Shown here: positions 1-64,000 of the stretch, piece by piece
How positions within the stretch are numbered: the stretch's first letter is position 1
Layout of the letters: each line of letters begins with the position of its first letter
DNA from: Chitinophagaceae bacterium
GTDB lineage: Bacteria > Bacteroidota > Bacteroidia > Chitinophagales > Chitinophagaceae
DNA length: 64,000 nucleotides
Assembly (NCBI GenBank): GCA_016708765.1
Contig: JADJFD010000001.1
Coordinates: 179,626 to 243,625 of the forward strand
Direction of reading: 5' to 3'
The notes under the pieces: model-generated
What the model was told of the DNA's origin: nothing
Databases searched by the model: none
What the model saw: only the letters and a program-made list of their open reading frames with translations
Position numbers and translations under genes: made by a program

Positions 1-1
1 A

Positions 2-277
2 CCGGCTTATGATCTTCTGTGTACCAAAATAGCTATGCCTGAGGATAAAGATGAGATGGCGTTAACTATTAATGCAAGAAAGCGAAAGCTGCGCAAAAGT
101 GACTTTGATACTTTAGCAAAAAATCTGAAGATCCCTGAAAAGGCAATGGAGAATAGTTATAAAAAATTTGTTGATAAAATACCTGAAGCAAAAGAATGGA
201 TAGGTATTTCTTTTCTGTCGAAGAAAATGAAAGTAGGGTACAATGGAATTATTGATGAAAGGGTATTGGATGTATAA
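2..277 (+). CDS. HipA-domain (kinase toxin-like) protein, C-terminal part; 5' end lies outside the window
   Basis: The frame is open from base 2 and reads PAYDLLCTKIAMPEDKDEMALTINARKRKL. PAYDL followed by xMALTIN is typical of the HipA C-terminal region. Confidence 0.75.
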   Translation, partial: PAYDLLCTKIAMPEDKDEMALTINARKRKLRKSDFDTLAKNLKIPEKAMENSYKKFVDKIPEAKEWIGISFLSKKMKVGYNGIIDERVLDV

Positions 278-384
278 GAAAAAAGTTTATATAAAAGTGT
301 AAAATAGTAAACTGAGATTGCATTACAATAATTTAAAAAGCAATGGTCAATCTTAATGATTGACCATTGCATATTGTTTATTGC

Positions 385-585
385 CTATTCGCCTGCTATT
401 TTCTCTCTTTTGTCTTTATTCCAGCTTCTATGCTTGGCTCCATCCATCTTTACAATCTTTTGCGTAAACTTCCCTACTACATCCACCAGTGGTTTTTGTG
501 AATGCATTACTACATTGATCACTTTATATGCAAATGGTGATTCATCCATTCCGCCGCCGAGTAATCTAACGCCAAACTTTTTCAT
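385..585 (-). pseudogene. RtcB-family RNA ligase, isolated C-terminal fragment
   Basis: GVRLLGGGMDESPFAYKVINVVMHSQKPLVDVVGKFTQKIVKMD resembles the RtcB C-terminus (GGGxDEAPxAYKDI..V...Q..LV.V.G.F.PKIV.M). An in-frame stop lies just upstream and no catalytic N-terminal part is visible. Confidence 0.75.
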
Positions 586-635
586 TTCGTCCTTAATTTT
601 TTTTATCGGCTAACAAGCTATTAAAAGAATCGCCA

Positions 636-1076
636 GTGGCCTATATTGCCCGTTGCCAAAAGGTAGAAGAACTGCCATTAAAAATTTTTGCAAAAGATTC
701 CATTACAAACTCGCCTTTTACTTGGTATATCAAAAAAGGAAACTGGTATTATAAGGCACGACATAAAAGTGCTGGAGTAAATATCAGTGCCAAAAAAATG
801 AATGCACAATTTGAATTGATGCTTGCCAGTTTTGAATACAATAAAGAATATATAAGCATACTTAAAAAGAACCTGATGCGAAAACTAGAAGAACGACTTG
901 AATCGCATCTTGTTGACTCAGCTAGCAGAAGTTCGATTTTTTGGATGAAAGCTTATAGACAATCTAGGATTTTATCTATTAGGATAAAAGTTCGAATCAG
1001 CTCGGAAATCTATCGGCCAATTATAAAAGTTATTTGTGATGATTTTGTTACTTTAGCCTGTATTGGAAGATTATAA
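636..1076 (+). pseudogene. Fragment resembling the recombinase/zinc-ribbon region of a large serine recombinase
   Basis: EELPLKIFAKDSITNSPFTWYIKKGNWYYKARHKSAGVNISAKKMNAQFE resembles Bacteroidota recombinase-family proteins (LPLK.F......PFTGY..KG.WYYK....N.SAK). There is no catalytic N-terminal domain, and the last ~50 aa look non-coding. Confidence 0.55.
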
Positions 1077-1659
1077 TTCATATGATGAAAAAGATTTGCT
1101 TCGATTGTTTGCTTTAGATAATAGCAAAGCATTTGAAGCAATATATAAGCGGTATTACCTTTCTGTATTCCGTTTTGCAAAAAATATGCTGCCCGACAGT
1201 CAGGCAGCTGAAGACATCACCACGGAAACATTTCTGAAGATATGGGATAAAAAAATAAATTTTGAGTCCTTACCAAAATTGGAGTCCTTTTTATTCACGA
1301 CGGTCCGGAATGCTTGCAGAAATTGGTTGCGGGATGAAAAACGTCATGCGGCCGATCACCAGAAATTGGTCGGCATACTTGAAGTACAAACGGAAATGGA
1401 TTTCATGACCAACGAGATTACAGAGAAAGTTTATATTTATTTACAAGATGAAATCAATAAACTACCATTTAAATCCAGATCCATTCTCCGTCTCCAACTG
1501 CTGGGACTAAAGAATCAAGATATAGCTAAAGAACTTGGGATGGCGGAAAAAACAGTTCGCAACCTAAAATCAGACGCACTAAAACTCCTCCGATTTGCAT
1601 TGCTAAAAGATGAATTTTATCTAGTGTTATTATTGTTTTATCTGGGTGAAAAACTTTGA
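1063..1659 (+). CDS. ECF RNA polymerase sigma-70 factor
   Basis: Region 2 (AFEAIYKRYY...AEDITTETFLKIW) and region 4 HTH (IAKELGMAEKTVRN); directly upstream of fecR. Confidence 0.92.
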   Translation: MEDYNSYDEKDLLRLFALDNSKAFEAIYKRYYLSVFRFAKNMLPDSQAAEDITTETFLKIWDKKINFESLPKLESFLFTTVRNACRNWLRDEKRHAADHQKLVGILEVQTEMDFMTNEITEKVYIYLQDEINKLPFKSRSILRLQLLGLKNQDIAKELGMAEKTVRNLKSDALKLLRFALLKDEFYLVLLLFYLGEKL

Positions 1660-1697
1660 TTCGGGACAAATCCTGATGCTTGGTGTTATAGAAATGT

Positions 1698-2864
1698 ATG
1701 TCTGATACCAATAATCATATTTCAGTTTTGCTGATAAAAAGCCTTACTGGGGAAATAACAGCTTCTGAAGATCTGGAACTAAAACAATGGATGCAGCAAT
1801 CTGATGCTAATCGAAAAGTTGCAGATGAGTTTTTAAAGAATGATTCCTTTAAGGAAGGCCTGAGCGACTTGATGAAGAAAGAAACGATCTGGGAAAGAAT
1901 TCAAGAACAAATCAATCTTAGGTCAGGCAAAGTCATCCGGGTGAACTGGTATAAACGCATAGCTATTGCCGCTTCAGTTTTTTTGGTACTTGGCCTGAGT
2001 GCTTATCTTGCTTTTTTTCAAAAATCGGATGGGAATAAAGGAAAAGAAGTAACTAAAACAACAGATATCAATCCTGGTGGTTATAAAGCAAGGCTCATCC
2101 TCTCAGATGGCCGCAGCATAATCTTAGACAGTGCTGCATCCGGCGAGCTAGCTCAGCAGGGCAATACATCGATTCTAAATAAAAACAATCAATTAGTATA
2201 CGAATCAACTGGGCAAGTCGGATCAGATGAATATAATACACTTGCTACAGGAAGAGCTGAAATGTATTCATTGACCATGGCAGATGGTACCAAAATATGG
2301 TTGAATTCGGAATCTTCCATTTACTTCCCGGTGGCTTTTAATGATAAAGAAAGACGAATTGAAGTAACCGGCGAAGTGTACATACAAGTAGCTAAAAATC
2401 CTTCAAAGCCTTTTATTGTTTCAGTTAATGGTATGGAAGTACTGGCAATGGGTACCGAATTTAATATTAATTCATATAAAGATGAAGATGATATTAGTAC
2501 CACATTGGTAGAAGGAACGGTTAAAGTAAGCAAAGGCGGAATAAATACAATATTAAAGCCGGGACAACAAACAAAGCTAATCCGCAATGGACAATTTACT
2601 CCTCCTGCATCAATTAACATCGATGAGATTACCGGCTGGAGAAATGGATGGTTTCATTTTGAAAGTGCTGATCTGAAAACTATACTTCGTCAATTTGCCC
2701 GTTGGTATAATGTGGAAGTAGTATATGAAGGCCCCGTGAAAAATCGGAAATTTTTTGGAATTGTTAAGCGAAGTAGCAGTCTTTCAACTGTACTTGAAAT
2801 GTTGCAGGACAACGATATTATTTTCAAAATCGAAGGGAAAAAACTGATTGTAAAATCAGGGTAA
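1698..2864 (+). CDS. FecR-family anti-sigma factor
   Basis: TM segment AIAASVFLVLGLSAYL, FecR domain (LTMADGTKIWLNSESSI, GEVYIQVAKNPSKPFIV, LAMGTEFNI) and C-terminal WRNGWFHF. Confidence 0.93.
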   Translation: MSDTNNHISVLLIKSLTGEITASEDLELKQWMQQSDANRKVADEFLKNDSFKEGLSDLMKKETIWERIQEQINLRSGKVIRVNWYKRIAIAASVFLVLGLSAYLAFFQKSDGNKGKEVTKTTDINPGGYKARLILSDGRSIILDSAASGELAQQGNTSILNKNNQLVYESTGQVGSDEYNTLATGRAEMYSLTMADGTKIWLNSESSIYFPVAFNDKERRIEVTGEVYIQVAKNPSKPFIVSVNGMEVLAMGTEFNINSYKDEDDISTTLVEGTVKVSKGGINTILKPGQQTKLIRNGQFTPPASINIDEITGWRNGWFHFESADLKTILRQFARWYNVEVVYEGPVKNRKFFGIVKRSSSLSTVLEMLQDNDIIFKIEGKKLIVKSG

Positions 2865-2881
2865 AATAAGTTAAAACAAAA

Positions 2882-2905
2882 CCGCTCCGTGTTGTGGCGA
2901 AGCGG
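2882..2905 (+). promoter_or_regulatory. Imperfect hairpin in the fecR-susC spacer
   Basis: ccgctccg-tgttgtgg-cgaagcgg; arms pair with one mismatch. Function inferred only from position. Confidence 0.35.
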
Positions 2906-2971
2906 CGATGTTTGGTAACGATTAACAAAACGGTTAGGAATCATTTTTCAATCACTAAACTTTGCAAAGCT

Positions 2972-5900
2972 ATGCAATTAACTGCTATTGCCCGTTCACT
3001 TAGCTGTACTAACGGACTAACATCCCGCCTAGGCCGGGACAAAATTAAATTCTGGAAGGTTATGAGATTAACAGCCATCTTATTGACTTTTGCTTGTCTG
3101 CAGGTTGCAGCTAGTGGTACAGGACAAACTGTAACATTAAAAGTAAAGAATGCACCCATGAAAGAGGTGTTCAGGGAGATTCAAAAACAAACCGGACTTA
3201 ATGTACTGGTAGATGAAGCCTTGTTGGAAAAAGTAGGTAAAGTAACATTGGATGTGCGTAATATGCCAGTTTCTCATGTCCTTAATATCTGTTTGAAGGA
3301 TGAACCAGTTAGCTATACGATTATGGATGGTAGAATAGTGGTAAAACCTTCCTCAACAGGGAAGTTTCAATCGCCAATCATTTCCACTACTAATCCTCAA
3401 GAACCTCTGGCTGCAATCCCTATAAAAGGAAGAGTAACTGACAAAGATGGTAATCCGTTGGAAGGGGCCAATGTAAAAGTGAAAGGCAGTAAAACTGGTA
3501 CTACAACTGATAACCAGGGTAGGTTTACAATAAATGTCAACGAAGGCGATATTCTTGTGGTTAGTTATATTGGGTTTTCTGAATTCACTCTCTCAGTAAC
3601 GGCTGCTGCAATTAATAGTGCAGAAGGCTTTTCAGTAAGATTGAACCCTGCTCAAACCGTTTTGGACGAAACGGTGATAAAAGGGTATTACAAATCTAGC
3701 AGGAAGGCGAGTACAGGATCTATAGCCACTATCTCTGCTGATAAAATTGGGAATCAGCCAGTAGCTGATCCAATTTCAAGTATTCAAGGAAGAGCATCCG
3801 GAGTTATGGTAACCTCTTCAAGTGGTATGCCGGGCTCAAGTTTTCAAGTACGAATAAGGGGTGAGAATTCTATGAGTAATGGAAACGAACCTTTATATGT
3901 TGTTGATGGAGTTCCATTTATTTTTCCTACTGTGCTTAATCAATTTACCGGTGCAAATGGAAACCAGAGTCCATTAAATAGCATTAATCCGGGGGATATA
4001 GAAAGAATAGATATATTGAAAGATGCAGATGCAACAGCTATTTATGGATCCAGAGGTGCAAATGGCGTAATACTTATAACTACAAAAAGAGGAACAGCAG
4101 CAGAGAGTCAGATTGCCGTGAATATTTATACAGGCACACGTCATGTTGGAAATAAGCTTGACTTTATGAATACTCAGCAATACCTTGAAATGAGGAAAGA
4201 AGGATTTCTGAATGATGCTGCAACTATGACTCTTACAAATGCTCCTGACTTATTGCTTTGGGATCAGAATGCCTATACTGACTGGCAGGATTTACTGATG
4301 GGAAATACTGCGAACGTTACACAGGCTCAGGTTTCGTTTTCTGGCGGTAATGCGCAAACGAAATTTTTGATAACGGGAGCAGTTAATAAAGAAAGTACTG
4401 TATTGTTAGGTGATTTTGGATATACACGGGGAAGTACTCACTTTAGCATTGACCATACGTCTAAAAACGGAAAGTTTGGGTTAACCACTTCCATAAATTT
4501 CGCTACTGATAAAAACGATATTGTTCCCACAGATGTCTCACAATATTTTGGCTTGCCTCCAAATTTTCCGGTCTATAATCCGGATGGGTCTTTATACTGG
4601 TATGGAAGTACACAGAATCCGGTAGCATATCTAAATAGGACATATGAAACACAAACCAATAATCTGATTGGCAATAATACGCTGAGATATGTAATATTAC
4701 CGGGACTGACAGCAAGGGCAAATCTGGGTTATACATTAACCACAATGAAACAATTACAGACGTTACCAGCAAGCGGTTTCACTAATATCAGTCCTGTTCC
4801 GGGAAGTACCGCCCAATATGGTAATTCTGATGTGAATTCTTATATCATTGAACCGCAACTCGATTACACAAAATGGTTAGGTCCTGGGAAATTAAGTTTA
4901 TTGGCTGGAGGCAGTTGGCAGTAAACAATACAGGAAGGTAATTATTTCTTGGGAGCTGGATATTCAAGCGATGCACTTTTAAAAAACAGAGCTGCAGCCA
5001 CTTCTTTAACATTAAGGAACTACAATTATTCCGAATATAAATATCAGGCAGTTTACGGTCGGATCAACTATGACATCAAATCTAAGTACATTCTCAATTT
5101 GACTTTCAGGAGAGATGGTTCTTCTCGTTTTGGCGAGGGTAATAAATTTGGAAATTTTGGTGCAGTAGGCGGTGCATGGGTTTTTTCGGATGAAAAATTT
5201 GTTGAGAATAACTTGTCATTCTTGAGCCTCGGTAAATTAAGGGCTAGTTATGGAATTACAGGGAATGATCAGATAGGGGATTACCAGTATCTTGATAGTT
5301 GGTCATCCAGCACATTCCCTTATGGCGGACAAAGTGGTCTGAGTCCTGCGAGAGCTTTTAACCCTAATTTCAGTTGGGAAACTAATAGGAAATTGGATAT
5401 TTCTCTGGAGCTAGGATTTTTAAAAGATAGGGTGTCGTTAATTACCAGTTATTATAATAACCGTTCAGATGATCAGCTCGTCGGTCAAACACTTTCTCCT
5501 CAATCTGGATTTAGTTCCTATACTTCAAATTTCCCTGCTTTGGTTGAAAATAAAGGATTGGAATTTGATTTGAATACACAAAATATTAAAAAGAAAAATT
5601 TTACCTGGAATACTGCATTCAATATTTCCTTCCCGGGTAATAAACTGTTACGCTATGATAACCTAGCAAGTTCGGGTGATGCTTCCGGTTATGAAGTTGG
5701 TAAAAGTACCAGAATTATAAAAGGGTTTAAATTCACCGGAGTAAATCCGAATACAGGAGTTCCCGAATTCCTGGATGTAAATAGGGACGGACTTATCAAT
5801 TCGGCGGGTGACTGGGTGGTTTTGGGTCAAACCTTGCCGAAGTTCTTTGGCGGGTTATCAAATGAATTCAAGTATAAAAATCTAAGCCTTGATATATTTT

Positions 5901-6370
5901 TCCAATTTGTAAAACAGGAAGCACCAACAATCGATTGGGGGCCTCTTGCTGGAGCTTATGGTGGGATGAGTAATAAATCGACAGCTGTATTGGACAGATG
6001 GAGAAACCCTGGGGACATCACTTCTATACCCCGTGCCACTGTTACGTCCACTAACGCAGCAAATATTGCTTTCAGAAATTTTTATCGGTCATCAGATGCA
6101 GTATGGGGAGATGCTTCCTATTTACGATTAAAAAATGTTTCATTGCGATATGACCTTTCTTCATTAACCAAACGTTGGAAGATTGCGGCCAGCAGTATTT
6201 ATATACAAGGTCAGAATTTGCTCACTTTTACCAAATACAACGGTCTTGACCCGGAAATCAATGGATTCGACAGGCGGTTTGTTTTTCCTATCAATCCTTT
6301 TGGATCAGTTAAAACATCAGCCATGCCAGTATTAAGAACTATTGCGGTAGGTTTAAATATATCTATTTAG
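2972..6370 (+). pseudogene. SusC/RagA TonB-dependent outer-membrane transporter with N-terminal STN domain, interrupted by one in-frame TAA at 4922-4924
   Basis: STN-like segment (VTLKVKNAPMKEVFREIQKQTG), plug motifs (IRIRGENS, PLYVVDGVP, DIERIDILKDADATAIYGSRGANGVILITTKRG) and barrel motifs (RRDGSSRFG, SWETNRKLD). The two track ORFs are in the same frame (W-Q-*-T-I-Q-E-G-N-Y-F-L-G). Confidence 0.9.
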
Positions 6371-6393
6371 TTCTCCTCATTGTTAATTATTAA

Positions 6394-7791
6394 ATGAATT
6401 TTATGAAACATATTATTATTTATATTTTCTTTTTTGCTGGATTTCTTTTCTTAGGAAGTTGCAAAAAATATGTTGAAGTGGATCCTCCACGGACTTCACT
6501 CAGCGATGAACTTGTTTTCACTGATGATAAAACGGCAGAATCTTCGTTGACCGGTTTATACAGTACTATGAACAGTTACTCTTCTTCGTTTGCCAATACG
6601 CAGGCCAATTTTTATCCATCTATGAGTGCTGATGATTTTCATGTGGCTACTGCTAACACTACTTCAGATGAATTCAAAGAAAATGGGCTAACTATCGGTA
6701 ACAGTGTTGTTTCGGGTTTATGGTCACAGCCATATTCACTGATTTATCATGCGAATGCAGTGATCGAAGGATTAAATAAATCTACAACTGTTTCACTTGC
6801 AAAATCTACACAATTGATGGGTGAAGCGAAGTTTCTTCGGGCCTTTTTTTACTTTCACCTGGTGAATTATTTTGGCGATGTACCATTAATAACTAATACT
6901 GACTTTCTAATTAATACATCATTGCCAAGAACAAAAGCCGATCTCGTATATGATGCAATTATACAGGATTTACTAGATGCACAGGCAGCTTTAAGCGATA
7001 ATTATCCGCAGTCCGAACGCATAAGAGCAAACAAAGGAGCAGCTACTGCATTACTGGCAAGGGTTTATTTGTATAGGAGCCAGTGGGATAAAGCAGAAAC
7101 CGAATCTGCTAAAGTGATTGATGATGCAAAATATGTTTTACAGACAAACATCAATAATGTCTTTCTCAGAACAAGTACAGAAGCAATCTGGCAATTGCAG
7201 GCCATTAATACTTCTACAGCAGGACCTATCAATACATGGGAAGGCTATTCGATTATACCTATCAACGCTACCACAGCCCCGGGTTACGTTATGTACCCGA
7301 ATTTTATCTCATCTTTTGAATCACTTACAGACAAGAGATACCTGAACTGGCTGAAAGCTTATACCCCTGCGGTAGGACCAATTGTATTTTATCCGTTTAA
7401 ATATAAAGTGAGAACGGGGACTGTTACAGAATATTCAATGGTACTCCGTAAGGCAGAGCAATACTTGATCCGTGCAGAAGCAAGAGCACAACTCAACAAT
7501 CTATCCGGTGCCAAATCGGATATTGATGAAATAAGAATTAGAGCCGGTCTTCCTATACTTGGTGCAGGCCTTACTAAAGATCAAATTTTATTAGCCGTTG
7601 AAAAAGAAAGAAAACTAGAATTGTTTAGTGAGTGGGGCCACCGGTGGTTCGACCTCAAAAGAACGGGCCGAGTAGTAACCGTTCTTGGTGCTTTCAAAAC
7701 AGCAGTTTCTACAGATGATCAATTATACCCGATCCCATTGAATGCAACTCTCACAAACAATAATTTGGTACAAAATCCTGGATATTTTTAA
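6394..7791 (+). CDS. RagB/SusD-family lipoprotein
   Basis: Lipobox LGSC, EAKFLRAFFYFHLVNYFGDVPL, YLIRAEARAQ, ERKLELFSEWGHRWFDLKRTG, C-terminal LVQNPGY. Confidence 0.95.
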   Translation: MNFMKHIIIYIFFFAGFLFLGSCKKYVEVDPPRTSLSDELVFTDDKTAESSLTGLYSTMNSYSSSFANTQANFYPSMSADDFHVATANTTSDEFKENGLTIGNSVVSGLWSQPYSLIYHANAVIEGLNKSTTVSLAKSTQLMGEAKFLRAFFYFHLVNYFGDVPLITNTDFLINTSLPRTKADLVYDAIIQDLLDAQAALSDNYPQSERIRANKGAATALLARVYLYRSQWDKAETESAKVIDDAKYVLQTNINNVFLRTSTEAIWQLQAINTSTAGPINTWEGYSIIPINATTAPGYVMYPNFISSFESLTDKRYLNWLKAYTPAVGPIVFYPFKYKVRTGTVTEYSMVLRKAEQYLIRAEARAQLNNLSGAKSDIDEIRIRAGLPILGAGLTKDQILLAVEKERKLELFSEWGHRWFDLKRTGRVVTVLGAFKTAVSTDDQLYPIPLNATLTNNNLVQNPGYF

Positions 7792-7809
7792 CCTGTCAAA
7801 AAAATTACA

Positions 7810-9768
7810 ATGCTGAAATTTGATAAACAGGTAACATCCTGTTTTACCCAATCGCTTTCACAATATTTATTCTTTACAATGTTTTTCCTTACATCTGTAT
7901 GTGGAATAGCGCAACAGGTGAAAATAAAGCCTGAATTTCCAAAGAGGGGTGAGGTTGTTACCATTTACTTTACTCCGGCCTTAACAGTTAAAGAGGATAC
8001 AACTCAAATCAATGAAAAGGATACAGCTGTAACTATCGTATTCACCTATTCAAATTTTTATAATGTTCCATATCGCCTTCCTATGGAGAAAAAAGGGAAT
8101 CATTGGGAAGCTTCTTTTTTACTGGAACGTTATGCAACCTATGCAACTTTTACTTTAGAAAGTGGAACGAAAATACAGTTACCTAAGAAGATGAAACATT
8201 ATGAAGTAGCGGTATTTAATAAAGACAATAGAGTAAAAAGTGGTTATTTGTATGAATCTTATAGCTTGTCTGCACAAATGGGGAAGGACTCCGCAGTTCC
8301 TGATCTGCAATTGGCATTGTTACAAAAGGAATTGGAAATCTATCCAGATAATTATGAGGCCAAGGTTAGGTTACTTCATAATAAAATGAATCGTACGACT
8401 GGTGACGAGAAAGAAAAATACAGAATTCAGGCGTTGAATGTAATTGCGGCCAATTTTTATAAAAAACCAGGAGATCCTGGTTTAAGGGATAAAACAACAA
8501 TGGGGTATTTGATCATTGGTGAAAAAACTAGGGTCGATTCTATTCATAAAGTGATCAGGGATAAATATCCGAATACAGATGCCGGTTATGATATGCAGGT
8601 GTCGGAAATACAGCGTTTGGATGACAAAAAGGAAAGAAAAAATAAAGCAGAGTCGTTGTTGAAGAAAACGCCGTCGGCAAAAGCAAAATTCATTAATGAA
8701 CTCCACGAAACATTAATGCAATATTATGTTGAAGCGAAAAATTTGAAGAAGGCCTTATATCATCTTAATCTGATTAAAACAGATACGACTCCTTATCGTG
8801 GACCGACTTTATTAAAACATGCACTGTTATTTTTAAATAATGGGATGCTTTTGGATACGGCATTGGTCTATACAGAAAAAGCTTTTGGTTTAGCAGAAAG
8901 CTTTCCTGCAGGACTAATCCGCTATTGGCCCGAAACAGGTTATGTACTTCCTTATGTATCTCCCTCTGTTAAAATGCAGGTAGTACAAACGGCACGGGCA
9001 AATTCCCTTTCATTGAAAGCACTCATTCTCCATAAAAAAGGCGACAGGCAAAAAGCCGGAGAAAATCTTAGTCGGGCACTTGCTTTATCCTCTGATCCGA
9101 AAACATTGGCCAATGCGGCCGTCTATTACCGTCTTGAAGGCAAATATGAAGATGCGTACCATCTAACTAAAAAATTGGTAATGGACGGGCAAGAAGATAC
9201 AGCGGCACAACGCCACATGCAGGAAGATTATACCAAATGGAAAAAAAGTACCGATGGGTGGGAAAAAGAAATGAAAGATGTGACGGATCATTGGAGAACG
9301 GTAATAATGATTGGATTGAAGAAAGAACGTATCAATAAGAAACTTCCTGTAATGGAGAGATTGGTAAATATCAAGGGAGAGCCGGTTCCTGCTTCAGCAA
9401 TGGTAGGAAAAGTAGTTGTGATTGATTTTTGGGCTACCTGGTGTGTTCCTTGTATGAAGGAGATGCCATATTTACAGGCTGTTTATAACCGTTATAAAGA
9501 TAATCCAAAAGTGCTTTTCATGGTTGTTAACAGCGGGTCTGGGAATACGTTGCAAGATGCACAGGGATGGAAAGGGAATAAAACATATTCTTTTCCTGTT
9601 TATTATACCGATGAAAAATTGTTAGGAGAAAGGTTTGGATTTAATGTAATCCCTTCCACTTTTATTGTTTCGCCTTCGGGATATATTCAATTCCGCAATA
9701 TAGGTTTTGAAGGGCCGGCAATTGAGTATAAATTGTCTACTGCTATTGATTTGTTATTGTCGGAATAA
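7810..9768 (+). CDS. TlpA/redoxin-domain protein with long helical (TPR-like) N-terminal region
   Basis: C-terminal GKVVVIDFWATWCVPCMKEMP thioredoxin-like motif; signal-peptide-like N-terminus. Confidence 0.85.
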   Translation: MLKFDKQVTSCFTQSLSQYLFFTMFFLTSVCGIAQQVKIKPEFPKRGEVVTIYFTPALTVKEDTTQINEKDTAVTIVFTYSNFYNVPYRLPMEKKGNHWEASFLLERYATYATFTLESGTKIQLPKKMKHYEVAVFNKDNRVKSGYLYESYSLSAQMGKDSAVPDLQLALLQKELEIYPDNYEAKVRLLHNKMNRTTGDEKEKYRIQALNVIAANFYKKPGDPGLRDKTTMGYLIIGEKTRVDSIHKVIRDKYPNTDAGYDMQVSEIQRLDDKKERKNKAESLLKKTPSAKAKFINELHETLMQYYVEAKNLKKALYHLNLIKTDTTPYRGPTLLKHALLFLNNGMLLDTALVYTEKAFGLAESFPAGLIRYWPETGYVLPYVSPSVKMQVVQTARANSLSLKALILHKKGDRQKAGENLSRALALSSDPKTLANAAVYYRLEGKYEDAYHLTKKLVMDGQEDTAAQRHMQEDYTKWKKSTDGWEKEMKDVTDHWRTVIMIGLKKERINKKLPVMERLVNIKGEPVPASAMVGKVVVIDFWATWCVPCMKEMPYLQAVYNRYKDNPKVLFMVVNSGSGNTLQDAQGWKGNKTYSFPVYYTDEKLLGERFGFNVIPSTFIVSPSGYIQFRNIGFEGPAIEYKLSTAIDLLLSE

Positions 9769-10324
9769 CTATGTAGATGATATGGCTACCTTCTATTTTT
9801 ATATTTGGTAGTGCATACATTTTCTGCCCTTTTTCAGGATTTAGTTAGCTGACCGAGTGGGAGAGTTTTCAAATCACTTTATTTCAGATTTAAACTTTTT
9901 AGCTTCCTTATATGATTAATTATTAAATGTTTATTAAATCATTTTTTAAAATTTTAAGCCCAGGCGTATTTAGAATTCTTTCGATTTCATTAAAATAAGA
10001 TAGGTTATTGGAGAATAGAGTATTAAAATATGATCATTGAATTCATAGTATATATTTTAATAATTGTGATATAACTTTGAAAAAAATTATTTTTATAACA
10101 ATAGATTTCAGTATTTAATTTTACAATTAAATAGGATGATAAATCTTTGTTTTGTGTAATTCGATTTGTTTTTTGTACTTTTAGACAGATCTTTTTCAGA
10201 CTGGTGTACTTTAAGAGACATTTGCAAATCTTGACTTTTTTGTAATAAATGAATTTGTCAAATAAATGGTTGCACTTAATTGGTTTTCAGTGTTATAAAT
10301 GAATTTTTATTTATCAAAATACTA

Positions 10325-10350
10325 GTCCCGTTCGAATCCGCTCGGGACCT
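10325..10350 (+). mobile_element. Displaced tRNA 3' fragment (T-loop plus acceptor strand); candidate attR of an integrated island
   Basis: GTTCGAATCCGCTCGGGACC has the T-loop and acceptor-strand pattern, but there is no D-arm or anticodon arm upstream. An intrinsic terminator follows immediately. Confidence 0.6.
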
Positions 10351-10361
10351 CTACAAACTAT

Positions 10362-10389
10362 GACCTGCTAGAATTAGCAGGTCTTTTTC
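10362..10389 (+). terminator. Rho-independent terminator
   Basis: gacctgcta-gaat-tagcaggtc followed by TTTTT. Confidence 0.8.
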
Positions 10390-10663
10390 ATTTAAGTATT
10401 TATTGTGGAAGAAGCATTCCTTTCTTGACTATTATTATTTTACTGGTAACTTCATTCGATGGCCTAACAAATTTGTATGGAGTTTAGACGAGTTGCTGAT
10501 AATGAATTGGTTCTGGTTACTTTTTTTCAGATGAACTATACAACAATAAGTAAATATTGAAATAGGATTTTTTTTTGAAAATCAAAAAAGGATTGTTTGG
10601 CGACTCGCTTTTAAACGAAGAGTAATGCTATATATAATACTGTTAAAATAATTCAAGAAGTAA

Positions 10664-11833
10664 ATGTTAATGCAACAAACAATGCGTTGGTTCGGCCCAA
10701 ATGATCCGGTAAGTCTGGCAGATATACGACAATCGGGTTGCGAAGGTGTTGCGACGGCCTTACATCATATTCCGGTAGGAGAGATATGGCAACTCGATGA
10801 GATAAATAAAAGAAAGCAACAAGTTGAAGATGCTGGTATGTGCTGGACTGTAATTGAAAGTTTGCCCGTTAGCGAAGACATAAAAAAGCAAAGCGGAATT
10901 TTTTTATTACATATTGAGAATTACAAACAAAGCCTTCGAAATGTTTCCGCCTGCGGGTTAAAAGTTGTGACGTACAATTTTATGCCCATAATTGATTGGA
11001 TGAGAACTGACGTTTCTTACACGATGCCAGATGGAAGCAAGGCGCTGTATTTTGAACGTTCTGCATTTATTGCCTTTGATCTATACTTATTAGAAAGACC
11101 TCGAGCCGGAAAAGATTATACTGAAGTCGAAACAATGAAGGCAAAGCAAAGATTTAATGGAATGACAGGAGCTGAAAAGGAAACACTTTTTAAAAATGCA
11201 TTACTTGGTTTACCAGGAAGCGAGGAACAGTTTACAGAAGAGCAAATATTGACAGCATTAAAAACCTACAATGGCATTGATGAGGTTAAACTCAAACAAA
11301 ATCTCTTTTATTTTCTTCAGCAAATAATTCCTGTTGCAGAAGAGTGTGATTTAAAAATGGCCATTCATCCAGATGATCCTCCTTACCCTGTTTTAGGATT
11401 ACCAAGAATAGTAAGTACAGAGCAGGATGCAGAAGATATTCTTTCCGCTATTCCATCTCCGGCAAACGGCCTTTGTTTTTGTACTGGTTCATTGGGAGTT
11501 AGGCCAGATAATAACCTTATGAAAATGCTTAAACGTTTCGGAAGCCATATCCATTTCTTGCATTTAAGAAACACAACAAGAGATAGTGAGGGGAATTTTT
11601 ATGAAGCAAATCATCTTGAAGGCGATACAGATATGTATGCTGTTATTCGAGAAATTTTAATGATCATGAAGCAGCGGAATATTTCGATACCCATGCGACC
11701 AGATCATGGACACCAAATGCTGGATGATTTAATGAAAAAAACTAATCCCGGATATAGTGCTATCGGCAGACTTAGAGGTCTTGCTGAACTTAGAGGATTG
11801 GAGTTAGGAATTTCGAAATCATTGAATCTGTAA
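10664..11833 (+). CDS. uxuA: Mannonate dehydratase
   Basis: [55 protein letters not shown]. Confidence 0.97.
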
Positions 11834-11846
11834 GTTCAGGATTATA

Positions 11847-12752
11847 TTATCGTTCTATAAAGACCTGCTTCCCGTTTAACCTTGTTAAGGAATCAAGCAC
11901 CTTTATTGAATCTACTGCATTTATAGGTAGCAATAAAAAAAGTTTGAAGGAGACAGAATCTTTGGTTTCCATCTTTACATCCCACTGAAAAGTTTTTAGT
12001 TTTGCGTATCGCTGAGTAGCTCTGTCTTTATCTGAGACTTCCAGAACGAATTTAGTAGTTCCAGTCTGGTTACTGATATTTTTAACGGGTAGTGCTGTTA
12101 TTGAATCTGGATTGGTGCTAAGGCTATCCTCCAGAAGGATAGTTTTGTTTTCTTTTGCTACTTCCGTCTTGTCACTATTATCAGCAGATGTTCTCTTATA
12201 AACTGTATATCCTCCCCAGATTGCTAATGCGATTCCTGCAATAACCAAAATGAATGTAACTGGCTTTTTCCAGTTTGATTTTTTTTCTTGCTTATATAAG
12301 GCACTTTTATAATCTGAAACAGGCTCTTCAGTCGAAGAATTTTGCTTTGTTTCTTTTATTTTTTGTTCTGAAAGTTTTTCTGTTAGTGCACTGCCTGGTG
12401 TAAATGAATATTCACCTGATCTTATTCTTGTAAGGCTTCCAATGCCTTCGAAAAGAAAAGGCTTCCCGATATTCATGAATTGTTTTGCCAGCTCCAGATG
12501 TGAATTCAGATCTGCAGAAGCTAATGCTTTTATTTTACCAGTGTAAGATGAAATAAATGAAACTAATTCCGGATCTTCTTTTGTCGCTGCATTACTTTCA
12601 AAAGAAACGCCTTCTATTCCAATTTCTTGATTTTTTTTATTCGAGTCTTCATCAATTATAATGGAATTGTCAAGAAGGAAGCTCCCGATACCCTGTAGGT
12701 CCAGCCTTTTGTTTTTATAAAGATATTGAGCAATAAGATGGGTTAATTTCAA
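11847..12752 (-). CDS. HU-like (HU-CCDC81-type) domain protein with one TM helix
   Basis: Likely TTG start (MKLTHLIAQYL). LDLQGIGSF and FLFEGIGSL HU-like motifs; TM VTFILVIAGIALAIWGGY. Confidence 0.6.
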   Translation of the reverse strand: MKLTHLIAQYLYKNKRLDLQGIGSFLLDNSIIIDEDSNKKNQEIGIEGVSFESNAATKEDPELVSFISSYTGKIKALASADLNSHLELAKQFMNIGKPFLFEGIGSLTRIRSGEYSFTPGSALTEKLSEQKIKETKQNSSTEEPVSDYKSALYKQEKKSNWKKPVTFILVIAGIALAIWGGYTVYKRTSADNSDKTEVAKENKTILLEDSLSTNPDSITALPVKNISNQTGTTKFVLEVSDKDRATQRYAKLKTFQWDVKMETKDSVSFKLFLLLPINAVDSIKVLDSLTRLNGKQVFIER

Positions 12753-12840
12753 AGCCTTTTTAATTAAGAGACACAATATAGATAAATTGTGCTGCTGATG
12801 CAAGTGGATAAGCCATTAGTATATTAACTTTGCAAGAATT

Positions 12841-13158
12841 ATGCTTACAGAAGGGGAGAAAGAGTTTATCACATATTGGGAGGAAAACAGAATACAAAAG
12901 AAAAAGGTACTTCGCCAGCTTTATGTCGGCCTACCAATGGCTGTTATTTTGATCATAGCCATTTTTATTAATTTTTTTTCAGGATGGTTTAAAAAGGCCG
13001 ATATGGCCCTTCACAGAGAAAAATCCTCTCTAATCATTGTATTAATTGTGGCAGCATTAATGATTGTTATCTTCATCGTAATTTTTTCTGCTCGCCATCG
13101 TTGGGATATGAATGAGCAATCTTACCGTGAATTAATAAGTAAACGGGATAAAGAATAA
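12841..13158 (+). CDS. Small two-TM hypothetical protein
   Basis: 105-aa ORF with two hydrophobic segments; TAnnTTTG promoter-like motif (taactttg) just upstream. Confidence 0.75.
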   Translation: MLTEGEKEFITYWEENRIQKKKVLRQLYVGLPMAVILIIAIFINFFSGWFKKADMALHREKSSLIIVLIVAALMIVIFIVIFSARHRWDMNEQSYRELISKRDKE

Positions 13159-13218
13159 CTGCTGATATTTGCAGCGAAAAACCTTAAAAGGGAGTCTTAA
13201 ATAAACAAACATATAAAA

Positions 13219-13698
13219 ATGAAAAAATTTCTTTCCATTATTTCTATTTCGATACTTCTTTTGGGTACTTCTAGTTGCTTAAAAGATGTGGATTCCTGCA
13301 CACCTAAGAGTGTTCAAACTGAGGCTTCAGCAATTGCGGCGTATGCAACTGCCAACGGCATTAATGGAACAACTCACCCAAGTGGAATCTACTATGAGAT
13401 TGTAAATCCAGGTAGTGGTCCAACTCCGACGATCTCTTCTACAGTTACTGCTAATTATGTTGGAAAATTTATTACTAACAACAGCACATTTGATCAAACA
13501 ACTCCGGCGACAGGACCAGCTGCATTTCCGCTGAATGGTGTTATTGCTGGATGGCAAATTGCTTTGCCATTAATTCAAAAAGGGGGCACTATAAAATTCA
13601 TAATACCGTCCTCTTTGGCTTATGGCTGTACAGGGTTTCGGACTATTGGCCCCGATGAAATATTGTTCTTCGAAGTTACATTGGTTGATGTAATGTAA
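13219..13698 (+). CDS. FKBP-type peptidyl-prolyl isomerase (lipoprotein)
   Basis: Lipobox TSSC; VTANYVGK..FD, VIAGWQIAL, IIPSSLAYG, LFFEVTL. Confidence 0.93.
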   Translation: MKKFLSIISISILLLGTSSCLKDVDSCTPKSVQTEASAIAAYATANGINGTTHPSGIYYEIVNPGSGPTPTISSTVTANYVGKFITNNSTFDQTTPATGPAAFPLNGVIAGWQIALPLIQKGGTIKFIIPSSLAYGCTGFRTIGPDEILFFEVTLVDVM

Positions 13699-13721
13699 TT
13701 TCCCTATTAATCAAATTTTTG

Positions 13722-13756
13722 AAACCCCGCTTAGCATTCTGCTTTACGGGGTTTTT
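13722..13756 (+). terminator. Intrinsic terminator after the FKBP gene
   Basis: aaaccccg...cggggttt followed by T run. Confidence 0.65.
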
Positions 13757-13784
13757 AATTGTACTTTTGAAAAAATAACAAGCT

Positions 13785-15211
13785 GTGTCATACGAGGCAA
13801 TTTCCGTTTTTGATATTTTTAAGATAGGCGTAGGCCCTCTAGTTCGCATACATTGGGTCCGTGGCGGGCGGCTCAGCGGTTTGTACAAACATTGAAGGAC
13901 AAGAACTTGCTGTTTGATGTAAACGAAGTAAGGGTTTTGTTATACGGTTCTTTAGCTAAAACAGGGAAAGGACATGGTACTGATGTAGCCGTTCAACTGG
14001 GACTTTGTGGAGATGATCCGGTTACTTTTGCGGTAGATCAGATTGATGCCAAAATCAATGACATTACTAGTATGAAAAAATTGGTTTTGCTTGGCTTGCA
14101 TGAAGTTGATTTCGACCCAAATGAAGACATAGATTTCCTTATCACAGAAAGCCTCCCTTTTCATCCCAATGCTGTTACATTTCTAGCTAAAACAATGAAT
14201 GGAGATGATTTTGCCGAAACTTATTATTCAATAGGCGGTGGATTTGTTGTAAAAGAAGGAGAGGATACGATCGGCAGTGAAGTTGTTCAATTACCATTTC
14301 CAATTAATACTGCGGCTGATATTCAACATTGGTGTTTAAAAACTGGAATGTCAATAAGTGAAGTAGTGATGGAGAATGAAAGTGCTTGGCGAAATGATGC
14401 CGAAACGAAAGAAGGTGTTTTGAATATCTGGAGGGTAATGAAAGAATGTATTTATCGTGGTTGTCATACTGGAGGTATGCTTCCAGGCGGATTGAATGTA
14501 AAAAGAAGAGCAGCGGCTTTAAATAAAAAATTAATAGCCGGAAAAGAATACAGTGATTACAATTCATGGTTATCCATTATCCGATCTGGCGGAAATGATT
14601 TTAAATATACGTTGGATTGGGTAAGTTGTTTTGCATTGGCAGTAAATGAAGAGAATGCTGCATTTGGCAGAGTCGTTACAGCACCAACTAACGGTGCTGC
14701 GGGAGTGATTCCTGCAGTATTACAATATTATATTGCTTTTTGCGATGGTAATAAAGAAGAAAAGATTATACAGTTTTTATTAACGGCTTCTGAAATTGGC
14801 AGTATTTTTAAAAAAGGAGCGACACTTTCTGCTGCTATGGGTGGATGCCAAGCAGAGATTGGCGTTTCTTCTGCAATGGCAGCAGCAGGATTGACAGAAT
14901 GTATGGGCGGCACACAAAAGCAAGTGATGATGGCTTCTGAAATTGCTATGGAACATCATCTCGGTCTTACTTGTGATCCAATTGGAGGCCTTGTACAAGT
15001 TCCTTGTATCGAAAGAAATACGATGGGAGCTATCAAAGCAATAACAGCCTCGCAATTAGCATTACAAAGCACTCCAGATTTTGCAAAAGTTTCATTGGAT
15101 GCAGTCATCAAAACCATGTGGGATACAGCAAAGGACATGAATAATAAATACAAAGAAACGGCAGACGGCGGACTGGCGATAAATGTGCCATTGAGTTTGC
15201 CTGAGTGTTAA
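13785..15211 (+). CDS. sdaA: L-serine ammonia-lyase (Fe-S), apparent 1-bp deletion near 13835-13837
   Basis: A GTG start gives [17 protein letters not shown] and the shifted frame gives SSSHTLGPW; one extra C restores GPSSSHT. Downstream motifs [19 protein letters not shown] and [19 protein letters not shown] are intact. Confidence 0.92.
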
Positions 15212-15262
15212 TCTCTTTTTATACTCTCTCTTACTTATCTTTAAGAATTAAATTATTTACCC

Positions 15263-17152
15263 ATGAAGAAGATTGCCTCACTACTTCTTGTAACGCTTTT
15301 TGCTATTTTTTGTAATGCACAGCAAACCCAAAAACCTCCTTTGCATGGAAAAAATTGGATGGCGATAACAGGTAAACCTTTAGCAGCTACTGCAGGTTCA
15401 ATGATCTTTCAACAAGGAGGTAATGCAGTTGATGCAGCTTGTGCAATGTTGGCGGCCACTTGCACAATGTGGGATGTGTTGAGCTGGGGTGGAGAAACGC
15501 AGGCGTTAATCTATAATCCAAAAACAAAAAAAGTAATTGCTATAAATGCATTAGGCGTAGCACCAACCGGAGCGACTGTTGAATTTTTTAAAGGCAAGGG
15601 TTATTCTTTTCCTCCTGAATATGGTCCATTGGCGGCAACTACTCCAGGAACAGTTGGTGGTTTATGTTTGATGCTGGCTGAATATGGAACCATGAGTTTG
15701 GAACAGGTATTAAAACCTGCTATGGAATTGGCGGCAGGTTATGCAATTGATGCACAAACTGCCAATGCAATGGAAAGAGGCAAGGCTAGAATAAAAGAAT
15801 GGCCATACAGTACAAAAGTTTTCTTGCCACATTCAGGTGAAAAGAGAGAAGCCCCAGTTGCCGGAGAAATTTTTGTACAAAAAGAATTGCTTGCTACACT
15901 TACAAAGATGATTGAATCAGAACGAGAGATGTTGAAGAAAAAGAAAAGCCGTAAGGAAGCTATCATGGCAGCGAATGATCGTTTTTATAAAGGAGATATT
16001 GCCAAAGAATTTGTTCGTGGAAGTAATGAACAGGGCGGATTAATAACAATGGAAGACCTGGCTAAATGGAAACCAATTATTGAAGTACCGTTATCAGTAA
16101 ATTATAAAGGAATTGATGTTTACAAAATGCAGCAATGGACGCAAGGTCCAGTTCTTTTGCAATCTCTAAATATGCTGGAGAATTTTGATTTGAAAAAAAT
16201 GGGATATAACAGCACCAAATACATTCATACGTTGTATCAAACAATGAATATGACTTTTGCTGACCGTGACTTTTATTATGGTGATCCATATTTTTCTCCC
16301 GAAGAACCGATGAAAGGTTTGCTAAGTAAGGAATATGCAAAACAAAGAGCAGGAATGATTAATCTGGACATGAACGATGCGAATGTCGGCCCCGGCGATC
16401 CTTATCCATTTGAGGGGAAAACTAATCCATACTTAAATCTGATTAACGAACGAAAAAAATATACAGATACTTCGCTTAAACAAGGAAGTGCTACACCCGA
16501 CCATGATGTAAGAAACGTTGCAATGAGTGATGAAGAGTATATGCAAAATTTATGGATGGGTACAACCACTGTTGAAGCAGCAGATAAAGATGGGTGGATA
16601 GTTTCCATTACACCAAGTGGTGGATGGTTACCGGCATGTATCGCAGGTAATACCGGAGTTGGAATGAGTCAGCGAATTCAAAGCTTTGTTTTAGATGCTG
16701 AATTAGATCCGTTTAATGTTATTGAGCCCGGTAAAAGACCTAGAGTAACATTAACACCTTCATTGGCATTAAAAGACGGCAAACCATTTTTATCGTTTGC
16801 TGTGCAAGGAGGAGATACTCAAGATCAAAATTTGCTGCAGTTCTTTTTAAATATGGTAGAGTTTGGAATGACGGTTCAACAAGCCTGTGAAGCTGCTAAT
16901 ATTAACAGCAACCAACTTTGGCTTTCGTTGGGAGGCACAAAAATCAGCGACCGCAAACCAAGAGCAGGCAATCTTTTATTACATGATAAAACACCGCAAG
17001 CTGTTAGAGATGAATTAAAGAAAATGGGTTACAAACTATCTTTTGATGATCGTACCAGTGGACCAATCAATGCTATTTACTTTGATTGGAAGAATGGAAG
17101 TTTTTGGGGCGGCAGTAGTAATCATGGTGAAGATTATGGGATAGGCTGGTAG
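15263..17152 (+). CDS. ggt: Gamma-glutamyltransferase-family Ntn hydrolase
   Basis: Signal peptide, GGNAVDAA, TFADRDFYYGDP, nucleophile region GTTTVEAAD, PGKRPRVTLTP, QGGDTQDQ. Confidence 0.9.
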   Translation: MKKIASLLLVTLFAIFCNAQQTQKPPLHGKNWMAITGKPLAATAGSMIFQQGGNAVDAACAMLAATCTMWDVLSWGGETQALIYNPKTKKVIAINALGVAPTGATVEFFKGKGYSFPPEYGPLAATTPGTVGGLCLMLAEYGTMSLEQVLKPAMELAAGYAIDAQTANAMERGKARIKEWPYSTKVFLPHSGEKREAPVAGEIFVQKELLATLTKMIESEREMLKKKKSRKEAIMAANDRFYKGDIAKEFVRGSNEQGGLITMEDLAKWKPIIEVPLSVNYKGIDVYKMQQWTQGPVLLQSLNMLENFDLKKMGYNSTKYIHTLYQTMNMTFADRDFYYGDPYFSPEEPMKGLLSKEYAKQRAGMINLDMNDANVGPGDPYPFEGKTNPYLNLINERKKYTDTSLKQGSATPDHDVRNVAMSDEEYMQNLWMGTTTVEAADKDGWIVSITPSGGWLPACIAGNTGVGMSQRIQSFVLDAELDPFNVIEPGKRPRVTLTPSLALKDGKPFLSFAVQGGDTQDQNLLQFFLNMVEFGMTVQQACEAANINSNQLWLSLGGTKISDRKPRAGNLLLHDKTPQAVRDELKKMGYKLSFDDRTSGPINAIYFDWKNGSFWGGSSNHGEDYGIGW

Positions 17153-17159
17153 AATTTAA
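17084..17159 (+). repeat. Direct repeat copy 1 (3' end of ggt)
   Basis: Aligns to 18550-18626 with few mismatches. Confidence 0.9.
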
Positions 17160-17231
17160 TATTATTTTACTAAATTTTCTTCAACTTCCATTGTGTATTT
17201 ACAAAATAAAATAAAAATCCCTCCTATACTT

Positions 17232-18407
17232 TTATGTTATTAAATCTCGACTCTTCCTCATGCCAAAAGTTGTAAGCTCATAAATAATTTTGAACCATAT
17301 TAAAATACAAGGAACAGCTTTTAAAACATATGGTATTACATAATTTTCCCTAATACCTTTTGGAAATAGATCAGTTGGCGAAAGAACAGTGAAGATTATT
17401 GCGAGAAATAGCAGTATTGTATTTTCAATTTTTCTTTCTTGACTATAGAACCAAATTGCAACACCAGCCACGGCAATGATAAAAGTTGCCGATTCCGCCT
17501 TATGATTAAATATTACTACCCAAATCAAAATAGAAGATAAAAAGAGTGTTTTAAAGGTCTGGTCTTCATAATACTTAAATTTTAATGCCGGGATTAAGAA
17601 TATAATGGCACCCAACAATAGAATAATGTTTTTATTGATTGCTACACCAAACCAACTGTAAAGCCATCCTGCAGTTGAAAGACCGTACGATACACTATGA
17701 TCATAGGATAAAAGGTCAAACCAACTTCGATAAAGAAACAAAAGCTGATTCGTAGATATAAGTATTAAAGGCAGAGCCAAAAAGAGTAAAGTCCATCCAA
17801 TTGTATAGGCAATAGCTTTGAGTTTTTCAGGATAAAAAAGAAAAATAGCAAAAGCTACTATGCCGAATATTTTAATAAATACACACAAAACAATGAACAA
17901 TGATGCCATTGCAATTTTTTTCTTTTCCAAAAAGATGAATGCAAATATGATAAGACCGGCAATCAGCCCATTGCTTTGCGAATTTTGAATAGAAGTTATT
18001 AACTCAATCAGGATAATTGCCAGCATGAATAGCCTTGTTCTATTAGTTTGCAATGGTAATTTCCAAAGAGCCAGAAATAAAACTAAAACGTTTAATAAAT
18101 TCCAAAGAAACAAACCTGCTAAATCTGGCAAATAAGCTATTGGTGCCATTAATAGTGAAAATGTTGGACTGTATTTAAAATAGTCAAAGTGTTCAGCAGG
18201 ATATAACTGATAGAGATCTTTATTTTGAATTAAATGAAAATAGGATTCCTTGAAAATTTTATAGTTATTATAATGTGTAGCCCCAGCTTCTTCGTTTCTC
18301 AATACAGTTAAGAGGTATGTTTGCCCTGTTATTATTATTGTAATAATAGTAAGTATGATACCAACATACAATGGATTTTGTAATACCTCCTTAGTCTTTT
18401 TAAGCAT
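17232..18407 (-). CDS. Glycosyltransferase family 87 / DUF2029-like polytopic membrane protein
   Basis: NNYKIFK, DYFKYSPTF, QSNGLIAGL, WVVIFNHKAES and many TM helices; start placed at MLKKTKE (the track start at 18458 is possible). Confidence 0.8.
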   Translation of the reverse strand: MLKKTKEVLQNPLYVGIILTIITIIITGQTYLLTVLRNEEAGATHYNNYKIFKESYFHLIQNKDLYQLYPAEHFDYFKYSPTFSLLMAPIAYLPDLAGLFLWNLLNVLVLFLALWKLPLQTNRTRLFMLAIILIELITSIQNSQSNGLIAGLIIFAFIFLEKKKIAMASLFIVLCVFIKIFGIVAFAIFLFYPEKLKAIAYTIGWTLLFLALPLILISTNQLLFLYRSWFDLLSYDHSVSYGLSTAGWLYSWFGVAINKNIILLLGAIIFLIPALKFKYYEDQTFKTLFLSSILIWVVIFNHKAESATFIIAVAGVAIWFYSQERKIENTILLFLAIIFTVLSPTDLFPKGIRENYVIPYVLKAVPCILIWFKIIYELTTFGMRKSRDLIT

Positions 18408-18549
18408 AAAATTCAAAGATTTGGGAATGAGTGAAAACTGGGTTTTAAATTGAAGCAATTTAATTCAAATAATCATTAGAAATGTATTGCTGAGTATATT
18501 CCATTTAAGTATCCGTTGGTTTAATCTTATTATTAAAGGTTTAAAATTG

Positions 18550-18626
18550 GATTAGAAAGAATGAAAGCTTTTGGGGCGGCAGTAGTAATCATGGTGAGGA
18601 TTATGGGATAGGGTGGTAGGATTTAA
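18550..18626 (+). repeat. Direct repeat copy 2 (orphan ggt 3' end, still reads SFWGGSSNHGEDYGIGW*)
   Basis: agc ttt tgg ggc ggc agt agt aat cat ggt gag gat tat ggg ata ggg tgg tag. Confidence 0.9.
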
Positions 18627-20332
18627 AGATTTTTATTAGAAAGAAATTTTTCAAATTGTTTTATTGAAAAACTACTTAAATTATTCTCTTTCGTCATTCC
18701 ACCTTTTTGTGCAGCTAGCACTCCATATTTAATATCATCAAATCCATCTAAGGAATGGGCGTCTGGATCAATTGATAACAATACATTTTTTTCAATAGCA
18801 TAATCAATCCATTTCCAGTCAATATCCAATCGGCGGGGATGTGCATTCAGTTCTATTACTACATTATTTGCGGCACAGGCTTCTATAATTTTCTTATGGT
18901 CAACGGGGTAACCATTGCGGGTTAGTAAAAGCCTTCCCGTCATATGGCCCAAAATAGTGGTGTAAGGATTTTCAATGGCTGTAATTAGCCGCTTCATCGC
19001 TTTTTCTTCCGTCATTTTAAGAATGCTATGAACAGAAGCAATCACCAAGTCGAATGTTTTCAGAATATGCTCGGGATAATCCAGCTTTCCATCATATAAT
19101 ATGTCGCTTTCAATGCTTTTGAAGATTTTGAAAGCTTGTCCGCCGGAGTCTCGTTCCAAACGAGACGAAGGTTGGAGTGCAAATCTTGCATTCAGCTCAT
19201 CTATTTGCTTTTGCTGTGCAATAATCCGATCTTCTTTCAATCCATTGGCATAAAAAGCAGATTGAGAGTGATCGGAAATAACAAGATATTCAAATCCCCG
19301 TTTGATGCATTCATCCGCCATTTCTTCCAATGTATTACTTCCATCACTCCAATTACTATGGCTGTGAATAATAGAACGGATATCTTCTGTTTGTATAAGT
19401 TCAGGTAGTTTATTATTCTTTGCTCTTTCAATAATTTTTTCCGTTTCCCTCATGCAAGGAACGATGTAAGGAATGCCTGCATCCAAAAAAATATCCTCTT
19501 CAGTTTTTGCTTTGGCGTAATCAATTGTTGGAAATGCTTTTTGAAAAGCATCAATAAATTCTGCTGAACCTGTTGTTACAAATTGCCGTTCTATAATATT
19601 TTGTTCGCCAGTATATAAACGAAGCTTTAATCCGTTCTTCAATTTATATAAGAGGTTGTCGTCAATTTCTTCCAGTAACTCAGGTGGTTGCGCTGTTTCA
19701 AATTTTGGTTTTACAGTTTCGTTTGTTTCATTTATTACAAATTCTAATTCTTCAATTGTCAAAGCATGTCTTCTGTAAGCACCAGTTTGCATCACTTTTT
19801 CTGGCGAAAATAATTTTTTCAAATAGGCTTCAATCTGCGGAAAAACATCATTTAGCTGCGCAAATAAAAAATGTCCCTGATTTTGAAAATAGAATTCGAT
19901 TGCTTCTTGCACATTTTTTTGTGTCTTTTCTCCGAAGCCTTTAAACAGTGTTAACCTATTTTCATTACATGCATAAAGCAATTCACCCAACGATTCAATT
20001 TCCATTTCTTTCCAAATGGTATTGATTTTTTTTGGACCGATTCCTTTTATGTTCAGCATTTCGATTACACCAGGGGGAGTATTATTGATGTATTCACTAA
20101 GCACTTCCAGCTTACCAGTGTCAATCATTTCAGCCACTTTTTTACCCGTACTTTCTCCAATTCCTTTTATGCTAAAGAGTTTTTCCCGGGGCGTTTCTTT
20201 TAATTGCATGGGCAGCTTCTCTATGTTGAAAGCCGCTATAGCAAAGGTTTTTGACTTAAAGGAGTTTTCGCCATGTATATCCATCAGCTTGGCGAGTAGT
20301 GCAAAATTGTCGGCAATAGCAGCATTATCCAT
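18623..20332 (-). CDS. polX: DNA polymerase X / PHP-domain protein
   Basis: N-terminal GENSFK, HhH IKGIGPKK, PHP motifs HSHSNWSDG, ISDHSQS, SIESDIL, IASVHS, LGHMTGR, ELNAHPRRLD, PDAHS. Confidence 0.92.
   Translation of the reverse strand: MDNAAIADNFALLAKLMDIHGENSFKSKTFAIAAFNIEKLPMQLKETPREKLFSIKGIGESTGKKVAEMIDTGKLEVLSEYINNTPPGVIEMLNIKGIGPKKINTIWKEMEIESLGELLYACNENRLTLFKGFGEKTQKNVQEAIEFYFQNQGHFLFAQLNDVFPQIEAYLKKLFSPEKVMQTGAYRRHALTIEELEFVINETNETVKPKFETAQPPELLEEIDDNLLYKLKNGLKLRLYTGEQNIIERQFVTTGSAEFIDAFQKAFPTIDYAKAKTEEDIFLDAGIPYIVPCMRETEKIIERAKNNKLPELIQTEDIRSIIHSHSNWSDGSNTLEEMADECIKRGFEYLVISDHSQSAFYANGLKEDRIIAQQKQIDELNARFALQPSSRLERDSGGQAFKIFKSIESDILYDGKLDYPEHILKTFDLVIASVHSILKMTEEKAMKRLITAIENPYTTILGHMTGRLLLTRNGYPVDHKKIIEACAANNVVIELNAHPRRLDIDWKWIDYAIEKNVLLSIDPDAHSLDGFDDIKYGVLAAQKGGMTKENNLSSFSIKQFEKFLSNKNL
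19135..19176. repeat. 42-nt palindromic element inserted in frame in polX
   Basis: cttgtccgccgga-gtctcgtt-cca-aacgagac-gaaggttgga; perfect 8-bp inner stem. Exact removal converts ARFALQPSSRLERDSGGQAFK into ARFAPFK. Confidence 0.8.
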
Positions 20333-20362
20333 AGGTCAAATTTAAGATTATATACAGGGCAT

Positions 20363-20390
20363 AAAAAAAGTCCTGATGAATCAGGACTTT
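20363..20390 (-). terminator. Intrinsic terminator after the histone-like gene
   Basis: aaagtcctga-tgaa-tcaggacttt perfect 10-bp stem with T run on the minus strand. Confidence 0.8.
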
Positions 20391-20412
20391 CAATATGTTT
20401 AATTGCTTAAAC

Positions 20413-20547
20413 TTATTTCTTTTTAGCTGCTTTCTTCTTAGCCGCTTTCTTTTTAGGAGCTGCTTTTTTCTTAGCTGCTTTCTTTTTAGGAGCTGCTTTT
20501 TTCTTTGGAGCTGCTTTTTTCTTAGCTGCTTTTTTCTTTGTTGCCAT
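20413..20547 (-). CDS. 44-aa Lys/Ala-rich histone-H1-like protein (KKKAA[P] repeats); absent from the ORF track
   Basis: ATG at 20547 reads MATKKKAAKKKAAPKKKAAPKKKAAKKKAAPKKKAAKKKAAKKK*. Codons vary synonymously between units, and it has its own terminator. Confidence 0.85.
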   Translation of the reverse strand: MATKKKAAKKKAAPKKKAAPKKKAAKKKAAPKKKAAKKKAAKKK

Positions 20548-20651
20548 TTTGTTTAGAATTTAATGTTAGTAAATAATGGATTAACGTAGTAAAAATAAGA
20601 TTTTTTTAATACTACCCAAATTTTTTTTCCACAAAATGCTAAACAAGGTAA

Positions 20652-20918
20652 TTATGCTGTTGCTTCAACTGCAGCAACAGAAACTGTTGTTCTGTCTTTT
20701 TTTCCTTTACGGAATTCAACAAGACCATCCGTTAATGCAAATAATGTAAAGTCTTTTCCAAGACCAACATTTTTTCCAGGATGATAAACAGTGCCACGTT
20801 GACGAACAATAATATTTCCTGATAGTGCAGGTTGGCCACCAAATATTTTTACACCAAGGCGTTTGCTTTGTGAGTCACGGTTATTCTTTACGCTACCTTC
20901 ACCTTTTTTATGTGCCAT
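20652..20918 (-). CDS. rpmA: 50S ribosomal protein L27
   Basis: [24 protein letters not shown]. Confidence 0.98.
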
Positions 20919-20963
20919 ATCTCGAAGTTTTTTAAATTAATACTTTGGTTATTCAAATTGCGA

Positions 20964-21254
20964 TTAAGCAATACTGGTTACTTTAATTTTTGTGTAAGCC
21001 GTACGATGGCCTTTCTTTTTGTGAAAACCTTTTCTTCTTTTTTGCTTGTATGCAATTACGGTATCACCTTTTACATGGTCAACTATTTCAGCAGCTACCG
21101 TAGTACCAACTGATAATTTTCCATCAGCAGATGCTAATAAAACTTCAATGCCCTCTACTTTATCACCAGCATTTCCTTCCACACGGGGAATGTATAATGT
21201 TTGGTCTTTTTCTACTTTAAATTGCTGTCCAGCTACTTTTATAACGGCTATCAT
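20964..21254 (-). CDS. rplU: 50S ribosomal protein L21
   Basis: GQQFKVEK...KRRKGFHKKKGHR; upstream of rpmA. Confidence 0.97.
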   Translation of the reverse strand: MIAVIKVAGQQFKVEKDQTLYIPRVEGNAGDKVEGIEVLLASADGKLSVGTTVAAEIVDHVKGDTVIAYKQKRRKGFHKKKGHRTAYTKIKVTSIA

Positions 21255-21401
21255 ATTCTTAAAATTAGGACGGCAAAGGTAAGGGGAAATGTTGAAGCCG
21301 CAAACGGAAAATCAAAGATTTATGAACATTTATTGCCTTTCCAAATTGCCCCAGTATCTGTTATATTTGCAGGTCTTATTAAGGTTTCTATTGAATTGTG
21401 T

Positions 21402-22910
21402 ATGAAAATCAAGTCCTTCTTAGCTAAACCATTCGCCTCATATATATATAAAGGTGTCCGTAAAGGGATGCTTACCGCCGTTACCGATCAGGAAAATATT
21501 CTCAAAAGTCTTATAAAAACAGGCCGAATTACAGATTTTGGTAAAGAATCTGGCTTTGCAAAGGTAAATTCTTACGAAGAGTTTAAACAGGCAGTCCCTA
21601 TCAGAGATTATGAGCAAATGAAGCCTTGGGTTGAAAAAGTAAAGGAAGGCAGGCACAATGTACTTTGGAAAGGCAAGCCAATCTATTTTGCAAAAACCTC
21701 CGGTACCACAAGTGGCACAAAATATATCCCGATTACAAAGGATTCAATTCCCAATCATATTAACACAGCCCGAAATGCCCTGCTTTGCTATATGGCTGAA
21801 ACGGGTAACACCAAATTTGCTGATGGGAAACTGATATTCCTATCCGGATCACCAGTTTTAGAACGGGTTGGTGGTATCCCAACTGGGAGATTGAGTGGTA
21901 TTGTAAACCATCATGTCCCAAAATACCTTCGAACCAACCAGTTGCCATCATTTGAAACAAATTGTATAGATGATTGGGAAACTAAACTGAATAAGATTGT
22001 TGATGAAACAATCAGCCAGAACATGTCGCTGATTAGCGGTATTCCACCTTGGATGCAGATGTATTTCGATGAATTAATTAAGCGAAGCGGTAAGAAAGTT
22101 GGCGAACTGTTTCCCAACTTTAGTGTAATGGTGCAGGGTGGTGTAAATTTTGAACCTTATAGAGCAAAATTAATGGAAAGTATCGGCCGTAAAATTGATA
22201 CGATTGAATTGTTCCCGGCTAGTGAAGGTTTTTTTGCTTTCCAGGATTCGCAGGATGCAGAAGGCTTATTATTAAACAGTAACAGCGGCATATTCTATGA
22301 ATTTGTTCCCGCAGGAGAAATTGCTAATGAAAATCCGACAAGGCTTTCTTTGAAGGATGTAAAAGTAGGAGAGAATTATGCAATGATCATCAATAGCAAT
22401 GCCGGACTTTGGGGATATAATTTAGGCGATACAGTTAAGTTTTTATCTGTTGATCCATATCGGTTGGTAGTTACAGGAAGAACAAAGCATTTTATTTCGG
22501 CTTTTGGGGAGCATGTAATTGGCGAAGAAGTGGAAGCCTGTATGCTAAAAGCTGCTAAGGAGGAAAATGTCTATGTAACTGAGTTCACTGTGGCTCCTTT
22601 TGTAAGCAGCGATCAGGGGAAATCTTATCATGAGTGGTATGTTGAATTTGAAAACAAACCGGATGATATGCAGCGATTTGCTTCCAGTTTAGATCAGCAT
22701 CTCAGGGAAAAGAATGTTTATTATGATGATCTAATCGGAGGGAATATTTTATCTCCCTTAAAAATAAATACAGTTCGCAAAAACGGATTTATTGATTACA
22801 TGAAATCAATCGGTAAATTAGGTGGGCAAAACAAAGTGCCAAGATTGAGCAACGACAGAAAAATAGCTGATGAATTAATTAAGTGGACAGAAAACCTTCA
22901 GGAAGTATAA
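21402..22910 (+). CDS. GH3 auxin-responsive-promoter family acyl-adenylate enzyme
   Basis: FAKTSGTTSGTKYIP, FPASEGFFA, LWGYNLGDTVKF, GKLGGQNKVPRL; start moved to MKIKSFL. Confidence 0.9.
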   Translation: MKIKSFLAKPFASYIYKGVRKGMLTAVTDQENILKSLIKTGRITDFGKESGFAKVNSYEEFKQAVPIRDYEQMKPWVEKVKEGRHNVLWKGKPIYFAKTSGTTSGTKYIPITKDSIPNHINTARNALLCYMAETGNTKFADGKLIFLSGSPVLERVGGIPTGRLSGIVNHHVPKYLRTNQLPSFETNCIDDWETKLNKIVDETISQNMSLISGIPPWMQMYFDELIKRSGKKVGELFPNFSVMVQGGVNFEPYRAKLMESIGRKIDTIELFPASEGFFAFQDSQDAEGLLLNSNSGIFYEFVPAGEIANENPTRLSLKDVKVGENYAMIINSNAGLWGYNLGDTVKFLSVDPYRLVVTGRTKHFISAFGEHVIGEEVEACMLKAAKEENVYVTEFTVAPFVSSDQGKSYHEWYVEFENKPDDMQRFASSLDQHLREKNVYYDDLIGGNILSPLKINTVRKNGFIDYMKSIGKLGGQNKVPRLSNDRKIADELIKWTENLQEV

Positions 22911-22911
22911 A

Positions 22912-24081
22912 ATGAGTTCAACACCTCCAATCAAACGAATTGCCATTTTCGGTTCTACCGGATCAATAGGTACACAGACACTTGAAGTAATTGCTGACAA
23001 CCCTTCAATGTTTTCTGCCGAAGTATTAACAGCACATAATAATGATACGTTGTTAATCGAACAGGCTTTAAAATTTAATCCCAATATTGTTGTAATTGGT
23101 GACGATAAAAAATATACAGCAGTAAAAGACGCATTAGCTTCTACTGATATTAAAGTATTTGCAGGTGAAAAAGCATTAGAAGAAGTGGCTGCAATGGATT
23201 GCTATGATTTAATGCTTGCAGCTATTGTTGGCTATGCTGGATTGAGGCCAACTTTAAAAGCAATTGATAGTGGCAAGGCAATTGCTTTAGCAAATAAAGA
23301 AACATTAGTTGTTGCCGGTGATATCATTATGCGGAAAGCAGTGGAGAATCGGGTGCCAATTATTCCAGTCGACTCTGAACACTCCGCCATTTTTCAATGT
23401 TTGGTTGGCGAAACAAGAAATAGAATAGAGAAAGTGATTCTTACAGCATCTGGAGGACCATTTATCGGCCGAAAGCCAAACTATCTTGTAAATGTAAAAA
23501 GAGAACATGCATTACAACATCCTAATTGGAGTATGGGTGCAAAAATTACCATTGACTCTGCTACTTTAATGAATAAAGGATTGGAGATGATTGAAGCTAA
23601 TTGATTATTCAATCTTAAACCTGAACAAGTGCAGGTGGTAATTCATCCGCAAAGTATTATTCATAGCATGGTGCAATTTGAAGATGGGAGTGTGAAAGCA
23701 CAAATGGGATTGCCGGATATGAAGCTGCCCATACAATATGCTTTAGCATTCCCTCAGCGAATTAAGAATGATTTTCCAAGAATGGATTTTAAAAAAATTA
23801 CGACACTTTCTTTTGAAGAGCCTGATGTTAAAACATTCAGAAATTTAGCTCTAGCCGAAGAAGCATTGAACAAAGCTGGCAATCTTCCTTGCATTATGAA
23901 TGCCGCAAATGAAATAGCTGTATTTGCATTTCTTCGCAATAGAATTAACTTTCTTGACATGACGGATGTAATTGAAAAGGCAATGAATGCTGTTCCATTT
24001 ATAGAGAAACCAACGCTGGAGGAATATTTTGAAAGCGATGGCGAGGCCCGTAACTTCGCTGCCGATTTAATTAAACTTTAG
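22912..24081 (+). pseudogene. dxr: 1-deoxy-D-xylulose-5-phosphate reductoisomerase with one in-frame TGA at 23602-23604
   Basis: GSTGSIGTQT, LANKETLV, PVDSEHSAIFQ, MGAKITIDSATLMNKGLEMIEA, then N-*-LFNLKPEQVQVVIHPQSIIHSMV in the same frame; TGA sits at the conserved Trp (EAxWLF). Confidence 0.95.
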
Positions 24082-24129
24082 ACACTTATTTTTCCCTGAT
24101 ATAAATAGGATTTCTTTTATAAACTTACT

Positions 24130-25506
24130 ATGAATTTATTAGCTATTAACTGGTCGAATGTAGGATTGCAAGCCGGACAATTATTGCTGGCATTGTCATT
24201 ATTGGTTATTCTGCATGAGTTTGGCCATTATATTACTGCGAAATGGTTTGGCTGTAGAGTAGAAAAATTCTTTCTCTTCTTCGACCCTTGGTTTGCTTTA
24301 GTAAAAAAGAAAGTTGGTGATACTGTGTACGGTATCGGCTGGCTGCCATTAGGTGGGTATGTAAAAATATCTGGAATGATTGACGAGAGCATGGATAAAG
24401 AGGCCATGAAGCAACCACCGCAGGAATGGGAATTTCGAAGTAAACCAGCCTGGCAACGATTAATCGTAATGTTGGGCGGTGTTATTATGAATGTGTTAAC
24501 TGCATTTGTAATTTATGCATTCATCTTAATGATATGGGGCGAAAAGAAAACACCAATTGCAAGTGTGAAGAATGGTATTTGGGTTACAGATACATTGATG
24601 ACCAAACTCGGTTTTCAAAATGGTGATAAAATAATTTCTGTTAATGGAGATTCAGTAAGATATTTTGAAGATGTGCAACCTAAAATATTAATTGGTGGCA
24701 GAAAAGTAATGCTGGAAAGAAATAATCAGGTAATGAATCTGGATTTGCCGGTGGATGTAATTGATAAAATAATAACAAGAAGAGATAAGAAGCGTAGACC
24801 TTTCATTATTGAAAGAGTGCCAAGTATAGTAGGTGAGTTTCCAGAAAAAGATACTTCATTCGGTAAGCAAGCTGGGTTGCAGGCTTATGATAATATTATT
24901 GCTGTGCAAGGGCAGCCAATCCAATTTATGGATCAGATAAATGAAGTGGCTGAGAAAAATAAGAAAGGCACTGTTAACCTTACTGTTTTAAGAGGAGTGG
25001 ATACGGTGAACCTTGTAAGCAAAGTAAGTGAAGAAGGAAGGGTCGGCATTTATATGCTCAACTATGAGCAATACGACAGTATGGGAGTGTATGATGTTAC
25101 AAAAACCAAGTACAGTTTCTTTGCAGCATTTCCTGCAGGTTTCAGAAAAGCTGGTGAGAAGCTGAAAGATTATATTGATCAGTTTAAATTAATATTAAAC
25201 CCTAAAACTGGTGCTTATAAAGGTGTTGGTGGTTTTAAAGCTATTGGCTCTATATTTCCAACAACATGGAGTTGGGAAGCATTCTGGAACATTACGGCAT
25301 TTCTTTCAATCATATTAGCATTTATGAACTTGCTGCCTATACCAGCTTTAGATGGCGGCCATGTAATGTTTACTTTGTATGAAATGATTACGAGAAGAAA
25401 ACCAAATGAGAAATTCCTTGAGTATGCACAAATTGTCGGTATGGTTTTACTACTCGGTTTGATGCTATACGCCAATGGTAACGACTGGTTTGGTTGGGGC
25501 AAATAG
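24130..25506 (+). CDS. rseP: RIP metalloprotease RseP
   Basis: HEFGH, PLGGYVKI, PDZ segments, NLLPIPALDGGH. Confidence 0.95.
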   Translation: MNLLAINWSNVGLQAGQLLLALSLLVILHEFGHYITAKWFGCRVEKFFLFFDPWFALVKKKVGDTVYGIGWLPLGGYVKISGMIDESMDKEAMKQPPQEWEFRSKPAWQRLIVMLGGVIMNVLTAFVIYAFILMIWGEKKTPIASVKNGIWVTDTLMTKLGFQNGDKIISVNGDSVRYFEDVQPKILIGGRKVMLERNNQVMNLDLPVDVIDKIITRRDKKRRPFIIERVPSIVGEFPEKDTSFGKQAGLQAYDNIIAVQGQPIQFMDQINEVAEKNKKGTVNLTVLRGVDTVNLVSKVSEEGRVGIYMLNYEQYDSMGVYDVTKTKYSFFAAFPAGFRKAGEKLKDYIDQFKLILNPKTGAYKGVGGFKAIGSIFPTTWSWEAFWNITAFLSIILAFMNLLPIPALDGGHVMFTLYEMITRRKPNEKFLEYAQIVGMVLLLGLMLYANGNDWFGWGK

Positions 25507-27306
25507 TTAAAGTTCTATTCCAATCTTCTTCATTAAAATAGAGGCATTCATGCTGCGGCAGATGCCTTTATTTAGTTTATAGTCGAAATACAATTCATCG
25601 TTATTCACTTTTACATCGAAATGATAATTGTGAATGTTGGTAGGAAACTCTTCTGACAGTTTTGCTAGCTCTAAATCATGTGTTGCTACAATGCCAGCAG
25701 CATTGTGTTTTATTAATTGTTTTAAAAGAGCAGTAGAACCAGTATGCCTGTCAGCAGAATTTGTACCTCTTAAAATTTCATCAAGCAGCAAGAATGCTTT
25801 CTCGTTTGCATACACAGCATCAATAATCTCTTTCAATTTCTTCAGTTCAGCATAAAAGGTAGAAGTGCTCTCTTCCAAATTATCACTTATCCTCATACTG
25901 CTCATTACTTTTAAATGAGAAACGGAAATATGTTTAGCACAAACAGGAGATCCCATCATAGCTAAAACAATATTTACTCCAACGCTTCGTAGGAAAGTAC
26001 TTTTTCCTGCCATATTAGAGCCAGTAACAAGGCTGATCTGGTTTACACCTGTAGTAGCATATGAACTGGTAACTCTTTTTTCTTTTGGAATTAATGGATG
26101 ACCAATTTTTTCACCAATAAATACGGCATCCTCATTTACAATCTTTGGGAAACTCCAGTCAGGATGATTAAAAGAAAGATTGGCAATACTTGAAATGGCT
26201 TCAAAATTTGCCAACGAAGAAAACCAGGAAGCAGTGATCGTTTTATTTTTCTTCTTCCAGTTTTCCAATGCAAAAATTTGTTGAAGATCCCAACAGACTA
26301 AAGCACTTAATGGAATAAACACAACCGGGTTTAACCGATAGTCGAGGCGATCAAGAATCTTTTTCAGGCCTTTAATCGTGGAGGAAGCTTTTGTTTCTAT
26401 TGTACTAAAATCCTTTTTCAGCGTTGAAAGGAGAGGGCTTTTAAAGTCTTTATTTTCTATACAACTAATGCTTGAAGACAAAGTTTCTAGCTCGCCTGTT
26501 ATTTTATCGAGCCTTATATAGTCTGGAATTATAAGTTTTGAAGCCCAGTATGAAATGAAAAGAAACAACAACATTATTGGAAGAAAGCGGTCAACGGAAA
26601 TAACATCGGCAATATATAATCCTACAACTGTAAAGCTTAATACAGGAAAAATAATCCTCAAGATTCCCCAGAACTTATTCTTAATAAATCTACTTTCTTC
26701 ATTTAGCCAATCAAGAATATTTGTTTCGGTTTTCAGTGTCAGGCGATTATTTATTCCAAATGCCTGCAACCGTTGCCGCCATTCTGTTTCCGGTGCTAGT
26801 TCTTTTACAGCGTCTTGCCTTTCTTTAATTACACCATCATTTTCCGGAGAAAGTAACCAATTGGCAAATAATTTATTCCCTTGCTCTGATGTTGTTCTGT
26901 TTGCATATTGATACAAAGAAGCTCTACCGAAAATATCCAAATCATTCGCATAATTATGCAAAGGAGGTTTCCATTCTGTTCCATCTAGGAAATCAAAATA
27001 CTGATGGTTTAAAGCAGCTTGTTCTTTTTTATTAATGGAAATTAATAGCAAATTATTTTCTATAGAGTTACTATTGGCAAGATCTTTAAATACAAAATAT
27101 ACAAACAGACTTATGAGTATAATGCAACTAGCAATTGCTAAAATCCATGAATTAGCGGATAAAACCCATAATGCAGCAATTGCACCAAGGAATGACAGAA
27201 GTCTTTTCCATGACAAGTTTTTTCTATTCCGATAAAGTTGTTTTAATTCTTTTGTAAGAGTCATTAATGTTGCTTCGTAATTTTCTTTTGGACCATTTTT
27301 AGTCAT
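25507..27306 (-). CDS. MutS-related protein (membrane-anchored, MutS domain V)
   Basis: Walker A VTGSNMAGKSTFLR, LLDEILRGTNS, VATHDLEL; N-terminal TM helices; DLDIFG. Confidence 0.88.
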   Translation of the reverse strand: MTKNGPKENYEATLMTLTKELKQLYRNRKNLSWKRLLSFLGAIAALWVLSANSWILAIASCIILISLFVYFVFKDLANSNSIENNLLLISINKKEQAALNHQYFDFLDGTEWKPPLHNYANDLDIFGRASLYQYANRTTSEQGNKLFANWLLSPENDGVIKERQDAVKELAPETEWRQRLQAFGINNRLTLKTETNILDWLNEESRFIKNKFWGILRIIFPVLSFTVVGLYIADVISVDRFLPIMLLFLFISYWASKLIIPDYIRLDKITGELETLSSSISCIENKDFKSPLLSTLKKDFSTIETKASSTIKGLKKILDRLDYRLNPVVFIPLSALVCWDLQQIFALENWKKKNKTITASWFSSLANFEAISSIANLSFNHPDWSFPKIVNEDAVFIGEKIGHPLIPKEKRVTSSYATTGVNQISLVTGSNMAGKSTFLRSVGVNIVLAMMGSPVCAKHISVSHLKVMSSMRISDNLEESTSTFYAELKKLKEIIDAVYANEKAFLLLDEILRGTNSADRHTGSTALLKQLIKHNAAGIVATHDLELAKLSEEFPTNIHNYHFDVKVNNDELYFDYKLNKGICRSMNASILMKKIGIEL

Positions 27307-27371
27307 GCAATAAAACTACTTGTTTCTTTGCTTCTTGCGCAAATGAAATGTACCAAACGACTTAAATTTTG

Positions 27372-27379
27372 TAGATTTG
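27372..27379 (+). promoter_or_regulatory. Bacteroidota -7 promoter element upstream of ssrA
   Basis: TAGATTTG matches TAnnTTTG about 20 nt before the tmRNA 5' end. Confidence 0.6.
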
Positions 27380-27400
27380 CAAGTTGCTGTGCAACAAATC

Positions 27401-27768
27401 GGGGGTGCCTGGTTTTGACAGCGTAGATCTTTGGAAGTGTAAGCATGTACTGCGTTGCGTAATTAGCAGTTTAATCTGAATACGAAAACTATAAATGGCA
27501 ATACACAGTATGCCATGGCTGCCTAATCAGTGATTAAGTAGTCATATGGGCCGCCGGGCCGGTTGATCTGTTACCATGCCCCGCCGCCGACTCAACAACA
27601 AAACAGGTTGCTGCAATCATAGGCTGTGCTGATTGCTCAAGACTATTCAGCTAAGGAATTAATCGGTTGTCTTTTTCCAGTTGGTTCCCGACATAACAAA
27701 ATTGAATAAACATGTAGAAAGCTTTTGAAGAATATGTTTGGACAGGGGTTCGATTCCCCTCACCTCCA
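27401..27768 (+). ncRNA. ssrA: tmRNA; tag peptide (A)GNTQYAMAA* at 27497-27526
   Basis: 5' GGGGGTGCCTGGTTTTGACAG pairs with 3' CACCTCCA including the G3-U wobble; T-arm GGGGTTCGATTCCCC; internal tag ending in AA*. Confidence 0.95.
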
Positions 27769-27771
27769 CAA

Positions 27772-27801
27772 TGGGCAAGCAATAAATGTTTGCCCATTTT
27801 T
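27772..27801 (+). terminator. Terminator after ssrA
   Basis: tgggcaagca...tgtttgccca followed by T run. Confidence 0.75.
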
Positions 27802-28096
27802 ATAAGATGTTATCATTAAAAAAAGTATTCGCTTTTTAGTAAATTCCTTTAGGATTTAATAAGCATTTGTAGCTATCCAACTACATATTTACAAGGTATT
27901 CTATTACTTTATTATCATAGGCTGTTCTATTTGCCCTTTCTAATAGCTATCGTTACTTTGAATTGAATTTGGGGACGATTAGAGGGTTTAATTTTGAATA
28001 CCCAAATTAAGAGTTTGTATAGTTGTTTATAGCCCGTTTTTAAATCCAATTTTTCTTTTTGAAACACATTTTACCAACAATAAACCAATAAGTCTA

Positions 28097-28732
28097 ATGG
28101 AAAAAATCACCATACTTTTAGTTGACGATCACAAACTTATCAGAGAGTCCTGGTCGTTTATCCTTAATAGCGATGCCCGTTTTAATGTAGTAGGGGAAAG
28201 CAGTAATGGAAATGATGCCGTCGAATTAGCAAAAGAAATAAGACCTCAGATTGTGTTGATGGATATTAATATGACTCCTGTAAATGGATTTGAAGCAACC
28301 AAACTTTTACGCAAACATTCCCCGTCTTCAAAAGTCATTGGAATTTCAATGCACAGCATGCCTGCCTATGCTCGCAAAATGTTACAAATGGGGGCAATGG
28401 GCTATGTTACAAAGAACTCATCAAAAAATGAATTGATGACTGCAATTGTAGAGGTAAATGATGGAAAAAAATATGTATGTGATGAAGTTAAAAATATCCT
28501 TGCCCAACAGGAATTGGAACATGATATTGTTCGTCCAGATATGAACTCTCTTTCCCGAAGAGAAATTGATATTGTAAAACTGATTAAGGAAGGCCTTTCC
28601 TCCAAGGAAATCGCTGTTAACCTTGATATCTCAATTAAAACGGTTGAAGTACACCGATATAATATCCTTAAAAAGTTAAACTTGAAAAATACAGCCGCCC
28701 TTGTAAACTTTACTAACGAACAAGGCCTGTAA
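28097..28732 (+). CDS. NarL/FixJ-family response regulator (REC + LuxR HTH)
   Basis: LLVDDH, VLMDINM, GYVTKN, LSRRE...EIAVNLDISIKTVEVHRYNILKKL. Confidence 0.93.
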   Translation: MEKITILLVDDHKLIRESWSFILNSDARFNVVGESSNGNDAVELAKEIRPQIVLMDINMTPVNGFEATKLLRKHSPSSKVIGISMHSMPAYARKMLQMGAMGYVTKNSSKNELMTAIVEVNDGKKYVCDEVKNILAQQELEHDIVRPDMNSLSRREIDIVKLIKEGLSSKEIAVNLDISIKTVEVHRYNILKKLNLKNTAALVNFTNEQGL

Positions 28733-28900
28733 GATTTTTTTTGGAAACCGAAAATTTGCCGAACTTACAGTAATCTGATCTGTAGCAATTACACTGTTTT
28801 AAGCAAGCTTCACTACTTATTTAAAGCTGTTTGTTTATTTCTTAGTTTACATAGTAAGCGAAAGTTTTTGCTTGGTATTATATACTAAATTTAGATCAGG

Positions 28901-29530
28901 ATGCTCAAAATTCTAATTGCAGATGATCATGGTATTGTTCGAAAAGGATTAAAGCAGATATTGCTTGAGCAATACCCTACTGCAATAATAGGAGAAGCTG
29001 AGACTGCAGATTTGCTTATTGCTTCAACATTAAAAGAGAAGTGGGATCTCGTAATTTGTGATATGAGTATGCCCGGACGCAGCGGTCTTGACGCTCTAAA
29101 CCAGATAAAACAATCAACTCCACAATTACCAGTTTTGATTATGAGTATGCATCCCGAAGATCAGTACGCTGTAAGGGTTTTAAAAGCCGGTGCAGCTGGA
29201 TTTTTGGGAAAAGAAACTATTCATGAGGATATTATAAAAGCGATTGAAACAGTAAGGCTGGGAAAGAAATACATTACCCCTGAAATTGCAGAGAAACTTG
29301 CTGAAGCATTAGATACAGGAATTTATCAACCTTTACATCAAACCCTTTCTGACCGTGAGTTTGATGTATTTAAACTTCTTGCGTCCGGTAAATCTGTTAC
29401 TGAGATAGGAGAACAGTTGCTTTTAAGTGCAACGACAATCAGCACTTATCGTTCCCGTATTATGGAAAAAATGGGTATGCGTTCAAATTCAGATCTTACA
29501 AGGTATGCGCTAGAAAATGGGATTATATAA
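28901..29530 (+). CDS. NarL/UvrY-family response regulator
   Basis: ILIADDH, ICDMSMPGRSG, LSDREFDVFKLLASG, TISTYRSRIMEKM. Confidence 0.93.
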   Translation: MLKILIADDHGIVRKGLKQILLEQYPTAIIGEAETADLLIASTLKEKWDLVICDMSMPGRSGLDALNQIKQSTPQLPVLIMSMHPEDQYAVRVLKAGAAGFLGKETIHEDIIKAIETVRLGKKYITPEIAEKLAEALDTGIYQPLHQTLSDREFDVFKLLASGKSVTEIGEQLLLSATTISTYRSRIMEKMGMRSNSDLTRYALENGII

Positions 29531-30121
29531 TTATTTATGTCTCTCTCCGAGAATAGTTTCTACTTCCTTCAATGAAAAGTTTTTTGCTTGTAGCAAAACG
29601 AGATAATGAAAAATTAAATCTGCTGCTTCATTCAGAAATTTGTCTCCATCCTCATCTTTACTTTCTATTACAAGCTCAACTGCTTCTTCGCCTACTTTCT
29701 GGGCAATCTTATTTATACCTTTACCAAACAATGAAGAAGTATAGGATGTATCGTTTGGATTATTTTTTCGGTCAGCTATAATATTTTCAAGTTTGTTTAA
29801 TGAAAATGAATTATTTGTTTCATTAAAACAGGTGTCAGCTCCTGAGTGGCAAACAGGTCCGGTTGGCTCAGCTTTGATTAATAATGTGTCATTATCACAA
29901 TCAATCAGTATTTCCTTCACTAATAAAAAATTACTTGAAGTTTCTCCTTTCGTCCAAAGCCTTTGTTTGCTGCGGCTATAAAAAGTGACCTTACCTTCAT
30001 TTTGTGTTTGCTTAAAAGCAACTTCATTCATAAAGCCAAGCATCAGCACTTTTTGTGTAGTAGAATCTTGTACAATGACTGGCATTAGTCCATCTGTATA
30101 TTTTGAAAAATCTAGGTTCAT
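29531..30121 (-). CDS. hisIE: Bifunctional phosphoribosyl-AMP cyclohydrolase / phosphoribosyl-ATP pyrophosphatase
   Basis: LWTKGETS, DCDNDTLL, GPVCHSG..TCF, KVGEEAVE, EAADLIFH. Confidence 0.96.
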   Translation of the reverse strand: MNLDFSKYTDGLMPVIVQDSTTQKVLMLGFMNEVAFKQTQNEGKVTFYSRSKQRLWTKGETSSNFLLVKEILIDCDNDTLLIKAEPTGPVCHSGADTCFNETNNSFSLNKLENIIADRKNNPNDTSYTSSLFGKGINKIAQKVGEEAVELVIESKDEDGDKFLNEAADLIFHYLVLLQAKNFSLKEVETILGERHK

Positions 30122-30160
30122 ATATTTTCAGTGTTAGAATTATCTTTTGTTTGCTGTTAC

Positions 30161-30310
30161 TTATTTTTTTTCTTTTAAAGAATTTAGCAAGTTGGAGTAT
30201 GCATCCTTTCTTCTTTCATAATTAGCTTCATTGCGTTCATCTCTTTTTCGCTCAAAATGCCTAATCAGGAAGACAATCACTATCAACGATATAAAAATAA
30301 TGAATATCAT
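30161..30310 (-). CDS. 49-aa single-TM protein inside the his operon; absent from the ORF track
   Basis: The ATG overlaps the hisF stop (ATGA). Reads [49 protein letters not shown]. Confidence 0.6.
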
Positions 30311-31062
30311 AACCGCACAGGAATACTTTGTTCTTGTAAATATTTTTTTAATTCATGAATTGGAATTTCTCTAAAATGAAAAATACTTGCTGCCAAAGCA
30401 GCATCGGCATTACCCATTTTAAACACATCCTTAAAATGTTCCATAGTTCCTGCTCCACCAGAAGCAATCACCGGGATAGAAACTGCTGTTGAAATTTCTT
30501 TTGTAATATCAATTGCAAAACCAGTTTTTGTGCCATCGTTCTCCATTGAAGTTAATAGAATTTCTCCGGCACCTCTGTCTGTTATTTCTTTCGCCCAATC
30601 GATAGCTTTAAACGAAGTTGGATTTCGTCCACCATGTGTTACAACTGTCCAGTTGCCGTTGATGATTTTTGTATCTATTGCTACAACAATACATTGGGTG
30701 CCAAAATTAGCTGCAAGTTGATTTACCAGTTCCGGGTTATTTACAGCCGATGTATTGACAGATATTTTATCAGCACCATTTTCTAATAAAAAGGATACAT
30801 CTTCAATAGCATTGATGCCGCCACCAACGGTAAATGGAATATTAATATGTGTTGCAATCTCTCTGACAAGGGTTGCTAGTGTTTTTCTTTTTTCAGTAGT
30901 AGCTGTAATGTCCAGAAAAACGAGTTCATCCGCACCTTCTTCGCAATACCGCATAGCTAATTCAATTGGATTGCCTGCATCTCTTAACTGAACAAAATTT
31001 GTTCCTTTTACAGTTCTTCCATTATTAATGTCGAGGCATGGTATGATGCGTTTGGTCAACAT
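30307..31062 (-). CDS. hisF: Imidazole glycerol phosphate synthase subunit HisF
   Basis: [41 protein letters not shown]. Confidence 0.98.
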
Positions 31063-31065
31063 TAT

Positions 31066-31782
31066 TTATAGAAATTTCTTTAAATCAGTTAACGAAATTT
31101 TATTTTCATAGATAGCTTTACCAATTATTGCGCCGCTACATCCAACCTCTCTTAACTCTTCCAAATCTTTTATAGTTGAAACGCCACCACTTGCAATCAA
31201 ATCAATGGAAGGATGCTCATTGATTATTTTCTTATACAAATCAACAGATGGGCCTTCAAGTAAACCGTCTTTCGATATATCGGTACAGAAAAATTGTTTC
31301 ACTCCTTTTAGTTTGTACTTGTCTATCAATTCAAACACCGTTAGTGATGTTGATTCTGTCCATCCTTTAATAAGAATTTGCTCTTCTTTTACATCGGCAC
31401 CGATTATAAATTTATCTGCTCCATATGCCAAAAGCCAGCCTGTAAAGGTGAATTCATCTTTTACTGCAATGCTTCCTATTGAGGCAAAAGTTGCTCCGGA
31501 ATTAAAAGTGATCTCCAGATTATTTTGTGTACTAATTCCGCCACTGAAATCAATGCTGAGTTTCGTTTTACCAGCAATTTTCTCCAGCACTTTCCAATTT
31601 TTCACATCGCCTGCTTTGGCTCCATCCAGATCAACAAGATGCAATCGTTGTAAACCAGCATCTTCAAACTGTAAAGCTACTTCTAATGGATCTTTGTTAT
31701 AAATTGTTTTCTGGCTGTAATCTCCTTTAGTAAGTCGTACACATTTTCCGTCAATTATATCTATGGCTGGTATGATTGTCAT
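31066..31782 (-). CDS. hisA: ProFAR isomerase
   Basis: IIPAIDIIDGKCVRL, LHLVDLDGA, CTDISKDG, IASGG. Confidence 0.97.
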   Translation of the reverse strand: MTIIPAIDIIDGKCVRLTKGDYSQKTIYNKDPLEVALQFEDAGLQRLHLVDLDGAKAGDVKNWKVLEKIAGKTKLSIDFSGGISTQNNLEITFNSGATFASIGSIAVKDEFTFTGWLLAYGADKFIIGADVKEEQILIKGWTESTSLTVFELIDKYKLKGVKQFFCTDISKDGLLEGPSVDLYKKIINEHPSIDLIASGGVSTIKDLEELREVGCSGAIIGKAIYENKISLTDLKKFL

Positions 31783-31783
31783 G

Positions 31784-32377
31784 TTATAAATCTAAAAAGT
31801 TTTTTAAAATCTGTTCGCCAACTGCAGCACTTTTTTCGGGGTGAAATTGAACTCCATAGAAATTATTATGAGTTAATGCAGAGCTATAGGGTTGTATATA
31901 ATTAGTTTTTGCAATAGATAATTTGCTTTCTTCTGCATAATAGCTATGTACAAAATAGCAGTAGCTGTTCTCAGCAACCTTAGTAAATAGTTTTGATTGG
32001 AGGTTTGAAACTGTATTCCATCCGATTTGTGGAATTTTGAATTTATTATTTACTGAAATGAATTTCTTAACACTTATTTTCTCAAATACACTTAAACAGT
32101 TTGTGTCTCCTTCTTCGGAGTGGCTGCAAAGCAATTGCATGCCAAGGCAGATGCCAAGCACAGGTTGTTTTAATGAAACAATAAGCTGATCGAGTTTTCT
32201 TTCTCTCAGGTAATGCATAGCAGTACTTGCTTCGCCAACCCCTGGAAAAATGATTTTATCTGCTGTTCTTATTTCTTCAGTATTGTCGGTGACAGTTGCC
32301 TGTATCCCGATTCTTTCTAAAGCAAATAGAACAGATTGAATATTGCCAGCATTATATTTTATGATTGCAACTTTCAT
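31784..32377 (-). CDS. hisH: Imidazole glycerol phosphate synthase glutaminase subunit
   Basis: PGVG, LGICLGMQLL, YFVHSY, QFHPEKS. Confidence 0.97.
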   Translation of the reverse strand: MKVAIIKYNAGNIQSVLFALERIGIQATVTDNTEEIRTADKIIFPGVGEASTAMHYLRERKLDQLIVSLKQPVLGICLGMQLLCSHSEEGDTNCLSVFEKISVKKFISVNNKFKIPQIGWNTVSNLQSKLFTKVAENSYCYFVHSYYAEESKLSIAKTNYIQPYSSALTHNNFYGVQFHPEKSAAVGEQILKNFLDL

Positions 32378-33513
32378 CAGAGTGTACCTTTTGTACTTGG
32401 CAACTGCATATTATTTGGATCTCTTTTTATCGCTATTTTCATTGCTTTTGCCCATGCTTTAAATATTGATTCGATTTTATGATGTTCATTATCGCCTTCT
32501 ACTTTTATATTCAGATTACATTTCGCGGCATCGGAAAATGATTTGAAGAAATGATAAAACATTTCAGTTGGAACATCGCCAATTTTTTCTCTTTTGAATG
32601 TCGCATCCCAAACAAGCCAACTTCTGCCACCAAAGTCAATGGCGACTTGAGCCAAACAGTCATCCATTGGAAGCGTAAAGCCATACCTTTCTATTCCTTT
32701 CTTATCTCCCAATGCTTTTGCAAATGCTTCACCCAATGCAATGGCAGTATCTTCTATTGTATGATGCTCATCAATTTGTAAATCGCCTTGCACCTTTAGC
32801 ATCATGTCAATACCGCTATGGCGGCTTAACTGATCAAGCATATGGTTAAAGAAATTAAGGCCTGTGTCAATTACACCATTACCTTTTCCATCAAGATTGA
32901 GTAAAAGCTGGATTTTGGTTTCGTTTGTATTTCTTTCATGTTGAATTATCCTTTGCCCAAGCCGGAGATATTCATAAATGGATTTCCAATTGGTAGTTTC
33001 AAGTGCAATTGATTCTTGAAAGGCTTCTTCAGTATTGATTTCATTCAAACCAAGTGTTGGGTCATTGTTCAGCCAAATCGCTTTACAACCCAGATTTTTC
33101 GCTAGTTGTATATCTGTAATTCTGTCGCCAATTACAAAGGAGTTTGCAATATCATATTCATTGTTTCCTAGATAGCTGGTTAACATACCAGTAGATGGTT
33201 TTCTATTGGGAGAATTCTCTTTTGGAAGCGATTTATCAATCAGGATTTCGGAAAAAGCTATACCCTCATTGGCTAAAGTCTTTAAAATAAAGTTTTGTAC
33301 TGGTGTAAATGTTTCTTCAGGAAAAGAATCCGTACCCAAACCATCCTGGTTGCTAACCATTACCAGTTCAAAATCTAACTCCTTAGCTATCCGGCTCATC
33401 CAGGTAAACATATCTGGATAGAACTCTAATTTTTCAAATGAATCAATCTGGTATGTGGGAGGAACTTCTTTTATTAAAGTACCATCACGGTCTATAAATA
33501 ATACTTTTTTCAT
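32377..33513 (-). CDS. hisB: Bifunctional histidinol-phosphatase / imidazoleglycerol-phosphate dehydratase
   Basis: HAD motif FIDRDGTL plus IGPD motifs [23 protein letters not shown]. Confidence 0.96.
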
Positions 33514-34562
33514 TTCGAATAGTCGTTTAGTGCTAATACTAATTTTTTATTTTCTTCAGGAGTGCCGATGGTGATGCGTAAACAATCATCACAGAGAATA
33601 ACTTTAGAACGGTCACGGACAATGATTCCTTTTGTTGTCAGGAATTCGTATACTTTTTTTGCATTATCCATTTTTACCAAAATAAAGTTTGCGTCTGATG
33701 GATAAACAATTTTAGTTGAATTTATTTTGCCCAGTTCTTCTGATAGCCAATCCTTTTGCTCTGCTGTTGTCTTCGTCCAGTTATTGATACTTAAAATATT
33801 TCCTAATGCTTCCATCGCCAATTGCTGTGTTGCGGTATTTATATTGTACGGATACTTTACTTTATTAAAATAGTTTATGATTGGCTGGCCAGCGAAAGCC
33901 ATGCCCAGTCTTAATCCTGCAAGACCCCATGCTTTGGATAAGGTTTGAAGAATAACAAGATTTGGATATTCCATTAATTCAGGAATAAATGTTTTCTGCT
34001 TTGCAAAATTTATATAAGCTTCATCAATAACCACTAAACCATCAAAATTATTCAAGAGCACTTCAATATCTGTTCTGTTGATACTGTTGCCGGTTGGATT
34101 GTTTGGAGAGCAAACAAAAATTAGTTTTGTATCTGCATCAATGTTTTCTTCTATGGCTTCAAGATTCAATTGAAAATTATCTAACAGCGGAACTTTCTTA
34201 ACCAGTACATCATTTGTTTCTGCACAAACTTCATACATCCCATACGTAGGAGGGAAGATGATTACATTGTCTTTGCCCGGAGTACAAAAAATACGGAATA
34301 ACAGATCAATTGCTTCATCACTTCCATTTCCGAGAAAAATATTTTCTGCAGGAACACCTTTTATACCACTCAGCTTATTTTTTAATTCCCATTGCAATGG
34401 ATCAGGATAACGATTGTAATTAACTGGAAGCGGTGATCCAAATGAATTTTCATTGGCATCTAAAAAAATACTGGCTTCGCCTTTGTATTCATGTCTTGCA
34501 GATGAATAGGCCGTCATGCTTTTAATATTTTCCCTTACTAGATTATCTAAATTGAATTCCAT
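33510..34562 (-). CDS. hisC: Histidinol-phosphate aminotransferase
   Basis: [40 protein letters not shown]. Confidence 0.97.
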
Positions 34563-34563
34563 T

Positions 34564-35844
34564 TTACTTTTTTAATCTGATTGATATTGCATTTTTATGA
34601 GCATCCAAGCCTTCGGCTGCTGCCATTGTCATTACTGTTTGGCCAATATTCTCTAACCCTTCTTTTGTTAGTTCTTGGTAGGTTATTTTTTTTACAAAGC
34701 TGTCTAACGAAACTCCGCTGTACATAGCTGCATATCCATTGGTTGGTAAAGTATGATTTGTGCCACTTCCATAATCTCCAGCACTTTCTGGCGAATAATT
34801 CCCAATAAAAACAGACCCAGCGGTACTAACCTGTTGTGCAACTTCATTTGCATTTTTGCATATAATAATTAAATGTTCAGGTGCATATAAATCGGATAAT
34901 TCAATTGCCTCTTCAATATTGTTAATAATGACAAGCTTGCTGTTCTTTAAAGACCTTTCTGCTACAACTTTTCTCGGTAAAAGTTGGAGTTGACTTGTAA
35001 TTGCTTTATTAACTTGCTTACTTAATTTTTCATCAGTCGTAATTAAGATAACCTGCGAATCTGGTCCATGTTCGGCTTGTGATAAAAGATCGGAAGCAAC
35101 AAATTCCGGATCAGCAGTTTCGTCTGCAATCACCAGCACTTCTGATGGCCCTGCAGGCATATCAATTGCAACGCCATACTGCTGTGCCATTTGCTTACCC
35201 ATTGTTACATATTGATTTCCGGGCCCGAATATTTTAAAAACTTTTGGAATACTTTCCGTACCAAATGTCATTGAAGCAATTGCCTGTACACCTCCAACTT
35301 TGTAAACTTTTGTGATGCCACATAATTGTGCAGCAAATAAAATAGCCGGATTTATTTTACCTTTTTTATCAGGAGGAGTACACAAAATAATTTCTTTGCA
35401 CTCTGCTATTTGTGCCGGAATGGCTAGCATTAATACTGTAGAAAAAAGTGGGGCAGTGCCACCTGGAATATATAAGCCAACTTTTTCAATGCCTTTTGAT
35501 TGCCGCCAGCAAGTAACGCCAGGCATTGTTTCAATCTTCTTTACTTCTGTTTTTTGTGAATTATGAAATAGTTCAATATTTTTCTTAGCTTGTATAATAG
35601 CTGTTTTTAATTCTAATGGAACCGATAGAATAGCTTTGTCAATTTCCTTCTGATTTACAGCAAGTGATTTCAATTTTACTCCATCAAATTCTTTGCAATA
35701 TCTGAAGACAGCTTTATCCCCTTTCTTTTTTACATTCAACATCATTTTCTTCACTTTTTTTTCAAGCGAAGAATAATCGGCAATAGGTCGTTCAACTATT
35801 TCTGCCCATTCTTTTTTATCTGGGTATTCATATTGTTTCATCAT
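34564..35844 (-). CDS. hisD: Histidinol dehydrogenase
   Basis: GLYIPGGTAPL, FGPGNQYV, DMPAGPSEV, LSQAEHG, APEHL, GDYGSGTNHTLPT. Confidence 0.98.
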   Translation of the reverse strand: MMKQYEYPDKKEWAEIVERPIADYSSLEKKVKKMMLNVKKKGDKAVFRYCKEFDGVKLKSLAVNQKEIDKAILSVPLELKTAIIQAKKNIELFHNSQKTEVKKIETMPGVTCWRQSKGIEKVGLYIPGGTAPLFSTVLMLAIPAQIAECKEIILCTPPDKKGKINPAILFAAQLCGITKVYKVGGVQAIASMTFGTESIPKVFKIFGPGNQYVTMGKQMAQQYGVAIDMPAGPSEVLVIADETADPEFVASDLLSQAEHGPDSQVILITTDEKLSKQVNKAITSQLQLLPRKVVAERSLKNSKLVIINNIEEAIELSDLYAPEHLIIICKNANEVAQQVSTAGSVFIGNYSPESAGDYGSGTNHTLPTNGYAAMYSGVSLDSFVKKITYQELTKEGLENIGQTVMTMAAAEGLDAHKNAISIRLKK

Positions 35845-36701
35845 ACAATCATCTTTTCAATAGGGATTACAAGAATGCCTTCTGCACCATTGGATTTTAA
35901 TTTTTCAATTATATTCCAGAAATCAGTTTCGCTGATTACTGAGTGAACCGAGCTCCAGCCTTCTTCTGCTAATGGAAGAATTGTTGGGCTTTTCATTCCA
36001 GGTAGTAATTGGCAAATGGTATCTAATTTTTCGTTTGGCGCATTTAACAAAACATATTTATTGTTCTTCGCTTTTTTAACGGCGCTTAATCTGAACTGCA
36101 AACTTTCAAGAATAATTTTCTTTTCAGCAGAGAGTTTCTTATTACTGATTAGTATAGACTCTGAATAAAGAATTGTTTCGATTTCTTTTAATTCATTTGT
36201 AAATAGTGTGCTACCAGAGCTTACAAGATCGCAGATAGCATCAGCTAAACCAATTTTTGGTGCTATTTCTACTGAGCCGCTTATCTCATGAATGGAAGCT
36301 TGAATATTTTTCTCTTTGAGGAACGATGAAAGAATAAAAGGATAGCTGGTTGCAATTTTTTTTCCATTTAAATCACTTATCGATTGCAAAGCACCTGTTT
36401 TAGGAATGGCAATAGATAAACGACATTTTCCAAAACCTAATTTCTCAATTGTATCCACTTCTTTGTTTTTCTCTTTCACTACATTTTCGCCAACAAATCC
36501 AATATCGGCTACAGCATCTTGTACATATTCTGGAATGTCATCATCCCGCAAAAAGAAAATCTCTACCGGAAAATTGGCAGCAATTACTCGTAGTTGATTA
36601 TTGCCATTGCTTACTTCAATGCCACATTCTTTGAGCAGTTTCATGGAGCCATCGTATAGGCGACCAGATTTTTGAACAGCAATTCTTAGTGTCTCACTCA
36701 T
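35841..36701 (-). CDS. hisG: ATP phosphoribosyltransferase (long form)
   Basis: LRIAVQKSGRL, LRDDDIP, ATSYP, GSVEIAP, DLVSSGSTL, C-terminal regulatory domain. Confidence 0.98.
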   Translation of the reverse strand: MSETLRIAVQKSGRLYDGSMKLLKECGIEVSNGNNQLRVIAANFPVEIFFLRDDDIPEYVQDAVADIGFVGENVVKEKNKEVDTIEKLGFGKCRLSIAIPKTGALQSISDLNGKKIATSYPFILSSFLKEKNIQASIHEISGSVEIAPKIGLADAICDLVSSGSTLFTNELKEIETILYSESILISNKKLSAEKKIILESLQFRLSAVKKAKNNKYVLLNAPNEKLDTICQLLPGMKSPTILPLAEEGWSSVHSVISETDFWNIIEKLKSNGAEGILVIPIEKMIV

Positions 36702-36713
36702 TTCGTATTATTT

Positions 36714-36746
36714 AAAATAAAAGGGCTTACCGTTAAGTAAGCCCTT
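36714..36746 (-). terminator. his attenuator terminator
   Basis: aagggcttac-ttaacg-gtaagccctt followed by T-rich tract on the minus strand, between the leader and hisG. Confidence 0.85.
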
Positions 36747-36770
36747 GATTATGTATAGTACATAATATCC

Positions 36771-36827
36771 TCACGGCCTACTCTGAAAGAGTAAGAAATG
36801 ATGATGATTATGTGTAAATGTTCTCAT
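36771..36827 (-). promoter_or_regulatory. His-rich leader peptide MRTFTHNHHHFLLFQSRP* (his operon attenuation)
   Basis: Four His codons in five positions, a TACTTTTG -7 promoter element at 36837-36844 and a downstream terminator. Confidence 0.88.
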
Positions 36828-36931
36828 GATTGACCGCAAAAGTATGGTATTTTCAGATTAATCTGCAGTTTTACTTTTTATTTTTATTTTCGTCCCATTG
36901 ATTTATAATCAAATTTACCAATTAGATTAAC

Positions 36932-38137
36932 ATGTCGAACGAAAAGGAAAATACATCCAGTAATCTAGGGACCTCAATAGGTTCTTATTCTAGTAGAACT
37001 GAAACATTTTCTTTCGACTTGCTCCAGCCTTGGAAAGTAATTTCGCAGAATAACGTTTATATAATTTATCTGTCAGTTTTCTTGTTTGCTTTTTATTCGT
37101 TTGCTAGGCATGGTTTCAATTGGATTGGATTTTCAACTTCTTTGATTGTAAGCTTGCCCATAGGATTTGCTATTGCCTTTTTTGAAACTCAATCACAAGC
37201 GTTTCGACGGCGCCATCGTCGTAACCGTTTTTGGATTTACCTTTTTTTAAGAACATTCAGGTTGGTAGTATGGTTCATGGTCTTGTTTTTCTTCATCATG
37301 GTAATTGTGATGTGGTTAAATATCAATACATATGAAACCATTTTTCCACATAGCCTGTATGATTTCTTTTCTACAAGAAAAGTGTTTGAATTTCTAGGAT
37401 TAGCACTTTCCATTTCTATTTTCTCAAATTTTCTTGATGAATTGCATCGAAAGTTGGGAAGGGATGCTATTTATAATCTTGTGCTTGGTAAATATCACCA
37501 GGTAAAACAAGAGGAACGTTTATTTCTCTTTGTTGATCTTAATAATTCTACAGATATAGCAGAAGAAATGGGAGAGATGGAGTACAGTCATTTTCTACAA
37601 GATTATTTTTATGATATAAGCGAACCTATTGCCCGTTATTTTGGGAGAATATATCAGTATGTTGGAGACGAAGCTGTGGTTACATGGCCACTTAAGAAGG
37701 GAATTAAATTTGCTGTCTGCATCCGTTGTTTCTTTGCCATACAAAAACAAATAAGAAGATACAAGTCATATTACGAAGAAAGATATGGAAGAGTACCAGA
37801 ATTTAAGGCAGCATTACATGGAGGAACAGTTGTCGTATCGGAAGTTGGAAAATATAAATCTGAAATTGCCTATCATGGCGATGTATTGAATGCTACAGCA
37901 AGAATGCTGGGTAAATGCCATGAATTAGCATCTGAATTACTGGTTTCAGATGCTGTACTTAAACTGGTTGAATTGCCCAAATATCTAAAGGCGGATCAAA
38001 TGGGAACATTTCAGTTAAAAGGTAAAATACAGGAAATGGGATTACATTCTGTATATCTATCCAAAAATAGGGATGCATTAATACAGAATCGCCGTCGTTT
38101 TTTTAGCAGAAAAAGGCAAAAAAGCATTGCCAACTAA
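36932..38137 (+). CDS. Membrane-anchored class III adenylate/guanylate cyclase-domain protein
   Basis: Several N-terminal TMs; LFLFVDLNNST, IYQYVGDEAV, KAALHGG, AYHGDVLNATAR. Confidence 0.88.
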   Translation: MSNEKENTSSNLGTSIGSYSSRTETFSFDLLQPWKVISQNNVYIIYLSVFLFAFYSFARHGFNWIGFSTSLIVSLPIGFAIAFFETQSQAFRRRHRRNRFWIYLFLRTFRLVVWFMVLFFFIMVIVMWLNINTYETIFPHSLYDFFSTRKVFEFLGLALSISIFSNFLDELHRKLGRDAIYNLVLGKYHQVKQEERLFLFVDLNNSTDIAEEMGEMEYSHFLQDYFYDISEPIARYFGRIYQYVGDEAVVTWPLKKGIKFAVCIRCFFAIQKQIRRYKSYYEERYGRVPEFKAALHGGTVVVSEVGKYKSEIAYHGDVLNATARMLGKCHELASELLVSDAVLKLVELPKYLKADQMGTFQLKGKIQEMGLHSVYLSKNRDALIQNRRRFFSRKRQKSIAN

Positions 38138-38508
38138 ATTAATACCAGATTTTTTGATGTTGGAATTAGCCTCTGAACTTTGAACTTGCTTGAGGATTTC
38201 CTGGGCAGCCATATTTTTGCGAAGAACAGGCTGAAAGGAATACAATTACCATTAAAATAGCTAAAACTGTAAGAAATTTATTTTTCATTAGATGGATATT
38301 TGAAGGTAAACGGAAATTTGCTCAAAATATTTTGTTGGATAAAGGTAAGAAGTCTTTTTCGTTTATTTTTATACAAAATGATTCTTATAAATGCTTGATT
38401 TTCTTCATTTCGTATGCAGTTTTTTGCGACGAACCCTTTTTTTAAAGGAATATAATCTGTTACCTTTACCATCTTTAATATTATAAAATAAGAGAAATTA
38501 CTAACCTG

Positions 38509-39276
38509 ATGCTACAACTTAAAAAGCCCTTAGCCTTTATTGACCTTGAAACAACTGGTGTAAATCCAGGATCTGACCGTATCGTTGAAATTGCCATTGT
38601 AAAAGTATTGACAGATGGTACCAAGAGTGTAAAATGCAAACGCATCAATCCCGGAATGCCCATACCCAAAAGCTCTAGCGATATACATGGTATTACGGAC
38701 GAAATGGTAAAGGATGAACCAACTTTTAAACAAGTGGCACAGGAATTAAAGCAAATGCTGGATGGTTGCGATTTCGCCGGATATAATTCTAATCGTTTTG
38801 ATATTCCGTTATTGATGGAGGAATTTCTAAGAGCCGATGTCGATTTTGACATGAAGAACAGAAAATTGCTTGATGTTCAGAATATCTTTCACAAAATGGA
38901 ACCAAGAACATTAACTGCCGCATACAAATTCTATTGTAGTAAAACTTTAGATGGGGCTCATAGCGCAGAAGTAGATGCATCGGCAACCTATGAAATTTTG
39001 GAAGCCCAGTTAAAGCATTACAGTGAACTTGGTAATAATTTAGACTCCATTCTTAAAGTAATTGGCGAGGATCAAGTGGTGGATTTTGCCCGCCGGTTTG
39101 TAATGGAAAATGGAACCGAAGTATTCAACTTTGGTAAATTTAAAGGTCGTCCGGTTTCAGAAGTTCTAAAAGCAGAACCTCAATATTACGATTGGATGAT
39201 GAAAGGCGATTTTCCACAACATACCAAGCAGAAACTGACAGAGATTTACACCCGTACCATGCTTAAGAAAAGCTAA
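38509..39276 (+). CDS. DEDDh 3'-5' exonuclease (DnaQ-like)
   Basis: FIDLETTG, GYNSNRFD, AHSAEVD; C-terminal FGKFKG. Confidence 0.92.
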   Translation: MLQLKKPLAFIDLETTGVNPGSDRIVEIAIVKVLTDGTKSVKCKRINPGMPIPKSSSDIHGITDEMVKDEPTFKQVAQELKQMLDGCDFAGYNSNRFDIPLLMEEFLRADVDFDMKNRKLLDVQNIFHKMEPRTLTAAYKFYCSKTLDGAHSAEVDASATYEILEAQLKHYSELGNNLDSILKVIGEDQVVDFARRFVMENGTEVFNFGKFKGRPVSEVLKAEPQYYDWMMKGDFPQHTKQKLTEIYTRTMLKKS

Positions 39277-39362
39277 CGGAAGCATTAAGAACCGTTTAAT
39301 TTTTTAACACAGCATCTCTACTGTTTTTCGTAAATTCGATATTTACAATATATATTTATTGA

Positions 39363-40139
39363 GTGGAAAAATTAGTTATCATTCCTACATATAATGAGAA
39401 GGAGAATATCAGCAACATTCTTCATGCCATCTTCAATTTGAATGATGGCTTTCATGTATTGGTTATTGACGATGGCTCACCTGACGGTACGGCTCAAATT
39501 GTACTGGAGCTTATTCCTAAATTTTCCGGTAAAATATTTATAGAAGAAAGAACTGGTAAGCTAGGATTAGGAACAGCCTATATTCATGGCTTTAAATGGG
39601 CAATTGAAAAGGGATACCAATTTATTTTTGAAATTGACGCAGACTTTTCTCACAATCCAAATGATTTGCCAAAGCTTTACAATGCCTGTAAAAATGATGG
39701 AGCTGATGTTGCCGTTGGGTCGAGGTATATAAAAGGTGGTGGCGTAGTTAACTGGCCTACCAATCGAATTGCATTATCAAAAGGAGCTTCTCTCTATACA
39801 AGAATGATTACCTGGATGCCGGTAAAAGATCCTACTGCCGGGTTTGTTTGTTATAAAAAGGAAGTGCTTGAAACAATTAATCTTGATGAAATTCGATTTG
39901 TAGGCTATGCATTCCAGATTGAAATGAAATTTGCCGCCTGGAAATTAGGTTTTAAAGTAAAAGAAGTGCCAATCATATTTCAAGACAGAACCTACGGCGT
40001 TTCAAAAATGAACAAAGGGATTGTAAAGGAAGGAATACTTGGTGTACTAAAGTTGCGTTGGAACAGTATGTTTAAAAATTATAGAAAACGGGTAAAAAAA
40101 AATGATACTTTAAAGGCTGTGCCGTTGAATAACAAGTAA
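39363..40139 (+). CDS. Polyprenol monophosphomannose synthase-like GT2 glycosyltransferase
   Basis: IIPTYNE, IDDGSPDGT, EIDADFSH, GSRY, GYAFQIEMK. Confidence 0.9.
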   Translation: MEKLVIIPTYNEKENISNILHAIFNLNDGFHVLVIDDGSPDGTAQIVLELIPKFSGKIFIEERTGKLGLGTAYIHGFKWAIEKGYQFIFEIDADFSHNPNDLPKLYNACKNDGADVAVGSRYIKGGGVVNWPTNRIALSKGASLYTRMITWMPVKDPTAGFVCYKKEVLETINLDEIRFVGYAFQIEMKFAAWKLGFKVKEVPIIFQDRTYGVSKMNKGIVKEGILGVLKLRWNSMFKNYRKRVKKNDTLKAVPLNNK

Positions 40140-40202
40140 GTTCCGGTTGAAATAAAATATCTCCACTATTTTATAATCTCTTTTCTTTAGTTTGCAGGGC
40201 GA

Positions 40203-41096
40203 ATGAAAAAAGCCTTTCTTCAACTGCATATTGCCGTTTTTCTTGCCGGGTTTACTGGAATTCTTGGTAGACTTATTACCTTAAATGAAGGGATGATAGT
40301 ATGGTATAGACTCTTGCTGACCGCGGCTACCATGTGGATTTTATTTGGCCTTATGAAGAAGCTGCAAAAGATCCCTTTAATTGACATTATTAAAATTTCT
40401 GCGGTTGGTTTTATTGCAGCTATGCATTGGATAACATTTTATGGCTCCATAAAATATTCGAATGTATCAGTATCGCTGGTTTGTTTCTCTGCCATCAGTT
40501 TCTTTACAGCTTTGTTTGAACCAGTGATTTTAAAAAAGAAGATGAACTGGACCGAGTTAGCTCTTGGCCTTATTACATTAAGCGGTATTTATATCATCTT
40601 TCATTTTGATACGCATTACAAAACAGGTATCATTTTGGGAATAATATCAGCCATTCTTGCATCCTTATTTCCCATTTTCAATCGGGAGTTTTTAAAAAGA
40701 ACAAATGTTGAAACTATGCTAACCTGGCAGCAAACCGGCGGTCTTTTAGTATTGTCATTACTTATGCCTTTTTATTTGCAAAAATTCCCGGTAGATAGTT
40801 TTATTCCATCATTAGAAAACCTAGGTTGGTTATTGGTATTGGCTTGGTTCTGTTCAGTATTGGCATTCAAACTTTCAGGAAATGCATTGAAAAGACTTTC
40901 CGCTTTCACAGTGAATCTTTCTTATAATCTGGAGCCAGTCTATGGAATTATACTAGCTTTCATTGTGTACAAAGAAAACGAGTTTCTTAGCAAATGGTTT
41001 TATGTTGGTTTCGCCATTATTGCAGTGGCATTGATAATCCATATTTATTTATTAGTTAAAGTAGAAAAGAAGATAATAGAAAATGCAGTCAGCTGA
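40203..41096 (+). CDS. EamA/DMT-family transporter
   Basis: Ten TM-like segments; NLEPVYGI. Confidence 0.88.
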   Translation: MKKAFLQLHIAVFLAGFTGILGRLITLNEGMIVWYRLLLTAATMWILFGLMKKLQKIPLIDIIKISAVGFIAAMHWITFYGSIKYSNVSVSLVCFSAISFFTALFEPVILKKKMNWTELALGLITLSGIYIIFHFDTHYKTGIILGIISAILASLFPIFNREFLKRTNVETMLTWQQTGGLLVLSLLMPFYLQKFPVDSFIPSLENLGWLLVLAWFCSVLAFKLSGNALKRLSAFTVNLSYNLEPVYGIILAFIVYKENEFLSKWFYVGFAIIAVALIIHIYLLVKVEKKIIENAVS

Positions 41097-41937
41097 TTAC
41101 CATAAAAGAATAATTGAATATTATAAAGACACCGAGAATGCTTACAAAGATTCCTGGGATTTGAATAACAGCCTCGCCATTCATTATGGTTATTGGGATG
41201 AAAAAGTAAATTCTTTTCCAGAATCATTGTTACGAATGAATGAAATAATGATTGAAACAGCAGAAATCAAATCCACTGATAAAGTGCTAGATGCAGGTTG
41301 CGGTGTAGGTGGTAGCAGTATTTTTATGGCAACCGTGTTAGGTTGTAAAGTAACAGGCATTACTCTAAGTGAACGGCAGGTGCAACAAGCAAATGAAAAC
41401 GCTGCAAAAAAAAATGTAGAGGATTTAGTCAATTTTAAAGCGATGGATTATAGTGCAACTGATTTTCCGGATGCAAGTTTTGATGTGGTGTGGGGCTGCG
41501 AAAGCATTTGCTATGCTGATGATAAGGAAAAATTTATCAAAGAAGCATTTCGGTTATTAAAACCCGGAGGAAGATTAGTAGTGGCAGATGGGTTTGTTAC
41601 TGATTTTACAAACAATGAGAATCCTATTATCAGTCAATGGGCAGATGGATGGCAGGTAAATTATCTAGAATCGCCGGAAAGGTTTAAAAATTTCATGCAA
41701 GCCGCTGGCTTTACAGATATTAATTATCATAATATATCAAAACAAGCTTCTCATTCTTCCCGGCGATTGTACCGGTTTTATTTTCTGGCGAAGCTTTATC
41801 TGCTTTGGAAAAAAGTCAATTTCTCCAAACCCGCAACCGATATGCAGAAGAAAAATATTATGGCTTGTAAATATCAATACAAGGGAATGAAAAAAGGGCT
41901 TTGGCAATATGGTATTGCCGTTGGTAAAAAGCCGTAA
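41083..41937 (+). CDS. Class I SAM-dependent methyltransferase (tocopherol/sterol C-methyltransferase-like)
   Basis: IHYGYWD, VLDAGCGVGGS, GITLSERQ, FDVVWGCES, LKPGGRL. Confidence 0.85.
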   Translation: MQSADYHKRIIEYYKDTENAYKDSWDLNNSLAIHYGYWDEKVNSFPESLLRMNEIMIETAEIKSTDKVLDAGCGVGGSSIFMATVLGCKVTGITLSERQVQQANENAAKKNVEDLVNFKAMDYSATDFPDASFDVVWGCESICYADDKEKFIKEAFRLLKPGGRLVVADGFVTDFTNNENPIISQWADGWQVNYLESPERFKNFMQAAGFTDINYHNISKQASHSSRRLYRFYFLAKLYLLWKKVNFSKPATDMQKKNIMACKYQYKGMKKGLWQYGIAVGKKP

Positions 41938-41985
41938 GATATTTGCCATTTCACCATTATCTTTAAGGGATCCAAAACTATACAA

Positions 41986-44709
41986 ATGAAAAGGCTCATT
42001 TTTAGCACTACACTATTATTATCATTCACTATTTTACTTGCACAAAAAAAAACATTAGACCATTCTGTTTATGATGGCTGGCAAAGCATCGGTGAACGTA
42101 TGATCAGCAATGATGGGAAATGGGTCGTTTATTCCATCAACCCACAAGAAGGCGACAATGAATTGGTGATACAATCATCAGATGCCACTTACAAAAAAGT
42201 GGTGCCAAGAGGTTATAACGCTACAATTACTGAAGACAGTCGCTATGCTATTTTTAAGATTAAACCTTTTTTTGCTGATACTAGAGAAGCAAGAATAAAA
42301 AAGAAAAAGCCTGATGATACGCCAAAAGATTCTTTTGCCATAGTAGAATTGGGTAAAGACAGTGTATGGAAACTACCCAAAGTAAAAAATTATAAAACAC
42401 CTGATAAAGAAGCAGGCTGGGTAGCTTATCATCTGGAGAAAGCAATAGAGAAAAAAGAAACAGCGAAGAAGCCTGAATCATCAGATAAAAAAATTGCGGA
42501 TAGTTTGAGCAGAGTAATTGATTCTTTGTACAATGTAATTGAATCAATGCCGAAGAAAAAGAAAAAAAACAAGGATGATGACGAGGAAATTATTTTTTCT
42601 GAATTATTAATTACCAATTACACTGATGCCGACGGCGATGAAACTCCTACTGGCCCAACTGATGCTGGAACTGATTTAGTTGTTCGAAATCTTTACGATG
42701 GAAAAGAAAAGACATTCAAAAATGTACTGGAATATCAATTTAGCAAGAAAGGGAAGCAATTGCTGATAGAGCAAGCTAAAAATCCAAAAGATAGTTTAAG
42801 TAAAGCTTCTGTGTTTGTATATAATCTAGATAAAGCAGCAACAACTGTTTTAAGCAATGGTGGAAATGAGTTTAAGAACTTTTCTTTTTCGGAAGATGGA
42901 TCACAACTAGCTTATGTGGCAGAAAGAGATGCAAAGCCAAAAGAGTTGCAGAAGTTTTATAAACTATGGTATTATAAAAATGGAATGGATAGTGCAAGGA
43001 TGCTTGTTGATAAGAATTCGGTAGGAATGGAATTAGGTATGACAGTGAGTGAACATGCCAATCTTAGTTTCAGCAAATCAGGCAGCCGATTGTTTTTTGG
43101 AACAGCACCTATTCAAGCTCCAAAGGATACAACTTTAATAGATATTGATCTGGTAAAACTAGATGTGTGGCATTATAATGATGATTATTTACAACCCGTA
43201 CAGTTAAGAAGATTACAAAGAGATTTACAAACAAGCTATCTGGCAGTTTATGATTTCAATGATAATAGTTTGCAGCAATTAGAAACTGAAGAAATTCCTA
43301 CAGTTTATCAAACCAATGAAGGCGATGGTAGTCAATTTGTGGGGGTTACAGATTTTGGCAAACGAATAGAAAGCCAATGGACTGGTACGACTAAAAAAGA
43401 TATTTATGCTATCAATGTAAAAGATGCCAGTAAAAAATTAGTGAAGAAAGATTTGGATGGATTTATTTCACCTCAACTTGTTTCACCAACCGGAAAATAT
43501 ATAATGTGGTACGAGAGCAAAGCGAAAAATTATTTTGCTTGGGATGGAACAATTACAAAAAATATTACAGCTAATATTAAGTTTCCTTTATGGGATGAAG
43601 AACATGATTCGCCGAGTGATCCGCCGCCTTATGGAGTAATGGGTTGGTATAAAAACGATTCATTATTATTTGTTTATGATCAGTATGATATCTGGGAGAT
43701 TAATCCATCTAATTCTTTTAATGTAAAAAATATCACTAATGGAAGGGAAAAGAATGAAGCGTACAGGTATTTAAAAACAGATAATGAAGAAAAGTTTATT
43801 GCATTGCCTCCGGTAAAATGGCTGAAATTTACTAATAAAATTACTAAGAGTGAAGGATTAGCTCATTTAGGAATTACCACCAATAATAAATTAAGAGGAG
43901 TTTTATACAAGCCGGAAGATTTTGATTCCACAAAGAAGTACCCGATGATCATGTATTTCTATGAAACACATTCTAACACTTTGCATGATTATATTGACCC
44001 CACACCAACAGGTAGTCGCTTAAATATTTCCTTCTTTGTAAGCCGTGGGTATGTTGTTTTTTCTCCGGATATACATTACACCACTGGTAAGCAATCAAAA
44101 AATACATACGACTATGTAGTAAGTGCTGCTCAATCGTTGGCAAAGAAAAAATGGATTGATGGTGCTAATATTGGCATACAAGGTCAAAGCTGGGGTGGTA
44201 TACAAGTTGCTCAGTTAATTACAATGACCAATATGTTTAAAGCAGCATGGGCTGGTGCTCCTGTTGCCAACATGACAAGTGCTTACGGCGGAATCCGCTG
44301 GGGAACTGGTGTTACTCGTCAGTTTCAATACGAAAAAACACAAAGCCGGATTGGAGCTACATTATGGGAGCGGCCAGATCTTTATATTGCCAACTCTCCG
44401 TTATTCCATTTGCCAAAAGTAAAAACACCATTAGTAATTATGGCTAACGATGCAGATGGAGCAGTTCCTTGGTATCAGGGCATAGAACTTTTTACCGGAA
44501 TGAGAAGACTTGGTAAAAAAGTTTGGATGCTTACTTATAATGGAGAAGACCATAACCTTGTTCAGCGTATCAATAAAAAAGATATTTCAATAAGAGAACA
44601 ACAATATTTCGATTGGTTATTGAAAGGAGAGAAACCGCCAAAGTGGATAGTAGATGGTATTCCTGCCGTGAAGAAAGGAAAAGATTGGGGGTTGGAACTG
44701 GTTGATTAG
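41986..44709 (+). CDS. S9 prolyl-oligopeptidase-family peptidase
   Basis: Signal peptide, beta-propeller repeats, nucleophile GQSWGG, DADGAVPWYQG (Asp), GEDHNL (His). Confidence 0.92.
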   Translation: MKRLIFSTTLLLSFTILLAQKKTLDHSVYDGWQSIGERMISNDGKWVVYSINPQEGDNELVIQSSDATYKKVVPRGYNATITEDSRYAIFKIKPFFADTREARIKKKKPDDTPKDSFAIVELGKDSVWKLPKVKNYKTPDKEAGWVAYHLEKAIEKKETAKKPESSDKKIADSLSRVIDSLYNVIESMPKKKKKNKDDDEEIIFSELLITNYTDADGDETPTGPTDAGTDLVVRNLYDGKEKTFKNVLEYQFSKKGKQLLIEQAKNPKDSLSKASVFVYNLDKAATTVLSNGGNEFKNFSFSEDGSQLAYVAERDAKPKELQKFYKLWYYKNGMDSARMLVDKNSVGMELGMTVSEHANLSFSKSGSRLFFGTAPIQAPKDTTLIDIDLVKLDVWHYNDDYLQPVQLRRLQRDLQTSYLAVYDFNDNSLQQLETEEIPTVYQTNEGDGSQFVGVTDFGKRIESQWTGTTKKDIYAINVKDASKKLVKKDLDGFISPQLVSPTGKYIMWYESKAKNYFAWDGTITKNITANIKFPLWDEEHDSPSDPPPYGVMGWYKNDSLLFVYDQYDIWEINPSNSFNVKNITNGREKNEAYRYLKTDNEEKFIALPPVKWLKFTNKITKSEGLAHLGITTNNKLRGVLYKPEDFDSTKKYPMIMYFYETHSNTLHDYIDPTPTGSRLNISFFVSRGYVVFSPDIHYTTGKQSKNTYDYVVSAAQSLAKKKWIDGANIGIQGQSWGGIQVAQLITMTNMFKAAWAGAPVANMTSAYGGIRWGTGVTRQFQYEKTQSRIGATLWERPDLYIANSPLFHLPKVKTPLVIMANDADGAVPWYQGIELFTGMRRLGKKVWMLTYNGEDHNLVQRINKKDISIREQQYFDWLLKGEKPPKWIVDGIPAVKKGKDWGLELVD

Positions 44710-44789
44710 TTTATTAGTTAAGTAGTTAATTGGGCGATAAATATTATTTTTTCCCATTTAAACCAATTAACTATTTAACTGATTAACCA
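44702..44789. repeat. Inverted pair of 8-nt tandem arrays between convergent genes
   Basis: ttgattag/tttattag/ttaagtag/ttaattgg facing ccatttaa/ccaattaa/ctatttaa/ctgattaa. Confidence 0.75.
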
Positions 44790-45506
44790 TTAGGCAGCCT
44801 CGCTTATAAATTTCACCAAACTTCTTTTTGCCACCGGCAACAAAGTTTCATCAACTGGAAATTTCAAATCTGTTTCAATACAATATACAGCCGGATTGGG
44901 AAGGTCTTTCCAATGTCGGATCAATTCAGCTTTGATGTTTTCATAAGTGTTTGAAATAGTTCGTTGTCTTTCATCTAGAAATAATGTGCGGATGCTCCTG
45001 TATTTTTCATCATGCTTTTCAAAAATTGAAAGTCTGTAATGATAGACGTGAGTTTGATGATTATCTCCTGCACTTAAAAAGAAATAACCTTCTCTTGTAT
45101 CAAGCGGTATGATACCAACCGGGTTGATACTTATTTTATCTTCTACAAATTCATATATCTCTGTTCCGTTACGGATTGTTTTTTGAATCTTGGCTGCAGA
45201 ATAATGAATAATATCTTCCAACTCCTGCATCATTTCATCATCCTGAATCAACTGCTCATAAAGAACCTGCAGTTTTTCCATTTGCATACCAGTCAGTCTT
45301 TTAGGAAAATTTTCCTGTAAGTGTTTTTTATTTTCCCGGAAGGCGACAATATTATTGTAATGAAATACCATATCGGCCAGTTGCGGATATAGTTTATTTG
45401 CGTCGAAGTGCTTATTCACTTCCTGCAGGTAGGCGAGAAGGGTATATTTTTTTAATTCAAAATCAATACGGCCTTCGGCAAACCAGGTTTCGGATAATGA
45501 TTTCAT
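44790..45506 (-). CDS. Hypothetical protein
   Basis: 238-aa ORF (IDFELKKYTLLAYLQ...LPNPAVY); no motif I can name. Confidence 0.8.
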   Translation of the reverse strand: MKSLSETWFAEGRIDFELKKYTLLAYLQEVNKHFDANKLYPQLADMVFHYNNIVAFRENKKHLQENFPKRLTGMQMEKLQVLYEQLIQDDEMMQELEDIIHYSAAKIQKTIRNGTEIYEFVEDKISINPVGIIPLDTREGYFFLSAGDNHQTHVYHYRLSIFEKHDEKYRSIRTLFLDERQRTISNTYENIKAELIRHWKDLPNPAVYCIETDLKFPVDETLLPVAKRSLVKFISEAA

Positions 45507-45593
45507 AGTGTTTCAAATTTTGTTTAAGTAATTTACTAAAAAGACGGAATAATAAGAAAGGAAGTTTAATTTTAATTTGTTAAAACAATCCAC

Positions 45594-46112
45594 ATGCGGT
45601 TAATAATTTTATTGCTTTCTGTCGTTCTTTTTTCCTGTAGTAATACAATCTATGTAGTTCGCCATGCAGAAAAAGCATCAGGTATTGATATGGCTTCTAT
45701 GAAACCATCCACCAATCCGCCATTGACCATTGAAGGGGAAGAAAGGGCATTGGCATTAAAACAAATTTTAGGAAGTAAAAATGTAAAGCATATTTTTTCT
45801 ACCAATACATTACGTACCACTTCTACAGCAAAACCTTTGAAAGAGTTATACCTTGGAATGCCGATTCAGATTTACAGTAGCAGACCAGATTCAATGGATG
45901 CTTTTATCCAAAAGATAAAAACAATTAAAAAAGGGGATGTATTAATTGTCGGCCACTCAAATACTATTGATGACCTGGCTAATAAATTAGTAGGAACTAA
46001 AGTAGTACCGGGAGATTTAAATGAATCGATATACGACAACCTTTTTATCCTGAAGCGGAAAGGAGATAAATATATTTTTACAAATGGTAAATACGGAAAG
46101 CCTTCTCAATAA
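45594..46112 (+). CDS. Histidine phosphatase (phosphoglycerate mutase/SixA-like) lipoprotein
   Basis: Lipobox FSC; IYVVRHAEK, RT..TA, VLIVGHSNT. Confidence 0.85.
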   Translation: MRLIILLLSVVLFSCSNTIYVVRHAEKASGIDMASMKPSTNPPLTIEGEERALALKQILGSKNVKHIFSTNTLRTTSTAKPLKELYLGMPIQIYSSRPDSMDAFIQKIKTIKKGDVLIVGHSNTIDDLANKLVGTKVVPGDLNESIYDNLFILKRKGDKYIFTNGKYGKPSQ

Positions 46113-46130
46113 ATAAGATAACTATTTTTG

Positions 46131-46191
46131 CCGGGAAGGCGGAAAGATAATAAGGAAGTTATTAAAACTTACCGTCTTACATTCTTACCGG
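46131..46191. repeat. Inverted pair of 8-nt tandem arrays between convergent genes
   Basis: ccgggaag/gcggaaag/ataataag facing cttaccgt/cttacatt/cttaccgg. Confidence 0.55.
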
Positions 46192-47538
46192 CTAATACTC
46201 TCTATCTCCATCAAAGTTTTCCATCTCTTTTGCTACAGCAGTTAAAAATGTAGCACCCAAACTTCCATCCACAATACGATGGTCATAGCTCATACTTAAA
46301 TACATCATATGACGTATGGCGATGCTATCGCCAGATGGAGACTCAATTACTACAGGCCTTTTCTTAATAGCACCAACAGCAAGAATAGCAACCTGTGGTT
46401 GATTGATTATCGGTGTTCCCATCAAGCTGCCAAAAGTTCCAACATTTGTCATGGTAAAAGTGCCGCCAGTTGTATCATCAACTTTCAACTTTCCGTTTCT
46501 TGCAGCATCTGCCAAACCGTTTACTTGTTTCGCTAAACCAACTAAATTTAATTGATCAGCATTTTTAATTACAGGTACGATCAAATTGCCACTTGGCAAT
46601 GCTGTAGCCATTCCGATATTAATATCTTTCTTTATAATTATATTGTTCCCATCTAACGAACAATTAATCAGCGGGAATTTCTTAATGCAACGTACAACAG
46701 CTTCTATAAACAATGGGGTGAAAGTGATTTTAGTTCCTTCTCTTTTTTCAAAATCTTTCTTCACTTTATTTCGCCACATCACCATATTTGTTACATCAGC
46801 TTCGGTAAAGCTGGTTACATGCGGACTTGTATGCTTACTACGAACCATATGGTCTGCAATCAGCTTCCGCATTCTGTCCATTTCAATAATCTCTACATTG
46901 CCAGAGTAAGTTGTGAGCTGTGAGTTGTGAGCTGCGAGTTTTGGAGATTCATTTGTAACTGATACATTTTCCCTGCTCGAAACTCGTAGCTCATTGCTCG
47001 AAGCTTTCCCCGACTTTCTCTCACTCACAAATTGCAAAATATCTTTCTTTGTCACCCTTCCTTCATTACCAGTACCCGGAATATTTTCCAAGTCAACCAT
47101 ACTAACACCTTCGCTTGCAGCAATATTTAATACCAACGGAGAGTAAAAGCGATTTGTTGCACCATTTGTTGGTTGTGCTTGCGCAGCAGCAGGCCTTTTA
47201 ATTGTTTCCACCACTTCTGCCACCTGATCTGGTTGCGATGAGACAACTTCCTGCATCGGTGCAGATACAACTGTTTTAGGCGCTGAAGTTTCCGCAGCAC
47301 CCGTTTTTATTCTGGCAATTACAGTACCAATGGGCACTACATCATTTACATTAAATAGAATTTCTTCAATCACACCAGCGGCAGTGCTCGGCACTTCGCT
47401 ATCCACTTTATCAGTGGCAATTTCCAACACTGTTTCATCCATTTCCACAGTATCTCCCGGCTGCTTCATCCATTTCAAAATGGTAGCTTCCATTATACTT
47501 TCACCCAGTTTCGGCATTATTAAATCAACAACAGCCAT
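46192..47538 (-). CDS. 2-oxo-acid dehydrogenase E2 (dihydrolipoamide acyltransferase)
   Basis: Lipoyl motif EIATDKVDSEVPS, E3-binding GTGNEGRVTKKD, catalytic SYDHRIVDG. Confidence 0.95.
   Translation of the reverse strand: MAVVDLIMPKLGESIMEATILKWMKQPGDTVEMDETVLEIATDKVDSEVPSTAAGVIEEILFNVNDVVPIGTVIARIKTGAAETSAPKTVVSAPMQEVVSSQPDQVAEVVETIKRPAAAQAQPTNGATNRFYSPLVLNIAASEGVSMVDLENIPGTGNEGRVTKKDILQFVSERKSGKASSNELRVSSRENVSVTNESPKLAAHNSQLTTYSGNVEIIEMDRMRKLIADHMVRSKHTSPHVTSFTEADVTNMVMWRNKVKKDFEKREGTKITFTPLFIEAVVRCIKKFPLINCSLDGNNIIIKKDINIGMATALPSGNLIVPVIKNADQLNLVGLAKQVNGLADAARNGKLKVDDTTGGTFTMTNVGTFGSLMGTPIINQPQVAILAVGAIKKRPVVIESPSGDSIAIRHMMYLSMSYDHRIVDGSLGATFLTAVAKEMENFDGDREY
46906..47005. repeat. Inverted heptamer arrays inside the E2 linker
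   Basis: gtaagtt/gtgagct/gtgagtt/gtgagct/gcgagtt (46906-46940) facing tgctcga/aactcgt/agctcat/tgctcga (46974-47001). Confidence 0.8.
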
Positions 47539-47544
47539 AATATT

Positions 47545-47572
47545 ATTTAAGATTTTAGATTTAAGATTGCAG
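47545..47572. repeat. Heptamer tandem array upstream of the E2 gene
   Basis: atttaag/attttag/atttaag/attgcag. Confidence 0.6.
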
Positions 47573-47686
47573 TTTTACTTTTTAAGTAATATTTCCAATT
47601 TTGGAATACTGTGCGTTTGAATTTGGGCAGTAGCAATCGGCTCAAAGGTAAAGTTTTCCAGCTAATCAATTTTAATCCGAATTTTC

Positions 47687-49351
47687 CTAGTTCTTTAGTA
47701 TAAATTTCCGTAGAAAGTTTAATGCGTTGGCGGCTGTCATCTCAATATTCCGTTGCCTGTCAAAGCGAAGATGTAAAACAGTTGTTTCCACTTTATTCTT
47801 ATCAGCTACAGCGATCCAAACGGTTCCAACTGGTTTATCTTCAGTTCCTCCTTCCGGCCCCATAATACCTGAAACAGCAACAACATAATCTACATTCAAA
47901 GTTTTTATGGCACCTTTTGCCATTTCAGTAACCGTTTCTTCACTAACGGCACCGGTTTTTTCCAATGTTTCTTTTTTTACACCAAGAATATTTTCTTTTG
48001 TTTCATATGAGTAGCTCACTACTGAGCCATTATAGTATATTGATGAACCAGGAATTGCTGTGATCAGATGAGCAATATAACCACCAGTACAACTTTCAGC
48101 GGTTCCCATAGTCTTGCCTTTTGCTTTCTTCATCATCTTTTCAAAAAGAGGCAGCAATTCTTTTTCAACTTCTTCCTTATTATTACCTGTTGTTGTCAAT
48201 CTTAGTTTTACCATACCATAATTTGGCAAGTATGCAAGTTTAATATGCGATGGTAGAGAAGGTTCAAATTCTTTCAGCATTTCTGCCAACATAGATTCGC
48301 CAATACCGGCAGTGAAAGCAGTTTTATGAACGATGGCAGGCAAATCATATTCCTTAAGAATAAATGGAATTACTTCATCCATCATTAATCCTTTCATTTC
48401 GTGGGGAACGCCGGGTAGGGAAATAAATACAGGCCCAGCCTCCCCAAACCCCTCCGCAGGAGGGGCTTCAGAGTCTGATATTTCAGGCTTTTCTTTTTTT
48501 AATTCGAGAAGGATAGTGTTTATTGTATAATCGGTTTCAGATAATACCTGTTTGTTGGTGAAACGAATGACATTAAAGCCAAGCATGTTTAATTCTTTCG
48601 TTCGTTCGTCATCACTTTTTTTATTTTCCGGGAGCTGATGATGCAGTCCATCAACTTCAATAATTAGTTTTTCTGAAAGAGAAACAAAATCAGCAATATA
48701 AGTTGAAATAATATGTTGTCTTCTAAACTTAAAACCAGCCATTTTTTTTCCTTTCACAATTTCCCATAATAGCTTTTCAGCATCAGTAGACTTACTTCGA
48801 TGCTCCTTTACAAAATCTTTTAGCAAGCCATATACAAATGGATCTGCTCTTAAGTAAGCTTTAGTGTTAAATGCACTTTCGGATTCCAAATCCCCCCTGC
48901 GGGGGGTGGGGGGGCTGAACAACATCCCCGGTGCCGTACCTCTTTTATTATGTAAAACTGTACACACATCCGGTACTTCAGCCTGCTTCATATTTCTTTC
49001 CAGCATTGGACCGCTACGACGAAATACGTTTTCAAATAAATATTTTACATGAGCCAGCACTTTCTCATTCACTATCATCTTACCGCCAAAATATTTGCAA
49101 AGAAGTGGTTTGGTAATATCATCTGCCGTAGGGCCTAATCCACCAGTAATAATAATGATGTCTGAGTTTTCTCCTTCTTCATCCAATGCCTGCCATATAT
49201 CATCATACACATCACCCACAGCAACTCTTCTTCTTACCCACACACCAATTTTATTGAGTTCCTGTGCAATAAAAGCAGAGTTGGTGTCAATTGTTTGGCC
49301 AATCAATAATTCATCACCAATGGTGATGATAGAAGCATTAACATTATTCAT
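47687..49351 (-). CDS. cinA: CinA-family protein (MoCF/COG1058 domain + PncC domain) with in-frame DUF559 insertion
   Basis: ITIGDELLIGQTIDTN, ITGGLGPTADDIT, GTAPGM, SLPGVPHEM, TAESCTGG, AVSGIMGPEGG, VGTVWIA. Confidence 0.93.
   Translation of the reverse strand: MNNVNASIITIGDELLIGQTIDTNSAFIAQELNKIGVWVRRRVAVGDVYDDIWQALDEEGENSDIIIITGGLGPTADDITKPLLCKYFGGKMIVNEKVLAHVKYLFENVFRRSGPMLERNMKQAEVPDVCTVLHNKRGTAPGMLFSPPTPRRGDLESESAFNTKAYLRADPFVYGLLKDFVKEHRSKSTDAEKLLWEIVKGKKMAGFKFRRQHIISTYIADFVSLSEKLIIEVDGLHHQLPENKKSDDERTKELNMLGFNVIRFTNKQVLSETDYTINTILLELKKEKPEISDSEAPPAEGFGEAGPVFISLPGVPHEMKGLMMDEVIPFILKEYDLPAIVHKTAFTAGIGESMLAEMLKEFEPSLPSHIKLAYLPNYGMVKLRLTTTGNNKEEVEKELLPLFEKMMKKAKGKTMGTAESCTGGYIAHLITAIPGSSIYYNGSVVSYSYETKENILGVKKETLEKTGAVSEETVTEMAKGAIKTLNVDYVVAVSGIMGPEGGTEDKPVGTVWIAVADKNKVETTVLHLRFDRQRNIEMTAANALNFLRKFILKN
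48431..48916 (-). mobile_element. 162-codon in-frame insertion: DUF559/Vsr-like endonuclease domain bounded by inverted GC-rich hairpin repeats
   Basis: STDAEKLLW, FRRQHII..YIADF, LIIEVDGLHH, DDERTKEL...GFNVIRFTN. Left end cagcctccccaaacccctcc-gca-ggagggg; right end cccccc-tgc-ggggggtgggggggctg. Confidence 0.85.
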
Positions 49352-49379
49352 AGATCAAAATTCGGAGCAAAGGTAAGAG

Positions 49380-50792
49380 TTGGTTAAATTTGACAGATTA
49401 ATGTTTAAGTCTATGAAGAAAATAATTCTTGTTTTTTGTACGGTATTTTTCGTTTCAGTTTCTTTTAGTCAGTCAGTTTCTCAAAACCTACAAAAAGCCT
49501 GGCAACAGTTTGAAAGCGACAGCCAGTTAAAACATGCCATCAGTTCCTTGTATGTTATTGATGCTAAAACAGGTGAGGTTGTGTTTGATAAAAACTCTCA
49601 GATTGGTTTGGCGCCGGCATCTACTCAGAAAATTATTACTGCCGCTACTGCTTTTGAGTTGTTGGGGAAAGATTATAGGTATAAAACGGAACTGGGAATA
49701 CTGAAAGGGGAAAAAGAAAACTCTGTGTACTTGAAACCTTCTGGGGATCCTACATTTGGTAGTTGGAGATGGAATTCAACAAAAGAACAATTCATACTTG
49801 ATGGGATAATTAAGACCTATAAACCTGTTATTGAAAGTACTAATTCGACAGTTTATGTAAATCAAAAAGGATGGGATAGGCAAAACATTCCAGACGGTTG
49901 GATTTGGCAGGATATTGGAAATTATTATGGAGCAGGCGCAGGTTTAATCAACTGGAGAGAAAACCAATATGACTTGATTCTAAAATCAGGTTCCAAAATT
50001 GGAGATAATGTGGAAGTGGTTAAAACAATTCCTGATTTATATTCTTATGAAATCAATTCATATGCTACTTCTGCTAAAGCTGGCTCTGGGGATAATGCCT
50101 ATATATATCTTCCTGCTTCAGAAAATGGCGGAGTTGTAAGAGGAACTATTCCTGTAAATGAAAATAAGTTTGAGATTTCTGGAGCTATGCCTTATCCAGC
50201 TAATCAATTTGTTGAGACACTTCGGGATACATTGTTTGGGAGAGATAAACCCTATAATCACATAGCTACACTGTTTAGCGATGAGTTTAAAAGTAAGCCA
50301 GAGATTTTGTACACCCACTATTCTCCATCCCTCGACTCCATCACTTATTGGTTCCTCAAAAAAAGCATTAACCTCTACGGCGAAGCATTACTAAAAACAT
50401 TTGCTTACGAAAAAAACGGTTTTGGCAGTACCGATGGCGGCGTAAAAATTGTAAAAGACTTTTGGAAACAAAAAGGTATTGATGAGGATGAATTAAACAT
50501 CAGCGATGGTTCTGGTTTATCGCCACAAAATAGAACAACGACTCATGCACAGGTGGAGGTTTTAAAATATGCAAAGGGAAAAGACTGGTACCCGTATTAT
50601 CTCAAAGGGTTCCCTGATTACAATGGCATGAAAATGAAAAGCGGTACTATAAAAGATGTAAAAGGCTTTTGCGGTTATCACAAAGCAAAAGATGGCAAAG
50701 AGTATATCTTTTCTTTTTTGGTAAATAATTACAATGGCAAAACTTCTGGAGTGGTAAGTAAGATGTATAAGGTGCTGGATGAGTTGAAGTGA
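49380..50792 (+). CDS. dacB: D-alanyl-D-alanine carboxypeptidase/endopeptidase PBP4 (S13)
   Basis: PASTQK (SxxK), SGDPTFG, SINLY (SxN), DGSGLS, MKSG. Confidence 0.92.
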   Translation: MVKFDRLMFKSMKKIILVFCTVFFVSVSFSQSVSQNLQKAWQQFESDSQLKHAISSLYVIDAKTGEVVFDKNSQIGLAPASTQKIITAATAFELLGKDYRYKTELGILKGEKENSVYLKPSGDPTFGSWRWNSTKEQFILDGIIKTYKPVIESTNSTVYVNQKGWDRQNIPDGWIWQDIGNYYGAGAGLINWRENQYDLILKSGSKIGDNVEVVKTIPDLYSYEINSYATSAKAGSGDNAYIYLPASENGGVVRGTIPVNENKFEISGAMPYPANQFVETLRDTLFGRDKPYNHIATLFSDEFKSKPEILYTHYSPSLDSITYWFLKKSINLYGEALLKTFAYEKNGFGSTDGGVKIVKDFWKQKGIDEDELNISDGSGLSPQNRTTTHAQVEVLKYAKGKDWYPYYLKGFPDYNGMKMKSGTIKDVKGFCGYHKAKDGKEYIFSFLVNNYNGKTSGVVSKMYKVLDELK

Positions 50793-50816
50793 ATGGTCAA
50801 TAGGCAATAGTGAACG
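50789..50816. repeat. Heptamer tandem array at the dacB stop
   Basis: gtgaatg/gtcaata/ggcaata/gtgaacg. Confidence 0.6.
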
Positions 50817-50887
50817 GGAAGCAGAATTCCCTTACTTTCAAGGTCGCAATTGCAAACAATAAGTTTTCAAACCACAAACTAATTATT

Positions 50888-51316
50888 ATGTCTGAACAAA
50901 ATTTTAAGAATCATACCCGCCTAGTACCAAACTATCATTTTATCGGAGGTTTATTATTGCTGCTAGGTTTTGGAGGAAGTATTGTCAATCTCCTTCAAGC
51001 AGATGCTCATACTCATTATTCAGCTGCTCTGTTAGTAGTTGTTTTTATAATTCTAATAATCATTTTCTGGTATGCCAGAGTTTTTGCTTTAAAGGCACAA
51101 GACAGAGCTATTAGAGCTGAAGAAAATTTCCGTCATTTTGTATTAACTGGAAAACCGTTTGACAAGGAATTAAGAATGGGACAAATTATTGCCCTTCGCT
51201 TTGCAAGTGATGAAGAGTTTGTTGCATTAGCAAAAAGAGCAGTGGATGAAAAAATGAGTCAGAAACAAATTAAAGAAGCCGTACAAAACTGGAGAGCTGA
51301 CCACAACAGGGTTTAA
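50888..51316 (+). CDS. Small membrane protein (DUF6526-like)
   Basis: Likely start MSEQNFKNH; two TMs; QDRAIRAEE, ALRFASDEE, WRADH. Confidence 0.7.
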   Translation: MSEQNFKNHTRLVPNYHFIGGLLLLLGFGGSIVNLLQADAHTHYSAALLVVVFIILIIIFWYARVFALKAQDRAIRAEENFRHFVLTGKPFDKELRMGQIIALRFASDEEFVALAKRAVDEKMSQKQIKEAVQNWRADHNRV

Positions 51317-52353
51317 AGTCCAAATTGCCGTAAAAAAGGAATATCCATTTTTAAAAGCCATGGTGATGCGATGGCTGCAATCCAGATAAGAAAGATTAAA
51401 ATTTTTCCGGCAATGGACATATCCTGTATCAAATGGCGATGTAACAAGTTTTGTATTGTTGTCATTATTTTTTCTTCTTTTTCATCGTATTCAAATGGCG
51501 GTGCAGGGTTTACATCTTTAAAGGGAGGATAATCTTCGATCAAAATATTTCTAATTTTCCAGTAGTCTTCATCAGGTAGGTCTTCATATTCTAGATCAGT
51601 ATTGATGCCTTCTTCCTCAATTCTCTTTTCTAAAGATGAAATGTTTTTTTCGCCAAACATTCTTAATAACATCATTGCAGGAAAAATTAATAACACATAG
51701 AAAGGAATGGCGATAGCCGCCCAGCATAAAATGCCTATTGATAGAAAAATGAAGAATTTACTCCATCTGCTTTCTTCATTTAGAAAAACCCTGTTTAATA
51801 ATTGGCCGCCATCTAATGGGTAAATAGGGAAGAGGTTAATCAGATTTAGAATAATAAACAGAAAAGCAATTTGGGAGTATGAAATTTTTAAGATTGAGTA
51901 CCCTGCGCCATTTTGATCTATCAAGTAAAGAATTATCCCAATAATTATTCCCGGCAATGGACCTGCCAGCAATATTACTGCTGATTGCTTTTGAGAAACC
52001 TCCCGTTTACTTCCTGAAACATATGCACCTAACAATGGAATAAAAAAAATACCCAGATCGTTATACTTGAAAAATTTCATCGCAAAAAAATGTCCCAGTT
52101 CATGTATCATTACAATGGCGGTAATTAACAATAGAATTTCCCACTGCTTAAAAATATAATAGCCAAGTGCAAGATATAAAGCAAGGCTGATGATAGATTT
52201 CATCCACACATTTTCGGGTTGATGCTGCTTTCGGTATTTTGAAGGATAAATAATAGTTTCATTGGTCTCCATTTCTGGCGATACATGTTGTTTTTCCAAT
52301 CCGTCTTCGAAATTATCCATCAGTTTAATTAAAATAGGGTTGAAGTTTTTCAA
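51313..52353 (-). CDS. Site-2 protease (M50) family membrane protein
   Basis: IHELGH, LAGPLPG, NLFPIYPLDGG. Confidence 0.88.
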   Translation of the reverse strand: MKNFNPILIKLMDNFEDGLEKQHVSPEMETNETIIYPSKYRKQHQPENVWMKSIISLALYLALGYYIFKQWEILLLITAIVMIHELGHFFAMKFFKYNDLGIFFIPLLGAYVSGSKREVSQKQSAVILLAGPLPGIIIGIILYLIDQNGAGYSILKISYSQIAFLFIILNLINLFPIYPLDGGQLLNRVFLNEESRWSKFFIFLSIGILCWAAIAIPFYVLLIFPAMMLLRMFGEKNISSLEKRIEEEGINTDLEYEDLPDEDYWKIRNILIEDYPPFKDVNPAPPFEYDEKEEKIMTTIQNLLHRHLIQDMSIAGKILIFLIWIAAIASPWLLKMDIPFLRQFGL

Positions 52354-52735
52354 GTATCGGCAAAGGCATAGTTGTACGTTTCATTCTGTTAGCTTCCATA
52401 AAATATAAAATGATCTTTCCAGTTACCAGCAATTCGTTTGCTTCATTATAAACTTCATGGTGGAATTCTATTTTGTGATGTATTGGAAGTTCTTTCAATA
52501 TTGTTTTCACCGTTAGTAGGTCATCATACTTTGCCGGTCGAAGGTAGTGGCAATGTACATCAACAACTGGCATTATAATGCCCATCTTTTCCATGTCTGA
52601 ATAGGTATATCCTAATTCTCTGATTGCTTCTGCTCTAGACGATTCAAAATAAGGAATATAGTTGCCATGATATACAACTCCCATCTGGTCTGTTTCGGCA
52701 TAGCGAACCCTGATTTGCGTTTCGGTAGTAAACAT
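52325..52735 (-). CDS. Acyl-CoA thioesterase (YbgC/FadM hot-dog family)
   Basis: VRYAETDQMGVVYHGNY, YLRPAKYDD. Confidence 0.92.
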   Translation of the reverse strand: MFTTETQIRVRYAETDQMGVVYHGNYIPYFESSRAEAIRELGYTYSDMEKMGIIMPVVDVHCHYLRPAKYDDLLTVKTILKELPIHHKIEFHHEVYNEANELLVTGKIILYFMEANRMKRTTMPLPILEKLQPYFN

Positions 52736-52751
52736 TTTTCTAAACTAAGGA

Positions 52752-53159
52752 TTATTTTCCTATCAACCTGTCGGCACTTATTTTCCCCGGACCAGCTAAT
52801 AAAATGATAAGATAACCGGCTAGGAATAGTGCTGCTGTTTCACCATCGCCAAATATTTGTCCTTTATGTGCAATGAATAATGCCACTGACATGGTAATAA
52901 TTAATGGTATAGTAGCTAAACGGGTAAGTAGACCTAAAACAAGTAATCCTGCACAAAAGAATTCTGCAAATATCACCATCGACATGGAAGCTGGACCGCC
53001 AATACCAAACGGATCGGTAAATCCGGAAGACTTGTTGGCAAAGTTTAAAAGTTTTTTATAGCCATGCGGAATCATGAGACCACCTACGGCAAGTCTGAGT
53101 AATAATAATGAAAGCGAAATAGAACGATCTGAATATTTTGTAGTGAATAGTTTTTTCAT
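52752..53159 (-). CDS. DoxX-family membrane protein
   Basis: LLRLAVG...HGYKKL, AEFFCAGLLVLGLLTR, GPGKISAD. Confidence 0.9.
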   Translation of the reverse strand: MKKLFTTKYSDRSISLSLLLLRLAVGGLMIPHGYKKLLNFANKSSGFTDPFGIGGPASMSMVIFAEFFCAGLLVLGLLTRLATIPLIITMSVALFIAHKGQIFGDGETAALFLAGYLIILLAGPGKISADRLIGK

Positions 53160-53395
53160 GGGTATTTTTTTTGAATTGCAATATTAAGTAAAAGCGAAGA
53201 GGAATGATTCATATTATTATTTTCGAGGGAAATGGGTACTGTAAAGACAATGAAATGTTAAACCATTCTCAATAAGACACTTATCCACATATGTTTGGAA
53301 TGATGTTTGGTTTCACTTGAAATAATTTGAATATTCGCAACGTTTACTGATTATCCCCAAATTTTTCGGGGCCACCGGTTTAAAGGACAAAATCA

Positions 53396-56300
53396 ATGAA
53401 GAATCTAAGTTTACTGATAATTTGTATTGCTATCGGCCAAGCCGTCATTTCCCAACAAACCCGTTACTACACTGATTCCGACGAAAAATTTAAGGAAGCA
53501 AAAGAATATTTCCAGAAAGAGAAGTATAGTCTTGCTTATCCTTTATTGAAGGAATTAAGACAAGATATCCGGGAAACCAATAAAGCAAATCAACCGATTG
53601 TTGTACAGGAAATAAATTACTATGCTATTGTTTGTGCATTAAAGCAAAATGAAGGAAGGGCAGAAGAAGAGGCGCAGCAGTATATTGATGTAGAAAAAAA
53701 CAATGCCAGAGTGCAGATGATGAATTATCACTTGGCAGAATATTATTTCCGTACTGAAAAGTTTGAAGATGCGATCCGCTATTATGAGCAGGCCAATATC
53801 TCAAACCTCAGCAATAAGGAAATTGCTGATATGAGTTTTCATCAAGGTTATGCTTATTTCAATTTGCAAAATTTTGCAAAAGCAAAACCTTTGTTCAATA
53901 GCATTCGTTCCACGAAGGACGATCCTAATTATATGGATGCTAATTATTATTATGGTTTCCTTGCTTTCAGAGATAAGCAGTATGGCGAAGCATTGGAAAG
54001 TTTTAGAGTTGTAGAAAACGAAAAGAACTACAACACAGTTGTTCCTTATTATATAGCACAGATATATTATATACAAGGAAAAAAGGATGAAGCCATCACT
54101 TATATACAGAACAAGCTACAATCGGGTAGCAGTTCTCAGTATTACGATCTTGAATTAAAGCAGTTGATTGGTCATGCATATTTTGAAAAGAAAGAATATG
54201 CAAAAGCATTGCCTTATCTGGAAGATTATGTAGGTCGTTCCAAAAAAGTTCGTCGGGAAGATTTGTATGAACTTTCTTACAGTTATTATCAGGCCAATAA
54301 TCTTACCAAAGCGATTGATGGATTTAAACAATTAAGTGGTAAAGATGATTCTATAAGCCAGCATTCTATGTATTTGCTGGGTGATGCATATTTGAAGACT
54401 GGTCAAAAAGCAAATGCAAGAAATGCATTTTTGTTTTGTTCTTCCAACAGCAGCTATCCGGAACAAAAAGAGATTTCTAAATATCAATATGCAAAACTGT
54501 CTTACGAATTGGGCTATCAGGATGAAGCGTTGAACAGCTTAAGTTCTTTTTTGGCTGATTATCCAAACTCTACTTACAATAATGAAGCAAAAGAGCTTTT
54601 AGTAGATGTACTGGCAAATACTAATAATTACAAAGATGCTCAGGCTTTACTCGAAAGTTTAAGCAAGCCATCAGAAAATGCAAAGCGATTATATCCAAGA
54701 ATATTATACGGTCGAGCCACAGAATTTATTAGTGATGGTCAATTGAATGAAGCAGATGTATTACTGAGCAAAGTGATGAATGACAAATACAATGGTTCTG
54801 TTTTGCCATTCACACATTTTTGGAAAGGAGAAATTGGTTATCGTAATAACAAACTGGATACAGCGATTAAATATTACCAACTTTATGCAAACTCAAATAC
54901 ACCTACAAGTGGAGAGGCGAATATCAATAATGTTAGATATAACCTTGGTTATTCTTATCTAAGAAAAGAGAACTATTCCGTTGCTTTATCTTATTTCGAA
55001 CCGCTTGGAAGAGGTGCGGCGTTAAGTTCAAGTGCATTTGTGCAAGATGCCTATATCCGCACAGCAGATTGTCATTATATGCAGAAAGATTATACAAAGG
55101 CAAAAGCCATGTATGATAATGTAATTAAATATTCATGGCCTGCGGAAGATTATGCAACATTTCAGAATGCAATGCTTGCAGGTGTAAGAAGTTCTACTGA
55201 AAAGATTTCTTTGATGAATACAATGATCAGGAAGTTCCCTAACTCTTCTTTGGTAACAGATGCGAATATGGAAGTTGCTAAAACATATATGAGTAATGAA
55301 AGATTCCGTGAGGCGTTACCTTATTTAACAGCAGTAACAAAAACAACTGGCAATACGAGTCTAGTACCACAGGCTTATCTTAAATTGGGAACAGCTTATT
55401 TTAACCTAAAAAAGTAATCAGGAGGCACTAGCTCAGTTTAAAACGTTGGTAGAAAAATATCCTAATTCGCAGGAAGCAGATGATGCATTGGATATTATCA
55501 GAGTTATTTATATAGAAGATTCCAAGCCAGATGAATATGCAGCTTATATGCGTTCCGTGGGAAAACCGTTAAGTGTTAGTACAGAAGACTCACTTACGTA
55601 TGCAGCAGCAGAAAAACAATATGATGACCAAAAGATAAATGAAGCCTTAGCAAGTTTCAATGGCTATTTACAAAAATTTCCTAATGGTTCATATGCATTG
55701 GATGCAAATTTCAATAGAGCAGAAATTTATTATACAAAGAAAGACTGGGCAAATTCATTGGTTGGCTATGAGAATGTAGCAGTAAATGCACCAAACAGAT
55801 ATGCAGAAAGAGCGGTGCTTGCTGCAGCAAGAATTAATTTCTTCGAATTAAAAGATTATACAAAAGCAGAAGATTATTTCATTCAGCTAAAAGAAATAAC
55901 AGGTAGTCAGGAAATAAAATTGGAAGCGATGCGTGGTTTGTTACGTTCGCAATATCAGTTAAAGAAATGGACAGAAGCTGCTGCCAATGCAAAAGAGTTG
56001 ACAGAAGCAAAAGGAAGCAGTGCTGATGATAAGACATTGGCGAATATGACGATTGCAAAATCGTTCCAAGTGTCTGGCGAATTTGATCAGGCAATTACAA
56101 GTTATAAGTCGGTGGTGCAATTAAACAAAGCTGCAATGGCGGCAGAAGCCAGATATGAGATTGCTAGTTGCTGGCTTAGTCTGAACAAATTAAGCGATGC
56201 TGAAAAAGCCGCATTTGAAACAATCAATAAATCAGGGTCATATGACTATTGGGTAACGAAAGCATATATTCTTTTGGGAGATATTTATTTCAAACAAAAA

Positions 56301-56435
56301 GATTATTTCAATGCAAAAGCTACATTCCAAAGTGTTGTAGATAATACTACGGATGCTGAATTAAAAGCAGAAGCACAGTCAAAATTGGATCAGGTAACAG
56401 TAGAAGAAGGTAAATCAAGCAAGGTTAATAATTAA
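53396..56435 (+). CDS. Large TPR-repeat protein, frameshifted near 55408-55415
   Basis: Continuous TPR pattern across both ORFs. Removing one A from the A6 run gives YFNLKSNQEALAQFKTLVEKYPNS, joining the two ORFs. Confidence 0.85.
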
Positions 56436-56479
56436 ACCCCAACCTCCCGAAAATTCGGGACAGGCTCTAAAGGGGCTTT
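56436..56479. repeat. Nested palindromic repeat in the TPR-gene / outer-membrane-gene spacer
   Basis: Outer ccccaac...ctctaaaggggcttt with inner tcccgaa-aa-ttcggga-cagg. Confidence 0.7.
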
Positions 56480-56524
56480 AAATACGTTTTGAATAGAAAT
56501 TGTAATTCGGAATAAATAGTAATA

Positions 56525-58180
56525 ATGAAGAAGCAAATTTTTAAAATACTTTTACTGGCAACAGGCATTTTATCTTTTGGAATTATAAATGCTCAAAAAG
56601 ATACATCTGGTAAAGGCGGTGTTGAAATTATATCAGCATTTAAACCAATTCTAAGAGAAGCGGCAAAAATTAATTTCAATCCTACACCTCCGCCAGCAGA
56701 CGATACAAAGCCAAAGCTTACGTATGATATTCCTAATCAGAATCTTGCATTTGCCTATCAGCCTGGTTCTTTAAAGCCATTGGCGTTGGATATTGATTCA
56801 GTAGGACGTTTTGATAATAGCAACTACATCAAAGCAGGTTTCGGTAGTTTAAGAACTCCGTTTGTGCAAGCAGGTTTTTCTTTTGGCGATGGCGAAACTG
56901 CCGGACTTAATATCTATGCAAAGCATGTTGGCTCTGATGGTAAAAGAGAGTTTCAGAAATTCAGTAATACAAATGTGAAGTTATCTGGCTATTTCAGATC
57001 AGGAAATAACTTAGAATGGAATGCAGGGATTGGTATGAAACAAGAAAGAATGTATAAATATGGTTACGAACCACAAACACTTTCTTTTTCTAATGATTCA
57101 TTGAAACAAAACTTCCAGACTATATCTGCAAGAGTTGGTTTTCATAATATCAACAAAACAGAGTTTGGATTAACCTATTCTCCTGAAGTAAAAATTGATG
57201 TATTCAGCGATGATTTTAAAAATTCTGAAAGCAATACAGTTGTAAATCTTCCGCTTCAAAAAACATTAGGTAAAGAATGGGTTATTAATCTTGGGGTAAC
57301 GTTTGATCTTACCCGTCTCTCTCCAAAAAATAAAACGGCGTTGAATAACACTATGTATTATATATCACCATCGGTGCTGTATAAATCATCAAATATCAAT
57401 GCACAGATCGGTATCAGGCCTTCATGGGATAACAAGAGTTTTAAAATGTTCCCAAATGTATTGGCAGATATTAATACAGAAGATCGCCGCTTTACTTTTC
57501 AGGCAGGGTGGACAGGCTATATCCGAAAAACCACTTATATGTACCTGGCGGGAGAAAATCCGTGGTTATTTATTCCTGATCAATTAAAGAATACATGGAT
57601 TGAAGAACGGTTTGCAGGGTTTAAGGGTTCTGTTGGAGATCATTTCACCTATGCTGCTAAAGTGGGATTCAACAAACTAAATAATCAACCATTGTTTGTA
57701 AATGATACATTAACTGCTTTGGGTGGAAAATCTTTCCGTGTGGTGAACGAAAGTAAAATGAATGTGGTGAATTTTGGTGGGGAATTAGGTTTTAATATCC
57801 ATGAAAAGTTTTCAATAATTACAGGAGTTACTTTCAATCAGTTTTCTGGCTTGCAAGATAATGCTAAAGCCTATGGGCTAATTCCGCTGGAACTGAAAGC
57901 AGCTATGCGTTTACAGATCATAAAAGATCTTTGGTTAAAAACAGATTTGTTTGCCTGGGATGGTGCAAGGTATCAACTTAAGGATGGCACTCCCGGAAAA
58001 TTAGAAGGTGCAATAGATTTAAGTGCTGGACTTGAGTTTAAAATAACCAAGAACATAAATCTTTGGACGCAATTCAACAACGTTTTCAATAAAGAATATC
58101 GGCGTTGGAACCAATATCCTGTATATGGGTTCAACTTTGTCGGGGGAGTCGTATTTTCGTTTGACCAAAAGACGAAATAA
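56525..58180 (+). CDS. Outer-membrane beta-barrel protein (TonB-dependent-receptor-like)
   Basis: Signal peptide, amphipathic strands, FNNVFNKEYRRWNQYPVYGFNFVGGVVFSF near the C-terminus. Confidence 0.75.
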   Translation: MKKQIFKILLLATGILSFGIINAQKDTSGKGGVEIISAFKPILREAAKINFNPTPPPADDTKPKLTYDIPNQNLAFAYQPGSLKPLALDIDSVGRFDNSNYIKAGFGSLRTPFVQAGFSFGDGETAGLNIYAKHVGSDGKREFQKFSNTNVKLSGYFRSGNNLEWNAGIGMKQERMYKYGYEPQTLSFSNDSLKQNFQTISARVGFHNINKTEFGLTYSPEVKIDVFSDDFKNSESNTVVNLPLQKTLGKEWVINLGVTFDLTRLSPKNKTALNNTMYYISPSVLYKSSNINAQIGIRPSWDNKSFKMFPNVLADINTEDRRFTFQAGWTGYIRKTTYMYLAGENPWLFIPDQLKNTWIEERFAGFKGSVGDHFTYAAKVGFNKLNNQPLFVNDTLTALGGKSFRVVNESKMNVVNFGGELGFNIHEKFSIITGVTFNQFSGLQDNAKAYGLIPLELKAAMRLQIIKDLWLKTDLFAWDGARYQLKDGTPGKLEGAIDLSAGLEFKITKNINLWTQFNNVFNKEYRRWNQYPVYGFNFVGGVVFSFDQKTK

Positions 58181-58734
58181 TGTACGCTGAACTTTATAGC
58201 TATCTCATTTTACATAAAAATTTACCAGTGCCGGGCATCGGCACTTTTTTATTGCAAAGACATTCCGCTGTTGCAGATTTTCCTAATAGAAAGATTTTAC
58301 CGCCCTCTTATAGCGTTGCATTCGATAGTAAAGAACAAACTCCGGCAATGAGTTTTTATAAATGGCTTAGTCAGGCTTTATCATCATCCGATCATGAGGC
58401 TGTAACAAGATTTAATGATTTTGCTTTCAATCTGAAAAATCAATTGGCAAATGGTGATATCATTAACTGGAATGATGTAGGAACGATAAGCAAAGGCTTA
58501 GGTGGCGAAGTGAAATTTATTCCACAGGAAAAGATAGTGCTGGAACAACCAGTGGCTGCAGAAAAAGTGGAAAAAAAATCGCTTTGGTGGGCGGCTGCAG
58601 TAGTCATCGGGTTGATAGCAGTTGTTTTTTTGGGTTGGTACTTTTCTGAAAATGGAGTAGAAGTTACTTCTACTGCAAACAGTAAACAAGTAAGTCCAAT
58701 TGAATCAACAGCGACTTACAAGCTATTGCCTTAA
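58180..58734 (+). CDS. HU-like (HU-CCDC81-type) domain membrane protein
   Basis: LPVPGIGTF and VGTISKG HU-like motifs; TM WWAAAVVIGLIAVVFLGWYF. Confidence 0.6.
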   Translation: MYAELYSYLILHKNLPVPGIGTFLLQRHSAVADFPNRKILPPSYSVAFDSKEQTPAMSFYKWLSQALSSSDHEAVTRFNDFAFNLKNQLANGDIINWNDVGTISKGLGGEVKFIPQEKIVLEQPVAAEKVEKKSLWWAAAVVIGLIAVVFLGWYFSENGVEVTSTANSKQVSPIESTATYKLLP

Positions 58735-58781
58735 TATCTTCTTTCTGATTAATCATTATCCATTTACTTTGCGAGTATAAA

Positions 58782-59699
58782 ATGTCACAACTTATACATT
58801 ATACTAATTGTCCGGCTTGCGGTGCTGAAGGATTAAAACCTATTCTTACTGCCAAAGATTATACTGTAAGTAGTGAATTATTCGTAATAGTTGAATGTAC
58901 AGCTTGCACACTTCGTTTTACGCAGGATGTGCCTAATATTGATTCCATCGGACCTTATTACAAATCGGAGAATTATATTTCACACACCAATACATCCAAA
59001 GGATTTATAAACAGCCTTTATCAATCAGTAAGAAAAAGAACACTGAAGCAGAAAAGAAAATTGATAGAGAAAACCACAGGATTAAAAACAGGAAATTTTT
59101 TAGATGTTGGTAGCGGCACCGGTGCATTTGCCAGCGAAATGAAACAGGCTGGTTGGCAGATAACAGGATTAGAGCCTGATGACGATGCAAGAAAAGTAGC
59201 TGTACAAATAAATAATGTTGATTTAAATAACATCAACCTGTTTTATGATTTGCCGGAAAATAGTTTTGATGCAATTACTATGTGGCATGTGTTGGAGCAT
59301 GTACATGATTTGCAAGGTTATATTACAAAGCTGAAATCCATATTAAAAGAGAATGGGAAACTATTTATAGCAGTGCCAAACTATACTTCTAAAGATGCTG
59401 CTATTTACCAAGAGCATTGGGCAGCATATGATGTGCCAAGGCATTTGTATCACTTCTCACCACAATCCATGAAAATACTGATTGAAAAGCATGGAATGAG
59501 AATTGAGCAGTACAAACCAATGTGGTACGATAGCTTTTATGTGTCGATGCTCAGTAGTAAATACAAGAATGCCCGCCTGTCGGATAGGCAGGGAAAATCA
59601 AATTTATTTGCTTCATTCTTTAATGGGCTACGTTCAAATAGTAAAGCACTAGGTAATGTACAGCGGTGTAGTTCGGTAATTTATATTATTGGAAAATAA
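58782..59699 (+). CDS. Class I SAM-dependent methyltransferase with N-terminal Cys motifs
   Basis: CPAC..CTAC, FLDVGSGTG, ITMWHVLEHV, AVPN, YDVPRHLYHF. Confidence 0.88.
   Translation: MSQLIHYTNCPACGAEGLKPILTAKDYTVSSELFVIVECTACTLRFTQDVPNIDSIGPYYKSENYISHTNTSKGFINSLYQSVRKRTLKQKRKLIEKTTGLKTGNFLDVGSGTGAFASEMKQAGWQITGLEPDDDARKVAVQINNVDLNNINLFYDLPENSFDAITMWHVLEHVHDLQGYITKLKSILKENGKLFIAVPNYTSKDAAIYQEHWAAYDVPRHLYHFSPQSMKILIEKHGMRIEQYKPMWYDSFYVSMLSSKYKNARLSDRQGKSNLFASFFNGLRSNSKALGNVQRCSSVIYIIGK
59572..59592. repeat. 21-nt palindrome inserted in frame in the methyltransferase
   Basis: cccgcctgtc-g-gataggcagg; exact removal turns YKNARLSDRQGKS into YKNGKS. Confidence 0.8.
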
Positions 59700-60488
59700 T
59701 TACTGACTAAACTGTACTTCATACAATTCAGGCCACAATTTTCCAGTGATATAAATTTTCTTTGTACTTGAATCATAGGCAATGCCATTGGGTACTTCAG
59801 CATGAGGATCTATTGCTTTAATTCTATCCCACATTCCTGTTAAATCTGCTTTTGCTATAATTTTTCCGTTGGTGGGATCAATTTTAAATATATATGGCAA
59901 TAGATATTGATTGGCATAAACATATCCATCAATATATTCAAGTTCGTTTAAGTTAAAGGAAGGATTACCTGATTCAGTTACTGTTTGTGTTTTTAATAAT
60001 TTGAAAGTTGATGGTTCGTAATAATTCAAATCGCTTCCGCCTGTACTTACAATAAGGTTTTTTCCATCATTGGTTAATCCCCATCCTTCAATATTTGCAT
60101 CAAACTCTTTTACTTTTTTGAAATCCTTTAATGTATAAACAAAAACCTTTTTCTCTTTCCAAGTAAGTTGATAAATTGTATCGTTTAGAATAGTAATACC
60201 TTCTCCAAAATATTTATCTGGAAGCGAAATTTGTTGCAAAGCTTTTCCGGTCTTTATATCCACTTTTTTCAATTTCGAAAAAGTATAATTGCCAGTGCCT
60301 TCATACATTTCGCCTTTGTAAATAAGCAAACCTTGTGTATAAGATGATGTATCATGCGGATAGCTGGTTATGATAGAATAGCTCATGCTTTTTGGAGCAT
60401 CGGGTAGAGGAGTAACTGGCCTTTTTGAGTCATCATTTTTACAGGCAATAGCAAAACATAGAATTCCAATCAATAAATACTGTTTCAT
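59700..60488 (-). CDS. Glutaminyl-peptide cyclotransferase (beta-propeller type), lipoprotein
   Basis: Lipobox IAC; YPHD..SYTQGL, YEGTG, YFGEGITI, EGWGLT, LNELEYIDG, NGIAYD, TGKLWP. Confidence 0.93.
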   Translation of the reverse strand: MKQYLLIGILCFAIACKNDDSKRPVTPLPDAPKSMSYSIITSYPHDTSSYTQGLLIYKGEMYEGTGNYTFSKLKKVDIKTGKALQQISLPDKYFGEGITILNDTIYQLTWKEKKVFVYTLKDFKKVKEFDANIEGWGLTNDGKNLIVSTGGSDLNYYEPSTFKLLKTQTVTESGNPSFNLNELEYIDGYVYANQYLLPYIFKIDPTNGKIIAKADLTGMWDRIKAIDPHAEVPNGIAYDSSTKKIYITGKLWPELYEVQFSQ

Positions 60489-60793
60489 TTTTTACTTTTA
60501 GCGGCACAAAAATAAGTGCTGATTTTCTTTTAAGCTGTTAAAGGTTATACTATTAACCTTCGTATGGGAAAACTACGATATAAAAACTTATTGTACAATC
60601 ACTTGTAAAATCAATTTTATGCTTTATATTTGAAACACACAATCCTTAACAAAGGAATTTTACAAGCGAAATCCTATCCCTGAATTGCCTTTTTAATCCC
60701 CAATTCCTTCATTTTTTATAGTTCCAAATTCCCGTGATCAGCACCTGGTAATTTTTTGTTGCCTTGATGTACCGACTAAGCAATTGAAAACTC

Positions 60794-62046
60794 ATGAAGA
60801 CGGGATTAATTTTTATACTATTTACTTTTATTACTATCAGTTGCCTCAATGCACAACGTAACTGCGTTTCAAAATCATATCAACTTGAAGCTTTTGCAAA
60901 AGATGCAGCATTAAAAAACAATGTTGCAGCTATTGAGTCTTTCATTGCAAGACAGCAACCCCAAAACACTACAGAAGGAAACAGAATTGAATCTACCATT
61001 ATAAAAATTCCTGTTGTTGTACATATTCTATATCATTCTCCGGAACAAAAGCTGACTGATGCAGTTGTTCAAAACCAGATTAAAATACTAAACGAAGCTT
61101 TCAGAAAGCAGAATGCTGACACTGCTAATATACCGGCCAGATTTAAAGCACTTGCTGCTGATTGCGAAATTGAATTTCAACTGGCAACCTCAGACCCTAA
61201 AAGAAGATACACCAATGGTATTACTCGCAAATACACTCCAATAAAAGAGTGGGAAGCGAATGATGAAATGAAGTATGCCGCTAAAATGGGTACTGATGCT
61301 TGGGACCCTAAAAGTTATCTGAACATATGGGTTTGTAAACTAGATAATGTTTCAGGATATTCCAGTGTAATTGGCGGAACTACAGAAAATGACGGCATTG
61401 TATTGGACTTTAATGCCTTTGACTTAAATGTGACAAGTGCTGTATCTAATCTTGGAAAAACGGCAGTGCATGAAGTTGGGCACTGGCTCGGTTTAAAACA
61501 TTTATGGGGTGATGAATATTGTGGTGACGATGGTATTACCGATACACCTAAGCAATCAGGTAATAATGTTAGTTGCCCTTCGGGAGTGCTAATTTCTTGT
61601 GGAAACGGACCAAACGGTGATATGTATATGAATTATATGGATTTTACCAACGATGACTGTATTAATATGTTTACGCTGGGTCAAAAAGCAAGAATGCTTA
61701 GCCTATTTAACCCGGGAGGTGTTCGCAATTCATTGCTTACTTCAAAAGGATTGGATGCCCCGATCATATTTGAATCACCAGTACCAGAAGAAGATCCAAG
61801 GTGGTTGGAGGTGAAAATGTACCCGAATCCGGCAACATCAGAGCTTATCTTGGATTTGGCGTATGATATTCGCTGGATTGGAAAATAATTTATATATATA
61901 ATTTACATGGACAACTCGTTATGAATGTGTTGATTAAGTCTAAAACACAGCGTATAGATGTCACTCAATTGCAGCCGGGAATATATTTCCTTGCAGCGAA
62001 AAAGGATGATGGGGAGTCTATGAAGAAGCGTTTTACCAAGTTATGA
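60794..62046 (+). CDS. M43 (pappalysin/ulilysin-like) zinc metalloprotease with T9SS C-terminal sorting domain, frameshifted near 61880-61888
   Basis: HEVGHWLGLKHLWGD, MNYMDFT. The CTD starts at YPNPA, and one added A continues it as KIIYIYNLHGQLVMN...LQPGIYFL...KRFTKL*. Confidence 0.88.
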
Positions 62047-62083
62047 GTCGCAACCAAAATTTATTCTAACGGCAAGCTATGGG

Positions 62084-62110
62084 GTCACTGAAAAGTGATC
62101 CCTATTTTTT
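62084..62110 (+). terminator. Terminator between convergent protease and ribF genes
   Basis: gggtcact-gaaa-agtgatccc followed by T run. Confidence 0.7.
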
Positions 62111-63039
62111 TATAGCACCTTCAAGCTGTTGATTTTGTCCTGATCTATTTGTTTTACAAGAGCTTCCAGCCCGTCAAACTTTACTTCTTCCCGTAGGTAT
62201 TTTTTTACAAACACTTTTAGTTGCTGGTCGTATATCTCTTTATCGAAATCAAACAAGTTTACTTCAATCACTTTTGTTTTGCCATCTACAGTTGGGCGAA
62301 AGCCAATACTCATCATACCCTTTATTCTGTCTTCAGAACCTTCAACTTGTGCATACACAGCATAAATACCGTTACCGGGAATAATTTTTTCTTCATCTTC
62401 CATTTTTAAGTTGGCTGTCGGATAACCAAGTTGTCTGCCTAATTTATTACCATGAACAACGGTACCGGAAAAGAAAAAATTATAGCCTAATAACTTATCT
62501 GCTGTTGCAATATCATTGTGCAAAATAGCTTCTCGTATATTGGTAGAACTGATAGAAATATTCTCCAATATATGTTTTGGAATTTCTTTAAGCTGAAAAT
62601 TTAATTCCTTAGACATTTTTTCTAAAAGGCGATAATCTCCTAAACGGTCACGGCCAAAACGATGATCGTAACCAATAATAATAGTATGTGGGTGAAATTT
62701 ATCAAAGAGAAAATGCTCAACGTATTCTTCCGCAGGTTGATTGGCAAACCCATCAGTAAACGGAACGATTACCAAATGGTCAATTCCAATTGCCTGTAAC
62801 AATTCAATCTTCTCATCCAATGTATTAATGAGCCTAATGCCTAAAATGGTTGAAGAAACTACTTTTCTTGGATGCGGATGAAATGTTACAATAACAGATT
62901 CGCCATTAATTGCTTTTGCTTCTGCCAATAATTTATCTATTACTTGCCTGTGGCCCATATGCACACCATCAAATGTTCCAATGGTGATGACTGCATTATT
63001 AAATAAGGGCAAATTTTCTATATCACGGTGTACTTGCAT
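62110..63039 (-). CDS. ribF: Bifunctional riboflavin kinase / FAD synthetase
   Basis: Start MQVHRD; TIGTFDGVHMGH, TFHPHP, IGYDHRFG, ISSTNIR, GRQLGYPTAN, SIGFRPT, LREEVKF. Confidence 0.96.
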   Translation of the reverse strand: MQVHRDIENLPLFNNAVITIGTFDGVHMGHRQVIDKLLAEAKAINGESVIVTFHPHPRKVVSSTILGIRLINTLDEKIELLQAIGIDHLVIVPFTDGFANQPAEEYVEHFLFDKFHPHTIIIGYDHRFGRDRLGDYRLLEKMSKELNFQLKEIPKHILENISISSTNIREAILHNDIATADKLLGYNFFFSGTVVHGNKLGRQLGYPTANLKMEDEEKIIPGNGIYAVYAQVEGSEDRIKGMMSIGFRPTVDGKTKVIEVNLFDFDKEIYDQQLKVFVKKYLREEVKFDGLEALVKQIDQDKINSLKVL

Positions 63040-63141
63040 AATTTGAATGGGTAAAATTAATTGATAATTGATTATCAGTCTGCGAAAATTCATCTCTGAT
63101 GTCAGGTACGGAACAATTAAATTTGCCGGGTAATTGAAACT

Positions 63142-64000
63142 ATGAGTTTGTATAGCAAAAGAGGCGTATCTGCCCAGAAAGAAGAAGTACATGCCGCCAC
63201 TAAGAACCTTGACAAAGGACTTTATGAAAAGGCGTTTTGTAAAATTTATGCCGATATAATGTGTGGAGATGAGGATTGGGTGAATGTGATGCATGCAGAT
63301 GGAGCTGGTACCAAAAGCATTCTTGCCTATTTATATTGGAAAGAAACAGGCGATGTGTCCGTTTGGAAAGGCATTGCTCAGGATGCTATAGTTATGAATC
63401 TCGACGATTTGCTTTGTGTAGGTATTTATGATAAGATACTTTTTTCCTCTACGATTGACAGAAACAAAAATCTCATTCCTGCAGAATTGCTGGAAGCCGT
63501 AATAACAGGTACTCAAGAGTTTTTTGACCGTATGAAAGGCTTTGGTGTCAACATCAGTTTTATGGGTGGCGAAACGGCAGATGTAGGTGATGTGGTAAGA
63601 ACGATGGCGGTAAATGGCACTATGACTGCTCGTTGGCCAAAAGCAAAGCTGATTACCAATGAAAAGATTAAAGCCGGAAATGTAATTGTTGGCCTAGCTG
63701 GATTTGGACAAGCAAATTACGAAACAAGTTATAACAGTGGCTTAGCCAGTAACGGATTGACCAGTGCAAGGCATGATGTATTGCACAAAACGTATGGAGC
63801 AAGATTTCAGGAGAGTTATGATACATCGTTGGATGAATCTGTGGTGTATATCGGCCCGCATAGAATAACCGATGAAATTAAGGATGGTGAAAGGACAACA
63901 ACTATTGGGGAACTTTTATTAAGCCCAACTAGAACATTTGCGCCGATAATGAAAGAGTTATTGGAAAATCATTTTGATGCTATTAATGGTTTGGTGCATT
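63142..64000 (+). CDS. purM: AIR synthase (PurM)-related protein, Bacteroidota type; runs off the window end, absent from the ORF track
   Basis: MSLYSKRGVSAQKEEVH, MHADGAGTKS, MNLDDLLCVG, GGETADVGD, SNGLTSARHD, LLSPTRTF. Confidence 0.9.
   Translation, partial: MSLYSKRGVSAQKEEVHAATKNLDKGLYEKAFCKIYADIMCGDEDWVNVMHADGAGTKSILAYLYWKETGDVSVWKGIAQDAIVMNLDDLLCVGIYDKILFSSTIDRNKNLIPAELLEAVITGTQEFFDRMKGFGVNISFMGGETADVGDVVRTMAVNGTMTARWPKAKLITNEKIKAGNVIVGLAGFGQANYETSYNSGLASNGLTSARHDVLHKTYGARFQESYDTSLDESVVYIGPHRITDEIKDGERTTTIGELLLSPTRTFAPIMKELLENHFDAINGLVH

Follow-up and report, generated by a model that had tools for sequence, protein, structure and literature searches.

A DUF559 nuclease cassette with inverted GC-rich termini inside the cinA gene of a Chitinophagaceae bacterium: a probable selfish mobile element read as part of its host protein

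The cinA gene described here carries an in-frame insert that is probably a selfish mobile cassette, built from a Vsr-like DUF559 nuclease gene devoid of start and stop codons and from two inverted modules of about 36 nt. The cassette appears to be mobile DNA that inhabits proteins in a so far undescribed manner, without being spliced out, and our survey of the literature found no earlier description of such an element. Related cassettes are found in many essential genes of Bacteroidota, where miniatures and scars also occur. The insert lies in a 64,000-nucleotide stretch of DNA, referred to throughout as the window, whose overall G+C content is 36%. Only five 30-nt stretches in the whole window reach at least 70% G+C, the two ends of the cinA insert (Table 1) being among them.

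Table 1. Positions of the cassette, its parts and the smaller palindromic inserts in the window
Feature	Position	Strand	Remarks
polX host ORF	18623-20332	-	
In-frame insert in polX, SSRLERDSGGQA	19133..19168	-	36 nt, 12 codons; empty allele in L089
Host cinA (CinA/PncC nicotinamide-nucleotide amidohydrolase family)	47687..49351	-	ORF of 554 aa; cassette in frame
DUF559 in-frame cassette	48434..48916	-	483 nt = 161 codons, aa S146-P306; filled versus empty alleles
C-side terminal module, inverted relative to N-side	48434..48474	+	R1 match 37.9 bits, E 7.2e-6
DUF559 / Vsr-like PD-(D/E)xK nuclease domain	48500..48820	-	Pfam PF04480; without own start or stop codon
N-side terminal module	48882..48919	-	R1 match 41.1 bits, E 1.6e-6
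Plausible degenerate solo module with nested insert	56436..56484	+	Directly 3' of the stop codon of a TPR gene
Nested hairpin insert, CTCCCGAAAATTCGGGACAGG	56444..56464	+	Clean 21-nt indel versus L001
Class I SAM methyltransferase	58782-59699	+	
Second-family palindrome of ~21 nt, consensus AACCTGCCTACCGGACAGGCAGG	59570..59594	+	R2 match 26.2 bits, E 2.4e-4

The cassette in cinA and its nuclease

Empty CinA orthologues read GTAPGMLF-K[RK]DGK-VFISLPGVP at the insertion site and the window protein reads GTAPGMLF-[S146...P306]-VFISLPGVP; the cassette stands in place of the native five-codon K[RK]DGK beta-turn. Along the protein, Pfam places MoCF_biosynth at residues 8-124, DUF559 at 178-284 and CinA_KH/CinA at 343-550. 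An AF2 model of moderate quality (mean pLDDT 67) depicts the nuclease as a separate domain, with two low-confidence or disordered linkers leaving a beta-hairpin. The junction leading from the host through the module into DUF559 is spanned by a single metatranscriptome contig of low depth, which DNA carry-over could explain.

The match to PF04480 scores 110.4 bits (cut-off 20.6) and covers profile positions 4-108 of 109. Homology to the DUF559 structure 3HRL was found with an E-value of 1e-30, and the nuclease profile also matches I-Bth0305I (3R3P, 'mobile intron protein') with an E-value of 1.9e-6. Residues D76, E87, D89, H68 and R65-R66 are invariant in our alignment A3 and are all kept in the window copy; their putative catalytic roles are deduced solely from homology. 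Purifying selection acts on the nuclease cores (dN/dS 0.04-0.27), and a part of it could stem from a need to keep the host enzyme from misfolding. DUF559/MTES_1575 is the only domain encoded by the cassettes, and no recognised transposase family was detected in them.

Host genes, alleles and movement of the cassette

Among the 120 closest CinA homologues the distribution of the cassette is patchy, 30 carrying DUF559 at the same turn and 90 being empty; the closest 11 orthologues all possess it. In the sister genome the same cinA site holds a diverged and frameshifted cassette, and further CinA alleles bear scars such as RPPPGAGGP, a small in-frame remnant of the cassette.

Across the 80 best genomic matches, a set biased to embedded forms because the query contained junction peptides, the DUF559 core always shares the reading frame of a long ORF that surrounds it and that is uninterrupted in 79 of these loci; in 51 there is no methionine near the cassette start. 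Hosts confirmed by Pfam are MetG, MetH, CinA, adenine deaminase, CoA transferase and B12-binding/MeaB proteins; RecG, LeuS and WecB are also present among the protein matches. The family occurs in Bacteroidota and Ignavibacteriota, and it includes free-standing relatives (L168, L169) that begin with an ATG and end with a stop codon of their own and have inverted modules at both bounds. MetG offers two insertion sites, with one locus (L047) harboring two cassettes, and MetH has at least two. Filled, empty, miniature and scar alleles exist in metG and cinA; metG sites A and B were each found filled, miniature or empty. Miniatures, that is, module pairs without DUF559, were found at L015, L021, L027, L028, L040, L044 and L020. 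The cassette moves between genes, as the nearest relative of a given nuclease is often found in a different host: 27 of 81 nearest neighbors reside in another gene or site, and the nucleases of L029 (Ade) and L045 (MetG) share 88% protein identity at a dS of 0.49.

Neither at metG site A nor in cinA did we find a target-site duplication; five to seven native codons were lost instead, a combination that is expected neither of a classical cut-and-paste transposon nor of simple homing. No obvious common motif emerged from the insertion sites. As in a homing gene, presence and absence alternate at one exact site of a conserved gene in cinA and metG; the confinement of one element lineage to one target site that would likewise mark a homing gene was not found, given the nearest neighbors that lie elsewhere.

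CinA, known as a damage- or competence-inducible protein, has been linked to DNA-damage responses, and one might therefore view DUF559 as a domesticated, functional part of this enzyme that is not selfish at all. Purifying selection on the nuclease and its presence throughout the 11 closest orthologues would agree with such a role. We nevertheless regard domestication as very unlikely, as closely related cassettes reside in MetG, MetH, adenine deaminase, CoA transferase and other enzymes unrelated to DNA, 90 of the 120 CinA proteins do without the nuclease, scars and a frameshifted copy exist, and nearest relatives occupy other genes.

Still less probable, to a degree that makes us all but discard it, is a removal of the insert before the mature protein arises, be it as an intein, an intron or a translational bypass element. 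Inteins and introns typically insert into conserved housekeeping genes, as the cassette does, and ribosomes in some yeast mitochondria bypass GC-rich hairpin inserts in coding regions. However, Pfam detects no Hint or intein domain; the insert ends in ...GEAGP and is followed by Val instead of Cys, Ser or Thr, there is no terminal His-Asn, and the initial Ser146 is not conserved, being Arg, Gly or Lys elsewhere. The uninterrupted host frame kept in 79 of 80 loci would be needless if the insert were removed, and an Rfam search of the whole window at gathering thresholds recovered only tmRNA and no intron or other RNA family. The cassette shares with inteins the in-frame, selfish invasion of conserved sites in essential proteins, frequently with an endonuclease domain, and the cycle of invasion, decay and loss; it differs from them in having neither a Hint domain nor splice-junction residues nor any evidence of excision, and in being retained as a linker-tethered domain.

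A selfish cassette has counterparts among homing endonucleases, and experimentally proven homing members are known from the Vsr-like nuclease family (PMC2677866, PMC3424549). The Vsr-like/EDxHD homing endonucleases (I-Bth0305I and the 'fractured gene' endonucleases; Dassa et al., 2009, PMC2677866) belong to the same nuclease superfamily, likewise target conserved housekeeping genes with a patchy distribution, and resemble the cassette family also in that free-standing members occur between or inside host genes (L169). The known representatives, however, reside in group I introns, between the halves of split inteins, or split their host into two ORFs with a start codon of their own, whereas the cassette mostly has no start or stop codon, forms an internal domain of an unsplit host, carries inverted hairpin termini and moves among unrelated genes. 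The ShiLan-type insertion in an actinophage DNA methylase (PMC11855218) equally keeps the host frame open, shows no intein or intron features, encodes an endonuclease and evolves in a homing-like manner. Its nuclease is of the HNH type and is read in another frame than the host, from its own GTG start to its own stop, and neither hairpin termini nor miniature derivatives are described for it (PMC11855218); the nuclease of the cassette, in contrast, is read in the host frame.

Terminal modules, their copies and the putative mobiliser

The covariance model R1, which was built from the cassette ends, matches both ends on opposite strands; they are terminal inverted repeats. Each module of about 36 nt is GC-rich and combines a pyrimidine leader, a short spacer, a CCCYCC/GGRGGG hairpin and a CTTYAGA tail; its consensus begins with (A)GCCYCCC and has no GTAG or CGTC head. 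On the N-side the leader CCCCCCC accompanies the hairpin CCCCCC-GCA-GGGGGG (48892-48906), and the module is translated as SPPTPRRGDLES; on the C-side the leader CCTCCCC and the spacer AAA precede the hairpin CCCCTCC-GCA-GGAGGGG (48449-48465), and the module on the gene strand gives APPAEGFGEAGP. The strict '+ ... -' arrangement of modules holds in 56 of the 80 loci.

Pairing is retained in 94% of the hairpin pairs of the modules, with 75 double-change cells versus 24 in shuffles. Among 124 informative modules, representing at least 12 stem types, the leader is an exact mirror of the 5' arm in 98 and a direct copy of it in only one. Leader, 5' arm and 3' arm covary three ways, as a mirror repeat plus an inverted repeat, and this three-way covariation suggests that the module termini may form a triplex. 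We predict that the modules act as DNA or RNA structures.

In four source metagenomes the module reaches a depth 16-38 times that of its flanks and appears in many different flanking contexts; the nuclease body is single copy at an identity of at least 90%. As modules far outnumber near-identical nucleases in these metagenomes, something else could spread them: they might be REP- or MITE-like repeats mobilised by another enzyme, such as an IS200/RAYT-type tyrosine transposase or the host recombination machinery, with DUF559 as a passenger or as a homing gene that uses modules as landing pads. Solo modules in intergenic DNA and the 45 extra modules away from cassette ends would agree with this, and PD-(D/E)xK nucleases of the DUF559 type are, to our knowledge, not transposases. 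We nonetheless consider such an outside mobiliser unlikely. All DUF559 loci examined (80 embedded, two free-standing kinds) are bounded by inverted modules, and miniatures retain the pair of an N-type and a C-type module at sites that also hold full cassettes. The module consensus, moreover, is free of the GTAG or CGTC head tags that are typical of REP palindromes (PMC3733652).

DUF559 as the putative mobiliser agrees with every locus examined, and the data lend themselves to the following model. The cassette inserts where conserved housekeeping enzymes have surface turns or linkers between domains, and displaces a few native codons; with a length that is a multiple of three and no stop codons, it is read through and adds a domain to the host protein. 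The nuclease is produced only when the host gene is translated. The modules likely serve twice: as DNA, they would be the terminal inverted repeats of the element, and as codons they would specify flexible linkers in either orientation, CCN encoding Pro and GGN encoding Gly, which should allow host enzyme and nuclease to fold independently. The predicted cleavage targets of DUF559 are empty or module-bearing sites, into which recombinational repair would subsequently copy the cassette. Homing between orthologous alleles after DNA transfer would thereby be accompanied, now and then, by a jump to a new gene. Cassettes would subsequently decay, and the products of decay have all been seen: frameshifted copies, MITE-like module pairs due to internal deletion, scars of 9-11 codons and solo modules.

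Only tentatively, and with more doubt than confidence, do we extend this model to a new class of prokaryotic mobile elements in which DUF559 would be the sole mobility enzyme, triplex-capable termini would double as recognition structures and linker codons, and persistence would be secured by translation inside essential enzymes; together with a family of 7-codon palindromes (see below), it would constitute a general source of inserted domains and in-frame indels among the proteins of Bacteroidota and Ignavibacteriota. Elements with partial resemblance exist. The mobile GC clusters of yeast mitochondria are intergenic, sometimes coding, and sometimes adjoin endonuclease ORFs. Like the modules, they are mobile palindromic repeats of small size and high G+C content within an AT-rich genome (PMC4478555), but they are organellar and unrelated in sequence, do not show the regular architecture of a nuclease with inverted termini, and have not been reported to possess a mirror-repeat leader. 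Rickettsia palindromic elements and other intragenic MITEs (PMC10969869) share the in-frame position of palindromic repeats in unrelated metabolic genes, at fold-compatible places and in many copies; the Rickettsia elements differ in measuring about 150 bp, in their occurrence in Rickettsia and in having no linked nuclease gene and a mobiliser that is unknown, whereas the system described here comprises 36-nt GC-rich modules or 21-nt palindromes in Bacteroidota and Ignavibacteriota, with modules flanking a nuclease ORF. With TIR transposons and MITEs the cassette has inverted repeats and dispersed copies or short derivatives in common; it lacks their target-site duplication and an enzyme of a recognised transposase family.

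Selfish endonuclease genes are thought to persist in essential genes either through their removal, from the RNA as introns and from the protein as inteins, or by residing between genes. The cassette family suggests a third solution, namely, to remain in the protein, insulated by linkers that are encoded in its own terminal repeats. If true, this would account for unexplained 'DUF559 fusions' as well as for loops rich in Pro and Gly that are inserted in enzymes of Bacteroidota; it would reveal a natural mechanism for domain insertion and in-frame indels, offer protein engineers permissive sites and linkers that nature has validated in MetG, MetH, CinA and others, and add a nuclease whose target may be structure-specific (hairpin or triplex). 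A practical annotation problem would be flagged as well, as gene callers split or misname the hosts. Stand-alone DUF559 proteins are annotated as 'methionine synthase'.

Smaller palindromic inserts in the window

A first-pass annotation of this DNA had listed four GC-rich palindromic insertions, namely the cassette and smaller elements in polX, in a methyltransferase gene and between genes, and had proposed them as one candidate system of an autonomous element and non-autonomous palindromes, with DUF559 as a possible mobiliser. All four do exist as true indels relative to close relatives, and the lengths of the three coding inserts are divisible by three as claimed. High G+C content was confirmed for the cassette ends and does not extend to the polX hairpin (about 50% G+C). 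Likewise, the proposed system holds for the cassette with its miniatures, solo modules and scars, which occur in frame within genes and also in intergenic DNA, and leaves out the polX and methyltransferase inserts and the nested intergenic piece. Judged by their hairpins only, the three small elements are statistically unremarkable; we accept them as real on account of the comparative indels.

The closest polX relative (L089, 93% identity) reads ALQP|FKIF without the insert, which is missing in 68 of 76 scored relatives; the window polX is 14 codons (42 nt) longer than the common form. The insert contains a perfect 8-bp hairpin, GTCTCGTT/AACGAGAC, in 19 nt at 19148-19166. In the metagenomes it shows no excess in depth and co-occurs with the empty allele of a related strain. 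Local mutation, that is, slippage or template switching at tolerant loops, could have produced the polX, methyltransferase and intergenic palindromes alike, without mobility or any link to the cassette, and for the three taken together we put its chances as even. The polX insert accords well with it: single copy and absent from most relatives, it has a hairpin that decays without compensation, and tandem 33-nt units occupy the site in L090 and L092. None of the three elements fits the module model; CinA scars like RPPPGAGGP, on the other hand, show that cassettes leave small in-frame remnants. The polX insert, which matches neither R1 (E > 10) nor R2 in the window, is a hypervariable loop in single copy; in relatives the loop forms a coding minisatellite, and the insert is unrelated to both families.

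The methyltransferase insert speaks against local mutation. This 21-nt element, GCCCGCCTGTCGGATAGGCAG (59571-59591), encodes the in-frame peptide ARLSDRQ and is missing from most listed homologues (298 aa), the sister species included. It is the best match in the window to R2, a model of a second family (CCTGCCT/AGGCAGG palindrome) that was derived from copies in other genomes and trained without window sequences, and its hairpin recurs with at most three mismatches in 22 nt in unrelated genes of other genomes, where about 0.003 such copies are expected by chance. R1 does not match it (E > 10), nor is the hairpin over-represented in the metagenomes. The suspicion, voiced in the first-pass annotation, that the polX and methyltransferase elements might belong elsewhere was justified; the methyltransferase insert is part of a separate dispersed family of 21-nt (7-codon) palindromes that enter ORFs in frame.

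The intergenic hairpin at 56436-56479 is, plausibly, a weak and degenerate solo module. In the sister genome L001 (86-88% nucleotide identity) the outer hairpin AAGCCCCAACCCCTAAAGGGGCTT stands alone and uninterrupted; this copy scores 16.4 bits with R1 (E 0.076) and was in the training set. In the window the likeness of the outer hairpin to the cassette end, as had been noted before, makes it the third-best R1 match, yet at 8 bits and an E-value of 8.5 it is not significant alone. The nested 21-nt piece matches neither R1 nor R2, which would suit local mutation. The segment 56436-56468 recurs at another metagenomic locus, where it adjoins a CCCTCTCC/GGAGAGGG module.

The DUF559 cassette in cinA and its relatives

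The insertion in cinA is best read as a selfish cassette driven by its nuclease. Translation as an additional, tethered domain would explain why it is tolerated. Where empty CinA orthologues, those without an insert, read GTAPGMLF-K[RK]DGK-VFISLPGVP, the window gene carries a cassette (see the table) whose core is a DUF559 nuclease (Pfam, 110 bits). The profile of this core matches the solved DUF559 protein 3HRL (E 1e-30) and the intron homing endonuclease I-Bth0305I (3R3P; E 2e-6). The nuclease falls into the Vsr-like/EDxHD group, which includes proven and predicted homing endonucleases that sit in introns or between the parts of split inteins, or that fracture genes (PMC2677866, PMC3424549). 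Readings of the cinA insert as an intein, an intron or a bypass were rejected. Each end of the cassette is a GC-rich hairpin, in a window of 36% G+C overall: along the gene strand, one reads AGCCCCCCCACCCCCCGCAGGGGGGATTTGGAATCC (translation SPPTPRRGDLES) and the other GAAGCCCCTCCTGCGGAGGGGTTTGGGGAGGCT (translation EAPPAEGFGEA).

In our AlphaFold model of the window CinA, generated from 51 sequences and of moderate quality (mean pLDDT 67), residues 170-286 form an alpha/beta domain of their own. On either side, the junction peptides 148-169 and 287-305 (pLDDT < 50) exit and re-enter the host between the neighboring strands 142-145 and 308-311. These disordered linkers agree with the coding properties of the CCN/GGN palindromes at the cassette ends, which encode Pro...Gly in whichever orientation they are read. 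In the sparse metatranscriptome data, one contig extends unbroken out of cinA, across the N-side module and into DUF559, a weak indication of transcription across this junction.

An exact-protein look-up with the window CinA returned no match, and the public 576-aa protein P0241 differs from it by a gap of 22 codons. At window position 48129 (cinA, minus strand), 67 letters replace one base in all four metagenome runs, a net gain of 66 nt or 22 codons. The PncC domain begins with the missing segment (NIAKEYLVSDEDEGLEKVIGKIL-like), which is present in P0241 and at L001, the sister genome locus (L-numbers denote comparison loci from related genomes). Since the four runs, L001 and P0241 all keep this segment, its absence from the window cinA reflects an in-frame deletion or a gap in the assembly.

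Features of the window considered in this analysis
Feature	Position	Strand	Remarks
tmRNA gene	27401-27771		Rfam, 122 bits; tag peptide GNTQYAMAA
AT-rich inverted repeat	44709-44787		25-nt arms, 88% complementary, 29 nt apart
cinA with cassette	47687-49351	minus	554 aa; DUF559 between MoCF_biosynth and CinA_KH/CinA
Cassette in cinA	48434-48916	minus	483 nt; 161 residues (S146-P306) in place of a five-residue turn
Peptidase_S13 gene	49380-50792		D-Ala-D-Ala carboxypeptidase; single 470-aa ORF
TPR protein, two ORFs	53396-55417, 55446-56435		673 and 329 aa, different frames
Outer hairpin	56436-56484		Sister genome: AAGCCCC-AA-CCCC-TAAA-GGGG-CTTTAAAT
Nested insert	56444-56464		21 nt; not in sister genome
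ORF with gap	58180-58734		Gap at 58569/58570

A protein search with the cassette insert yielded 1387 relatives, many of them fused to unrelated host domains (MetH, UDP-GlcNAc 2-epimerase, LeuS, RecG, CinA). From a genome scan limited to one genome per species, with more than 587 relatives, 80 loci were retained. Each of the 80 has its nuclease core in frame within a long ORF, flanked on either side by hundreds of codons save at contig ends; one copy is interrupted by a stop codon, and 51 of the 80 lack a Met codon near the cassette start. Clustering of the host genes, followed by Pfam confirmation, assigned 37 of these loci to MetG (two sites), 17 to MetH (at least two sites), 16 to CinA (all at the window's site) and eight to adenine deaminase; a CoA transferase and a B12-binding/MeaB fusion also serve as hosts. 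In L047, a single metG gene (2236-5364) carries two full DUF559 cassettes, at sites A and B. The same gene also contains a 21-nt palindrome of a second family (NLPTGQA) and a solo module (HPPLGGGGA), so that four in-frame inserts reside in one essential gene.

Cassette-bearing organisms are mainly Chitinophagaceae; further carriers belong to the Sphingobacteriales, Flavobacterium, Cytophagia, Emticicia, Vicingaceae and Ignavibacteriota. A scan of viral contigs recovered just six distant relatives (31-42% identity), so that phages do not stand out as a vector. One source applies the label '5-methyltetrahydrofolate--homocysteine methyltransferase' to stand-alone DUF559 proteins of about 123-168 aa; this is probably an annotation artefact, the name having spread from cassette-bearing MetH.

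Architecture of the terminal modules

All oriented cassette ends follow the same order: an (A)GCCYCCC leader, a 1-4 nt spacer, the 5' arm CCCYCC, a 3-4 nt loop, the 3' arm GGRGGG and the tail CTTYAGA. The N-terminal-side module lies in sense orientation and encodes the peptides ASPNPSEGGALD, APLNPPQGGTLD or ASLNPSKGGTSD; the C-terminal-side module is inverted and encodes APPSEGFGEA, VPPxGGFRGA, IPPLGGGGA or NPPLEGREA. R1, our covariance model built from 111 modules, matches the two ends of the window cassette on opposite strands (E 1.6e-6 and 7.2e-6). By a strict perfect-stem detector, 56 of the 80 cassettes have a single '+' module on their upstream side and a single '-' module on their downstream side. 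The stem covaries, being 94% paired, with 75 double-change cells vs 24 in shuffles; a single stem position is C-G 72 times and U-A 38 times.

Surprisingly, covariation extends to the leader, which is an exact mirror of the 5' arm in 98 of the 124 modules with an asymmetric stem, as in CCTCCCC-AAA-CCCCTCC-GAA-GGAGGGG or CCCCTCT-AAA-TCTCCCC-...-GGGGAGA. This mirror relationship spans at least 12 stem types, and the leader is a direct copy of the arm in one case. Mirroring the 5' arm makes the leader complementary, in parallel orientation, to the 3' arm. For a pyrimidine·purine-pyrimidine triplex to form within one molecule, the sequence has to combine a mirror repeat with an inverted repeat, and we infer from the module sequences that they may fold into such a structure.

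Depth over the 64-nt bin with the C-side module was 16-38 times that of the flanks in four metagenomes from sludge and wastewater, and many contigs broke at this module into differing contexts; the depth of the nuclease body equalled that of the flanks. Joints connecting 48466/48469 to 48888/48890, considered as an excised cinA allele, were rejected, as they represent short module-to-module contigs from other loci.

Mobility, selection and possible mechanism

Among the 120 closest CinA orthologues, 30 are filled with the cassette and 90 are empty, both kinds being interleaved at 70-78% identity. At metG site A, the empty form KVP-LPDAE-GKVLYVW stands against the filled form KVP-[cassette]-GKVLYVW. 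Miniature forms, consisting of an N-type module, 30-60 nt and a C-type module with no nuclease, occupy metG sites B and C in other genomes (e.g., L015, VAKQL[ASPNPSEGGASKPAGVTELSGSQNPPLEGREA]AQKNI), and scars of 9-11 codons are found at the cinA site (e.g., RPPPGAGGP, RPPNPRSSP, RKKASSKGGAL). The cinA cassette of the sister genome is frameshifted and only about 66% identical at the protein level, with flanks of about 88% identical DNA; its sequence points to decay.

Of 81 nucleases, 27 have their closest relative in another gene or at another site. The adenine deaminase cassette of L029, for instance, is 88% identical to the MetG cassette of L045 and only 70% identical to any other adenine deaminase copy. 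These sequence relationships argue for jumps of the cassette between genes. The 11 informative pairs gave dN/dS values of 0.04-0.27 (two further pairs had saturated dS), which suggests that the nuclease is maintained by selection. Inverted modules also flank the free-standing relatives, which have start and stop codons of their own. One of them lies after sucC (L168); in L169-L171 (1441-1951), the DUF559 gene sits between the genes for the alpha and beta subunits of a 2-oxoacid:ferredoxin oxidoreductase. The modules of the latter reach into the end of the gene upstream and into the beginning of the one downstream, and they are therefore apparently translated as tails of both neighbors.

Target-site duplications were sought at metG site A and in cinA, and none were found; five to seven native codons are missing at these insertion sites, and no common motif is evident among the insertion sites. 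This combination matches no textbook model. Homing, in which break repair would spread the cassette between orthologous alleles, is plausible given the long flanking homology that conserved genes supply. Ectopic jumps would require another route, possibly gene conversion of module pairs already in place, as such pairs would give homology to both cassette ends. The modules exceed the nuclease copies in number, which leaves room for their mobilization by something other than DUF559.

Read as a selfish endonuclease element, the cassette is of a known kind. Palindromic repeats inserted in frame are represented by the Rickettsia RPEs (PMC10969869), and an in-frame insertion in a phage methylase conceals an out-of-frame HNH gene (PMC11855218). 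Searches of the literature on DUF559 returned no description of a nuclease in the host frame combined with linker-encoding inverted hairpin termini and miniature derivatives, and there is a fair chance that the cassette merits a class of its own.

The smaller palindromes and other features of the window

The first-pass annotation had tentatively grouped four palindromic insertions, in cinA, polX, a methyltransferase gene and an intergenic nested pair, into one candidate system. Comparison with relatives, mainly with a syntenic 20-kb stretch of the sister genome (GCA_964275145.1; 86-88% identical), bears out all four as true indels. The small elements are detectable through such comparison only; neither a generic inverted-repeat scan nor a strict hairpin scan of the window singled them out. 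Their membership in one family fared differently from case to case.

The polX insert adds 12 codons vs the closest relative and 14 vs the common form, is absent from 68 of 76 relatives, and its hairpin decays without compensation. It is present in a single copy and, like the methyltransferase hairpin, is not matched by R1; we do not place it in the cassette family. Among 80 metagenomic loci, none had a DUF559 cassette at the polX site. At this site, L090 and L092 carry two and four tandem 33-nt units, respectively, each encoding QPSPKSSGGQA; these repeats, around position 500-700, constitute a coding minisatellite within the PHP domain region.

The methyltransferase insert adds seven codons vs most listed homologues, the sister species included; homologues have 0, 7 or 9 extra codons at this site, L086 possesses a perfect 8-bp stem, and none of those listed contains DUF559. 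It is indeed a dispersed in-frame palindrome, as proposed, but its sequence assigns it to a second family of about 21 nt (consensus AACCTGCCTACCGGACAGGCAGG, stem CCTGCCT/AGGCAGG) and not to that of the cassette. R2, the model of this second family trained with no window sequence, ranked the insert first in the window (26.2 bits, E 2.4e-4). An R2 match at 1186-1210 (E 0.19) was rejected as native ECF-sigma sequence ('MLPDSQAAED'). The element is a pure 21-nt insertion of seven codons, and from gene to gene it is found in either of two reading frames. Other genomes contain near-identical in-frame copies in unrelated ORFs (chance expectation about 0.003): NLPTGQA in two ORFs and in MetG of L047, NLPDGKA in MetH of an Ignavibacteriaceae genome, NLPAGGQG in polX of L082 at a different polX site, and PRLPVGQ in L014. 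Some copies are intergenic. We considered whether the polX insert and metG's native loop 'LPDAE' could be decayed copies of this family and rejected this reading, the similarity being too weak. One might speculate that the polX and methyltransferase inserts are old scars like those in cinA.

The outer intergenic hairpin had been likened to a cassette end. Its layout supports this kinship: in the sister genome, leader, spacer, hairpin and tail follow each other as in a short module, and similar intergenic solos exist in L007 and L048. The score is weak, however, with 8 bits for R1 in the window and 16 bits at L001, whose copy belonged to the training set. The nested 21-nt piece, contained in the intergenic hairpin at 56436-56479, matches neither R1 nor R2; the stretch 56436-56468 recurs at another metagenomic locus, adjoining a different module.

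The tmRNA gene, the sole match of an Rfam scan of the window, is unconnected with the cassette finding. The AT-rich inverted repeat occupies the gap between genes ending at 44709 and 44790 and may act as a bidirectional terminator. The window derives from a Chitinophagaceae bacterium known from metagenomes of activated sludge, and its methyltransferase shows 100% identity to the one in an NCBI MAG. The window sequence is present in sludge and wastewater metagenome runs; three of four runs contain 87 nt that the window lacks at 58569/58570, and L001 has about 79 extra nt at the same site. AGAAAAAG-like direct repeats border this gap, which is the second case, after cinA, of an in-frame deletion or assembly gap specific to the window. 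In the sister genome, one ORF of 1012 aa encodes the TPR protein; its split in the window is a frameshift or a sequencing error. The Peptidase_S13 gene of L001 (8538-9972) is divided into two overlapping ORFs.

Follow-up and report, generated by a model that had tools for sequence, protein, structure and literature searches.

Why a gene of the CinA/PncC-type NMN deamidase family should contain 162 codons at a site where related alleles encode only five residues is the question raised by this locus, found in a Chitinophagaceae bacterium and analysed here within a 64,000-nt stretch of DNA (the window). The gene, cinA, is a 554-aa ORF (47687-49351, minus strand) identified by Pfam and NCBIfam cinA models and by the synteny seen in relatives (Peptidase_S13 - cinA - 2-oxoacid dehydrogenase E2), and it encodes the domains MoCF_biosynth (aa 8-124), CinA_KH (aa 343-408) and CinA (aa 409-550). 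The original prediction, made from the letters of the sequence, had placed an in-frame insert of 162 codons, without a start or stop of its own, between GTAPGMLF and VFISLPGVP. ORF analysis and alignment to empty alleles bear out both points, with the insert at aa 146-307 (48431-48916, minus strand), GTAPGMLF directly before it (aa 138-145; 48917-48940, minus strand) and VFISLPGVP directly after it (aa 308-316; 48404-48430, minus strand). Both flanking segments are host beta-strands in the AF2 model (residues 142-145 and 308-312), and the insertion site is a beta-hairpin turn of CinA, a surface loop, with the cassette in place of KKDGK. Empty alleles have five residues at this site, mostly KRDGK or KKDGK, in the sequence ...ATGCTATTTAAAAAGGACGGAAAAGTTTTCATC..., and the junction peptides of the window CinA read GMLFSPPTPR... 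and ...GFGEAGPVFISLPGVPHEMK.

The junctions are spanned, as the original prediction required of a genuine insert, in independent public assemblies. A contig from activated sludge (22.3 kb, depth ~1000) crosses both junctions and covers 47600-49450 without a mismatch, its sole difference from the window cinA being a 66-nt indel elsewhere in the gene. The window CinA protein carries a 22-aa deletion, and the exact protein is absent from the records, probably for that reason.

The insert is predicted to encode a full-length nuclease of the DUF559/Vsr-like PD-(D/E)XK type, consisting of an N-terminal helix (YLRADP..Y.LLK) and a DUF559 core (together 48500-48856, minus strand), with the core (aa 178-284; 48500-48820) sitting between MoCF_biosynth and CinA_KH/CinA. 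A full DUF559-type domain had been proposed on the basis of its motifs (T.AE..LW, FRRQH, ADF, IEVDG..H, D.ERT and VIRFTN) and is confirmed by a complete match to PF04480 (profile positions 4-108 of 109, E 5e-32, 110-114 bits, with a curated cut-off of 20.6 bits). The NCBIfam DUF559 model also matches (E 8e-17), but under its equivalog cut-off, and a weak match to the Pfam family MTES_1575 is present in the insert as well. The solved DUF559 structure, PDB 3hrl, is matched both by sequence (E 1.7e-17) and by Foldseek (E 1.6e-7, TM (target) 0.86, rmsd 2.1 Å), and the homing endonuclease I-Bth0305I (3r3p; Foldseek E 2e-4, probability 1.0) is the nearest characterised structural relative. The T, E, D-F, E-x-D-G and H residues are invariant in 65 embedded homologues, and ADF, IEVDG and H are also invariant in 37 mostly free-standing ones; in the window the motif reads I-E-V-D-G-L-H-H, corresponding to E-x-D-G-x-H. 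With dN/dS values of 0.09-0.18, the nuclease evolves under purifying selection, and in the AF2 model it folds on its own (pLDDT 67-88) with disordered linkers on its sides.

Outside the nuclease, the 35-40 remaining residues of the insert are low-complexity Pro/Gly linkers, encoded by two arms that form GC islands (60-72% GC) in a window of 36% GC. Arm A, on the C-terminal side of the insert (48437-48483), is composed of the outer run AGCCTCCCC, the spacer AAA, a hairpin and the subterminal sequence CTTCAGAGTCTGA, and is translated as ...SDSEAPPAEGFGEA. Arm B, on the N-terminal side (48860-48916), is composed of the subterminal sequence TTTCGGATTCCAAAT, a hairpin and the outer run TGGGGGGGCT, and is translated as SPPTPRRGDLESES. 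The inverted, GC-rich hairpin ends that had been noted, with stems of 6-7 bp and a 3-nt loop, are CCCCTCC-gca-GGAGGGG at 48449-48465 (7-bp stem; DNA fold -9.5 kcal/mol, z -2.0) and CCCCCC-tgc-GGGGGG at 48892-48906 (6-bp stem; inspected and folded, with a fold no better than that of shuffles), and the arms continue outward from them as inverted copies (CAGCCTCCCC.../...GGGGGGGCTG). Hairpin stability was rejected as evidence because folding energies relative to composition-matched shuffles reached z of only -2.0 to 0.0; the non-random part of the hairpins is their sequence family and placement, not their thermodynamics. No other hairpins or islands like those of the two arms occur in the 64 kb, and a degenerate arm pattern returned 2 matches in the window versus 0.00 expected (100 shuffles). 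A profile of miniature elements (see below), built without the window, matches 480 nt of the insert (48437-48916), with its positions 1-47 falling in arm A (E 6e-13) and 47-106 in arm B (E 6e-7), and a version that included the window ends gave the same result. Metagenomes contain the 32-nt core of arm A (48437-48468) in very many copies (depth 460 versus ~12). The GC-rich arm core is free of stop codons in all six frames, and stop-free arms that read as disordered linkers allow the cassette to sit in frame in a surface loop.

The same architecture recurs far beyond cinA. A locus search with the single insert returned 20 close loci, mostly cinA. At least 91 host Pfam families harbour the same cassette in frame, among them aminoacyl-tRNA synthetases, MetH, SpoIIE and adenine deaminase; embedded nucleases accounted for 65 of the best 150 DUF559 representatives and covered 91 Pfam families. 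The same ends were also identified in wecB, recG, metH, metRS and leuRS, with two cassette copies in a single metRS ORF. Nearly all DUF559 loci were hit at both ends, in colinear order, by the carrier profile that leaves out the window. Both arms also flank the free-standing DUF559 copies, which have an ATG and a stop codon of their own. Such flanks on the other DUF559 genes of the clade, in unrelated hosts, had been anticipated, and they are found both there and on the free-standing copies.

The original prediction had stated that the insert has neither an HUH transposase nor splicing motifs, a statement that held on each count. Pfam detected no HUH Y1 transposase and no Hint domain within the insert, and Rfam, searched at permissive thresholds across 48200-49150, gave no hit to an intron or any other RNA family. 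At the junctions, the insert begins with S, G, R or K and departs from the Cys/Ser/Thr rule of inteins, and the insert ends in ...GA, GP or EA, lacking His-Asn, with V, I or L as the next host residue. An intron or ribozyme was rejected on the empty Rfam search and an intein on the absent Hint domain together with the absent junction nucleophiles. There would still be room for an intron of an unrecognised class, with the arms pairing in RNA, or for a non-canonical intein, and the outer C run is indeed complementary to the opposite outer G run, such that the two could pair in RNA or single-stranded DNA. This is highly improbable given the Rfam, Hint and junction-residue results, a reading frame that runs uninterrupted across the two junctions in dozens of hosts, something that splicing would not need, and a 151-nt contig from an RNA run that crosses the junction at 48916/48917 unspliced (DNA carry-over is possible for this contig).

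A second possibility is that CinA gained a nuclease domain once and that the domain, inherited vertically and domesticated, now serves CinA function. Full-length, intact CinA-DUF559 proteins (572-604 aa) are numerous and their host part is also under purifying selection, as such a fusion would predict, whereas the distribution of alleles points elsewhere. In the CinA tree, the 31 filled alleles are scattered among 83 empty ones, a pattern that takes 15 or more state changes under parsimony, and the nearest filled and empty pairs share 95-97% host identity. Insert and host histories disagree: host identity and insert identity are barely correlated (Spearman 0.23), hosts that are 93% identical carry inserts only 52-54% identical, and nuclease dS is lower than host dS in two pairs. 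The nucleases of cinA are monophyletic in 0 of 100 bootstraps, and those of Clade II group with an adenine-deaminase insert in 89 of 100 (P0002, labelled a free protein, is a frameshifted cinA fragment and was left out of this tree). Further, footprint alleles (L097 and L098) and broken cassette copies (P0001, L001 and L004) exist, and the same cassette occupies ~90 unrelated host families. A domesticated fusion is accordingly very hard to sustain. By these comparisons the cassette is mobile rather than a fixed fusion, and vertical conservation, which would have told against the selfish-element reading of the original prediction, is contradicted together with DUF559 genes lacking flanks and unspanned junctions; that reading is supported.

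The one true pair of empty and filled DNA sequences provides a view of how a cassette was gained. In the filled allele L003, a 480-nt element stands in place of 18 nt (KKDGKV) of the empty allele L002, and the comparison of junctions with empty cinA alleles, which had been proposed as a means of defining any target duplication, detected no target-site duplication in this pair. The two alleles are 99.9% identical over 700 nt beyond +121, versus 32 mismatches in the 134 nt right after the insert, a tract of 24% divergence. This foreign tract and the GMWF variant accompany filled alleles generally (18 of 30 filled versus 3 of 88 empty). No donor of the L003 tract was present among 15 filled loci, the best candidate having an insert 87% identical. 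Taken together, the alleles show that the cassette was acquired horizontally at cinA through homologous recombination with a co-conversion tract; the tract is proof that a foreign allele recombined here, but not that the nuclease made a break.

The arms, for their part, form a multicopy repeat of Bacteroidota that is newly described here and is not private to the nuclease. The repeat also comes as nuclease-free miniature elements of 106 nt and as solo units, a family far larger than the nuclease-bearing copies. An exact arm pattern yielded 68 copies in Bacteroidota genomes, 18 of them in paired elements of 106-192 nt; 15 of these 18 measured 106-140 nt, and a length of 106 nt recurred eight times. 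Nearly half of the copies (32 of 68) lie in frame in ORFs that extend 60 codons or more without a stop to either side, and about half are thus inferred to be translated. The terminal inverted repeats are common to nuclease-bearing and nuclease-free copies, and the full, miniature or solo, and empty states occur at the same site in two host genes, one encoding adenine deaminase (P0241, L038 and L066) and the other being cinA, with its footprint alleles L097 and L098. Pristine empty cinA alleles contain no carrier. No DDE, HUH, serine or tyrosine transposase was found between the arms, where DUF559 is the only ORF.

The explanation that we favour, and consider moderately probable, is that the insert belongs to a family of selfish mobile cassettes in Bacteroidota, formed by a homing-type nuclease in a stop-free palindromic carrier. 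In this architecture, a DUF559 gene of ~125 aa sits in the middle of a miniature element of ~106 nt that is GC-rich and palindromic, and each ~50-nt arm of the element comprises an outer run of C or G, a short hairpin of GC pairs and ~15 subterminal bases. The nuclease would be synthesised together with the host protein, to which it adds a domain, with no splicing at the RNA or protein level. It may then cut a nuclease-free target, be it an empty allele or a miniature element that lacks the nuclease, and recombinational repair from a filled copy would copy the cassette in, as in the homing of introns and inteins. New genes may occasionally be reached through the miniature carrier, and decay by internal deletion would give the miniature, solo and footprint forms.

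Several observations could instead indicate a transposon with terminal inverted repeats, in which DUF559 would recognise the arms and cut the ends (like TnsA in Tn7 or RAYT acting on REPs), host repair would insert the element at new sites, and the 106-nt forms would be MITEs mobilised in trans. Constant inverted arms are present at every copy, even at free-standing copies that need no linker, the range of target genes is very broad, arm modules are both stacked and exchanged, and genomes may hold many nuclease-free copies with the same two ends, as in one MAG with nine such loci. Against this, target duplications are evident neither where 18 nt were replaced in L003 nor in the flanks of 14 miniature elements, the nucleases partly cluster by host site on the nuclease tree, as expected of site-resident lineages, and the documented gain at cinA is homologous recombination with flanking host DNA. 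Further, we know of no strand-transfer activity in a hydrolytic PD-(D/E)XK domain of ~110 aa. We regard such a transposon as a rather unlikely alternative; the putative homing-type spread fits the data at least as well as REP/RAYT-like action on the hairpins.

The scarcity of the nuclease relative to its carrier bears on a further alternative. Only two of the 68 arm copies adjoin a nuclease, and ~4 nucleases accompany at least 81 arms in 448 kb, and on these figures something other than the nuclease could mobilise the carrier. The nuclease might then be passive or self-serving cargo, with the carrier moved by an unlinked enzyme, replication slippage or recombination and DUF559 kept for post-segregational addiction, protection against loss of the element, or host repair or defence. 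The swapping of arm types among closely related nucleases and the presence of a different segment of ~55 aa between the same arms at three loci (L016, L041 and L053) are in keeping with cargo, but the loci examined showed no other conserved gene in linkage with the arms, dozens of independent hosts carry the nuclease in intact form and under purifying selection, always at the centre of the carrier, and its closest characterised relative is a homing endonuclease. Cargo is therefore improbable in our estimation. The homing-type explanation itself meets a difficulty at cinA: with no carrier in the pristine empty alleles, allelic homing would need recognition of cinA itself, which fits poorly with similar nucleases (~50-60% identity) residing in ~90 host families.

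The cassette shares features with several known systems. One close counterpart is the EDxHD or I-Bth0305I family of Vsr-like homing endonucleases (Dassa et al. 2009, PMC2677866; for I-Bth0305I, Taylor et al. 2011 as cited in PMC9403480), which has been grouped with VSR/DUF559 (PMC3424549). Both share a fold superfamily and a selfish nuclease residing in conserved genes, and the cassette has the presence/absence polymorphism at one site and co-converted flanks, seen at cinA, of a homing-type element. Members of the I-Bth0305I family, however, reside in group I introns, inteins and ‘fractured genes’, mostly of phage, and are removed by splicing, whereas the cassette apparently encodes DUF559 proper (with a motif reading E-x-D-G..H as opposed to EDxHD), has GC-hairpin arms and evidently stays in the host protein. 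Like inteins, it is an in-frame selfish insert in conserved housekeeping proteins, lacks its own start and stop, is host-expressed and nests a nuclease in a tolerable carrier; unlike inteins, it apparently owes its neutrality to flexible linkers in a surface loop, as the structural model suggests, and not to excision.

The carrier has its own parallels. Rickettsia palindromic elements (RPEs) occur in frame in ORFs (Ogata 2000, as reviewed in PMC3184786) and QMITEs are known from Coxiella (PMC5896051). Like these RPEs and MITEs, the carrier is a short palindromic, multicopy repeat of ~100 nt (compare the 106-nt forms) that lies in frame within ORFs and adds peptide loops, but it is found in Bacteroidota, is GC-rich in AT-rich genomes, has a core that is stop-free in all six frames and comes in a nuclease-carrying version, for which the sources searched report no counterpart among RPEs and QMITEs. 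REP/RAYT systems (REPINs) likewise combine short GC-rich multicopy palindromes with a rare associated DNA-cutting enzyme (cutting being predicted in the present case), though REPs are extragenic and RAYT, an HUH Y1 transposase, is encoded by a free-standing single-copy gene and not by a repeat-flanked mobile unit inside ORFs. The GC clusters and double-hairpin elements of fungal mitochondria are also GC-rich palindromic mobile elements in AT-rich genomes, sometimes lying in coding regions and sometimes bordering mobile endonuclease ORFs; they are organellar and, to our knowledge, unrelated in sequence and without an embedded DUF559 nuclease. TnsA of Tn7, a PD-(D/E)XK nuclease with a role in transposition (listed in PMC3424549), sets a precedent, as a protein of the restriction-endonuclease fold that cuts transposon ends, but it needs the DDE transposase TnsB and gives target duplications, and neither a partner gene nor a duplication was seen here. 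No description of in-frame DUF559 cassettes or of the present GC-hairpin repeat was found in the literature searched, a scope that excluded subscription-only papers.

A broader proposal, advanced tentatively and with less than even confidence, is that DUF559 in a stop-free GC-hairpin carrier may constitute a third haven for homing endonucleases beside introns and inteins. The cassette would be rendered harmless by being translated on linkers, a palindromic carrier suited to a homodimer would be the target in place of the host gene, and the result would be a self-contained mobile system without a known transposase that has colonised hundreds of housekeeping genes in Bacteroidota. The cassettes provide naturally occurring cases of sites and linkers at which the insertion of a domain is tolerated, and, if the palindromic carrier is the target, they would offer a compact site-specific nuclease with a portable target. 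The proposal, if true, changes the search criteria for mobile elements in genome scans and explains overlong or oddly annotated Bacteroidota proteins (tRNA synthetases, MetH, CinA and SpoIIE phosphatases with an internal ‘DUF559’), as well as small DUF559 genes mislabelled as methionine synthase. It would also assign a testable role to the large DUF559 family, whose function is unknown, and would mean that selfish nuclease genes could persist in essential genes without splicing machinery.

The cinA gene (47687–49351, minus strand) encodes a 554-aa CinA-family protein with Pfam MoCF_biosynth (aa 8–124), CinA_KH (aa 343–408), and CinA/PncC (aa 409–550) domains and, as the original prediction had read from the sequence, a full DUF559 nuclease domain (aa 178–284; E = 5e-32; profile positions 4–108 of 109) between MoCF_biosynth and CinA_KH, with concordant NCBIfam assignments. 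The insert that carries this domain (aa 146–307; 48431–48916) spans 162 codons without a start or stop of its own, at a position where empty cinA alleles have five residues, mostly KRDGK or KKDGK. Also as predicted, both ends of the insert, arm A (48437–48483) and arm B (48860–48916), are GC islands (60–72% GC vs. 36% for the window) and inverted copies of one another, each composed of a 6–7-bp C/G stem, a 3-nt loop, and an outer C or G run. No structures like these occur elsewhere within the 64 kb, and a degenerate pattern describing them returned two matches vs. 0.00 expected. Hairpin folding of the ends was not better than that of composition-matched shuffles; their signal is that of a sequence family, not of folding energy. 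Both insert junctions are spanned by public activated-sludge and wastewater assemblies. Separately, 66 nt (22 aa, SIVKEYLVSDEDEGLEKVIGKIL) are absent from the window cinA at 48128–48130 (aa about 408, where the KH and PncC domains meet). The segment is kept in 13 of 13 aligned relatives, one of them a MAG protein with 99% identity, and is present in contigs from all four public DNA runs that cover the region (4/4). The window allele may be impaired, or its assembly may contain a deletion.

The 120 CinA proteins closest to that of the window all come from Chitinophagaceae or Sphingobacteriales MAGs and comprise both filled and empty states. For the 114 CinA proteins divisible at the flanking motifs (window included), the insert is present in 31 (572–604 aa) and absent from 83 (about 420 aa). 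Vertical conservation of the CinA–DUF559 combination would have contradicted the original prediction; instead, filled alleles are scattered across the host-part tree (at least 15 parsimony changes), and filled and empty CinA pairs are up to 95–97% identical. Identities of host and insert are nearly uncorrelated in filled CinA (Spearman 0.23), with inserts only 52–54% identical in hosts that are 93% identical. Comparison of the nucleotide sequences of L003 (filled) and L002 (empty) revealed 32 mismatches within the 134 nt adjoining the insertion site, 99.9% identity over 700 nt starting beyond 121 nt downstream of it, and a few mismatches upstream. The foreign tract of L003 resembles the flanks of other filled alleles, the native tract is common to the five closest empty alleles, and a flanking tryptophan (GMWF) is found in 18 of 30 filled vs. 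3 of 88 empty alleles. The divergent tract and the GMWF bias are the hallmark of an element acquired through homologous recombination, its flanks being co-converted, and we conclude that the element at cinA was gained horizontally through recombination. In L003 a 480-nt element stands in place of 18 nt of host sequence, with no target duplication in this one DNA-level empty/filled pair. Two footprint alleles (L097 and L098) are collapsed C-run/G-run remnants.

Several neighboring differences and decayed copies were observed. L003 has an Uma2-family (PF05685) gene (955–1482) between a Peptidase_S13 gene and cinA; its near-identical sister L002 lacks that gene, and the cinA 5′ end is divergent alongside. 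A copy 99% identical to the window (P0001) has a deletion and a frameshift in the nuclease C-terminus, a 1-nt insertion breaks cinA into two ORFs in a syntenic locus of GCA_964275145.1 (10785–10834), and a metH copy (L004) has internal deletions.

The nuclease looks functional and its insertion tolerated by the host, based on sequence constraint and predicted structure. The T, E, D-F, E-x-D-G, and H residues are invariant across 65 embedded homologues; dN/dS is 0.09–0.18 for the nuclease and 0.03–0.10 for the host part of filled alleles, with nuclease dS below host dS in two pairs. In AlphaFold models the nuclease is predicted to fold (pLDDT 67–94) and to protrude between two host beta-strands, with the arm-encoded segments predicted as disordered (pLDDT below 50 at aa 148–169 and 289–305). 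The nearest Foldseek match is 3hrl (DUF559), followed by the homing endonuclease I-Bth0305I (E = 2e-4), with AbaSI and Vsr as weaker matches. A domesticated CinA–DUF559 fusion, in which the constrained nuclease would now serve its host, is less likely beside the scattered distribution of filled alleles. An intein was rejected (no Hint domain, no nucleophile at the insert junctions), as was an intron or other RNA family (no Rfam match). Removal of the insert by unrecognised splicing is likewise less likely; one RNA-run contig is unspliced across the 48916/48917 junction.

The closest relatives of the cinA insert lie inside MetH, UDP-GlcNAc 2-epimerase, LeuRS, and RecG, each flanked by a Pro-rich and then a Gly-rich segment. 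Searched exhaustively, 1.84 billion cluster representatives yielded 18,878 DUF559 relatives; 65 of the best 150 have lengths of 300 aa or more, most of them with an internal DUF559 domain, and their other domains belong to at least 91 Pfam families. Hosts include class I tRNA synthetases, SpoIIE phosphatases, family 2 glycosyltransferases, DegT aminotransferases, adenine deaminase, SpoIID, and helicases, among others. The expectation that such nucleases would share the window-type ends was borne out in the DNA of wecB, recG, metH, and metRS copies, which have the order outer C run, C-stem/loop/G-stem, nuclease, C-stem/loop/G-stem, outer G run. A 1434-aa MetH ORF is unbroken around its cassette, and a single 919-aa methionyl-tRNA synthetase ORF (L086) contains two cassettes (about 1716–2193 and 2899–3429); a complete miniature, nuclease-free element lies immediately upstream of the second. 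DUF559 genes that stand alone, with an ATG and a stop codon of their own, likewise sit between both arms, with the arms outside the ORF, indicating that the arms matter at the nucleic-acid level and not only as linkers. One source gives the name '5-methyltetrahydrofolate--homocysteine methyltransferase' to five small DUF559 proteins or gene-call fragments of 123–192 aa (P0010, P0011, P0014, P0024, and P0068). Of these, P0068 is apparently an independent gene and P0014 is a piece of a copy embedded in MetH. The names were probably transferred from MetH proteins that contain DUF559, or arose where the genes for such proteins were called in pieces.

On the nuclease tree, none of 100 bootstrap replicates unites the cinA nucleases. 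In 89 of 100, a second cinA clade pairs with the adenine-deaminase insert, and a third representative from cinA is placed elsewhere; the single cinA site is thus, as judged from these phylogenies, occupied by more than one nuclease lineage. SpoIIE inserts fall mostly in one cluster. Partial clustering by site and the non-monophyly at cinA indicate lineages that tend to stay put and occasionally switch genes.

The main addition to the initial sequence-only account is the arm repeat family. In contigs from metagenomes, depth over the arm A core (32 nt) reaches 460 vs. about 12 around it, with many unrelated flanks. Scanning one genome per species for the exact pattern identified 68 copies in 66 loci, nearly all in Bacteroidota and with up to nine loci per MAG; 18 copies belong to paired, nuclease-free palindromic elements (commonest length, 106 nt), 50 are solo, and 32 lie within reading frames that stay open for 60 codons or more on either side, where they would read mostly as ASPNPSAGGA in one orientation and A/TPPAEGF/LGEA in the other. 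DUF559 adjoins only two of the 68; that the nuclease is passive cargo on a carrier mobilized by another agent is a less likely reading. The 106-nt elements are colinear with both ends of the window cassette, subterminal bases included. A profile built from these elements, with the window left out, matches 48437–48483 (positions 1–47; E = 6e-13) and 48860–48916 (positions 47–106; E = 6e-7), placing the nuclease in the center of a miniature element, and matches both ends in nearly all other DUF559 loci. One adenine deaminase site occurs in three states: full (P0241), miniature (L038), and solo arm (L066). Arm modules comprise at least three sequence types, are stacked up to three deep, and are swapped between closely related nucleases.

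Further arm arrangements were encountered. A contig from metagenome run X3 joins 48468 straight to 48889, skipping 420 nt so that arm B follows arm A without a nuclease; it probably represents either a miniature element at another location that lacks the nuclease or a variant with a deletion. In three loci (L016, about 7610–7830; L041; L053), the arm pair SLPNPSAGGA ... GPLAGGGGA surrounds a ~55-aa non-DUF559 segment (SAVQWNGKLPLDEVKDVRKIAKAISIAE...) that could be other cargo or a nuclease remnant. In P0083 a 20-aa arm-like module (STPLPFGEGSGGEASRSALH) occurs three times in tandem ahead of the DUF559 domain, showing that modules can amplify in this way. A few exact matches come from contigs classified as Clostridia, Anaerolineae, or Burkholderiales (L045, L065, and L037); L045 and L065 are GC-rich variants that may match by chance, and the near-identity of L037 to a Chitinophagaceae locus (L068) suggests a mis-binned contig.

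Collectively, the cassette is a composite selfish element, a palindromic, stop-free carrier with a DUF559 nuclease, that occurs widely in unrelated genes and also exists as nuclease-free derivatives. The mechanism we favor, with some confidence, is that the nuclease acts as a homing enzyme on nuclease-free targets, into which repair would then copy the cassette, although most arms have no nuclease nearby and only one empty/filled pair is available at the DNA level. The main rival, in which the nuclease would cleave at the hairpin ends and the entire unit would move by transposition, would account for arms that also flank free-standing genes; we consider it rather improbable beside the co-converted flanks at cinA. 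Under homing, the carrier would take the role that introns and inteins have for homing endonuclease genes, being translated through instead of spliced out. In-frame palindromic repeats (RPE, QMITE) are already known, as are homing endonucleases of the Vsr-like type residing in introns and inteins; the full-text literature searched held no description of in-frame DUF559 cassettes or of the arm repeat family. There is a substantial chance that the in-frame cassette represents a distinct strategy for selfish nucleases.
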